Shown piece by piece: positions 1 through 32,939 of a DNA stretch of 32,939 nucleotides; positions within the stretch are counted from its first letter, which is position 1; every line of letters begins with the position of its first letter. Below the pieces are notes generated by a model. It ran no database searches. It was not told the DNA's origin and saw only the letters and a list, made by a program, of their open reading frames with translations. A program made the translations under genes and the position numbers. The stretch lies in sequence record SRR20825006_20. One strand, given 5' to 3'.

Positions 1-100
1 CGCTAAAAAAGCCGTACGCGCCGGTATGAGCGATTTTGACCAACTGACCAATCCTGATCTACACAGTAACAACCGTAGTATGATCGCGATTGGAGGTTAG
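1..100 (+). CDS. 3' end of a CDS entering from the left edge (partial, product unknown)
   Basis: Frame from base 2 reads AKKAVRAGMSDFDQLTNPDLHSNNRSMIAIGG then TAG at 98-100, converging on the glycogen synthase stop at 104. Too short to assign a family. Confidence 0.55.
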   Translation, partial: AKKAVRAGMSDFDQLTNPDLHSNNRSMIAIGG

Positions 101-103
101 ACT

Positions 104-1639
104 TTAGTACGTATAGAGTTTGTCGTAGTATTTTTTTACCGAATCTTCCCAAGAGAAACGCACTGCTTTTGCCTTTCGGCGCATAACGCCCCAGCGTTTA
201 CGATCATTTTGAAATACCTCTATACAATGTGCAAAAGCTTTCACCATATTAGTCACCGTCTCATCGATGTGCGACCCGTAAAAAGCAAAACCATCTACCC
301 CATCCCGCACGGTATCAATGAGTCCGCCTGTGTGATGCACTAAACAGAGAACACCATTGCGCATCGCGAGCATTTGGCTAATGCCGCAAGGCTCAAAAAG
401 ACTTGGCATAAAATATAAATTAGACTCCAGATAAATAGAATCTATGATGTCTTCAGATTGGCCATTTATGAAAATAAAATTGGCGTGCTCATAGCTAATA
501 TCGCGCATCAAACGCTCATATTCCGGCTCGCCGGTACCTAGAAGGATAAAAATACCATTCTGAGATTCCAGATGGGTTAAAATAGCCTTTAGCGCTTCGG
601 GATTACGTTTGAAGAAATAAAACTTTTGCTCGGTCATACGGGCTACGCTAGACGCCACAAAGCTAGGTGGGTTCAAAAGAAGATGTACTACTTTTTCTCC
701 TGTATTCGCTAAAATATCAGACTTGTATTTTTTTGATTCTTCCTGAATCCATTTAAAGATTTGAACGAGAATATTGGCGTAAAGATTCCCTTTTTTTGCT
801 ACGCGCATATTTTTATAGTTCACACCATTCAAAATGCCGTGCAGTCTACCTTCGGCAAAAGCTGTGCGTAAATCTTCTTCAAGGCCTTCTCCCCCAATAA
901 ATTCCGGCTTGTGACTGGGTCTCATAATGTCTTGCATATAAGACGGACTCACCGTGTGCACTTTATCGGAAAGGCGAATTCCCACCGCCATCAGATTAAT
1001 GCAGTCATTATATCTGGGATCTTTCACTTTATCATACTCGTAGCCCAGCTCTGGAAAAAAATTATTGATAGACGCAAAATTATTATTCAAAGGTCTAATC
1101 CCTTGTAAACTCAGATTGTGAATACTGTAAACAAATTTGCTGTCTTTTAATATCGTGAAATCTTGATGAAAAGCTCTATGAAATAACAGTAACGCCGTGT
1201 GCCAATCGTGTAAATGCACGACATCAATATGGTCAAATAAATTTTGTTTTACCGCCTGTGCTACTGCAGTATTAAAAATAAAATACTTTACGGCATCAGT
1301 AAAAAAAGGTTCTTCCGGGTCGTCATTATAAATATGTGCGATATTTCCCTCAACGATTTCCGGGTGGTCAATGACATAATGTGTAATCCCCGGAATTTGC
1401 TTTTTGGGTTCAACCTCATAAATTGAAGCGAGTGTTGCTTCTCCTCTGATATTGAATTTTAATTCTGTGATAAGTCGGCCGTTTTTGTGCAAACGGTTAT
1501 ACGCAGGCACAACAACGTGAACCTGATCGCCGCTTGCGGCAATCTGTCTGGGAACATCGCGTACAACGTCTGCCATACCACCGGCTTTACAATGAGCTAA
1601 AGCGTCATTTTCGGCACAAACAAATAAAAAATTTTTCAT
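104..1639 (-). CDS. glgA: Glycogen/starch synthase (GT5)
   Basis: N-terminal KAGGMADV (KxGGxxDV), HLHDWHT, SIHNL, TVSPSY, GILNG, and C-terminal MPSLFEPCGISQMLAM...TGGLIDTV motifs of GT5. Confidence 0.9.
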   Translation of the reverse strand: MKNFLFVCAENDALAHCKAGGMADVVRDVPRQIAASGDQVHVVVPAYNRLHKNGRLITELKFNIRGEATLASIYEVEPKKQIPGITHYVIDHPEIVEGNIAHIYNDDPEEPFFTDAVKYFIFNTAVAQAVKQNLFDHIDVVHLHDWHTALLLFHRAFHQDFTILKDSKFVYSIHNLSLQGIRPLNNNFASINNFFPELGYEYDKVKDPRYNDCINLMAVGIRLSDKVHTVSPSYMQDIMRPSHKPEFIGGEGLEEDLRTAFAEGRLHGILNGVNYKNMRVAKKGNLYANILVQIFKWIQEESKKYKSDILANTGEKVVHLLLNPPSFVASSVARMTEQKFYFFKRNPEALKAILTHLESQNGIFILLGTGEPEYERLMRDISYEHANFIFINGQSEDIIDSIYLESNLYFMPSLFEPCGISQMLAMRNGVLCLVHHTGGLIDTVRDGVDGFAFYGSHIDETVTNMVKAFAHCIEVFQNDRKRWGVMRRKAKAVRFSWEDSVKKYYDKLYTY

Positions 1640-1944
1640 TTACAGAATTAAAAATAGTTGGTTACTTATCTGAAAAACAGATTTATAACAGCAAAATACT
1701 TTGACAATATTAATCGCAAAACCCACGATTTTAATATGCTCAATTAACCATAATCTGTTCGATTTTAAACAGACCGTATACTTTACTGATGCTCTAAAAA
1801 TATTGTATAACTATGTAAATAACCGTGAATTATACATTTAATATTCTTAAAAGCTTGTGAAAGTTTTAGCGCTGCGCTATTCCGTAAGTGGTTTTAACGA
1901 AACACTAATACCTGCTGTTAAAATTTGACCGTAAATTTCAACTT

Positions 1945-3717
1945 ATGAAAGCTAACCATATCCTTCTCCTCTTTATTCTATTGTTAAATTTTAAGGGCTT
2001 CGCTCAAGATTCTACAAATGCAAAATCTGGTGCCAATCTACCCGATAGTGAAGCTACCGTTCCTAAAGATGGAGCCTTTTTGCCTAACGCTATTCAAGAA
2101 TATAATGAAGCCTATTATGTGATCAATAGGTTGAATATGCCTAACGGACTACCGCCTAACAAACTGAATTTTCAGTCTCCACAAGCAACCCTTGAGCATT
2201 TTATCAGCAGTGCTCGCAATAATAATTTTAAGGAAGCATCTTATGCACTCAACTTTAATTTGCTTCCCAATAATCTTACACAGGAAGAAGCCTCTACGCT
2301 AGCTGAAAAGCTATATTTCGTGCTCAATCAACGTGTTAAAATCGATTGGGGCGGACTATCTGATCGCCCTGATGGTCAGATAGATATTAGCACAACCACT
2401 AACCAAGCAATCGCCGGTAAACCAATGCGAAGTATTGTGTTTGGTGAGATTGATCTTGAGGGCAAAGATGTTGTTTTGCGACTGCAACGGGTGAAGTATA
2501 AAGAGTTTGGTGCGTTTTGGCTCATTTCATCAAATACTGTGGAAAATATAGACGGCCTGTATGAGACCTATGGCCCTCGAGAGCTAGATCGTATGATGCC
2601 AGATTGGGCACGCGTACGCTTTTTAAATATGCCGGTGTGGAAAGTCGTGGGGACCTTTATTCTTATCGTGCTCAGCTATTTTCTTGGGAAAGTTAGCTTA
2701 ATATTCTTTAGAAGACTTTTTAGAAAATCTGAAAAAGCCTGGGTCAATACCATAGCTAAAAGGCTTGCAACACCTGCAGGTTGGGCCATCGGCGTGATTT
2801 TCTTCTACATCGCTTTGAATAAATTGATTTCATTTGGTGGAACGTTTGCCAGTACGTTGTACGCCATTTTGCTTATAGCAGTGATCCTATCAATTACGTG
2901 GTTTATTATGCGCTTTATTGATTCTTTTATGGTGTATGTTGCCGAAACCAAAATTGGCGATGCCAATCCCGAAGAAAATAACGAAGCCCGGATGATGATG
3001 ACTTATATTTCGGTGGCGCGCAGGGTAATCACTTTTGTGGTGATCATTGTGGGGATCTCAGTAATCCTTTCCCAATTTAGATCTTTAGAGAAATTAGGAA
3101 TTTCCCTCATTGCTTCTGCGGGTCTTGCAACCGTGATTTTAGGGGTTGCGGCACAAAGTACCCTAGGAAATATCATCGCCGGAATTCAGATCGCCATAAC
3201 TCGTCCCGCGCGCATAGGAGACACGGTGATCATTGAAGACGATTGGGGTTATGTTGAAGACATTCGGTTTACGTATATGGTAGTTCGTACTTGGGATTTA
3301 CGGCGCTTGGTTGTGCCCTTAAAAAACATTATTTCAAACACCTTTGAAAACTGGTCGATGACCAGTGCACATCAAGTGCGCCCTATAATCCTTTATGCGG
3401 ATTATGAAATTGATGTGGATTTAGTTCGTAATAAATTTGAAGAACTTTTAGAAGCCGAAGAAGACTGGGATCGAGATACTCCGCCCACCGTTCAAGTCGT
3501 TGGTGTTACCGAAAATGCGTTGGAATTAAGAGCACTGTGTAGCTCTAAAGACGCTTCTACCACTTGGGATTTGCATTGTAGATTACGCGAAAAGCTCATA
3601 AAATACATTTGCAGCTTAGAAAACGGGAAACACCTTTCAAAATCGCGTATTCAATTTGAAAACACGCTCCCAATCGAACAGTCAAAATCAACAGAGAATT
3701 TAGGTAAAGAAAAGTAG
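1945..3717 (+). CDS. MscS-family mechanosensitive channel with N-terminal signal peptide and periplasmic domain
   Basis: Signal peptide, several TM helices, MscS core ASAGLATVILGVAAQSTLGNIIAGIQI...PARIGDTV...GYVEDIRFTYMVVRTWD. Confidence 0.88.
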   Translation: MKANHILLLFILLLNFKGFAQDSTNAKSGANLPDSEATVPKDGAFLPNAIQEYNEAYYVINRLNMPNGLPPNKLNFQSPQATLEHFISSARNNNFKEASYALNFNLLPNNLTQEEASTLAEKLYFVLNQRVKIDWGGLSDRPDGQIDISTTTNQAIAGKPMRSIVFGEIDLEGKDVVLRLQRVKYKEFGAFWLISSNTVENIDGLYETYGPRELDRMMPDWARVRFLNMPVWKVVGTFILIVLSYFLGKVSLIFFRRLFRKSEKAWVNTIAKRLATPAGWAIGVIFFYIALNKLISFGGTFASTLYAILLIAVILSITWFIMRFIDSFMVYVAETKIGDANPEENNEARMMMTYISVARRVITFVVIIVGISVILSQFRSLEKLGISLIASAGLATVILGVAAQSTLGNIIAGIQIAITRPARIGDTVIIEDDWGYVEDIRFTYMVVRTWDLRRLVVPLKNIISNTFENWSMTSAHQVRPIILYADYEIDVDLVRNKFEELLEAEEDWDRDTPPTVQVVGVTENALELRALCSSKDASTTWDLHCRLREKLIKYICSLENGKHLSKSRIQFENTLPIEQSKSTENLGKEK

Positions 3718-3770
3718 GCTCCCTCAAAGACTAACTTCAAAATATGTAATTCTTTGATTTTATCTAGAGG

Positions 3771-4535
3771 CTACTCTTCTTCATCTAAAGACAATTCCAA
3801 TTCTTCGGAAAATTCAAGAGTGTGAAAAACATTCTGAACATCATCGTCATCCTCAAATTTTTCAGCAAGATTTAAAATTTGCTTTGCCTCTTTATTCGGC
3901 AATTCGATGGTGTTTAATGGAATACGCTGCAATTCGGCATTTTTAGTTTCGATATTCAGTTCTTCAAGATGTTGCGCCATTTTACCAAAATCGGTGAATG
4001 CCGTATAGATCACAAAAACATCGTCGTGATTCTCAAAAGATTCGGCTCCGCCTTCAATCAATTCAAGTTGCAGCAGTTCCCAATCGCGTTCGATAGAAGT
4101 TTTGTCCAACGTAAAAACACCTTTTCGGTCAAATAAAAATTCGAGCGAACCATTGGTTCCTAAACTTCCGCCATTTTTTGAAAAGATAGAACGCACCGAA
4201 GCGATGGTTCGGTTTGTATTATCTGTGGTACACTCAATAAAAAAAGCGATGCCGTGCGGGCCGTAACCTTCAAAGGTCATTTGCTCATAGCTGTCTGCGT
4301 CTGCTCCCGAGGCTTTTTTAATAGCACGGTCTATAGTGTCTTTAGGCATATTGACACCTTTGGCATTCTGGATCGCATTACGCAACGCGGGGTTAGAATC
4401 CGGATCGCCATTTTGGTTATTTTCTTTGATCGCCACCGTGATCTCTTTAATGGCGCGTGTAAATTGTTTCGCGCGCTTTTTGTCTTGGGCTCCCTTTCTG
4501 TGTTTAATATTTGCCCATTTGCTATGTCCTGCCAT
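3771..4535 (-). CDS. yebC: YebC/PmpR family protein
   Basis: Diagnostic MAGHSKWANIKHRKG start, FEGYGPHG, TDNTNRT, DDDDVQNVF motifs. Confidence 0.95.
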   Translation of the reverse strand: MAGHSKWANIKHRKGAQDKKRAKQFTRAIKEITVAIKENNQNGDPDSNPALRNAIQNAKGVNMPKDTIDRAIKKASGADADSYEQMTFEGYGPHGIAFFIECTTDNTNRTIASVRSIFSKNGGSLGTNGSLEFLFDRKGVFTLDKTSIERDWELLQLELIEGGAESFENHDDVFVIYTAFTDFGKMAQHLEELNIETKNAELQRIPLNTIELPNKEAKQILNLAEKFEDDDDVQNVFHTLEFSEELELSLDEEE

Positions 4536-4652
4536 ATAATTTCAATTTTGTATACCTATCAATCTAAAAGATTATCTACGCAGTACAAGTACTTTAACCC
4601 TTTTTTAATGCTTTCTGAATTAAATTGAATCGCGTAACTGAGTTTTTCGGTT

Positions 4653-4660
4653 TACATTTG
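4653..4660 (+). promoter_or_regulatory. Bacteroidota sigma-A -7 element (TACATTTG) for the Crp/Fnr gene
   Basis: Exact TAnnTTTG match ending 5 nt before the ATG at 4666. Confidence 0.55.
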
Positions 4661-4665
4661 AAATT

Positions 4666-5301
4666 ATGAGAGCATTATTAGAACAGCACTACGCACATAT
4701 TTTTGAGCCAAAACTTTTAGATGAAATCGCAAAAGCCGGAATTTTAAAAGAGGTTTCAGAAGGCGAAAAACTTATGGAAATAGGTCAGTATATCACCGCA
4801 ATGCCTTTGTTAGTATCCGGTGCTATCAAGATCTTAAGAGAGGATGCTCAAGGTGATGAACTCCTACTCTATTTTCTTGAAAAAGGCGATACGTGCGCGC
4901 TGACATTATCTTTTAATCGCGGCCAACGAAAAAGCGAAATACGAGCAATCGCCGAACTCGACACGGTGCTTATCATGATTCCTATTCAAAAAATGGAAGA
5001 ATGGAGCTCCAATTACAAATCTTGGCGCAACTTTATTTTTGACAGCTACCAAAATCGCCTGATGGAAATGCTGGATACTATAGACAGTATCGCTTTTATG
5101 CGCATGGACGAGCGGCTTTTACGCTATTTAAGAGACAAACAGAAACTGGTGCAAAGTAATTTTCTGTCAAGTACGCATCAAGATATCGCTTATGAAATGC
5201 ATACCTCTCGCGTGGTGATTTCTCGCTTATTAAAGAAACTTGAATTGGAAGGTCGCATAAAAATACAACGAAACAAAATCGAACTTATAGCATTAGATTA
5301 A
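4666..5301 (+). CDS. Crp/Fnr family transcriptional regulator
   Basis: cNMP-binding-type N-domain (SGAIKILRED..GDELLLYFLEKGDTC) and C-terminal HTH THQDIAYEMHTSRVVISRLLKKLE. Confidence 0.9.
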   Translation: MRALLEQHYAHIFEPKLLDEIAKAGILKEVSEGEKLMEIGQYITAMPLLVSGAIKILREDAQGDELLLYFLEKGDTCALTLSFNRGQRKSEIRAIAELDTVLIMIPIQKMEEWSSNYKSWRNFIFDSYQNRLMEMLDTIDSIAFMRMDERLLRYLRDKQKLVQSNFLSSTHQDIAYEMHTSRVVISRLLKKLELEGRIKIQRNKIELIALD

Positions 5302-6590
5302 AGCTCTAAAGCCTCGCGCATGGCTTTGGCTTTAAGTAAGCACTCTTGATACTCCTTTTCAGGTAAGGCTTGTGCAGTAATTGCGCTTCCAACAGAAAAT
5401 GAGACGTACGGTTTGGCCGCATTATATAAAATACTTCTGATCATCACATTAAAATCAAAATCACCGTTGGGTTCAAAATAACCAATGCTGCCACTGTACA
5501 AGCCACGTTTATGATTCTCTAATTGTTCAATGATATTCATTGCAGAAACCTTAGGTGCACCGGTCATACTTCCCATTGGGAATGCCATTTTTATCAACGC
5601 TACAGGATCTTCATCAGCATCAACTTGAGCGCTGATGGTCGAGATCATCTGATGCACTTGTTTAAAACTGTAAACCTTGCAGAGTTCTTCGACTCTTACG
5701 CTTCCTTTTAAAGCTTTTTTTGAAAGATCATTACGCACTAGATCTGTGATCATAATATTTTCGGTACGCTCTTTAGCATCAGCGGCAAGTTGGCGGGCGA
5801 GAAAAGCATCCTCAGTGGCATTTAAACTGCGTGGTGCCGTACCTTTTATAGGTTGACTGATAAGCTGAGTGCCCCGCTTTGCCAAAAAACGTTCAGGTGA
5901 GGAACATAAAGCAAAATGCGTTTCATTTTTGAAGAAAGCAGCAAATGGAGCTTCAGAAATTGCATTGAGATGTAGAAAGCTCGCAACAGGATCAATTGCA
6001 GCTTCGCTATAAAATTCCTGACAGAAATTAGCCTCATAAATATCGCCGCGTTTGATGTGGTCGAGCATTTTAGAAACCTGCGCACAATAGGCATCTCGGT
6101 TAAACCGCACTTGAATACACGGTTTTTCAGACGCGACTGTATTTTCTATTTGAAATGCTTGATTAAAAACTTTGTCAATATCAGCATCAAGTTCGTTTGC
6201 AAATTCCGGGAGGTATAAGCAGGTAATTTCATTCTTTTTAACCAGCCATAATTTTTTAGGCTGAAAGAAAAACAGATCAGGAAAATCGAGTCCGTCTAAG
6301 TTCTCTGACTTGACTTCTTCCAGTTCATTTTTCAGATCATAAGAAAAGTATCCCAGAAGAAAATCTTGCGTACGTTTTCTAAACGCTTTCAAAGCTTCAA
6401 AAGCGGTTCCGGTAGAAACTTGTAGCGACTCGTGTGCCCCGGCAGCAAACACATAATCGTAAGCGCCGTAAGCATCCACCTGATCGTTTGACAACAGCAA
6501 ACAAGAAACCGGTTCCTGATTTGCCCAGCAAACAAGCTGCTGAAGCAAGGGAAGATCTTGCGGAATTTCTACTGATTTTTCTTTGCGCAT
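5298..6590 (-). CDS. pabB: Aminodeoxychorismate synthase component I / anthranilate synthase component I family (chorismate-binding)
   Basis: GYFSYDL, GDIYEAN, SSPERFL, PIKGT, ENIMITDLVRNDL, FPMGSMTGAPK, RGLYSGSIGY. PIKGT favours PabB over TrpE. Confidence 0.8.
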   Translation of the reverse strand: MRKEKSVEIPQDLPLLQQLVCWANQEPVSCLLLSNDQVDAYGAYDYVFAAGAHESLQVSTGTAFEALKAFRKRTQDFLLGYFSYDLKNELEEVKSENLDGLDFPDLFFFQPKKLWLVKKNEITCLYLPEFANELDADIDKVFNQAFQIENTVASEKPCIQVRFNRDAYCAQVSKMLDHIKRGDIYEANFCQEFYSEAAIDPVASFLHLNAISEAPFAAFFKNETHFALCSSPERFLAKRGTQLISQPIKGTAPRSLNATEDAFLARQLAADAKERTENIMITDLVRNDLSKKALKGSVRVEELCKVYSFKQVHQMISTISAQVDADEDPVALIKMAFPMGSMTGAPKVSAMNIIEQLENHKRGLYSGSIGYFEPNGDFDFNVMIRSILYNAAKPYVSFSVGSAITAQALPEKEYQECLLKAKAMREALEL

Positions 6591-6617
6591 AGCCTTGCGA
6601 AAATACAGTTTAGAAAT

Positions 6618-6643
6618 AAAAAAAACCGCTATTGCTAGCGGTT
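6618..6643 (-). terminator. Intrinsic terminator downstream of the csbD-like gene
   Basis: Perfect 8-bp stem AACCGCTA-TTGC-TAGCGGTT (6624-6643) with an A-run on the + strand, i.e. a U-tract on the - strand transcript, about 25 nt after the stop. Confidence 0.8.
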
Positions 6644-6667
6644 CCTTTTTAATTAATTGTGATCTGC

Positions 6668-6853
6668 TTATTGCTTATCGATCCAATCTTTAATTTCTTC
6701 TTTGGTTTTACCGGTTTTTTCTTGAAGTTTTCCAAGCATTTGGTCAAATTTACCTTCAGCATGCTTCGTGTCATCTTCAGTCACATCGCCGTACTCTTCT
6801 TTAAATTTTCCTTTTACTTGTTTCCATTTTCCTTCTAATTGATCAGAATTCAT
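6668..6853 (-). CDS. CsbD/YjbJ family general stress protein
   Basis: MNSDQLEGKWKQVKGKFKEEYGDVTEDD...GKLQEKTGKTKEE pattern typical of CsbD. Confidence 0.9.
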   Translation of the reverse strand: MNSDQLEGKWKQVKGKFKEEYGDVTEDDTKHAEGKFDQMLGKLQEKTGKTKEEIKDWIDKQ

Positions 6854-6969
6854 AGCTTTATAGTTTTTGTAATTAATACTATTTAAAAGTACAGATTAAT
6901 TACCCCGGCCTAGCACAAGAAAAACCTAAGGTTTATGCGGGTTACGTTAAAAATGTCTAAATTCAATTT

Positions 6970-7512
6970 ATGAAAAAAACCATACTCCTTTTTACGCTTC
7001 TTCTTGCAATTATTTCTTGTAAAGACACCCCTAAAGAAACTGCGCAAGCTGCGCCTGTTTCTTTGGATGCTACTTACTATTTAATTCGACACGCTGATAA
7101 AATGCGAGGCCCTGATGCAGGTTCTGATCCTGAATTAAACGACGCCGGAAAACAACGTGCAAAATTTTGGGCTGAAGAATTAAGTGATGTGGACTTTGAT
7201 GCGGTGTACAGCACCGATTATAAGCGTACCCTAGCCACTGCTCAGCCAACTGCAGAAGCACAAGCGTTAAACGTTAAATTATATGATCCTACGCATTTAT
7301 ATGATGCCGAGTTTCAGCAAGAAACTGCGGGAAAAACGGTATTGGTCGTGGGTCACAGCAATACGACTCCCGCTTTTGTGAATGCTATTCTTGGCGAAAA
7401 CAAATATGACGAGATCGACGACGCTCTGTATGGATATTTATATGTCGTAACCATCAAAAATGGAAGCGCCCAAGTAGAGCTCAAAGATTTTAATGACTGG
7501 TCCGCAGAATAG
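6970..7512 (+). CDS. Histidine phosphatase (phosphoglycerate mutase/SixA-like) lipoprotein
   Basis: Lipobox AIISC, catalytic LIRHA, YSTDYKRT, LVVGHSNT motifs. Confidence 0.85.
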   Translation: MKKTILLFTLLLAIISCKDTPKETAQAAPVSLDATYYLIRHADKMRGPDAGSDPELNDAGKQRAKFWAEELSDVDFDAVYSTDYKRTLATAQPTAEAQALNVKLYDPTHLYDAEFQQETAGKTVLVVGHSNTTPAFVNAILGENKYDEIDDALYGYLYVVTIKNGSAQVELKDFNDWSAE

Positions 7513-7553
7513 CTTTTATCAAGCCTGAAAATTCGTGTTAAGCCCTGCGAATA

Positions 7554-8288
7554 TCATTTGACAGTTACATCTTCTAATTCTATTTTAGAAAGCAAGCTTA
7601 AGCTTCCGGCTGTATATAAGCTATCTAAAGATTGTAACGGCGGAAACTTTTCGGCAGGCTCATAATTGTTATAATCTGCAAAACGTATTCCTTCAACTTC
7701 TCTAATGTTATACGCTTCGCGAAAACGCGTTCCGCCCTCATTTACGTGATAGTTATATGCTAAATAATCTACGGTAAAATCTGTTTTATTGATCCAGTAC
7801 ATATAGGTGTCTTCAAAATCTTCTCCGCCACCTTCTTCGCTAAAAGTTACTTGAACCTCATAATAATGTTTCCCTTTAATAGTAGCCTCACCCATCAATT
7901 GTGGTTTTACCGCTTTGGCATCTAATCCATAAGGTAAAACCGAAAAATAATGAACAGAATTAACACCTCCTGATAATGAAGCGACTAGGCTATCAGAAAG
8001 CGTAACTTCCTGTTTATCAACAAAACGCTTAAAATCGGCATTGGTCAACTGATCTAGGGTATCATTACAAGCAGCATCTGTGCAACGCTCCAACTGAAAC
8101 CTTCCGTTGTTTCTATCTGCTCTATAAAACTTATCTCTAAATTGAAAGGCGATCAAAGAGGTGTCAATCGTTGCGCCACCACTGGTTTCAATAGCTTTTG
8201 CAATTATGCTTTCGGCATTAAGATTTTCAGCAGTTTCACCACACGAAATAATAAATAAGGCTATAGCACCTAGGAGTAATGTTCTCAT
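7554..8288 (-). CDS. Bacteroidota lipoprotein, DUF6503-like
   Basis: Lipobox FIISC; NSVHYF..LPYGL, VTF..EGGGEDFED.YMYWI, DYLAY.Y...GG.RFR, GIRF.DYNNY motifs as recalled for DUF6503. ATG at 8288 preferred over the TTG at 8291. Confidence 0.7.
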   Translation of the reverse strand: MRTLLLGAIALFIISCGETAENLNAESIIAKAIETSGGATIDTSLIAFQFRDKFYRADRNNGRFQLERCTDAACNDTLDQLTNADFKRFVDKQEVTLSDSLVASLSGGVNSVHYFSVLPYGLDAKAVKPQLMGEATIKGKHYYEVQVTFSEEGGGEDFEDTYMYWINKTDFTVDYLAYNYHVNEGGTRFREAYNIREVEGIRFADYNNYEPAEKFPPLQSLDSLYTAGSLSLLSKIELEDVTVK

Positions 8289-8304
8289 CAAATAAATTTT
8301 AAAA

Positions 8305-8312
8305 CAAAATTA
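8305..8312 (-). promoter_or_regulatory. -7 element (TAATTTTG on - strand) for the DUF6503-like gene
   Basis: CAAAATTA on the + strand is an exact TAnnTTTG on the - strand, 16 nt upstream of the ATG at 8288. Confidence 0.5.
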
Positions 8313-8351
8313 AAGTAATTTAAAGCAATAGAACGCCCAATAAGAAATTAG

Positions 8352-8359
8352 TACTTTTG
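8352..8359 (+). promoter_or_regulatory. -7 element (TACTTTTG) for smpB
   Basis: Exact TAnnTTTG 38 nt upstream of the smpB ATG. Confidence 0.55.
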
Positions 8360-8397
8360 TACAGCATAAGCGATAAGCTTACAAGGCAAAAAAATCT

Positions 8398-8862
8398 ATG
8401 AAGCAAGCAAATACAATTAATATAAAAAACAAGAAGGCTCGGTTTGAATACGAGATTTTTGATAAATATACCGCCGGAATAAAACTCGCAGGAACCGAAA
8501 TTAAATCTATTAGAGAAGGAAAAGCGTCTATTGCCGAAAGTTTTTGTGAGTTTCAAGAAGATGAACTTTTTGTGATCAATATGACTATTCAAGAGTATTC
8601 TCACGCGACCTATTTTAATCACAATCCTAAGAGCAGTCGTAAACTTTTACTCAACAGGCGTGAGTTAAATAAATTGCATAAAGAAGTGCGCAATAGCGGT
8701 CTTACGATCGTCCCGCTCAGGCTTTTTATCAACGACCGCGGTCTTGCAAAAATGCAAATCGCCTTAGCTAAAGGTAAAAAATTGTATGACAAGCGGGAGA
8801 CCATTAAGGAGCGCGATACTAAAAAACGATTAGGGCAGATCAAGAAAGCATTTAATAATTAA
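8398..8862 (+). CDS. smpB: SsrA-binding protein
   Basis: NKKARFEY, AGIKLAGTEIKSIR, RKLLL, LAKGKKLYDKRETIK motifs. Confidence 0.97.
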   Translation: MKQANTINIKNKKARFEYEIFDKYTAGIKLAGTEIKSIREGKASIAESFCEFQEDELFVINMTIQEYSHATYFNHNPKSSRKLLLNRRELNKLHKEVRNSGLTIVPLRLFINDRGLAKMQIALAKGKKLYDKRETIKERDTKKRLGQIKKAFNN

Positions 8863-9005
8863 TGCAACAGGCTTAAAGTAGTTGAAGTCTTTATTAGCAC
8901 CACCAAAGGATTTAATACTCTGAGGCTTGCCTGAAAATTGAAATATTGTTTCCTAAAAGTGGTTTGGGCTTTTACCCCAAGAATTATTTACTTGAAACTT
9001 CTTTT

Positions 9006-11465
9006 ATGAAACAAAAGCTACTTCTTTTTCTACTTACCCTAAGCACATTAACCGGAACTGCACAAATCACCGGTTTGGTTAGCAATACCGATGGCGAACC
9101 ACTCCCTTATGTAAATATTTACCAGAAAAATGCGGCTACCGGTACAACTTCTAATGGCGACGGCAATTATGAACTCGCTATAGCAAAGCCCGGGAATTAC
9201 ACTGTCGTTTTTCAGTTTTTAGGATTTCAGACTAAAGAGGTTGAAGTTAGTATAATCTCTTTTCCGTTTGAGCTGAATGTCACCTTGCAGGAAGAAACCA
9301 CCTCACTAGATGAAGTTTTTGTAGATGCTACCGGCAATCCCGCCAATAGGATCATTCAAGCTGTACTTGAACAAAAACCATTAATTTTAGATAAACAGAA
9401 AGCATATACGGCAGATTTCTATTCCAGAGGTTTATGGCGCGTAGAAAATGCACCTGAAAAATTCTTAGGTCAAGAAATTGGAGATCTTGGCGGCGGACTG
9501 GACTCAACCCGAACGGGTATTGTTTATCTCAGCGAAACCATCTCAAAAATCGCTTATCAAGCTCCAGATGATTTTGATGAAACCATCACCGCAAGCAAAG
9601 TAAGCGGAAATGACAACGGTTTTAGTTTTAACAGCGCTCAAGAAGCTGATTATTCCTTTTATGAAAATACGTTAGAGATCAATGCGCAACTCATTTCGCC
9701 ACTGGCTGACAATGCCTTTAATTATTACAACTATAAACTTCTAGGCGCGTTTAAAGAAGGTAATAAACTCATCAACAAAATTGCCGTTACCCCAAAACGA
9801 GAGAACGATCGAGTATTTTCTGGCGTAATTTATATTGTAGAAGATGACTGGCAACTTTATGGTGCAGAACTCACGACAACAGGTAAAGCCATTCAAGTGC
9901 CTTTTGTAGAATCTTTGGTGTTTAAACACAATTTTAAATACGATTCGCAAACCGATTTATGGGTGAAAATTTCACAGAACATTGAATTCAGTTTTAAACT
10001 TCTGGGGTTTGGCGGAAATGGTCGCTTTACCGCAGTTTATAGCAATTATGATTTTGAGCCGCAATTTGAGCGTTCTTCTTTTTCTAATGAGGTGCTGCGT
10101 TTTGAGCCTGAAGCCAATAAGAAAGACAGTTTATTCTGGCAACAAATACGACCGGTACCGCTAACTCTTGAAGAGCGTGCAGATTATCAACTTAAAGATA
10201 GTATTCAAGAAAAACGCAATTCAAAACCCTATAAAGACTCTGTAGATGCAGTATCTAATACCTTTGGGATTTTAGATCCTCTATTAGGTTATAGCTATAC
10301 CAATAGTTTTGAGCGCTGGCGCATAGGTTACAGCGGGCCCGCTTCTACGCTTAATTTCAATACCGTTCAAGGTTTTAATGCAACAGCAGGTTTATTTTAT
10401 AACACTTGGACCGAAGAATATAATCAAGCTACCTATGCCAGTCTTGATGCAAATTATGGTCTGGACGATGATCGCCTGCGTTTTACAGGAAATATTGCAA
10501 AGCGTTTTAATAAAATTAATAAACGCACGCTTGGTATTACGGGTGGAACAAAGGTGCAACAGTTCAATGCGCAAGAGCCCATTTCTAAATTGGTAAATAG
10601 CATTTCTACCCTCTTCTGGGAACGTAACTATATGAAGCTTTATGAACTCGATTTTGCTCGAGTTTACTATAGTGAAGAGCTTTTTAATGGCTTTCAATTT
10701 TATGCCAACGCTGCGTACGAAAAACGTAGTCCGCTTTTTAATACAACAAATCAAGTTTGGATTAAGAATTCGGTGGTCTATACATCAAACAATCCGCTAG
10801 CGCCGCTAGATTTTGACACAGCTGCAATTGTGCCACACGAGTTGGCTAAATTTAATGCCAGAGCGGTCATTCATTTTGATCAAAAATATATGAGTTATCC
10901 TGACGGAAAGTTCAATGTGAGCGAGTCAAAATACCCTACGCTAACCCTAAATTTTGAGCAAGCTTTTGCAGCATCAGATCCCGGTTTTAATTTTACTCAG
11001 ATTGCTGCGCAGTTGAAGCAAGAATTAGACATCGGCAACAAGGGAAATTTAGGTTATACTCTGCACGGCGGAACCTTTTTACAAGGTGATGATATTAGTT
11101 TTGTAGATTATCAACATTTTCAAGGAAATCAAACACGAATACAAATGCAAGGGAGACACTTAGATGGTTTTAACCTGCTCCCCTACTACGATTTTAGTAC
11201 TAACAACAGCTATTTTGAAGGACACGTTGAGCATAATTTTAAAGGTTTTATTTTGGGCAAAATTCCCGGAATACGTAGTTTAAATGCTAATTTAATTCTT
11301 GGTGCGCATTCCTTAATTACCCAAGAGCAAAAACCGTACTATGAATTTTCAGCAGGGATTGGTAATCTAGGTTTTGGTAAATTTAAATTTTTACGAGTAG
11401 ATTATGTACGATCAATTAATGGCCCTAATCAAGACGGAGCATTCGTCTTCGGCCTAAGCTTTTAA
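9006..11465 (+). CDS. Outer-membrane protein with carboxypeptidase-regulatory-like N-domain (DUF5686-type)
   Basis: Signal peptide from the ATG at 9006 (MKQKLLLFLL...TAQ), GEPLPYVNI...GTTSNGDGNY...FQFLGF N-domain, beta-rich body, C-terminal Phe (FGLSF). The TTG start at 8946 in the track is probably too far upstream. Confidence 0.75.
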   Translation: MKQKLLLFLLTLSTLTGTAQITGLVSNTDGEPLPYVNIYQKNAATGTTSNGDGNYELAIAKPGNYTVVFQFLGFQTKEVEVSIISFPFELNVTLQEETTSLDEVFVDATGNPANRIIQAVLEQKPLILDKQKAYTADFYSRGLWRVENAPEKFLGQEIGDLGGGLDSTRTGIVYLSETISKIAYQAPDDFDETITASKVSGNDNGFSFNSAQEADYSFYENTLEINAQLISPLADNAFNYYNYKLLGAFKEGNKLINKIAVTPKRENDRVFSGVIYIVEDDWQLYGAELTTTGKAIQVPFVESLVFKHNFKYDSQTDLWVKISQNIEFSFKLLGFGGNGRFTAVYSNYDFEPQFERSSFSNEVLRFEPEANKKDSLFWQQIRPVPLTLEERADYQLKDSIQEKRNSKPYKDSVDAVSNTFGILDPLLGYSYTNSFERWRIGYSGPASTLNFNTVQGFNATAGLFYNTWTEEYNQATYASLDANYGLDDDRLRFTGNIAKRFNKINKRTLGITGGTKVQQFNAQEPISKLVNSISTLFWERNYMKLYELDFARVYYSEELFNGFQFYANAAYEKRSPLFNTTNQVWIKNSVVYTSNNPLAPLDFDTAAIVPHELAKFNARAVIHFDQKYMSYPDGKFNVSESKYPTLTLNFEQAFAASDPGFNFTQIAAQLKQELDIGNKGNLGYTLHGGTFLQGDDISFVDYQHFQGNQTRIQMQGRHLDGFNLLPYYDFSTNNSYFEGHVEHNFKGFILGKIPGIRSLNANLILGAHSLITQEQKPYYEFSAGIGNLGFGKFKFLRVDYVRSINGPNQDGAFVFGLSF

Positions 11466-11483
11466 AAGCCAAATTTTAAAATT

Positions 11484-11873
11484 ATGAGCAAGGGTTTACT
11501 ACTATTTTTTTCTACAATGCTACTCGTGAGCTGCGTCAAAGACAAAAGTATCGCTGTAACTCAGATAGATGGCTTTCCTCCTGAAATTATGGGGTGTAGT
11601 TGCTATTATGCGGTAGATGAAGCGCATTTTCAAAAACAGCAATTTATTTATATTGATAGTTATGAAACTACTCCTGCTTACATCAGTATAAATAATTCTT
11701 TAATTGCTGTTGACCCAAAAAATGAACAAAATTCTAAATATACCTTAGACTTTGAAATTGAGGAAGAAATTCAACTAGATCAAGAACGCTATCATAGGGA
11801 AGGAACTCTTAAAATAACTGACAAAAATGGAGCAGTTTACAGTACTTCAATATATGGAGAATGCGGTTGTTAA
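11484..11873 (+). CDS. Hypothetical lipoprotein with CSC and C-terminal CGC motifs
   Basis: Lipobox LLVSC; GCSCYY and terminal GECGC. Confidence 0.7.
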   Translation: MSKGLLLFFSTMLLVSCVKDKSIAVTQIDGFPPEIMGCSCYYAVDEAHFQKQQFIYIDSYETTPAYISINNSLIAVDPKNEQNSKYTLDFEIEEEIQLDQERYHREGTLKITDKNGAVYSTSIYGECGC

Positions 11874-11885
11874 ACGAACTTATTT

Positions 11886-12401
11886 ATGGCTGAAAAACTA
11901 CAACAACCCGAAGTTTGGCTAAGAGGTTCTCTTAAAGATCTGCCTGTACTACTACAGCCTGCAGCATTTGCTCTAATGCAAACCAATGAAGAATTACCGT
12001 TTTGGTTGAAAGATTTCCCAAAAGAAAAATTATGGGTCAAACCGGCAGGAAGAGCTTCCGTAGGATTTCACCTCAAGCATTTAAGCGGCGTCTTAGATAG
12101 AATGCTTACGTATGCCAAAGAAGAACCCTTATCTTCTGAACAATTTGCGTACCTCAAAGCAGAGGAAGCGATTAAAACTGATCTCTCTGTTGAACAACTA
12201 ATAGAGATTTTTACTGCAAAGGTTGAAGAAGCCCTTACTTATTTTAAAACATTAGAAGAGCACCAGCTAACGGAGCCTCGATCTGTAGGAAGAAAAAAAT
12301 TACCATCCACTTTAATTGGATTATTATTTCACGCTGCTGAACACAGTCAGCGCCATTTAGGTCAGCTTATCGCAACGGCAAGTTTTGTAAAAACGCTTTA
12401 A
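11886..12401 (+). CDS. DinB/YfiT-like metal-binding protein
   Basis: SVGFHLKHL and HAAEHSQRHLGQ histidine motifs of the DinB superfamily. Confidence 0.82.
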   Translation: MAEKLQQPEVWLRGSLKDLPVLLQPAAFALMQTNEELPFWLKDFPKEKLWVKPAGRASVGFHLKHLSGVLDRMLTYAKEEPLSSEQFAYLKAEEAIKTDLSVEQLIEIFTAKVEEALTYFKTLEEHQLTEPRSVGRKKLPSTLIGLLFHAAEHSQRHLGQLIATASFVKTL

Positions 12402-13051
12402 TTCCCATTAGAAACAATCTTATTTTTCAAAGCGTATAGCACAAGACCTATTCTACTGCGTACCTCAAGCTTTTTAAAAAGCGTGTCTCTGTAATTGTCG
12501 ATAGTTTTAGGACTTAGGCACATTTCGCTCGCAATTTCCTTATAGGTTTTATCAGAACAGGCAAGCTCCATAAACTCTAATTCTCTACTTGAAAAATTTT
12601 CGAGGAGTGTATCTTGTTCTTTCTTAGAAACACCTTTAAGTAAAGCAGTAGTTACATTATCAGTGTAGTAGTGACCGCGTTCTATCACTTGGTTGAGCGC
12701 AAGATTAAGTGTTTCTGGGTGAATATCTTTCAGCAAATAGCCTTTGCTTCCTGCTTTTAGCATTTTAATGATGGTTTCTTCATCATCATCCATAGAAAGC
12801 GTTATGGTTTTAATTTCCGGTTTGTGCTCATTTAGCCAAGAAATAGTCTCAAAACCATTCATTATAGGCATATTAATATCTAAGAGTAGAATATCAGGTT
12901 CTTTATCGCAGGTACTGAGTTTATTAATCAAGTCGTTACCATTACGTGCCATAAAAGCCACCTCAAAACCATTAAAACTATTGATGAGCCCTTGTAGGGA
13001 TTGTGCAAAAAGAACGTGATCATCAACGACTCCTACAACATGGTTTTTCAT
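12398..13051 (-). CDS. NarL/FixJ (LuxR-HTH) response regulator
   Basis: Receiver VVDDH, LLDINMP (phospho-Asp), LSM, GYLLK; C-terminal FSSRELEF...TYKEIASEMCLSPKTIDNYR..LFKKL HTH. Confidence 0.93.
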   Translation of the reverse strand: MKNHVVGVVDDHVLFAQSLQGLINSFNGFEVAFMARNGNDLINKLSTCDKEPDILLLDINMPIMNGFETISWLNEHKPEIKTITLSMDDDEETIIKMLKAGSKGYLLKDIHPETLNLALNQVIERGHYYTDNVTTALLKGVSKKEQDTLLENFSSRELEFMELACSDKTYKEIASEMCLSPKTIDNYRDTLFKKLEVRSRIGLVLYALKNKIVSNGN

Positions 13052-13110
13052 GGAAATAGTAAAATTTGTGGTTAGTTTTAAGTGCGTTAAAGGTAATTAT
13101 AATAAATAAA

Positions 13111-13899
13111 TTAAACCTTTATGTATTTGATTTTAAGACGTGTACCCTTGTTTTTAGTTGAATTAAGCTCAAACTCTGCTCTGATCATTTGTGCCCGAGT
13201 ATGCATATTTAGTAGCCCAGAACCCTGAGATGTTACACTTTGATCAAAGCCAATCCCATCATCTTGGGCTAAAATTTCTAAGAAATCATCCTTAAAGAGC
13301 ATCATAACCTCTAGAGAAGAGGCTTTCGCGTGTTTGATCACATTACTGAGAAATTCTTGCACGATCCTAAATAAAATGATGGTATCATCTTTAGGTATTG
13401 AAAATGGCGCTCCTTGAATAGTAAATGTTGTATTTAAAAATTTAAGTCGTTCTAGGCGGTTAAGTTCATTTTTTATACTCTCTTGAAGACCGATGTGTGT
13501 AATAATATCGTTGTTCAGGTTTTTAGATAAGGCCCTTATCTCACTTAAAGATTTGCCTAACAGTTTTGTAATTTCGATAAGCTCTGGTTCTTTTTCTAAA
13601 TGATTATTTGCGCCAAAGATCTTCAACTCCAAATTAGCTACAGAAATTAGCTGACCAATATTATCGTGCAATTCGCGACCCACATTCTTTAAGGTTTCTT
13701 CTTGAATTTCGACCTGAGTACGCGCAACTTCTTCTTGATATCTTAAAATAGCTTCATTGCGCTGATTGATGAACTTGATCTTGCGCTTTTGAAATACTGA
13801 AAAAAGAATAATGATAATCATCAAAAAGGCAAGAAGCACTAAAGAACATACTATAATAAGTAGTTCAAAAGAGCCTAAAATGTTATCATCAAAAGACAT
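13111..13899 (-). CDS. HisKA_3-type histidine kinase with a single TM helix and no sensory domain
   Basis: One N-terminal hydrophobic helix, H-box RELHDNIGQ, N-box FRIVQEFLSNVIKHA, DDGIGF and GSGLLNM G-boxes; 262 aa. Confidence 0.92.
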   Translation of the reverse strand: MSFDDNILGSFELLIIVCSLVLLAFLMIIIILFSVFQKRKIKFINQRNEAILRYQEEVARTQVEIQEETLKNVGRELHDNIGQLISVANLELKIFGANNHLEKEPELIEITKLLGKSLSEIRALSKNLNNDIITHIGLQESIKNELNRLERLKFLNTTFTIQGAPFSIPKDDTIILFRIVQEFLSNVIKHAKASSLEVMMLFKDDFLEILAQDDGIGFDQSVTSQGSGLLNMHTRAQMIRAEFELNSTKNKGTRLKIKYIKV

Positions 13900-13911
13900 A
13901 CAAGAAGCAAG

Positions 13912-14574
13912 TTAGCTTTTTTTTGCTATTGGATGCTCCATTTTATAGCGATCAGATTTTATAAACGCAATTGCGATGCAACAATATTGAATACAATTAA
14001 TGAGAAAGAGAACCACACTCAGAATAACCGGATTTTCTTGTAAAAAGAACATTAAAGTAATGTAAAAAGGCAAATAGGTCACACAATAGGTCAAAATACC
14101 AAAACTCACCCAGAAATATGGTGATTGCGTAATGTTAAGCACAACTTCTCGCGTGAGCATTTCGATAAAATAAAAAGCTACAGCAATTATGAGCAATAGT
14201 GTACCTAAAGAAAAGGTGATGGACAGGTAATTATCAGTTATAGAGCCTATTGTCAACGCTTCGCCAAACCAAAACACGATATACACTAAAAAGAAAAACT
14301 TAAGTATTTGCGCTTTTACGGTCGAAACAATTAGCGAATGAAACCAAGCTAAAAAAAAGGAAAAATGAATTAGAATATAGATATTATATAAAAAGGTATT
14401 GGGGATGTTCAATACTTCATATGAAATACCCGCTAAAAACTCATTGGCCACCACATAGATCAAAAAGTAAAAGACATATTTAAAGTAAAAATCTTTAAAT
14501 TCTTTATACTTTATAATACCTATGATCAGAGCAATAAGTTCTAAGTATTGAGAATACGAACTCAAATCTTCCAT
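13912..14574 (-). CDS. Hypothetical polytopic membrane protein (about 6-7 TM), candidate receptor subunit
   Basis: 220 aa, almost entirely hydrophobic/aromatic helices; 12-nt gaps to both neighbours imply co-transcription. Confidence 0.8.
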   Translation of the reverse strand: MEDLSSYSQYLELIALIIGIIKYKEFKDFYFKYVFYFLIYVVANEFLAGISYEVLNIPNTFLYNIYILIHFSFFLAWFHSLIVSTVKAQILKFFFLVYIVFWFGEALTIGSITDNYLSITFSLGTLLLIIAVAFYFIEMLTREVVLNITQSPYFWVSFGILTYCVTYLPFYITLMFFLQENPVILSVVLFLINCIQYCCIAIAFIKSDRYKMEHPIAKKS

Positions 14575-14586
14575 TAAACCTGTTTT

Positions 14587-15075
14587 CTATTGGTACGTGC
14601 CTGGAGGTGGTTTTCTTAAATGTCCCATATTTAATGGAGGGACTTCAAGATCCTCTTCTTCCTCTTGAAAATTAATACTAAAAACAGCCGCTTCATTAGA
14701 AGCTGCTTTATATCCGGTTGGGACAATAAATAAAGTTGAGTATCCGGAAACTTCAGCATTGTGGTAATCCTTAGGATAAGCTCCATAATACACGCGTAAG
14801 CCGTTTACATTATATCCTTTTTCCTTCGCTACACTTTTTGCATAAGCGATATAGGCTTCTAGATCATCTACAGACCACCAACTTGATCGACTATCAGGCA
14901 TACCAATAGCTTTGTTTATGGCATCCGCACGAGTTTCGGTAAATGTGCGATCTAAAATCTTTGCTTCTTCTATTGAAATAACTCCTTTAGGAGGTTTTGC
15001 AGTATTGTATTGTTCTGTACAACCTAAAAATAATACGGTTACAAAACCGCATATAAAAACTTTAAAACACCTCAT
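14587..15075 (-). CDS. Hypothetical lipoprotein, first gene of the signalling cassette
   Basis: ATG at 15075 gives MRCFKVFICGFVTVLFLGC (lipobox, Cys19); core SSWWSVDDL...GLRVYYGAYP...TLFIVPT; acidic linker then PLNMGHLRKPPPGTYQ tail. The GTG start at 15099 in the track is less likely. Confidence 0.75.
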   Translation of the reverse strand: MRCFKVFICGFVTVLFLGCTEQYNTAKPPKGVISIEEAKILDRTFTETRADAINKAIGMPDSRSSWWSVDDLEAYIAYAKSVAKEKGYNVNGLRVYYGAYPKDYHNAEVSGYSTLFIVPTGYKAASNEAAVFSINFQEEEEDLEVPPLNMGHLRKPPPGTYQ

Positions 15076-15147
15076 AATAGTATTGATTTTATGATTCACA
15101 GTCTAAAGTACTGCATTTGCTAACAAATAGATTATCAGCAAGTTAAA

Positions 15148-15166
15148 TAGGGGGAAATTCCCCGTA
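15148..15166. promoter_or_regulatory. GC-rich palindrome, candidate response-regulator binding site
   Basis: TA-G-GGGGAA-A-TTCCCC-G-TA: perfect 6-bp arms (15151-15163) extendable with one mismatch, in the AT-rich divergent intergenic region. Confidence 0.5.
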
Positions 15167-15229
15167 CAGTAAAGGGAATAAGCTGAATTAAAAAAGGGTC
15201 AATGACGCAATGGCTTTCGGGATTTTAAC

Positions 15230-15244
15230 TACTGAATATCAGTA
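15230..15244. promoter_or_regulatory. Second palindrome TACTGA-ATA-TCAGTA just upstream of the eCIS -7 box
   Basis: Perfect 6-bp inverted repeat ending 11 nt before the -7 box. Confidence 0.4.
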
Positions 15245-15255
15245 ATTTATATATT

Positions 15256-15263
15256 TAAATTTG
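15256..15263 (+). promoter_or_regulatory. -7 element (TAAATTTG) of the eCIS operon promoter
   Basis: Exact TAnnTTTG 29 nt upstream of the ATG at 15293. Confidence 0.6.
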
Positions 15264-15292
15264 AATAACAAAAAATCTAAACTCTCCAACCC

Positions 15293-15895
15293 ATGCTCTA
15301 TGAATCCCTCGAAATATTACGAGAGCAAGTCGAAATCTATTTAGAAGAAATGGATTTAGGCACTAATTTGGTGACTTTAGATTCCATTGCGCATTTTATT
15401 GATAAGCCCAATAGAGATAATCAACCTTTAGATAATAAAGTAGTTGTCTCGCTGCTGAATCTTCAAGAAGAGGTGACGCTCAAAAATCAACGCAACTATA
15501 CGGTTCAATCTGGCAAACCTGTATATAAAAATACTCCGGTATTTGTAAATGCCTACATTCTGTTTACCTGCAACCGTCTGGAGTATGCGTTTTCCTTACG
15601 GTCTCTTGCGGCAATACTTCAGTTTTTTCAAGGGAAAAATAGTTTCAATCATAAAAACACATTCTTTTCTAGAAATACGCAAGTAATGCAAGCCGTAAAA
15701 GAATTTCAATTTACGGTTGAGCTTTACACACCTTCCTTTGAAGAACTCAATTATATCTGGAGCATGCATGGCGGTAAGGCTTATCCTGCGGCTATCTACA
15801 AACTCAATATTTTGAGCTTAGAGCGTCAACATGTACTAGATGAAGGCGCTTTACTCACACAGGTTAATACCAATTTTAAACACCTAACATCGTGA
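15293..15895 (+). CDS. eCIS cap/tail terminator protein (DUF4255, Pvc16/Afp16-like)
   Basis: VVVSLLNLQEE..LKN, P.FVNAYILF, SL..L..ILQFFQ, ELYTPSFEELNYIWS..GGKAYP..IYK pattern; first gene of the cluster. Confidence 0.85.
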   Translation: MLYESLEILREQVEIYLEEMDLGTNLVTLDSIAHFIDKPNRDNQPLDNKVVVSLLNLQEEVTLKNQRNYTVQSGKPVYKNTPVFVNAYILFTCNRLEYAFSLRSLAAILQFFQGKNSFNHKNTFFSRNTQVMQAVKEFQFTVELYTPSFEELNYIWSMHGGKAYPAAIYKLNILSLERQHVLDEGALLTQVNTNFKHLTS

Positions 15896-16743
15896 GCACC
15901 ATTACCACATATCGGCCATTATTTCAACTGGATATTTTCCATAAGTTCTTTTTAGATGACGGAGTCACACCTTTTGACTCCAATGAAACAATTCTTAAAA
16001 AACAACTTCAAAAATATAACTGGAATTCCTTCGGGAAAATAGTTCCTACTGCTGAGACAAAAGTAAACCTACAGAATCACAGAATGTTGCTCAAACCAAG
16101 TCCTTTAGGCTTTGTGGTTTTGGTTGAAGCTGAACTTTTAAATGATACCGCTCCTAATCACACACCATTAATTGCTTTAGATCAAGACCTAAAGCTTGAT
16201 TTTTATATTCAGCTCTTAGACCCGCAATTTTATAATTACACAGACCTTGATCCAGCTTTTGACCGTCCGCTTTTCCTAAGTAATCATGCCACGCTTTACA
16301 ATGCTGCCGCACCCGTTTATTTAGCCAGACATAATGAAGAATCAAATGCTAAAAATCATTCGGTTTCCGAAGCTTTTAAAGACTTTCTCATTAAGAAATA
16401 TGGTGACATTCGAACCGAAAAACCTTTTATAATCTCCTTAAAAATGCGTGATGCGGGTTCGGGCTTAAATCTGGTTTTATTAAATGGAACGCTTCCACAG
16501 CATACACCGCATTTTAAAATTGTATTTCATAATCGAAAAACCATTTGGCGCTATTATTCAGTAGCGACAAAGGTTCTGATATACACTACAGAACCTGAAG
16601 AAAAACCTCTAGTACAGCATGGGATTGTCCCTATAAGCAATGCGGGTACTGACTACCCTACTCCTACTCCTTCTAGAATTTATCAAGACCGTGATACAGA
16701 CGGTTCGCTCATCAAAACATATTCTAACATTTATATTAATTAA
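15892..16743 (+). CDS. eCIS accessory protein, probable cap adaptor (Alg16B-like by position)
   Basis: GTGA overlap with the cap gene; lies between cap and sheath; YRPLF...HKFFLD and F.NRKTIWRYY...P.P.P motifs. Function inferred from gene order. Confidence 0.55.
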   Translation: MSTITTYRPLFQLDIFHKFFLDDGVTPFDSNETILKKQLQKYNWNSFGKIVPTAETKVNLQNHRMLLKPSPLGFVVLVEAELLNDTAPNHTPLIALDQDLKLDFYIQLLDPQFYNYTDLDPAFDRPLFLSNHATLYNAAAPVYLARHNEESNAKNHSVSEAFKDFLIKKYGDIRTEKPFIISLKMRDAGSGLNLVLLNGTLPQHTPHFKIVFHNRKTIWRYYSVATKVLIYTTEPEEKPLVQHGIVPISNAGTDYPTPTPSRIYQDRDTDGSLIKTYSNIYIN

Positions 16744-16755
16744 ACACTTTCTATT

Positions 16756-18714
16756 ATGGCATCATCGTATAAAACGCCCGGAGTATATGTAGAAGAAATA
16801 TCAGTATTTCCTCCTTCGGTAGCGCAGGTTGAGACCGCTATTCCCGCATTTATAGGGTATACTAATAAAGTTTCTCATAAAACTGAACAAGATTTGCTTT
16901 TGACACCTAAGAAAATAGGCTCTATGTTAGAGTTTGTTTCCCTTTATGGAGGTGCACCCGAAGCAAATATTAACGATATTCAGTTAACAGCATCAAAATC
17001 AGTTGCTTCATTTACTATAGAAGACACGTATTATTTATATGATGCGTTGAGACTTTTCTATGCAAATGGTGGCGGTGATTGCTATATCGTAAGTGTAGGT
17101 AAATGCGGTGAAGATAGTATCGCATTAACAGCTTTGGAAAATGGCTTAGCCAGAATCGCAAAGGTAGATGAACCTACTATTTTAGTTTCTCCCGATGCCT
17201 GTTTATTAGATCAAGATAAATTAGACTCCTTTAATCAAGCTTTACTGAAACAATGCGGGAAATTAGGCGATCGCTTTGCCCTATTAGGTATTAAAAATGA
17301 TAACGAAAATCTCGAGGTAGATATAAATGCTTTTAGAAATGGCGTGGGTATGAACAGCCTAAAATATGGAGCAGCCTACACGCCTTGGTTAAAAGCAAAT
17401 TTGCCGCGAACGGTGCATTATAAAAGCTTAAAAGGAAAAATAAGTTTAGGAGGCATATCGATTAACTTGGCCGACTTGATTCAAGATGCAGATGCCAAAA
17501 GTCTTGCTAATCAACTTGATGAACTCATAGATGACAGCGCACTCATAACAGATAAACTGAATGACCTTGCCGACTCTAGTTCCTCGGTTGATAATCAATA
17601 TCAAGAGTTGCTTACTACGGTCACAACAAGTTCATCTATTGGAAACCTTGTTAGTCTCCTTCAGTTCTATGCCGATGCAATTGATTTTATACGAGATATT
17701 GTTGAAGTGGGAACCGATAATTATAAATTGAAACACACTTCAGCAACGGCTCCTGACCAAGCCTTACAACCGCATTTAAATTTGGTATTTAATACAAGTT
17801 TGACTAGTGGCAGTATACATTCCATCACAGAGACGATTTCAGACATTCTTGCTGATTTTAATGCTGAATATGATCCTGACCGTACTGTAACTTCTACCAC
17901 AGGTGTAGATTATGGTAGTGGCGGCATCGGAACCTATTTCCAAGGAGGTGAAACACAAACTTTTTACATAGCAGAATTATTACCTACAGTGAGCGCTTTC
18001 TACACTGAAATTAAATCGGCATTAGACTATATCAGCAGCACTACGGCAAATTATTTAAGCACCTACGAAACCGCCGCAACCGAAATGATTCCGGCTCTAA
18101 AATCAATCAAAAATGCGATTGCAGGAGAATACATCGTACTACCACCTGGTGCAGCAATCGCAGGAGTTTATGCACGAACAGATGCTAACCGCGGTGTATG
18201 GAAAGCTCCAGCCAACACTTCTTTAAATAGTGTTGTGGGTGTGACACACCTTATAGATCACGACGATCAGCAAGGCTTGAATGTAGATACCGTTGCCGGA
18301 AAATCTATAAATGCTATTAGACCCTTTACCGGAAAAGGTATTATGGTTTGGGGTGCACGTACCCTTGCCGGTAATGATAATGAATGGCGTTATGTTCCTG
18401 TACGTCGCTTTTTCAATATGGTTGAAGAATCGGTTAAAAAAGCAACTGAACAGTTTGTTTTTGAAAGTAACGACGCAAACACTTGGGTTAAAGTACGCGC
18501 GATGATCGAAAACTTTTTAAATCTTCAATGGCGTGCCGGAGCTCTAGCCGGAGCAAAACCTAACGACGCTTTTTATGTTCGTGTAGGGCTTGGAGAAACG
18601 ATGACCGCCGAAGATATCTTAAATGGTATTATGGCGATCGAAATTGGTGTGGCAGTAGTACGACCTGCAGAATTCATCATCCTGAAATTCTCTCATAAAA
18701 TGCAGGAATCATAA
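16756..18714 (+). CDS. Contractile tail sheath protein
   Basis: YKTPGVYVEE, TAIPAFIGYT, FYANGGG.CYIVSVG, LPP..AIAGVYARTD..RGVWKAPAN, VWGARTL, WRYVPVRR, FVFESND, AVVRPAEFIILKF. Confidence 0.96.
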   Translation: MASSYKTPGVYVEEISVFPPSVAQVETAIPAFIGYTNKVSHKTEQDLLLTPKKIGSMLEFVSLYGGAPEANINDIQLTASKSVASFTIEDTYYLYDALRLFYANGGGDCYIVSVGKCGEDSIALTALENGLARIAKVDEPTILVSPDACLLDQDKLDSFNQALLKQCGKLGDRFALLGIKNDNENLEVDINAFRNGVGMNSLKYGAAYTPWLKANLPRTVHYKSLKGKISLGGISINLADLIQDADAKSLANQLDELIDDSALITDKLNDLADSSSSVDNQYQELLTTVTTSSSIGNLVSLLQFYADAIDFIRDIVEVGTDNYKLKHTSATAPDQALQPHLNLVFNTSLTSGSIHSITETISDILADFNAEYDPDRTVTSTTGVDYGSGGIGTYFQGGETQTFYIAELLPTVSAFYTEIKSALDYISSTTANYLSTYETAATEMIPALKSIKNAIAGEYIVLPPGAAIAGVYARTDANRGVWKAPANTSLNSVVGVTHLIDHDDQQGLNVDTVAGKSINAIRPFTGKGIMVWGARTLAGNDNEWRYVPVRRFFNMVEESVKKATEQFVFESNDANTWVKVRAMIENFLNLQWRAGALAGAKPNDAFYVRVGLGETMTAEDILNGIMAIEIGVAVVRPAEFIILKFSHKMQES

Positions 18715-18753
18715 AAAACAATCATCTAATCCTAGTAATTAAAAATCGTAAAA

Positions 18754-19191
18754 ATGGCAGCAATATATCCTTTAGCAAAATTTCATTTCCTCGTTGATTG
18801 GGGCGGAACAAATGTAGGTTTTACAGAAGTCTCCGGTCTTGATGTGGAAATTGAACCTATAGAATATAGACACGGAGCAAGCCCGGAATACAGCAAAACT
18901 AAAATGCCGGGAATGCAAAAATACAGCAACATCACGATGAAACGTGGTACCTTCTTGGCTGACAATGAATACTTCGCTTGGTGGAACAGTGTAAAACTCA
19001 ACACCATCGAACGGCGTGACATTACCATAAGTCTCCTAAATGAAGAGCACGCGCCTGTTGTTGTTTGGAAAGTCAAAAATGCATTTCCTATAAAAGTACA
19101 GTCAACAGATTTGAAATCTGACGCCAATGAAGTGGCTATAGAATCAATAGAGATTGTGCACGAAGGGCTTGAAATTCAAAACGGAGCATAA
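18754..19191 (+). CDS. Tail tube protein (T4 gp19-like, Afp1-like)
   Basis: YPLAKFHF.V, GFTEVSGL, IEYRHG, KMPG..KYSNITMKRG, RRDITISLLNE, VAIESIEIVHEG. Confidence 0.95.
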   Translation: MAAIYPLAKFHFLVDWGGTNVGFTEVSGLDVEIEPIEYRHGASPEYSKTKMPGMQKYSNITMKRGTFLADNEYFAWWNSVKLNTIERRDITISLLNEEHAPVVVWKVKNAFPIKVQSTDLKSDANEVAIESIEIVHEGLEIQNGA

Positions 19192-19625
19192 TGGCAGACT
19201 ACTATCCACCGGTTGGTTTTCACTTTAAAGTTGAATTTGGTGCGGTTTCTCCTGAAATCGATCATCAGTTTCAATCTGTGAGCGGACTTTCAGTAGATAT
19301 AGAAACGGAAGAGTATGCCGAAGGTGGAGAAAATAGGTTTAAGCACAAATTACCCGTTCGTACCAAGTTTCCTAATCTGGTCCTAAAACGCGGACTCGTA
19401 AGTGATTCGAAACTTATTAAATGGTGCAAAGACGCTGTAGAAAATTTTGATTTCAGTCCTACAGATGTAACGATCAAACTTTTGAATAATGAACACGAAC
19501 CTCTGGTGACCTGGAATGTAGTTCACGCGTATCCCGTAAAATGGTCAGTTTCAGATTTTAATGCAGAGCAGAACAGCATCGCTGTAGAAACCATAGAACT
19601 AGCGTATAACTATTTTAAATCTTGA
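19191..19625 (+). CDS. Second tail tube protein (Afp5-like)
   Basis: YYPPVGFHFKV, FQSVSGL, EGGENRF.HKLP, NLVLKRGL, AYPVKWSVSDFNA, VETIELAY; TAATG stop-start overlap with tube 1. Confidence 0.93.
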   Translation: MADYYPPVGFHFKVEFGAVSPEIDHQFQSVSGLSVDIETEEYAEGGENRFKHKLPVRTKFPNLVLKRGLVSDSKLIKWCKDAVENFDFSPTDVTIKLLNNEHEPLVTWNVVHAYPVKWSVSDFNAEQNSIAVETIELAYNYFKS

Positions 19626-19627
19626 TT

Positions 19628-19789
19628 ATGCCCATTGAAATTAAAGAATTGCATATCAAAATAAATGTTAGCGATAACGCCAACTCTACCGCTGCGACTT
19701 CGACAACCTCTTCTGCTAAAAAAGAAAAACTCATCGAAGCATGCATAGAACAAGTTATGCGTATTCAAGAACGAAAAAATGAACGATAA
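19628..19789 (+). CDS. Small eCIS protein, 53 aa (DUF5908 / Afp6-Alg6 plug-like); absent from the ORF track
   Basis: Read manually: MPIEIKELHIKINVSDNANSTAATSTTSSAKKEKLIEACIEQVMRIQERKNER*. Starts 2 nt after tube 2; its TAA abuts the next ATG at 19790. Confidence 0.85.
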   Translation: MPIEIKELHIKINVSDNANSTAATSTTSSAKKEKLIEACIEQVMRIQERKNER

Positions 19790-20485
19790 ATGGCCTTAGG
19801 AGAACTTTTTAAATTGAAGATCACCGCTTTTCGCGATATAAAATATAGCGAAAAAGTAGCTGATGGAGTTTTTACATCTCTGCTTAATCCAGAAAAATAC
19901 ACGCTGGCGTACAAAATTGAATACAATGATGATCAGGCTGCAGGGTCTAGTGGCAATGATCCCAGATTTGAAAAAATGCCACCAAAAGATCTTGATCTAG
20001 AATTTTTGTTTGATCGTACAGGCATAATTGCTCACAATCAAAATCAAGATAAAGACGCCGGAGTGGTCGATGATATTCAGCAATTTAAAGAAGTAGCATT
20101 TGAATATTCTGGGGATGAACATCGCCCTTATTATTTAGAAATCCGTTGGGGGAGTCTGCTTTTTAAAGGGATTTTAATTGAGATGAATATCGAATATAAA
20201 CTTTTTAATCCGCAAGGAACTCCGTTAAGAGCAGTCATCAAAGCCAAGTTTAAAGAAACAGTAGACCCTGAATTACGTTTGGCAGACGAAAACCGAAATT
20301 CACCAGATCTCACGCACATACGTATTGTAGAATCGGGAGATACGCTTCCGTTGATGGCCTTTCGCATTTATGGCGATTCCAAATACTATTTGCAAGTGGC
20401 TCAGGCAAACGGGATCACCAATTTTAGAACACTTAAACCCGGTCAGAAGATATTCTTCCCTCCTATTATAGAAAAAACCATTTGA
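19790..20485 (+). CDS. Tube initiator/hub protein with C-terminal LysM (Afp7-like)
   Basis: NPEKYT, FLFDRTG, WGSLLFKG, YKLFNPQGTPLRA, then SPDLTH.RIV.SGDTLPLMA..IYGD..YYLQVA.ANGI.NFR.LKPG LysM. Confidence 0.9.
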   Translation: MALGELFKLKITAFRDIKYSEKVADGVFTSLLNPEKYTLAYKIEYNDDQAAGSSGNDPRFEKMPPKDLDLEFLFDRTGIIAHNQNQDKDAGVVDDIQQFKEVAFEYSGDEHRPYYLEIRWGSLLFKGILIEMNIEYKLFNPQGTPLRAVIKAKFKETVDPELRLADENRNSPDLTHIRIVESGDTLPLMAFRIYGDSKYYLQVAQANGITNFRTLKPGQKIFFPPIIEKTI

Positions 20486-20497
20486 TGCATTAGTCAT

Positions 20498-22231
20498 ATG
20501 AACACTGCTACCGCACTAAATACAGGAATAGTTAGCTATAAGCTTTTGATCAATGGCACTGATAAAAGTGCTTCATTCTCGATCAAGTCTATGGTAATTC
20601 ATCACGAAGTTAATCGTATTCCTTATGCATCGATTATTCTGGTAGATGGTGATGTTTCTACCGGGACTTTTGCGGTCAGCTCTTCAGAAGATTTAATTCC
20701 GGGCAGCGAATTAGAAATCCAAGCGGGCTATGAAAATGATAATGTAAGCTTATTTACAGGTAAAGTTATTCGGCATAGTATAAAAATAAGAGAGTCTGTT
20801 TCTATGCTTGTCGTTGAGTGTAAACACGAGGCAGTTAAGCTTACCGTTGGCCCTAAAAGCACCTACTTTTATGATAGTTCTGATAGTGATATTATTGAAA
20901 GCATTCTTGGTAATGCAGGCATTAATGCATCGGTAGAGCAATCAAATTATAACCACCCTCAGCTTATTCAATATCAAACTACCGATTGGGACTTTATCGT
21001 ACTACGCGCTCAAATAAACGGATTTTTATGTTTTCTTGAAGGAAACACTATTGAATTCAAGAAGCCTGATCTTTCTACCGAAGCTGTAATCACGTTAGAA
21101 TACGGACTTAACATCTATGATTTTGACGGTGAAATAGACGCCCGAAATGCACTGAAAACCATCACATCCTATACTTGGAACAGCGGTGATCAAGAAGTAA
21201 TCGAAAAAGAAGCAAGTACATCTAACGCTTTAGAATTGGGAAATCTAACCCAAATAGATCTCGCTGAAATAGTAGATCTTGAAAATTTTAAACTCAACCA
21301 CGGCGGAAGTCTAACAGAAGAAGAACTTCAGGATTGGGCCGATGCTAAACTGCAACTTCATCTGTTGTCGCTTAATCGAGGGCGTATAAAAATTCAAGGG
21401 AATGCTTCGGTAAAACCGGGAATGAACGTAATTCTTAAAGGATTAGGCGATCGTTTTAATGGCAAAGCATACATTACCGCGGTACATCACGAGATCGCTA
21501 ATGGAAACTGGTTCACAAATCTTCAGTATGGCTTGAGTCCGCAATGGTTTAGTGAAACTTTTGAAGTAAATGCACAGCCGGCTTCTGGTATTATTCCGGC
21601 AATAAGCGGTTTACAAATTGGCAAAGTCACCCAATTACAGGATGATCCTGAGGGTGCCGAACGTGTTTTGGTCAAGATTCCAATCATCAACAATGCCGAA
21701 GAAGGGATTTGGGCACGTATTGCACTACTAGATGCCGGCTTAGATCGCGGATCCCTATTCCGCCCCGAGATCGATGACGAAGTTATACTAGGATTTATCA
21801 ATGACGATCCCAACGACGCTGTTATACTAGGCGCTTTACATAGTAGTATTAACACTGCACCAATCGAGGCAGCCGATGAGAATAATGAAAAAGGATTTTT
21901 TACGCGTAGCGGAATTCAATTTTTATTCAACGATGAAAAAAAATCAGTTTCCATCACCACACCAGGAGGTCGAAGCATAATCATCAATGATGACGACGAG
22001 GAAATTCATGTTGATGACAATGGCACTAGTAGTGTCAGCCTCACCAGTGACGGAATCGCTCTAGACAGCAGCGGTGCTATAACTATACAGGCTAAAGGCG
22101 ACCTTAATCTTGAGGGACAAAACATAAGCATAAAAGCACAACAAGAATTAAAAGCCGAAGGCGCAGCAGGAGCAGAATTATCAACCTCAGCCATCGCCGT
22201 TTTAAAAGGATCATTAGTTCAAATAAATTAA
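20498..22231 (+). CDS. VgrG-like spike protein (Afp8-like)
   Basis: VNRIP.A, QYQTTDWDF...RA..NG, GLQIGKVT, DP....RV.V, WARIA, FRPEIDDEVILGFINDDP...VILG OB-fold, beta-helix tail ending KGSLVQIN. Confidence 0.92.
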   Translation: MNTATALNTGIVSYKLLINGTDKSASFSIKSMVIHHEVNRIPYASIILVDGDVSTGTFAVSSSEDLIPGSELEIQAGYENDNVSLFTGKVIRHSIKIRESVSMLVVECKHEAVKLTVGPKSTYFYDSSDSDIIESILGNAGINASVEQSNYNHPQLIQYQTTDWDFIVLRAQINGFLCFLEGNTIEFKKPDLSTEAVITLEYGLNIYDFDGEIDARNALKTITSYTWNSGDQEVIEKEASTSNALELGNLTQIDLAEIVDLENFKLNHGGSLTEEELQDWADAKLQLHLLSLNRGRIKIQGNASVKPGMNVILKGLGDRFNGKAYITAVHHEIANGNWFTNLQYGLSPQWFSETFEVNAQPASGIIPAISGLQIGKVTQLQDDPEGAERVLVKIPIINNAEEGIWARIALLDAGLDRGSLFRPEIDDEVILGFINDDPNDAVILGALHSSINTAPIEAADENNEKGFFTRSGIQFLFNDEKKSVSITTPGGRSIIINDDDEEIHVDDNGTSSVSLTSDGIALDSSGAITIQAKGDLNLEGQNISIKAQQELKAEGAAGAELSTSAIAVLKGSLVQIN

Positions 22232-22235
22232 ACCT

Positions 22236-22535
22236 ATGCCACTTGCAGCAAGACTTAACGATATGCATACCTGCCCGATGCAAACGCCGGGAACGCCACC
22301 TGTTCCGCACGTGGGCGGGCCTATAATTGGGCCGGGAGAGCCTACCGTGCTTATTGAAGGAGTGCCGGCAGCTCGCGTTGGCGACAATGCAGTTTGTGTA
22401 GGGCCACCTGATGTAATCGCTTCTGGGTCTACAAGTGTTTTAATTGGCGGAATGCCGGCAGCACGTATGGGAGATTCAACGGCACACGGCGGAACAATTT
22501 CTATAGGAGCTCCAACTGTTGATATTGGCGGTTAA
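22236..22535 (+). CDS. PAAR-repeat spike tip protein
   Basis: LAARLNDMHTCP, PHVGGPI, PAARVGD, PAARMGDSTAHGG. Confidence 0.96.
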   Translation: MPLAARLNDMHTCPMQTPGTPPVPHVGGPIIGPGEPTVLIEGVPAARVGDNAVCVGPPDVIASGSTSVLIGGMPAARMGDSTAHGGTISIGAPTVDIGG

Positions 22536-22547
22536 AAATAGTGAATT

Positions 22548-22961
22548 ATGAAAATTGAAGAATCATTTTTAGGTATAGGATGGAGTTTCCCTCCGGAGTT
22601 TAATAAAGAAACTAAAAGTATCCAAATGGTTTCTGCTATTGAAGACATCAATCAAAGTCTTCATATTCTTCTGAATACTAAATTGGGAGAACGCATTATG
22701 CTTCCTAATTATGGTTCAAGCTTAAGTGATTTTGTTTTTGAAGGACTAAATATGAGCACACGCACCTACATCGTAGACCGGGTGAAAATGGCCATCCTGT
22801 ATAATGAAAGACGTATTGAACTGGATAAGATCGATTTTGATCAATCAAGAATTCTAGAGGGTGAAGTACTCATGATTGTGCAGTACACCGTGCGTTTAAC
22901 CAATTCGCGTGGCAATATGGTTTATCCCTTTTACATCAATGAAGGAACTGAATTAAAATAA
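22548..22961 (+). CDS. GPW/gp25 baseplate wedge protein (Afp9-like)
   Basis: FLGIGWSFPP.F, DINQSL.ILL.T..GERIM.P.YG, E.RI, TNSRGNMVYPFY..EGT. Confidence 0.93.
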   Translation: MKIEESFLGIGWSFPPEFNKETKSIQMVSAIEDINQSLHILLNTKLGERIMLPNYGSSLSDFVFEGLNMSTRTYIVDRVKMAILYNERRIELDKIDFDQSRILEGEVLMIVQYTVRLTNSRGNMVYPFYINEGTELK

Positions 22962-22963
22962 TT

Positions 22964-25900
22964 ATGAGTACCAATTGTATCAACCCTTTTTTGAATGCGC
23001 TAAGCGGAACATCTCAAGAAGATAGAACTGCCGCAGCCCCCTATCCTGCTTCAGTTCAACTGAATGACTTGTCTTGGGAGGATTATATGCAATTGGCTTA
23101 CAATTTTACCAAAGAGGTTAAGTACTTCGGTACTCGTAACCCGGAACAAGCTATAGGCGATTGGCAAAACTTTTTTATTTCAGGCGATGCCAAGACGCTT
23201 CAAAATTACTTAGAGCAAGGTGAAAAGGAACATACCATTACACCGCACTTAGCCCTGTTTATTTCTTTTTTAAGATTATTAGAACATTCTAAAAATCGGT
23301 TTAATACGATCACTACTAGACATCTGGATTTTTACTATTCTGAAGTTTTAAAGATCGCCAAGAAACCCGCTCAAAACGATCAGGTTCATTTACTATTTGA
23401 ACTCGCTAAAAATATAGAGTCCTATGCGTTACCTGAGGTTACCCAAGCCGTTGCAGGAAAAGACGAGCACAATAAGCCGCTTCTCTACGCAACTGAGCAC
23501 ACCACAGTCATAAACAAGGCTCAGCTCGCTAATATTAGAAGCATTTGTAAAGATCCTATAACTAAAGTACTTAAGGCAACCCAAAAAACCAATACGCTAG
23601 ATGGTATAGATCAAGAACTTAAAGAAGAAAAATTTTGGATGCCCTTTGGCTATCCTAAAATATTTAAAAACCGTCCTGAATTACCCAATGCTACTTTAGG
23701 TTTTGCTGTGGCTGCCACCGTACTGAACATGGAATCCGGACTGCGTCAAGTGCGTATTTCAACCTTCTATAAAGAAAACAAAAAGCTTGTTAGTGAGGAG
23801 TTGATTAATTTATTTGAAGTTTTTGTCACCGGTGAAAAAGGCTGGATCGGTCCAATTAGATTACAAGAAAAAGGAAGTTATCCGGGCTTTGAAACCTCAT
23901 CAGAATCTGGTATTATCAATTTTGCTTTTAGTTTAGAAGCTTCGGAAAAAGCAATTATTGGCTTTGATGAGGCAATTCATACTGGAAATTTTAAAAATGG
24001 AATTCCGGTAGTGAAACTGCAGTTACCCATAAATTCTACAGAATCTTATAATCTTGCCCAATCGCTAAGTGAATTAACTTTAGATGATATCGAAATTGCC
24101 GTGGCGGTTGATGGACTCACAACGCTTGATTTAAGTAATGACATCGGGAATTTAAGTGCATCAAAACCGTTTTATCCTTTTGGGCCTAGACCATTTGAAA
24201 AGTCCCGTTTTAAAATAAAATGCTCTGAACTTACAACCAAGAATTGGCATCAAATTAACCTTAGGCTTAACTGGCTTAATCTACCTCAAAGCTTTAGCGA
24301 TCATTATTTAGGATACCGAAGCGGCACCATCAATTCTACGCGCGCTTTTGTGGAAAGTATTTATAAGATTGGCAGTAAAACCGAAGTTACAGAGTTAGCT
24401 AAACTTCCCAAAACTTGGAATTCTGATCTTGATAATCTCATTGTTGAGAGTAACGACCATTTTACTGCACAGATTACTATAGCAGATGAGAACAGACTTT
24501 TTACCACTTCTCAACCTAAAGATGCGCATCCGTTATTTTCTGATGACGCATCTCAAACCGATATCAACATTAAAAGTCTGAGTGAAAACGGAATCCAATC
24601 TGGCGCACATCCTATTGAACTTACTTTAAATACAAGTTTTTATCATACACTCTATCCTAAACTTTACGCACTGGCTTTGGCTGCTCAAGATCCAGAGGTA
24701 ATTATTCCTAACGAGCCTTACACCCCACTTCTGGAATCGTTAGAACTCAGTTATTACGCTACACAACGATTAGACCTTACCTCAAATAAGAAAGCAGAGG
24801 AAACTGATCAGCAACTAAATTTTTATCAAATTCATCCATATGGCGTTTCAATGGGTAATACGGTGTTTCCTCAATACGAGGAAGGAGGATATCTTTATTT
24901 AGCTCTTGAAAATGCCCAGCCCGGAGCGCAGGTAAGCGTTTTGTTTCAGCTTCAAGAGGGAACAGAAAATCCTTTGAAAGAATCGTTTGCAGAACAAGAA
25001 AAAATTGAATGGTCAGTACTTACTGCTTCGGGTTGGCAAGCATTAACCGATCAAGAAATCCTTCGGGAAGAAACAGACAATTTTCTAAAAACCGGAATTA
25101 TTACACTGGCCTTGCCTGAATCGGCTTCAACCGAGAGTCTTTTAATGCCTAAAGGATTTATTTGGTTACAAGCGCATACTTCTAGAGCCTTTGATGTAGT
25201 GTGTAGGTTTATAAACATTCATACTCAGGTTGTAAAAGCTCATTTAGCTTCCTCAAGTATTCAGCATTTAAAAAATGGTTTGCCTGCAGAAAGCATTAGC
25301 AAATTAAACACGCGTGTTGCTTCCGTTAAAAAAGTAATGCAACCCTATTCTAGCTTCAATGGAAGAACTAAAGAGTCCCAAGCTGATTATTACAGAAGAG
25401 TAAGTGAACGCCTACGCCATAAAGATCGCGCATTGAATCTCTGGGATTATGAACATCTGGTGCTACAGAACTTCCCGGAAGTTTATAAGGTAAAATGTTT
25501 AAACCATACGTGTAAAACTAAATTTAAAGCAGCGGGGCAAGTCACATTAGTGGTCATTCCTAATACGATAAACAAACCCGTTTTTGACCTGTTTGAGCCT
25601 AGATGCAGTACTGCCAAATTGAATGAAATTCAAGAATTTTTAATTGAACGAACGTCGTATTTCATCACGCCGCAAATAATCAATCCGCAGTATGAGCCTG
25701 TAAGTGTTGCTCTCAAAGTGAAATTTCATATAGGTTATGACGAGCATCACTATAAAAATGAATTACAGGAAGCTGTAAAAAAATGGCTTTCGCCTTGGGC
25801 TTATGAAGAGGTTTCCCTGCTAACATTTGGCGTGTCTATTAATAAAAGTATGCTTATAAGTCATCTTGAACAATTAAGCTATGTAGACTATTTGAGCGAT

Positions 25901-26047
25901 GTAGTTTTAATGCATCAGGCAACACCAAAAAATGAAATCGTCCCCTCTTCTCCAAAAGCTATATTAGTTTCTGCCAAAACACACACTATTGAGTTGGCAA
26001 AAAGCACGTGTAAGTCTAACGAAAATACTGTTCTAGTCTCATGTTAG
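22964..26047 (+). CDS. Baseplate J/gp6-like protein (Afp11-like)
   Basis: PHLALF..FL.L, HLDFYY..VL, PF.PFG..P, QPYSSFNGR..E...YYRRVSERLRHKDRA...WDYEHLVLQ.FP.VYKVKCLNH. Confidence 0.9.
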   Translation: MSTNCINPFLNALSGTSQEDRTAAAPYPASVQLNDLSWEDYMQLAYNFTKEVKYFGTRNPEQAIGDWQNFFISGDAKTLQNYLEQGEKEHTITPHLALFISFLRLLEHSKNRFNTITTRHLDFYYSEVLKIAKKPAQNDQVHLLFELAKNIESYALPEVTQAVAGKDEHNKPLLYATEHTTVINKAQLANIRSICKDPITKVLKATQKTNTLDGIDQELKEEKFWMPFGYPKIFKNRPELPNATLGFAVAATVLNMESGLRQVRISTFYKENKKLVSEELINLFEVFVTGEKGWIGPIRLQEKGSYPGFETSSESGIINFAFSLEASEKAIIGFDEAIHTGNFKNGIPVVKLQLPINSTESYNLAQSLSELTLDDIEIAVAVDGLTTLDLSNDIGNLSASKPFYPFGPRPFEKSRFKIKCSELTTKNWHQINLRLNWLNLPQSFSDHYLGYRSGTINSTRAFVESIYKIGSKTEVTELAKLPKTWNSDLDNLIVESNDHFTAQITIADENRLFTTSQPKDAHPLFSDDASQTDINIKSLSENGIQSGAHPIELTLNTSFYHTLYPKLYALALAAQDPEVIIPNEPYTPLLESLELSYYATQRLDLTSNKKAEETDQQLNFYQIHPYGVSMGNTVFPQYEEGGYLYLALENAQPGAQVSVLFQLQEGTENPLKESFAEQEKIEWSVLTASGWQALTDQEILREETDNFLKTGIITLALPESASTESLLMPKGFIWLQAHTSRAFDVVCRFINIHTQVVKAHLASSSIQHLKNGLPAESISKLNTRVASVKKVMQPYSSFNGRTKESQADYYRRVSERLRHKDRALNLWDYEHLVLQNFPEVYKVKCLNHTCKTKFKAAGQVTLVVIPNTINKPVFDLFEPRCSTAKLNEIQEFLIERTSYFITPQIINPQYEPVSVALKVKFHIGYDEHHYKNELQEAVKKWLSPWAYEEVSLLTFGVSINKSMLISHLEQLSYVDYLSDVVLMHQATPKNEIVPSSPKAILVSAKTHTIELAKSTCKSNENTVLVSC

Positions 26048-28743
26048 GTTTACAAGAACACATATCGCTATCAAAGAATACAAGCACTCAGGATGATCTT
26101 GATTTTGAATTTTTACGCAAAAGCGGAATTGCCTATATAGAATCTCTAAGTAGCAAATTATGGACAGACTATAACAGCCACGATCCCGGGATAACTATTC
26201 TCGAAGTATTGTGCTACGCACTTACCGATCTTGGTCAACGCATGAGCCTTCCTATTGAAACGCTTATCGCCAACAAACAAGAAGATAGCATTGATCAGTT
26301 TCATAAAGCTTCAGACATTTTAAGCTGTAAGCCGGTAACGCATTTAGATTACAGAAAACTTTTTATAGACGTTCCGGGAGTGCGAAATGCCTGGTTAATA
26401 AAGCATAACAAGAAACTTTATATCAATACAAAAGATGCCAAATTAAATTACCGAAGCTTTCTAAAAAATCCGTCTTATTCATATTTAAAGCCTCAAGATG
26501 AACATACAACGATACTGAATGGATTATATGATCTCATTGTTGATCTTGATGGTACCCGCTCTATAAATAGCCTGAGACCTGAACTAATGAAGCGCTACCA
26601 AGCCAACCGCAATTTATGTGAAGACCTTATTCATATCACGGAGGTTGGGGAACATCCCGTTAAAATTTGCGCCCAACTAGAACTGAAACCTGAAGCTGAT
26701 GAAAATCTCGTAAAAGCAACTGTATTACAAACGATTGATCATTACCTAACGCCTTCAATACGTCCCAAAACCTTAGCTCAATTGCTTGAATTAGGTCTAG
26801 AAACCCAAGAGATTTTTAACGGACCACTATTAGAAAATGGTTTTTTAGATAGCAATGAGGTAAAAGCAGCTCAATTAAGAACCGAAGTACGTCAAAGCGA
26901 TCTAGTCGCAATACTTACAAAAATAGATGGAATTAAATATGTTAAGGCCATAAGTTTAGGCGCTTGTTCTGACCAAACACCTCCTCCTGATAATTGGGTT
27001 ATTTGTATTGAAAACGGTAAAAAACCGGTGCTATGCGATAAAAGTTCGTGGAGCTTTTTTAAAGGTTTTATACCGCTTGTACCTGATGAAAATAAAGTAA
27101 AAGCATATCAAACCGCATTTGAAGAACAGGAACTCCTTGTGAGTACCCAAATCAAAAGTGCTTCTCAAGAGTTAGACATACTAAAAGAAAGTTTTACCAA
27201 CCTTGCCGAAACCAGCAGTATTCAAAATGATCTTCCAGAGGTTTATGGTGTAGGCCCTTACGGACTCAAAAGCAATGCTTCTGAAGCTGATGAGGTAAAG
27301 GCTAAGCAACTAAAGGCCTATCTATTATTCTTCGATCAGCTTTTGGCTAATTATTTTAAACACCTTAGTACCGTAGGTGATTTACTTTCGGTTGCTGGTG
27401 ATAAATCTCAAAACTTTTTTGCTCAACCTCTTACAGATATAAAAGGTCTTGAGGAACTTTTAAGGGAACCTCAAAATTATAACGATGAGCAAAAATTAAG
27501 CGAACTATTCTATTCAGATTATACTGCTAGAAACAGTGAAAAGCGCCACGAAATAATTGACCATTTGTTGTCTCGATTTGCAGAAGATTTTGGTAACTAC
27601 GCTTTTCTAATGCAAAAGATCTATGGAGATCTTGCAAATGATGCGGTTTTAGATACCAAAGAACGTTTGTTAAAGCAATATGCTGAAAGTAGTTATGCGC
27701 GAGGAGCAGCTTTTAACTGGTATCAGCAACCGGAAGCTCAACTTTGGGAAACTGATAATATTTCGGCTTTACAAAAACGGCTCTATCTTCTATTAGGAAT
27801 TACTGACATCAACCGCAGAAATCTTTCTGAAGATTACGTTGAAATTTATGAGGAAAAAGACGCTGATAACAAACTAGAATATCGCTGGCGAATAAAAGAC
27901 GGTTCAAAGACCATTCTGTCTTCTGCAACCAAGAATTACGCGAGTCTTGAAGCATTGCACCAAGAGTTAATACTGGTAAAACGCTATGCTACCGATACTT
28001 CTAATTACAAGTTCAGAAAAATCAAAAAAAAGAATCCTGAAGATCAGGTTAAATGGTATTTCGTTCTTGTGAATCCAACGATCACCAATACAAAAAGCGA
28101 AGATTATATTATCGCCTGGCGTATTGCTCAATTTAACAGTAGAGCAAATGCTCGTAAAGCAAGTAGAGCTGTGCTCAATCTAGTCAAATCCTTTGCAGGA
28201 AATGAAGGAATGTATCTTATTGAACACATACTTCTTCGACCTGATGTTACTAAAAATACAGCACCAGAACATACGTTTCTACCCATTTGTAAAGAACAGA
28301 TTGAAGAAGCATGTGAACCGTTAGACCCCTATAGCTTTAGAGTGAGCATTGTACTTCCGGGTTGGACAGAACGCTTTGGCAATGTAGACTTTAGACGCTA
28401 TGTTGAAGATTTGATCTGCAGAGAACTGCCGTCACATATTCTTCCAAAAATATGCTGGATTGGGTATCCAAAAAATTATACCGAATCTAACGGCAATCCA
28501 CCTAAAGAAAATGAAATGGTTTTACTTGAAGCTGCGTATAAAAACTGGCTGCTTTCTAAGACCAACGCCGGTCAAAAACAAGATGAAACCGCTCTTATTT
28601 CCCTAAATAAAGTGCTAAGCAGTTTGCACACCATTTACCATCAAGGCAGGCTTTACAGCTGTACCCCTTCTCCATCAAATACCAATGAGCAAAAAACTAA
28701 TCAAAAAGTCATTTTGGGGCGTACTCATCTTGGCAAACTTTAA
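26041..28743 (+). CDS. Second baseplate protein (Afp12-like) with an internal YegP/DUF1508-like region
   Basis: WTDYNSHDPGITILEVLCYALTDL, YRKLFID.PGVRNAW, RNLCED, QLKAYLLFFDQLLANY, EGMYLIEHILLRP, DPYSFRVSIVLPGW..RF, ELPSHI...ICW. Confidence 0.88.
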   Translation: MLGLQEHISLSKNTSTQDDLDFEFLRKSGIAYIESLSSKLWTDYNSHDPGITILEVLCYALTDLGQRMSLPIETLIANKQEDSIDQFHKASDILSCKPVTHLDYRKLFIDVPGVRNAWLIKHNKKLYINTKDAKLNYRSFLKNPSYSYLKPQDEHTTILNGLYDLIVDLDGTRSINSLRPELMKRYQANRNLCEDLIHITEVGEHPVKICAQLELKPEADENLVKATVLQTIDHYLTPSIRPKTLAQLLELGLETQEIFNGPLLENGFLDSNEVKAAQLRTEVRQSDLVAILTKIDGIKYVKAISLGACSDQTPPPDNWVICIENGKKPVLCDKSSWSFFKGFIPLVPDENKVKAYQTAFEEQELLVSTQIKSASQELDILKESFTNLAETSSIQNDLPEVYGVGPYGLKSNASEADEVKAKQLKAYLLFFDQLLANYFKHLSTVGDLLSVAGDKSQNFFAQPLTDIKGLEELLREPQNYNDEQKLSELFYSDYTARNSEKRHEIIDHLLSRFAEDFGNYAFLMQKIYGDLANDAVLDTKERLLKQYAESSYARGAAFNWYQQPEAQLWETDNISALQKRLYLLLGITDINRRNLSEDYVEIYEEKDADNKLEYRWRIKDGSKTILSSATKNYASLEALHQELILVKRYATDTSNYKFRKIKKKNPEDQVKWYFVLVNPTITNTKSEDYIIAWRIAQFNSRANARKASRAVLNLVKSFAGNEGMYLIEHILLRPDVTKNTAPEHTFLPICKEQIEEACEPLDPYSFRVSIVLPGWTERFGNVDFRRYVEDLICRELPSHILPKICWIGYPKNYTESNGNPPKENEMVLLEAAYKNWLLSKTNAGQKQDETALISLNKVLSSLHTIYHQGRLYSCTPSPSNTNEQKTNQKVILGRTHLGKL

Positions 28744-28754
28744 AATATACGGCT

Positions 28755-31700
28755 ATGCGACCAATACTTCACCAGATAACGCCAGACTATAGAGCATTTG
28801 TAGATGACCAAGTATTAACCTCTGGTCAGCTAAATGAGTTTTTAGACTATTTTGAAGATCAGCAGCGTCTGACGCGTATTTGCCTCAACGGTGTGGGGAT
28901 CGTTTGTGGATTTGAAGTCAGTTTGAATGCGGCTACAAAAACTATTGCGATCACTCCCGGGTGTGGCATTACCACAGATGGTGATCTTATTAAATTACTT
29001 GTGGACGCAAAGAAAACCCCAACCGATGATGAAAGCACGCAGAACCTTACCTATAAGACTTTAGCCAAAGAGGCTATTCACTACACTCACTTTAGAAGTT
29101 TTGAGGATGATTTAGCGCAATATGAATCTTTTAGAACAACCTCTTCAAATAGTGATACTAATACGACCATTTCTTTATACGAACTTGTCTCAAAAGGGAG
29201 CTCAAAAACTACAGATAAAGCTTTAACGACATTAGATCTTACTGATAAAATTGTGGTGCTCTATCTAGAATCTTATGCAAAAACTCCAGATATATGTACC
29301 GAAACTAATTGCGATAATCTTGGGGAGCAACACGTACAAAAACTAAAGGTTTTATTAGTCGAAGAAAAGGACATCGACTATTTGCTGGCAAATGATAGTA
29401 TTTATCGCAAATATGACATCCTTGACGTTTATAAGAAGCTTCCGCCTATTAAGATGCCTCGCGTGTTGTTAAATAGCGGCGTCAAAGAGATTGAAACACC
29501 CTTGAAAGTTGACTTAAGCGATCTTTTTGATCTTACCAATATTAGAAAGAACCTGATAATTTCTAATAACACACTTTCACCTCTCAAAAACAGTTTCTCT
29601 TCAGTAAAAACTCCTGTACTTGATATAGGATATAACTCTTTAAGAGCACCAAATACGTCTATTAAGAACTTTACCCCTATTCTTAATTCAAATACAAAAA
29701 CTACCGTCAATACTAAAACCTATTCAGCATTGGTTAGCTCCTATGCAGAAAAAATAAACACGGTAGTACCTCAGTTACAATCCGCACTGAAAACGATCTC
29801 AGACAACTTTAGTCAGCTTTTGAGCTTGAATATTTCAGAAGATTTAGAACAAAGTATTAAAGCACTTGAAAATCATTTGGAACAAAATAATGGGGATATA
29901 CAATACCTCTACGATCACCTCTGTGATCTCGTAAAAATCTATAATGAATTAAGAGACCTGCTTCTTGATATTCAAAGTGATTGTTGCCCAAGTATAGACG
30001 CGTTCCCAAAACATTTGATTCTGGGGAGACCAAATGATACATCTCGCAGCATACCGTACCGACATCGCTTCTACACTTCAACCACAGAAATAACAGGAAA
30101 GCTTCCTCTTAAAAAAGCGCACTTTTTAGTGCGTAAAATGCTATTGCTTTTAAAAGCATTCAATCCGGAAACACAGCTAGGTGCAGACATCACACCATCT
30201 ACGAGCATCAGTGCAGAAAACGCAGCTTGTGCAATTCCATTTTATTATAATCCATCAGAAGATTTGGTATTACAGTGGAATTTTAAACTCACGCAACGTT
30301 TTAACGAAGCCTTTCAGTTAAGCTATTTCAAGAAATACTTATCGCCCATTAATGCCATTCAGGAACCACTTAAGTATGACTTGAGCAACTATGATTTTCT
30401 AAGGATTGAAGGAATTCACGGTATGCCTTATGATGAAGCTTTAAAAGAAGTATCAAAGCTGAAAACCGATTACGGTCTTAATTTTGACATTAAAGCGATC
30501 AATATTGATCAACAAATTGAAGATATTGATATGGACGCTTATGCATGTCATTTTAATTATCTCAATACTGATCTTAAAGCTTGGCGTCAGGAACAAAATT
30601 GTATCAATAAAGATATTACGGAGTTCTTTAGCGGATTTAATATGGATGATCTGGGCAGTCATAATTATGCTTTTGAACAATTTGACCGTGATGATTTATT
30701 AGATAAAGAGGTACTTATAGATCCGAATAAGATCAAAAAACCAACAGATTTTTTATTCTCAAATAATCAGTTATCCATTTTAGGAAAGCTCAATATCAAC
30801 GCCGATTCGTTAGCTGAACGGGATAAGAGCGATCGTGAACCTTTAATCGCATTATTAGATAAAGCACAAAACAGTATCGCCGAAGGAGCTTCTATTGAAG
30901 AAGTATTGAAAGAATATCAAACTTCGTTTCTGGTTTTAGGTGAGAAACTTGAAGTTTTAAATACTTCTCAACCTAAATTGTATACAAAATCATTTTCTAT
31001 TAGCAAGAATGAGCCTGAGGTTGTAAAATCTATACTTCTTGACGCTCAGAAAGAAACTGAAACTTCTCCAGGAATCTTACTCAATACCGGGATTAAAGCT
31101 TACACCCCGTTCTTTCAGGAAACCAAAGTAAACACCACGGTAACAAATAATTTAAAAACTGAAGCAACAGATCTCGGTTTTATACTAAATAGTGTTTTAG
31201 ACAAAGGGTTTGTAGGCAGTGCTACCGAAATAGAAAAGGCTATAGATATCAAACGAAAAGAGCTATATCCTAAAATAGATCCTGAGCAACAAAACTTATT
31301 GAAAGTAGGTTTTACAATTCCTAACGGAATTCTCGCCAGATTACAAATTGTAAGTTCATATATCCCGGAAAGTTTAGACCAAGTAAACGCGGACACAAAA
31401 GAAAAATACGCCGCTGCGATGGAAGATTTATGTGTGTATACTAAAAAATCAAGAGCCATCATCAATGAAATTTTTTACAACCCAAAAGCTGAATACACCC
31501 ACATTGGTTATGAGACGCTATATACATTTATGTTAGACCGGCTCGAAGCAAATTGCTGCGCCGCATCTTCTTTAGAAATTATTCTGAGTGAAATTCAGAC
31601 CAAAAAAGAAGAAATTCTTGACGAACTTATTTTCTCAAACTTTGCTAGAAAACATCCGGGTCTTGAGCATAAAGCCGGCGTTCCAATCGGTGGGACCTTT

Positions 31701-32939
31701 GTGATGGTTTACACGGGAGCGGTAAGCAATGAATCAGATAAAGAAATACCTCGAAATACAGTAGTTGCCGATTTTGCTCTGCCTTACCTCTGCTGTTCAG
31801 ATTGTTCTCCTATTGGCTTTATAATTCAGGAAGCAGCGACCAGCAGCAGCCTAATCCTAGACCAGAATAAAGTATGCATAGACACCAATGCTGAAACTGA
31901 AATAAAGATTGGTTTTACTAAAAGTCCTACAGATGGTGTTTTAGCACTACTCAATCAAAATATTGAAGGGATTAGCTTTTCTGAAACGGAGCTTATCATT
32001 ACTCCGTACCAGCTTAATGCCTTTGATACGCCTATTAAATTTACAGTAAATGGTCAGTTGACCACAGCGAATCTAACAGCAACTAAAAAGGCGGAAGCTC
32101 GCATAACTACAAATCCGGAGCGCGTGAGTGGCCTACCGGGAAGCACGCTTCCCCCGGTGCAATTTTCCATAGAAAACCTGAATAATTTTAATACTGATCT
32201 GTTTAGTTTCAATTGGACAATTAACGGTACTTCTTATACTAACGAACGCCCAACGGTGAATCTGCCTATTCCGCAGAATATTGATAGTAACATTCTTGAA
32301 ATACCGGTTACTCTGACATTGTCTAACGATTTGTGCGATTCAACTTCTATTGAATATCCCTTAGAAGTTGCTGTAGACACTCCCGAAGAAGTACAGGTAA
32401 TTCTTAAGGACGGACCATTTTGTTCTAACGACCAAGAAAAATATCCTTTTACTATTACACCAGAAGGAAGCGAGATCAAACTTTTAAATGATGATGTGAA
32501 GGGAATTTACGGTGAGGGTGATTCTTGGTATTTTATTCCTGCTGAAGCAGGTCCTGGAAAGCACAACATAACTTTTGCTGAAGTTGATCCCATAACTATT
32601 GAAGTGTCTAAGGCTCCCGAAACGGTACGTTTTGAAGCTGAGTTACATAACAAAGTAATGGTATTACAAATCACTGAGGACATTCAGGCGGAAGCATTCA
32701 GTTGGTTTAATGACGCCAAACTCATTGCAACTACGGTAGAACCTGTTTTAGAAATTCCGCAAGAGGAAAAAGAACAATTATTCAAAATACAAGTAGTTGT
32801 CAAAACTTCAGCTTGTGGCTCTCTTGAGTCTGAATATGAAGAAGTTATAATTCCGGCGTTGGAAACAGACAGCCCGGATCCTGATCCTACTCCAGACCCT
32901 ACACCTGAACCTGATCCAGAAACTGATCCAGAAACTGAT
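28755..32939 (+). CDS. Very large eCIS protein (>1395 aa, partial), probable tail fibre (Afp13/Alg19-like); absent from the ORF track
   Basis: ATG at 28755, 11 nt after the baseplate gene: MRPILHQITPDYRAFVDDQVLTSGQLNEFLDYFEDQQRLTRICLNGVGIVCGF. The same frame gives FARKHPGLEHKAGVPIGGTFVMVY and VADFALPYLCCSDC near 31640-31810 and is still open at the window end. The frame was spot-checked, and the track shows no stop-terminated ORF in it. Confidence 0.85.
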   Translation, partial: MRPILHQITPDYRAFVDDQVLTSGQLNEFLDYFEDQQRLTRICLNGVGIVCGFEVSLNAATKTIAITPGCGITTDGDLIKLLVDAKKTPTDDESTQNLTYKTLAKEAIHYTHFRSFEDDLAQYESFRTTSSNSDTNTTISLYELVSKGSSKTTDKALTTLDLTDKIVVLYLESYAKTPDICTETNCDNLGEQHVQKLKVLLVEEKDIDYLLANDSIYRKYDILDVYKKLPPIKMPRVLLNSGVKEIETPLKVDLSDLFDLTNIRKNLIISNNTLSPLKNSFSSVKTPVLDIGYNSLRAPNTSIKNFTPILNSNTKTTVNTKTYSALVSSYAEKINTVVPQLQSALKTISDNFSQLLSLNISEDLEQSIKALENHLEQNNGDIQYLYDHLCDLVKIYNELRDLLLDIQSDCCPSIDAFPKHLILGRPNDTSRSIPYRHRFYTSTTEITGKLPLKKAHFLVRKMLLLLKAFNPETQLGADITPSTSISAENAACAIPFYYNPSEDLVLQWNFKLTQRFNEAFQLSYFKKYLSPINAIQEPLKYDLSNYDFLRIEGIHGMPYDEALKEVSKLKTDYGLNFDIKAINIDQQIEDIDMDAYACHFNYLNTDLKAWRQEQNCINKDITEFFSGFNMDDLGSHNYAFEQFDRDDLLDKEVLIDPNKIKKPTDFLFSNNQLSILGKLNINADSLAERDKSDREPLIALLDKAQNSIAEGASIEEVLKEYQTSFLVLGEKLEVLNTSQPKLYTKSFSISKNEPEVVKSILLDAQKETETSPGILLNTGIKAYTPFFQETKVNTTVTNNLKTEATDLGFILNSVLDKGFVGSATEIEKAIDIKRKELYPKIDPEQQNLLKVGFTIPNGILARLQIVSSYIPESLDQVNADTKEKYAAAMEDLCVYTKKSRAIINEIFYNPKAEYTHIGYETLYTFMLDRLEANCCAASSLEIILSEIQTKKEEILDELIFSNFARKHPGLEHKAGVPIGGTFVMVYTGAVSNESDKEIPRNTVVADFALPYLCCSDCSPIGFIIQEAATSSSLILDQNKVCIDTNAETEIKIGFTKSPTDGVLALLNQNIEGISFSETELIITPYQLNAFDTPIKFTVNGQLTTANLTATKKAEARITTNPERVSGLPGSTLPPVQFSIENLNNFNTDLFSFNWTINGTSYTNERPTVNLPIPQNIDSNILEIPVTLTLSNDLCDSTSIEYPLEVAVDTPEEVQVILKDGPFCSNDQEKYPFTITPEGSEIKLLNDDVKGIYGEGDSWYFIPAEAGPGKHNITFAEVDPITIEVSKAPETVRFEAELHNKVMVLQITEDIQAEAFSWFNDAKLIATTVEPVLEIPQEEKEQLFKIQVVVKTSACGSLESEYEEVIIPALETDSPDPDPTPDPTPEPDPETDPETD
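32874..32939 (+). repeat. Coding low-complexity tandem repeat (PDPDPTPDPTPEPDPETDPETD)
   Basis: Degenerate 12-nt period; exact CTGATCCAGAAA x2 plus a partial copy at 32911-32939. Confidence 0.85.

Follow-up and report, generated by a model that had tools for sequence, protein, structure and literature searches.

A four-gene signalling cassette as a candidate regulator of the neighbouring eCIS operon in Leeuwenhoekiella

Introduction

In a 32,939-nt stretch of DNA from a marine Leeuwenhoekiella (hereafter the window, at its full length), a four-gene signalling cassette lies back-to-back with an eCIS operon, and the response regulator encoded by the cassette probably binds a palindromic operator situated between the two units, through which it would control both its own operon and the eCIS. 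A preliminary description of the same DNA had already cast the cassette as an eCIS regulator. The recurrent head-to-head linkage of both units and a palindrome common to cassette and eCIS promoters argue for such a role, but the circuit appears to be neither “dedicated” to the eCIS nor of an undescribed kind.

In the survey of Geller 2021 (PMC8213781), GerE/LuxR regulators adjoin 25.8% of eCIS loci, 9% of these with an upstream histidine kinase, and two-component control of eCIS is proposed, with signals unknown; the same point on GerE-type regulators, sometimes accompanied by kinases, is repeated in a 2026 review (PMC12961389). The preliminary description was not aware of such a regulator for Bacteroidota eCIS, but a GerE regulator and a kinase beside an eCIS already appear in Geller 2021, and the window displays the same arrangement, with a GerE gene beside the eCIS and a histidine kinase gene upstream. 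Its account of these regulators mentions no Flavobacteriaceae example, 7-helix or lipoprotein genes, operator or control at a distance, although its Supplementary Fig. 16 and Data 10 may show the same loci.

The analysis of the window relied on its list of open reading frames (ORFs) and on Pfam, with NCBIfam used for the cassette proteins, and all genome-wide comparisons concern the genomes of relatives.

Organization of the Locus

The head-to-head layout with a gap of about 200 bp, as first described, is borne out by the ORFs and Pfam. The cassette occupies positions 12398-15099 of the minus strand and is separated from the plus-strand eCIS operon by 193 bp (15100-15292), or by 217 bp if the lipoprotein gene starts at its 9th codon (15075), which is probably its true start. 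The genes are the following:

12398-13051, minus strand: NarL/FixJ-type response regulator, REC and GerE HTH domains, 217 aa (Pfam Response_reg, 2.4e-23; GerE, 1.1e-13)
13111-13899, minus strand: histidine kinase, HisKA_3 and HATPase_c, 262 aa (Pfam)
13912-14574, minus strand: stand-alone 7-helix membrane protein, 220 aa, without a Pfam family (AlphaFold2)
14587-15099, minus strand: small lipoprotein-like protein, 170 aa, with a signal peptide and a lipobox-like LFLGC
15293-32939, plus strand: eCIS operon, incomplete, running past the window end (Pfam and ORF list), comprising the next eleven entries
15293-15895, plus strand: Pvc16_N (Pfam, 3.7e-26)
15892-16743, plus strand: 283-aa unknown protein (ORF list)
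16756-18714, plus strand: sheath (Pfam)
18754-19191 and 19191-19625, plus strand: two gp19 tubes (Pfam)
19790-20485, plus strand: CIS_tube (Pfam, 2.2e-54)
20498-22231, plus strand: VgrG-like spike (Pfam)
22236-22535, plus strand: PAAR (Pfam)
22548-22961, plus strand: gp25 (Pfam)
22964-26047, plus strand: Baseplate_J (Pfam)
26041-28743, plus strand: 900-aa ORF (ORF list)
28755-32939, plus strand: ORF of more than 1395 aa, open at the window end (ORF list)

All core parts of an eCIS are present according to Pfam, namely the sheath, the inner tube, a baseplate with gp25 and Baseplate_J, the VgrG-like spike and the PAAR tip. The Afp/PVC type is marked by a Pvc16/Afp16-type cap and an Afp5-like CIS_tube, both of which have Pfam matches here, in a cluster free of capsid and T6SS membrane-complex genes; since the operon continues past the window end, its AAA+ ATPase, its effectors and its freedom from genes of other kinds are presumptive. 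Metatranscriptome contigs of four runs match portions of the cassette and of the eCIS genes with 90-99% identity, with DNA carry-over possible; these contigs carry no information on level, strand or start, and the uncovered stretch 15124-15407 is not evidence.

The Two-Component Pair and its Accessory Proteins

By its domains, i.e., conserved His, N and G boxes, an acceptor Asp and GerE, the pair belongs to the NarL/FixJ-family two-component systems. Acceptor Asp58, Asp10/11 and Lys108 can all be read from the translation of the regulator, whose top NCBIfam matches (NarL, UvrY and MctR-like) every one fall under the equivalog cut-off. The kinase has a single N-terminal membrane helix (hydrophobic at about residues 11-35) without a sizeable sensor domain; its residues H78, N186 and D213/G215/G217 are invariant among 43 homologues, and it matches the NCBIfam LiaS model with 72 bits against a cut-off of 450. 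Adjacent kinase and regulator genes stay together in 44 loci, an adjacency that points to phosphotransfer from the cassette kinase to the cassette regulator.

Neither accessory protein falls in any Pfam or NCBIfam family, and searches of both collections found no LiaF-type domain. The AlphaFold2 model of the 7-helix protein (pLDDT 90.5, pTM 0.87) consists of seven long helices; in the PDB it comes closest to 7TM receptor bundles, which account for all of its top matches, at non-significant values (E 0.064-0.7). Weak matches to 7TMR-DISM_7TM occur in 4 of 43 homologues (best E 0.0014), with none in the window protein itself, and an Atlas neighbour bears the name “histidine kinase N-terminal 7TM region.” The 7-helix protein is a candidate sensor partner of the cassette kinase; a complex prediction with kinase residues 1-135 scored 0.01, which speaks neither for nor against binding. 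The small protein (AlphaFold2 pLDDT 86.8) conserves a helix-helix-hairpin core and a C-terminal N-x-G-x-x-G-x-P-P tail across 40 homologues, and a search of the PDB with its fold returned nothing at E≤0.001 (best E 0.51).

Among known systems, those of the NarXL/UhpAB/LiaFSR type have kinases and regulators of the same domain families as the cassette, and they share with it catalytic residues that are intact, sites that are palindromic or arrayed, and a seemingly autoregulated operon. The LiaFSR kinase has hardly any sensor domain, and its gene is accompanied by those of accessory membrane proteins; likewise, the window kinase is nearly sensorless and accompanied by accessory membrane proteins. 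The window system differs in its NCBIfam matches far under the equivalog cut-offs, in its familyless accessory proteins, in its predicted target, the eCIS, and, with respect to LiaFSR, in that no LiaF-family accessory protein was found in the window. With the 7TMR-DISM/7TM-region sensor kinases it shares a seven-helix membrane module tied to a histidine kinase, although similarity is marginal and the module is here a separate polypeptide without an extracellular DISM domain.

Conserved Elements of the Intergenic Region

TAnnTTTG is the −7 consensus of Bacteroidota, whose promoters differ from the sigma-70 type. Sites for the putative operator were scored with a position weight matrix (PWM) whose training set consisted solely of 25 sites found ahead of cassettes unlinked to eCIS. 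The intergenic elements are listed below:

15147-15166, core 15151-15163, unstranded: operator-like palindrome RGG-N-WWWW-N-CCY (PWM, 20.7 bits)
15230-15244, unstranded: second palindrome, present and not conserved
about 15173-15184, 15190-15199 and 15215-15229, unstranded: weaker partial sites, roughly 20-25 bp apart
15103-15110, minus strand: TACTTTAG, one mismatch away from TAnnTTTG, candidate −7 box for the cassette
15256-15263, plus strand: candidate −7 element of the eCIS promoter, TAnnTTTG, 30 bp ahead of the Pvc16 start codon

The two palindromes and the −7 box noted in the preliminary description are all present. Within the window, neither pattern rises above chance (four palindrome matches vs. 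1.7 expected, with four reached in 8 of 100 shuffles; 31 TAnnTTTG matches vs. 42 expected); their weight comes from cross-genome comparison, in which the first palindrome and the box proved conserved but the second palindrome did not. The palindrome at 15151-15163, the top PWM site of the whole window (the runner-up scores 15.2 bits), keeps its position in every one of the 10 Leeuwenhoekiella-type intergenic regions that were aligned. The conserved blocks of this alignment are the first palindrome, both −7-like boxes (the TACTTTAG block is nearly invariant, and the ATTTG core of the eCIS-side box is kept) and the partial sites between 15173 and 15229, of which the AGG and CAGG-TTTTA blocks are partly conserved. 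The second palindrome is altered in the closest, 98%-identical relative and missing from the remaining aligned regions. The ends of metatranscriptome contigs from two studies, at 15097 and 15080, are no more than a faint hint of the cassette promoter. Since few cassettes have a strict TAnnTTTG between motif and cassette start, the promoter spacing is not generalisable.

Two further palindrome matches in the window were set aside. The match at 8966, upstream of an 839-aa outer-membrane-type gene and considered as a second target, is kept only in the 98% relative and is attributed to chance, and that at 3096 lies inside an ORF.

Linkage of Cassette and eCIS across Flavobacteriaceae

The cassette is one copy of a Flavobacteriaceae-wide four-gene signalling module. 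A family sample of 201 genomes, one per genus, contains 27 eCIS loci in 25 genomes; 25 loci were evaluable (L041 and L048 end before Pvc16), and L034, near-identical to the window, was kept outside independent counts. The cassette is divergent from and adjacent to the eCIS in nine of the 25, in nine genera. A second sample consisted of the best 80 of 457 Pvc16 relatives from GTDB species genomes, seven of which overlap the first sample: 28 have a full adjacent cassette, two are truncated contigs with part of one, two are unjudgeable and 48 have none. Many of these best 80 loci are close relatives (Flavobacterium, Aquimarina), and the counts overstate independent events. In trees of kinase plus regulator, eCIS-adjacent cassettes all fall in one clade (clade A), where they make up 10 of 17 rows (SH-aLRT 100) or, in a second tree, 15 of 25 rows (SH-aLRT 99); the other clade (27 or 29 rows) contains none.

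The linkage outlasts rearrangement. In three genomes the gene pxpC is found past the distal end of the eCIS, in two it lies immediately past the regulator, and in the nearest relative of the window it is 220 kb off; in Aquimarina, eCIS, Nramp-pxpABC and cassette come in this order and in one orientation, and 34-47 kb separate the cassette from Pvc16.

It is nonetheless conceivable, if unlikely, that cassette and eCIS are neighbours by descent only, the cassette being an autoregulating housekeeping sensor of envelope or nutrients at a stable locus where an eCIS was inserted or lost without any regulatory link. The order of pxpABC and cassette is conserved whether or not an eCIS sits between or beside them, and the order pxpABC-cassette-aldehyde dehydrogenase is kept in five genomes, which indicates that synteny is sticky here even without an obvious functional reason. 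Cassettes of clade A also persist, with the palindrome, in genomes without a detected eCIS: six of 17 in the family sample belong to genomes in which no CIS_tube was found. One of these, the 100% complete genome of a congener (G198), has no detected eCIS and carries the orthologous cassette and palindrome at the same locus, nested in the tree among eCIS-linked Leeuwenhoekiella cassettes, which suggests that its eCIS was lost and its cassette kept. The synteny survey that the preliminary description had called for cuts both ways, as linkage recurs in nine genera but the cassette also occupies this locus in a congener without a detected eCIS, and the notion of a “dedicated” circuit does not hold for this clade.

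Operator-Like Sites at Cassette and eCIS Promoters

The palindrome is found upstream of 36 of 44 cassettes, with or without an eCIS and in both clades. In nine independent eCIS-cassette intergenic regions the matrix finds 20 sites of at least 10 bits, against a background of 0.054 per kb outside ORFs and 0.043 per kb within them. Other genera have 2-5 full sites with a 22-24 bp spacing in the space equivalent to that of the partial sites in the window, and in short intergenic regions these arrays come to about 65-80 bp from the Pvc16 start codon. The motif also precedes cassettes of both clades with no eCIS nearby, and its spacing to the cassette in short intergenic regions is the usual one, so that there it might serve as an operator for the cassette alone, as mere descent would have it. 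Against this stand the long intergenic regions of L036 and L046, which have one site 146-181 bp from the cassette and a separate one whose distance to the start codon of Pvc16 is 84 or 124 bp; the latter site is 285-325 bp from the cassette, beyond the range of unlinked cassettes.

Further evidence against mere shared descent comes from eCIS loci that lack the neighbour. The best 80 of 457 Pvc16 relatives include 50 eCIS loci in which no adjacent cassette is visible; 36 of them carry a site in the 600 bp preceding Pvc16, compared with only 1.45% of 2000 windows of 600 bp taken at random from these loci. The neighbours of those 36 loci are unrelated, with the cassette absent from the nearest 4.5 kb, and the distance from site to Pvc16 is genus-typical (mostly 151-179 bp in Flavobacterium, 243-267 bp in Aquimarina). 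The eCIS-upstream palindrome tracks the presence of a cassette in the genome, scored as a cassette-type 7-helix gene (profile E<1e-30): this gene is present in 35 of the 36 genomes with an eCIS site, the 36th holding fragments, and in four of the 14 without, three of which have a near-threshold or differently spaced palindrome. In the one-per-genus sample, a site precedes only two of 16 unlinked eCIS loci. In G201, whose eCIS is of the same subtype and which has a clade-A cassette elsewhere in the genome, nothing upstream of the eCIS reaches 10 bits, and the site is likewise absent in L040 and L035.

An improbable alternative is that a different, unlinked transcription factor binds the palindrome at both cassette and eCIS promoters while the cassette regulator acts elsewhere. 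Such a factor would account for the single consensus of both clades, whose regulators are only about 50% identical, and for a Polaribacter MAG with a site upstream of its eCIS and only a clade-B cassette found. However, the motif follows the module, in which the regulator is the sole DNA-binding protein; cassette and eCIS site disappear together; and NarL/GerE-type dimers commonly autoregulate by way of a palindrome.

Proposed Circuit

Returning to control by the cassette regulator, we infer its binding to the motif, the sign of regulation, the transcription starts, the partnership of kinase and membrane protein and the signal as follows. A cue, for which cell density, contact or a host cue had been suggested in the preliminary description, would act on the kinase through the 7-helix protein, and perhaps through the small protein too; the kinase would phosphorylate Asp58 of the regulator, and regulator dimers would bind the RGG-N-WWWW-N-CCY palindrome array in the shared intergenic region. 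The predicted starts are near 15096 on the minus strand for the cassette and near 15270 on the plus strand for the eCIS. The strong site at 15151-15163 lies about 61 bp from the predicted cassette start and about 113 bp from the predicted eCIS start, the latter a long way for a simple activator, and the weaker sites reach to about 47 bp from the eCIS start. Once bound, the regulator would govern the two divergent promoters, autoregulating the cassette and switching the eCIS, more likely on than off. That the regulator is instead a repressor, with an array that blocks the two promoters until it is cleared or remodelled in response to a signal, seems very unlikely: the arrays of 2-5 sites do fill most of the short intergenic regions, and tight silencing would be plausible if eCIS release, as assumed in the review cited above (PMC12961389), kills the producing cell, but the centre of the strong site, with respect to the predicted cassette start, occupies a typical activator position.

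A broader reading may be entertained tentatively, and is quite possible, in which the lipoprotein/7TM/kinase/NarL module would be the master switch of Flavobacteriaceae eCIS, acting through RGG-N-WWWW-N-CCY on adjacent (Leeuwenhoekiella, Aequorivita and others) as well as distant (Flavobacterium, Aquimarina) operons, and the 7-helix protein and the small protein with its novel fold would form a new split sensor of the triggering cue.

Concluding Remarks

A further described parallel is SCO4263/SlpR of the Streptomyces phage-tail-like particles (PMC8505568), a LuxR-family regulator whose gene likewise adjoins an eCIS-like cluster and without which the particles are not produced. As described there, it has neither receiver domain nor kinase partner and is subject to control by a rare TTA codon and bldA, and the system belongs to another phylum and another eCIS lineage than that of the window. 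Three elements appear to be new here: the accessory proteins, the putative operator and the evidence that control may act in trans.

With regard to what triggers eCIS production, this locus offers a concrete candidate circuit in Bacteroidota eCIS, with a named regulator, a mutable 20-bp operator, a candidate membrane sensor and relatives, Flavobacterium species among them, that have the same operator upstream of their eCIS. If the circuit operates as proposed, eCIS production would become inducible on demand, and there would be a handle for finding the natural cue.

Organization of the cassette-eCIS locus

The nearest record to the window is Leeuwenhoekiella palythoae DSM 19859 (98% identity over Pvc16, the first eCIS gene), and the cassette proteins of the nearest genome compared (G001) are 98–100% identical to those of the window. 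[quoted passage not shown]

12398-13051, minus: REC+GerE response regulator
13111-13899, minus: HisKA_3/HATPase_c kinase with a single N-terminal membrane helix
13912-14574, minus: multi-helix (7-helix) protein, 220 aa
14587-15099, minus: small protein, 170 aa, with signal peptide and LFLGC lipobox-like motif
15151-15163: core of palindrome 1
15230-15244: palindrome 2
15256-15263: TAnnTTTG box
From 15293, plus: start of the eCIS operon (Pvc16_N, unknown 283-aa gene, sheath, two gp19-type tubes, CIS_tube)
Downstream, plus: later eCIS genes (VgrG-like spike, PAAR, gp25, Baseplate_J and two large ORFs, the last crossing the window end)

The two palindromes and the -7 box formerly placed in a gap of about 200 bp are all there, within 193 bp, and none exceeds chance expectation within the window alone. 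The 283-aa gene between Pvc16 and the sheath gene (15892-16743) falls in no family of Pfam or NCBIfam and, being conserved in the cassette-associated eCIS subtype, can be used as a marker of that subtype.

The cassette as a family-wide module

The cassette is a family-wide module. Among 201 genomes of the window's family (one per genus), 50 encode homologues of the 7-helix protein and 111 homologues of the small protein, and the order (small protein)-7-helix protein-kinase-regulator recurs in 33 of 40 loci that surround a 7-helix homologue and are not near an eCIS. Catalytic residues are retained in the kinase and the regulator. A confident model of the 7-helix protein (pLDDT 90.5) shows seven helices and comes closest, though never significantly, to 7TM receptor bundles in the PDB; 4/43 homologues match 7TMR-DISM_7TM weakly. 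The small protein model (pLDDT 86.8) has no fold match in the PDB. A signal-peptide-like N-terminus, present in the window's copy, is absent from 8/40 aligned small-protein homologues, six of them eCIS-adjacent (four short forms and two with non-signal extensions). In the alignment of these homologues (A2), members without signal peptide begin at a conserved KP-x-KCI(S/T) core (L031, L032, L033, L037, L039, L043, L070, L097, L098), and the window's protein and most others carry a signal peptide with Cys; one conserved domain would thus lie on opposite membrane sides across genomes.

Tandem duplication has placed three consecutive 7-helix paralogues (L070, 3977-6104) or two small-protein/7-helix pairs (L098, 3962-6437) before a single kinase-regulator pair. 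Eight loci (L066, L067, L068, L075, L082, L087, L088, L184) contain 7-helix homologues without HisKA_3 kinase or NarL regulator, with only a short, weak regulator-like match about 1 kb off; these homologues may have a different signalling partner.

Linkage to one eCIS subtype

Searching the 201 genomes with PF19266 (CIS_tube) yielded 27 eCIS loci in 25 genomes; two of the loci end before Pvc16, leaving 25 evaluable. The synteny survey proposed in the preliminary description found the cassette immediately upstream of Pvc16, in divergent orientation, in nine of them, from nine genera. All nine are of the subtype that has the 283-aa gene, as are three loci (L035, L040, L050) without adjacent cassette. 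GTDB species genomes were also scanned with a Pvc16 alignment, and among the best 80 of 457 relatives (seven are genomes already in the one-per-genus sample, and many of the 80 are congeners) the adjacent cassette was complete in 28, partial on cut-off contigs in 2, not judgeable in 2 and lacking in 48. On the kinase+regulator tree, eCIS-adjacent cassettes all fall in one clade, hereafter clade A (10/17 rows, SH-aLRT 100), as they do on a larger tree (15/25 rows, SH-aLRT 99); the other clade (27 or 29 rows) contains none.

Other regulators also occur beside eCISs. In a Seonamhaeicola MAG (L115, 5892-6536), the regulator divergent from the eCIS is a NarL-type orphan (45% identical) lacking a kinase alongside; a palindrome site precedes Pvc16 by 219 bp. 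On a short contig of G103 (L035, 7200-7877), another NarL-type regulator (35% identical) lies co-directionally about 1.4 kb upstream of a same-subtype eCIS, separated from it by an unknown 275-aa gene.

The eCIS-cassette association outlasts several rearrangements. A clade-A cassette directly follows Nramp-pxpA-pxpB-pxpC in five genomes, in four of which (three plus G198, from the window's genus) an aldehyde dehydrogenase gene occupies its other side and the eCIS is absent there. Three eCIS-linked genomes have pxpC immediately past the far end of the eCIS, so that the eCIS behaves like a segment inserted or deleted between pxpC and the cassette. The pxpABC genes follow the regulator in two other genomes, pxpC is 220 kb distant in the window's nearest relative, and in Aquimarina the eCIS is followed by Nramp-pxpABC and then by the cassette, all co-directional. 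Synteny at the locus is thus partly inherited. Nramp and the 5-oxoprolinase genes pxpABC precede clade-A cassettes in several genera, often with aldehyde dehydrogenase after (L058, 1-10400; L059, L063, L097, L098; L179, 8354-11915).

An operator-like palindrome shared by cassettes and eCISs

Every eCIS-cassette intergenic region contains one to five copies of the palindrome RGG-N-WWWW-N-CCY, often in tandem with 22–24 bp spacing. The same motif lies 58–190 bp upstream of the first gene in most unlinked cassettes (no eCIS nearby) of both clades: the strict pattern finds it at 27/43, and a matrix trained on part of these sites finds it at 36/44 cassettes at a score of at least 9 bits. A matrix trained solely on the 25 sites of unlinked cassettes recovered 20 sites scoring 10 bits or more across nine independent eCIS-linked regions, against a background of 0.054 per kb of non-ORF DNA and 0.043 per kb of ORFs. 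The window site (15147-15166) reaches 20.7 bits, the top score across 32.9 kb. Ten aligned Leeuwenhoekiella-type intergenic regions conserve a box by the cassette start (15103-15110), the palindrome, partial sites eCIS-ward and the TAnnTTTG box; palindrome 2 is not conserved.

Several observations tie the motif to the eCIS itself. The two long intergenic regions (L036 and L046) have, besides a site near the cassette, one whose distance to the Pvc16 start codon is 84 or 124 bp; this site lies 285–325 bp from the cassette, beyond the range of unlinked cassettes. Among 50 eCIS loci without visible adjacent cassette, 36 also have a site scoring 10 bits or more in the 600 bp before Pvc16, at genus-typical distances and beside unrelated upstream neighbours; when 2000 windows of 600 bp were drawn at random from these loci, only 1.45% had one. 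A cassette-type 7-helix gene is encoded elsewhere in 35 of the 36 genomes with a site (E<1e-30; the last has fragments) and in only 4/14 genomes without, three of these four having a palindrome that is near-threshold or spaced differently. The two cassettes retrieved from Flavobacterium both belong to clade A; they are complete and bear the motif. Because many close relatives enter these counts, independent events are fewer than the counts suggest. Two palindrome sites also precede a Flavobacteriaceae-type eCIS on contig L114, which is labelled as a Limnohabitans (betaproteobacterial) MAG, probably through a binning error.

Relation to described regulators

According to Geller et al. (2021; PMC8213781), GerE regulators adjoin 25.8% of eCIS loci, and 9% of these cases include an upstream kinase; the authors proposed a two-component system. 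The idea of such a regulator, which the preliminary description did not know for Bacteroidota eCISs, is therefore not without precedent. A 2026 review (PMC12961389) restates this finding and describes the signals as unidentified, and Streptomyces particles need a LuxR-type cluster regulator (PMC8505568). We found no published description of the cassette or operator in the contractile-injection literature searched for Flavobacterium promoters, LuxR, GerE or Flavobacteriaceae histidine kinases, and Supplementary Fig. 16 of Geller et al. may show such loci. The basic regulator-kinase association is thus already published; what is added here are the accessory proteins, the operator and the indications of control in trans.

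A candidate regulatory circuit and its scope

On balance, we favor a circuit in which a cue acts through the 7-helix protein, the kinase and the regulator, the latter operating at the palindrome array on both divergent promoters. The cue would be perceived through the 7-helix protein, perhaps together with the small protein, and relayed to the sensor-less kinase; the phosphorylated regulator would bind the array and control both promoters, in either sense. The conserved boxes and the Bacteroidota -7 consensus (TAnnTTTG) place putative transcription starts at about 15096 (minus) and 15270 (plus). Metatranscriptome contigs from four marine and aquatic runs of four studies match parts of the cassette, sheath and tube genes (90–99% identity, window 12000-20500); two stop at 15097 and 15080, close to the putative cassette start, which is only a weak hint.

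The interpretation of a dedicated circuit switching on the eCIS is partly supported: recurrent linkage and the common operator favor a circuit, but "dedicated" fails, since 6/17 clade-A cassettes of the family sample reside in genomes where the CIS_tube search found none. G198 (100% complete) keeps an orthologous cassette (regulator 83% identical) in the same flanking context, palindrome included. The tree nests this cassette among eCIS-linked Leeuwenhoekiella cassettes, suggesting that G198 lost its eCIS but retained the cassette. Only 2/16 unlinked eCIS loci of the one-per-genus sample have a site, and G201 encodes an eCIS and a clade-A cassette, yet the matrix scan found no site upstream of its eCIS. 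It follows that the cassette must have a role or other targets besides the eCIS, and that not all eCISs of the subtype lie under its control.

Follow-up and report, generated by a model that had tools for sequence, protein, structure and literature searches.

A conserved four-gene cassette with a stand-alone seven-helix protein and a sensor-less histidine kinase in a Leeuwenhoekiella-like flavobacterium

The operon and its products

The window analysed here is a stretch of 32,939 nucleotides (sequence record SRR20825006_20), and the host of the operon described below is a marine, Leeuwenhoekiella-like flavobacterium. Four co-oriented genes are located on its minus strand: a lipoprotein gene (14587..15075, 162 aa, with an ATG start, a GTG at 15099 being possible too), a gene for a stand-alone seven-helix (7-TM) membrane protein (13912..14574, 220 aa), a gene for a sensor-less histidine kinase (13111..13899, 262 aa) and a gene for a NarL/FixJ-type response regulator (12398..13051, 217 aa). 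The ORF coordinates confirm the common orientation and the intergenic gaps of 12, 12 and 59 nt given in a preliminary description of this DNA. All four genes bear RNA-library contigs from three studies, and one contig spans the junction of the lipoprotein and 7-TM genes. The operon is a self-contained signalling unit and one example of a cassette that is widespread in Bacteroidota. The nearest genome, G001 (about 4 Mb), served as the reference in place of the window's own assembly.

The kinase and the regulator form a two-component pair of the NarL/FixJ class. The former contains the Pfam domains HisKA_3 (30.4 bits, cut-off 24), with His78 as the phosphoacceptor, and HATPase_c (33.5 bits, cut-off 26.4), and the latter contains a receiver (Response_reg, 82.9 bits, 2.4e-23) and a GerE domain (51 bits, 1.1e-13), both over the cut-offs. 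The best NCBIfam matches of the kinase are UhpB, MctS, LiaS and NarX, all far below the cut-offs (for the kinase core, E is 5.5e-27 with UhpB, the best match, and 4.5e-20 with LiaS), and those of the regulator, MctR and NarL, are under the cut-offs as well. The hydropathy profile of the kinase displays one hydrophobic segment, residues 13-31, with about 10 residues ahead of it. Consequently, there is no room for an input domain, and the earlier observation of a single-TM kinase lacking such a domain is borne out by Pfam and hydropathy. In addition, 28 cassette kinases were aligned (alignment A3), all of about 255-275 aa and without input domain; their catalytic residues are kept, with H78, D79, N186, D213, G215 and G217, and hence the D-x-G-x-G box, being invariant.

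The protein encoded directly upstream of the kinase, for which six or seven TM segments had been supposed, is modelled by AlphaFold2 with seven helices (mean pLDDT 93.1). Since nine K/R residues lie on the presumed cytoplasmic side and none outside, its topology is N-out/C-in. No Pfam or NCBIfam model matches this family, for which 328 representatives were found at E<=1e-3, the best 150 of them spanning 70-262 aa. F154, W155 and G159, which constitute the F-W-x3-G motif on helix 6, are nearly invariant, and the polar residues E45, N64 and N193 are conserved within the helices. Foldseek gave no match to the model at E<=1e-3 (top TM-scores 0.53-0.58). VIA-align found a GPCR-like bundle, with LYCHOS, Ste2 and adhesion GPCRs as partners, at Z 11.7 (206-207 residues superposed, rmsd 4.1-4.3 A). 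For helical bundles, a Z of about 13 is the advised minimum, which this value does not reach. Rhodopsins are also among the structural matches, at Z 9-10.7, a likeness at the fold level only. A Z below the informative level for helical bundles counts against the receptor reading set out below.

A neighbouring Atlas cluster bears the automatic name 'histidine kinase N-terminal 7TM region', which tests with Pfam HisKA_7TM (PF16927) did not confirm. No protein was over the cut-off in any of 41 genomes, including G001 with its four 7-TM family members, and hhalign of the 7-TM alignment A1 against 14 true PF16927 domains gave a probability of 1.3%. No match to 7TMR-DISM or 5TMR-LYT was found among 121 members of the family. 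Natural fusions of the 7-TM protein with a kinase, whose search had been proposed in the preliminary description, were found neither in the best 150 of the 328 representatives (all <=262 aa) nor among 2769 longer candidate proteins, the latter being weak evidence, nor in about 700 genomes, where every open 7-TM frame listed has at most 290 aa. That no fused form exists there to act as a Rosetta stone also tells against the receptor reading. A complex prediction for kinase residues 1-130 with the 7-TM protein, run without the alignments, scored 0.01 against a mark of 0.34 and speaks neither for nor against contact between them.

The product of the first gene displays an n-region, an h-region and the sequence L-F-L-G-C with the lipobox Cys19, as read from the sequence. 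It has no match in Pfam and NCBIfam, and its homologues, of which 15 were found, are named 'hypothetical protein' in Leeuwenhoekiella where any name is given. Y100 and P156 are invariant in the family (alignment A2), while the best-conserved part across genera is the C-terminal P-L-N-x-G...P-P motif, whose P-L-N end is common to this protein and remote signal-less homologues. In the AlphaFold2 model (mean pLDDT 85.8), residues 141-150, which carry P-L-N, form a strand packed on the domain (pLDDT 93), and the last 12 residues are of low confidence and could be free. Neither Foldseek (E<=1e-3) nor VIA (top Z 3.8) gave a structural relative. As modelled, the protein belongs to a new small alpha/beta family, the missing fold relative being no proof of a new fold.

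The family occurs in lipoprotein, membrane-anchored and signal-less forms: among 99 upstream proteins, 26 have a lipobox and 58 are without any signal peptide, with in-frame stops upstream of the signal-less ones. In the signal-less loci of one genus, g2 (L010-L018), the 7-TM topology is unflipped and remains N-out/C-in, so that the first-gene protein there cannot reach the outer face. For a second signal-less group (L024-L031, L035), the charge bias of the 7-TM protein is too weak for a topology call. Three forms are hard to square with a single binding face, which is a difficulty for the receptor reading.

The upstream palindrome and promoter

A 13-bp palindrome, GGGG-N5-CCCC (15151..15163), is located 88 nt upstream of the lipoprotein ATG and is a candidate operator for the regulator. 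It is the sole exact match in the window, and with no more than one mismatch two matches occur against 0.18 expected. A putative -7 box (15124..15131, minus strand) is found 18 nt after the C-run of the palindrome, with one mismatch to TAnnTTTG, the -7 promoter consensus of the Bacteroidetes type. TTG (-33) comes directly after the C-run in 11 of 14 related promoters, with TAnnTTTG at +23/+24. More loosely, 14 of 26 upstream regions contain GGG-N5-9-CCC between -71 and -108 relative to the first gene, and 23 of 107 cassettes contain GGG-N5-8-CCC, versus 1.3% of shuffles. The restriction of the palindrome to 23 of 107 is another observation that weighs against the main reading. In G001, there are only two copies of the exact 13-mer, one at the orthologous locus and the other, with the same +23 spacing, ahead of a gene for a 120-aa membrane protein. 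This protein, a candidate regulon member, has no homologue in the window or in the compared loci. The ends of RNA-library contigs at 15079 and 15097 fall just within the promoter site, which is a weak hint only. The palindrome beside a promoter of the Bacteroidetes type suggests that the operon may be autoregulated through this candidate operator.

The cassette across Bacteroidota genomes

Among genomes of the order, 87 of 301 encode the 7-TM family; for the phylum, the count is 89 of 401. We explored 110 loci, which are kin drawn from chosen matches of one search, so their counts are not independent. In 107 of them, the next gene after the 7-TM gene encodes a kinase, 106 times a short HisKA_3 kinase and once a LytS-type kinase. 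The order first gene-7TM-kinase-regulator, whose conservation in other genomes the preliminary description had called for, recurs in 52 of the 110; 34 others display 7TM-kinase-regulator and 14 regulator-7TM-kinase. With such pairing and such conservation of order, the cassette is not due to chance. Moreover, the 7-TM frame runs into that of the kinase in 84 of 106 loci (median -22 nt, with heuristic start codons), and a paralogous locus of G001 repeats the four-gene order. From one to seven 7-TM copies occur per genome, sometimes in tandem ahead of a single kinase, as would be expected of diversifying sensors. At one locus, the modules are swapped, and the pair of first gene and 7-TM gene stands with a 265-aa PF06580 His_kinase and a LytTR regulator.

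The two genes can also exist without this kinase, since in two genomes the first gene and one or two 7-TM genes are located between rho and rpsT while a short kinase is nowhere in the genome; these pairs count against the main reading. In 23 loci with 8-kb flanks, we found neither conserved neighbours that could betray the output of the cassette nor a peptidase, exporter or transporter as a conserved neighbour. The pairing of the 7-TM protein with a sensor-less kinase is widespread yet undescribed, and no papers on this cassette were found in the open literature.

G001 encodes six HisKA_3 kinases, four of 600-642 aa and two short ones (frames of 261-266 aa), and only the short ones adjoin 7-TM genes. 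This, together with the conserved pairing, the mostly overlapping frames and the module swap, gives comparative support to the earlier proposal that the receptor is split from the kinase. Judged from gene arrangement, receptor and kinase functions are probably divided between two proteins, with the 7-TM protein presumably providing the input to the kinase.

We consider the chance somewhat better than even that the cassette is a receptor- or accessory-dependent two-component system, like UhpABC, SaePQRS or LiaFSR, built from new families. The kinase alone, having a single TM helix and only about 10 residues outside, would sense nothing beyond the membrane. The stand-alone 7-TM protein may then use its helix bundle to detect a cue, either membrane-borne or a small molecule, and control the kinase by helix-helix or juxtamembrane contact. 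The kinase would phosphorylate the NarL-type regulator, which could bind the palindrome beside the promoter to activate its own operon and, in G001, probably the small membrane-protein gene as well. The first-gene product, here a lipoprotein, would be an auxiliary modulator of the 7-TM/kinase unit and not a ligand precursor. A bolder version, which we hold only tentatively and think rather doubtful, is that Bacteroidota possess a large unannotated family of stand-alone GPCR-like seven-helix receptors that act in trans, inside the membrane, on interchangeable sensor-less kinases (HisKA_3/NarL, occasionally LytS/LytTR), each receptor with a small partner from another new family that contacts it through the conserved P-L-N tail. 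Such receptors would be modular like sensory rhodopsin/Htr, with up to seven copies per genome for different cues.

Then, could the 7-TM protein be something other than the sensor? The kinase could perceive a membrane cue through its own TM helix, with the 7-TM and first-gene products as induced auxiliaries that bind the kinase and adjust its activity, for instance through a shift to phosphatase mode, like SaePQ or LiaF. The apparent autoregulation from a promoter ahead of two auxiliary genes is the layout of saePQRS, and the close coupling of 7-TM protein and kinase fits equally well. However, one TM helix and some 10 external residues make a poor sensor alone, and the multiplication of the 7-TM protein, with up to seven copies per genome and tandems before one kinase, as well as the polar residues kept in its helices, fit diversifying receptors better than a generic brake. 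We regard this alternative as unlikely, though the present observations do not separate it from the receptor reading. The first two genes might instead be effectors induced by the two-component system, for instance for membrane protection, in the manner of liaIH. The candidate operator and promoter precede them, two genomes have the pair without the kinase, and the other exact palindrome of G001 is likewise ahead of a small membrane protein. This reading is quite improbable, because it leaves the sensor-less kinase without any input, and because the 7-TM gene is flanked by those for regulator and kinase in 14 loci and its end commonly overlaps the kinase start, which is typical of subunits of signalling complexes and not of cargo genes.

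The preliminary description had the lipoprotein supply or process the ligand, its C-terminal tail serving as a peptide sensed by the 7-TM receptor in a quorum-like four-component system. For it speak the conservation of the C-terminal motif, including the P-L-N end in remote signal-less homologues, the possibly free last 12 residues, and the co-occurrence of the pair even where the kinase is missing. However, most upstream proteins are signal-less, those of genus g2 are out of reach of the outer face, the motif is kept across genera rather than variable as in pheromones, and P-L-N is modelled within a packed strand. Furthermore, the cassette has no conserved peptidase or exporter beside it, and its kinase and regulator are outside the Agr/Com class. 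Consequently, nothing supports peptide quorum sensing, and the tail as ligand is very improbable. The remaining proposal concerns an additional role rather than an alternative. Beyond a 217-nt intergenic region, a divergent gene for a Pvc16_N protein starts at 15293, followed by the sheath, gp19-like tube, CIS_tube, spike, gp25 and Baseplate_J genes of an eCIS/PVC-like cluster. The cassette might regulate this contractile injection system across the shared region, since the palindrome lies 130 nt upstream of the Pvc16_N gene, but among the 23 loci the adjacency is found only in the window and its 98%-identical relative, and no TAnnTTTG box occurs at the conserved spacing on the eCIS side (read from the sequence), which makes such a role improbable. 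No RNA run covers the region 15206-15598, which says nothing on the transcript start or on silence of the eCIS side.

Comparison with known systems

Sensor-less kinases pose the question of where the signal originates, and the well-studied input sources (LiaF, SaePQ, BceAB, UhpC) come from Firmicutes and enterobacteria. Here, two families without a Pfam or NCBIfam model and a sensor-less kinase constitute a conserved cassette, frequently multicopy, in about one fifth of the Bacteroidota genomes sampled. Should the 7-TM protein be a receptor, it would represent a new, abundant class of bacterial seven-helix receptors and a clean system for signalling between proteins across the membrane, and hundreds of 'hypothetical' gene pairs of environmental and fish-pathogen flavobacteria could be annotated. 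The palindrome-promoter layout offers a ready reporter for the inducing cue.

The Agr/Com systems, in which a polytopic sensor is fused to an HPK10-type kinase and acts with a LytTR regulator, differ from the cassette with its HisKA_3 domain, one TM helix and GerE domain; a LytTR regulator occurs in only one of the 110 loci, an exported precursor with a variable signal region is not what the mostly signal-less first-gene family with its conserved tail presents, and a conserved gene for processing or export was not found in the 23 loci with flanks. Closer are LiaFSR and VraTSR of Firmicutes, which respond to cell-wall antibiotics and combine a HisKA_3 kinase without input domain, an upstream accessory membrane protein, a NarL-type regulator and positive autoregulation. 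The cassette shares the input-domain-free HisKA_3 kinase, the accessory gene upstream in the operon and the NarL-type regulator, whereas its accessory protein is a 7-TM protein without a Pfam match, which LiaF and VraT are not. At the level of Pfam and NCBIfam family profiles, which match neither upstream protein, no homology to LiaF, VraT, SaeP or SaeQ was detected. As in the intramembrane-sensing class in general, an extracytoplasmic input domain is absent and an accessory membrane gene lies in the operon (at a 12-nt gap here, adjoining in 107 of 110 loci), although classical kinases of that class have two TM helices and the cassette kinase one.

In UhpABC of Escherichia coli, the polytopic receptor UhpC senses the ligand and controls the HisKA_3-type kinase UhpB, which acts on the NarL-type regulator UhpA. 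A separate polytopic membrane protein, a HisKA_3 kinase and a NarL-type regulator are common to both systems. However, UhpC is a 12-TM homologue of MFS transporters, UhpB has its own 8-TM membrane domain and no lipoprotein is involved, while the cassette has a 7-TM protein, a kinase with one TM helix and a lipoprotein. Sensory rhodopsin II is a stand-alone 7-TM receptor which, by helix-helix contact, acts on the transducer HtrII that controls a histidine kinase. The same in-membrane mechanism from receptor to partner is proposed here, the likeness being at the fold level only. Sensory rhodopsin II/HtrII relies on retinal-based light sensing, a 2-TM MCP-like transducer and CheA.

The four genes saePQRS of Staphylococcus aureus encode the lipoprotein SaeP (146 aa), the polytopic SaeQ, a regulator and the intramembrane-sensing kinase SaeS, and are autoinduced from a promoter ahead of the two auxiliary genes; SaeP and SaeQ, the latter with four TM helices, associate with SaeS in a ternary complex and turn on its phosphatase activity (PMC5083920). 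The cassette likewise combines a lipoprotein, a polytopic membrane protein, a regulator and a kinase that barely extends outside the membrane. It differs in having seven TM helices versus four in SaeQ, one TM helix and HisKA_3 versus two TM helices and HAMP in SaeS, a gene order other than P-Q-R-S, a Bacteroidete instead of a Firmicute host, and many first-gene homologues that are not lipoproteins.

Finally, BtsS is described as a pyruvate-binding 7-TM receptor (PMC10653868). With the BtsS/LytS type, as with 7TMR-DISM and HisKA_7TM, the cassette would share the use of a seven-helix bundle to provide input to a histidine kinase. A single polypeptide unites receptor and kinase there, and two are involved here, without detectable homology, and it is in the LytS type that one variant cassette finds a further likeness, with its LytS-type catalytic core and LytTR regulator.

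Gene content and surroundings

The operon at 12398..15075 consists of four genes on the minus strand, encoding a lipoprotein (14587..15075, with an ATG start and a GTG at 15099 as alternative start), a 7-TM membrane protein of 220 aa (13912..14574), a kinase of 262 aa (13111..13899; Pfam HisKA_3 and HATPase_c) and a regulator of 217 aa (12398..13051; Pfam Response_reg and GerE), respectively. The gaps between them are 12, 12 and 59 nt in gene order, and the four co-oriented genes of the preliminary description are all real. Neither of the two upstream proteins matches Pfam or NCBIfam, and the kinase has only sub-threshold matches in NCBIfam (UhpB, MctS, LiaS, NarX). The sources named for homologs suggest Leeuwenhoekiella (Flavobacteriaceae), and the same locus is present in the nearest genome, G001, with 98-99% protein identity.

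The kinase contains one hydrophobic segment (residues 13-31), and since only ~10 residues precede it, the protein is without an input domain, as had been proposed. The 28 cassette kinases that were aligned are all ~255-275 aa long with one TM helix, and they retain His78 together with the N and G boxes. Among the six HisKA_3 kinases in G001, the two short ones are exactly those beside 7-TM genes, while the other four are encoded by frames of 600-642 aa.

An internal promoter of the regulator gene may lie in the kinase-regulator spacer (13052-13110, 59 nt), which reads as AT-rich with a near-match to the -7 box. A DinB_2-family gene (11886-12401, plus strand) is convergent to the regulator gene (12398-13051, minus strand), and their stop regions overlap by 4 nt, which leaves no room for a terminator between the two. 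The window also encodes, at 8946-11465 on the plus strand, a protein of 839 aa that has CarboxypepD_reg-like and DUF5686 domains (E 1.4e-254) and, downstream of its gene, a putative lipoprotein of 129 aa that belongs to no family (11484-11873). Divergent from the cassette lies a PVC/Afp-like extracellular contractile injection system cluster (15293-32939, plus strand), which contains a Pvc16_N protein, a 652-aa sheath, two T4 gp19-like tubes, CIS_tube, a Phage_base_V spike, gp25, Baseplate_J and two large ORFs without Pfam family (900 aa and >1395 aa), the last of which runs off the window. Among 23 loci with 8-kb flanks, the cassette adjoins this cluster only in this species group, and the injection system is probably a neighbour rather than a dedicated target.

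The 7-TM protein and the conservation of the cassette

The stand-alone protein of ~6-7 TM helices noticed directly upstream of the kinase is confirmed, and AlphaFold2 with a 121-sequence alignment models it as seven helices (pLDDT 93.1, pTM 0.89). The distribution of Lys/Arg, 9 inside versus 0 outside, indicates an N-out/C-in topology. Even at a cut-off of E<=1, Pfam detects no family common to the 121 members, and Foldseek with the model gives no match at E<=1e-3, the best TM-scores (0.53-0.58) being to class C GPCRs. With VIA-align, the LYCHOS GPCR-like domain, Ste2 and adhesion GPCRs are aligned over 206-207 residues with rmsd 4.1-4.3 A and Z 11.7, which is below the ~13 advised for helical bundles. 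As modelled, the protein is a generic seven-helix bundle in these structure searches. The conserved residues are E45 (helix 2), Y63/N64 (helix 3), G124 (helix 5), F154/W155/G159 and P169 (helix 6), and N193/Y197 (helix 7). In the predicted structure, the polar ones would occupy the bundle's outer half, with the F-W-x3-G motif at the cytoplasmic end of helix 6.

The automatic name of a neighbouring Atlas cluster, 'histidine kinase N-terminal 7TM region', suggested PF16927 as a relative. This lead was not confirmed: across 41 genomes, among them G001, PF16927 matches no protein of the 7-TM family, and profile-profile comparison gives a probability of 1.3%. Elsewhere in the phylum, PF16927 occurs in fused proteins of 425-1676 aa (55/401 genomes).

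At E<=1e-3, a search of 1.84 billion cluster representatives gives 328 for the 7-TM family, and the best 150 of them are all 70-262 aa long. A profile of 121 members detects the family in 87 of the 301 genomes sampled from the order (5 of 18 families) and in 89 of the 401 from the phylum, other classes included, with 1-7 copies per genome; in one large family, none of 87 genomes has a match.

From ~150 order-level matches listed, with 25 further ones beyond that listing, 110 loci (30 and 80 more) were surveyed, whose genes were labelled with profiles built from our own alignments. With X denoting the family of the first-gene product, the order X-7TM-kinase-regulator occurs in 52 loci, 7TM-kinase-regulator in 34, regulator-7TM-kinase in 14 and X-7TM-kinase in 4, and five loci have another arrangement or are cut by a contig end. 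The four-gene order is therefore found elsewhere, and a paralogous locus in G001 likewise encodes a homolog of the lipoprotein, a kinase of 252 aa with one TM helix, a NarL-type regulator and, in tandem, three paralogs of the 7-TM protein. A kinase gene directly follows the 7-TM gene in 107 of the 110 loci, a count which, like the others, expresses association and not independent events, since the loci are kin and were chosen by their 7-TM match. The two frames overlap in 84/106 loci (median -22 nt, with kinase starts set by heuristic). No conserved flanking genes were found around the cassette in 23 loci with 8-kb flanks.

The remaining arrangement, X-7TM-LytS-type kinase-LytTR regulator, occurs at one locus (L022/L050, G066:C3:325000-342000, 7736-10484), where the X/7-TM pair is followed by a 265-aa His_kinase (PF06580) kinase and a LytTR regulator. 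This exchange of the kinase/regulator module argues that X and the 7-TM protein form a portable input unit.

The first-gene product and the promoter region

In the window, X reads as a typical lipoprotein whose signal closes with L-F-L-G-C, the cysteine being Cys19. Its 15 close homologs are called 'hypothetical protein' wherever they bear a name; the lipobox is also present in 11 of the 14 in the alignment (P0152-P0164), while the signal is absent from P0162 and P0163, and P0164 has an N-terminal hydrophobic segment with no clear lipobox. Across 38 aligned sequences, Y100 and P156 are invariant, and the core G-x-R-x-Y-x-G-x-Y-P and the motif P-L-N-x-G-x4-P-P near the C-terminus are conserved. 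The AlphaFold2 model (pLDDT 85.8, with only the last 12 residues uncertain) consists of two helices, a beta hairpin and a short strand, the last formed by the P-L-N stretch (residues 141-150, pLDDT 93); no structural relative of the model was found.

Many X homologs are without a signal peptide and have in-frame stop codons just upstream of their starts. Where the profile detects no X, a small gene with no Pfam family still lies 0-20 nt upstream of the cassette, and 14 such proteins align with one another and match the X profile with an hhalign probability of 94.1% (E 1.2e-7). These remote signal-less homologs (alignment A4, upstream genes of loci L101-L141) end in P-C-P-x2-C-D-P-x-S-P-L-N, whose cysteines, absent from the lipoprotein forms, could serve in metal binding or redox sensing. 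By a simple rule, 26 of 99 upstream proteins have a lipobox, 15 another N-terminal hydrophobic segment and 58 neither. In the signal-less loci of one genus (g2, L010-L018, of a tractable Flavobacterium type) the 7-TM topology is still N-out/C-in; in a second signal-less group (L024-L031, L035) Lys/Arg are about equal, 5-6 inside versus 4-6 outside, which allows no topology call. Consequently, the side of the membrane on which X works differs between at least some lineages, and this argues against both a single fixed docking site and a secreted peptide signal. The lipoprotein had been taken as the source of a peptide ligand in a quorum-like system; the features that define this class were tested and were not found, and little of that reading is left.

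A 13-bp palindrome, GGGG-N5-CCCC, is located at 15151-15163, 88 nt upstream of the lipoprotein ATG, as the sole exact match in the window. Of 26 upstream regions of related cassettes, 14 contain GGG-N5-9-CCC between -71 and -108, and in 11 of these 14 promoters TTG directly adjoins the C-run, with TAnnTTTG 23-24 nt further on, which we take to be the Bacteroidetes -33 and -7 elements; two of the 14 have no TAnnTTTG box by the pattern used. In the window, a one-mismatch box lies at 15124-15131 (+18 from the palindrome). This type of palindrome is found upstream of 23/107 surveyed cassettes, compared with 1.3% of shuffled controls, and thus marks one subfamily.

The exact 13-mer occurs twice in the 4 Mb of G001, that is, at the orthologous locus and at L036 (G001:C5:105444-108456, 1501-1513), between an acyltransferase gene (PF01553) and a small membrane-protein gene (1559-1921; 120 aa, two TM, no family). 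There, a TAnnTTTG box, TACATTTG, lies at +23 from the palindrome, with the same spacing and toward the 120-aa gene, which is a candidate regulon member. The promoter arrangement of the cassettes is consistent with a regulator dimer that would bind the palindrome and activate from a site abutting the -33 element, so the operon would be autoregulated. Its transcription is predicted to start near 15117. Each of the four genes is partly covered by metatranscriptomic contigs (identity 90-99%) from three studies, and the contig at 14433-14810 bridges the lipoprotein/7-TM junction; such libraries can contain DNA, and the contigs give no transcript ends.

Interpretation and comparison with known systems

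The cassette is most likely a positively autoregulated two-component system that also includes a small auxiliary protein and whose kinase receives its input from a separate seven-helix protein. Taken jointly with the rest of this model, we are inclined to regard the 7-TM protein as the sensor. Two observations speak against a strict receptor-kinase reading. One is the presence of X-7TM pairs without a kinase between rho and rpsT in two genomes (L051 in G201, 7252-9397; L058 in G226, 8454-9947), one with a tandem 7-TM copy; no short HisKA_3 kinase occurs anywhere in either genome. The other is that no natural fusion of the membrane protein with a kinase was seen, neither among the best 150 of the 328 representatives, nor in a search for longer proteins (weak evidence), nor among the 7-TM open frames listed in the order and phylum searches, all of which are <=290 aa. 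The 7-TM protein could instead be a feedback modulator like SaeQ or LiaF, which we consider unlikely.

Accessory-dependent sensor-less kinases are already known as a kind of system. What is new is the X family, the stand-alone 7-TM partner and how widely this partner occurs in Bacteroidota; the literature searched, outside subscription journals and supplements, does not describe the cassette. By the sequence tests run, the cassette is not a member of the UhpABC, SaePQRS, LiaFSR/VraTSR or sensory-rhodopsin families; the likeness to them is one of mechanism. UhpABC combines a separate membrane receptor with a HisKA_3 kinase and a NarL regulator, as the cassette probably does, and LiaFSR/VraTSR and sensory rhodopsin with its transducer are also similar in mechanism. 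SaePQRS joins a lipoprotein and a membrane protein to an intramembrane-sensing kinase and is autoinduced from a promoter before the auxiliary genes (PMC5083920), a layout like that proposed for the cassette.
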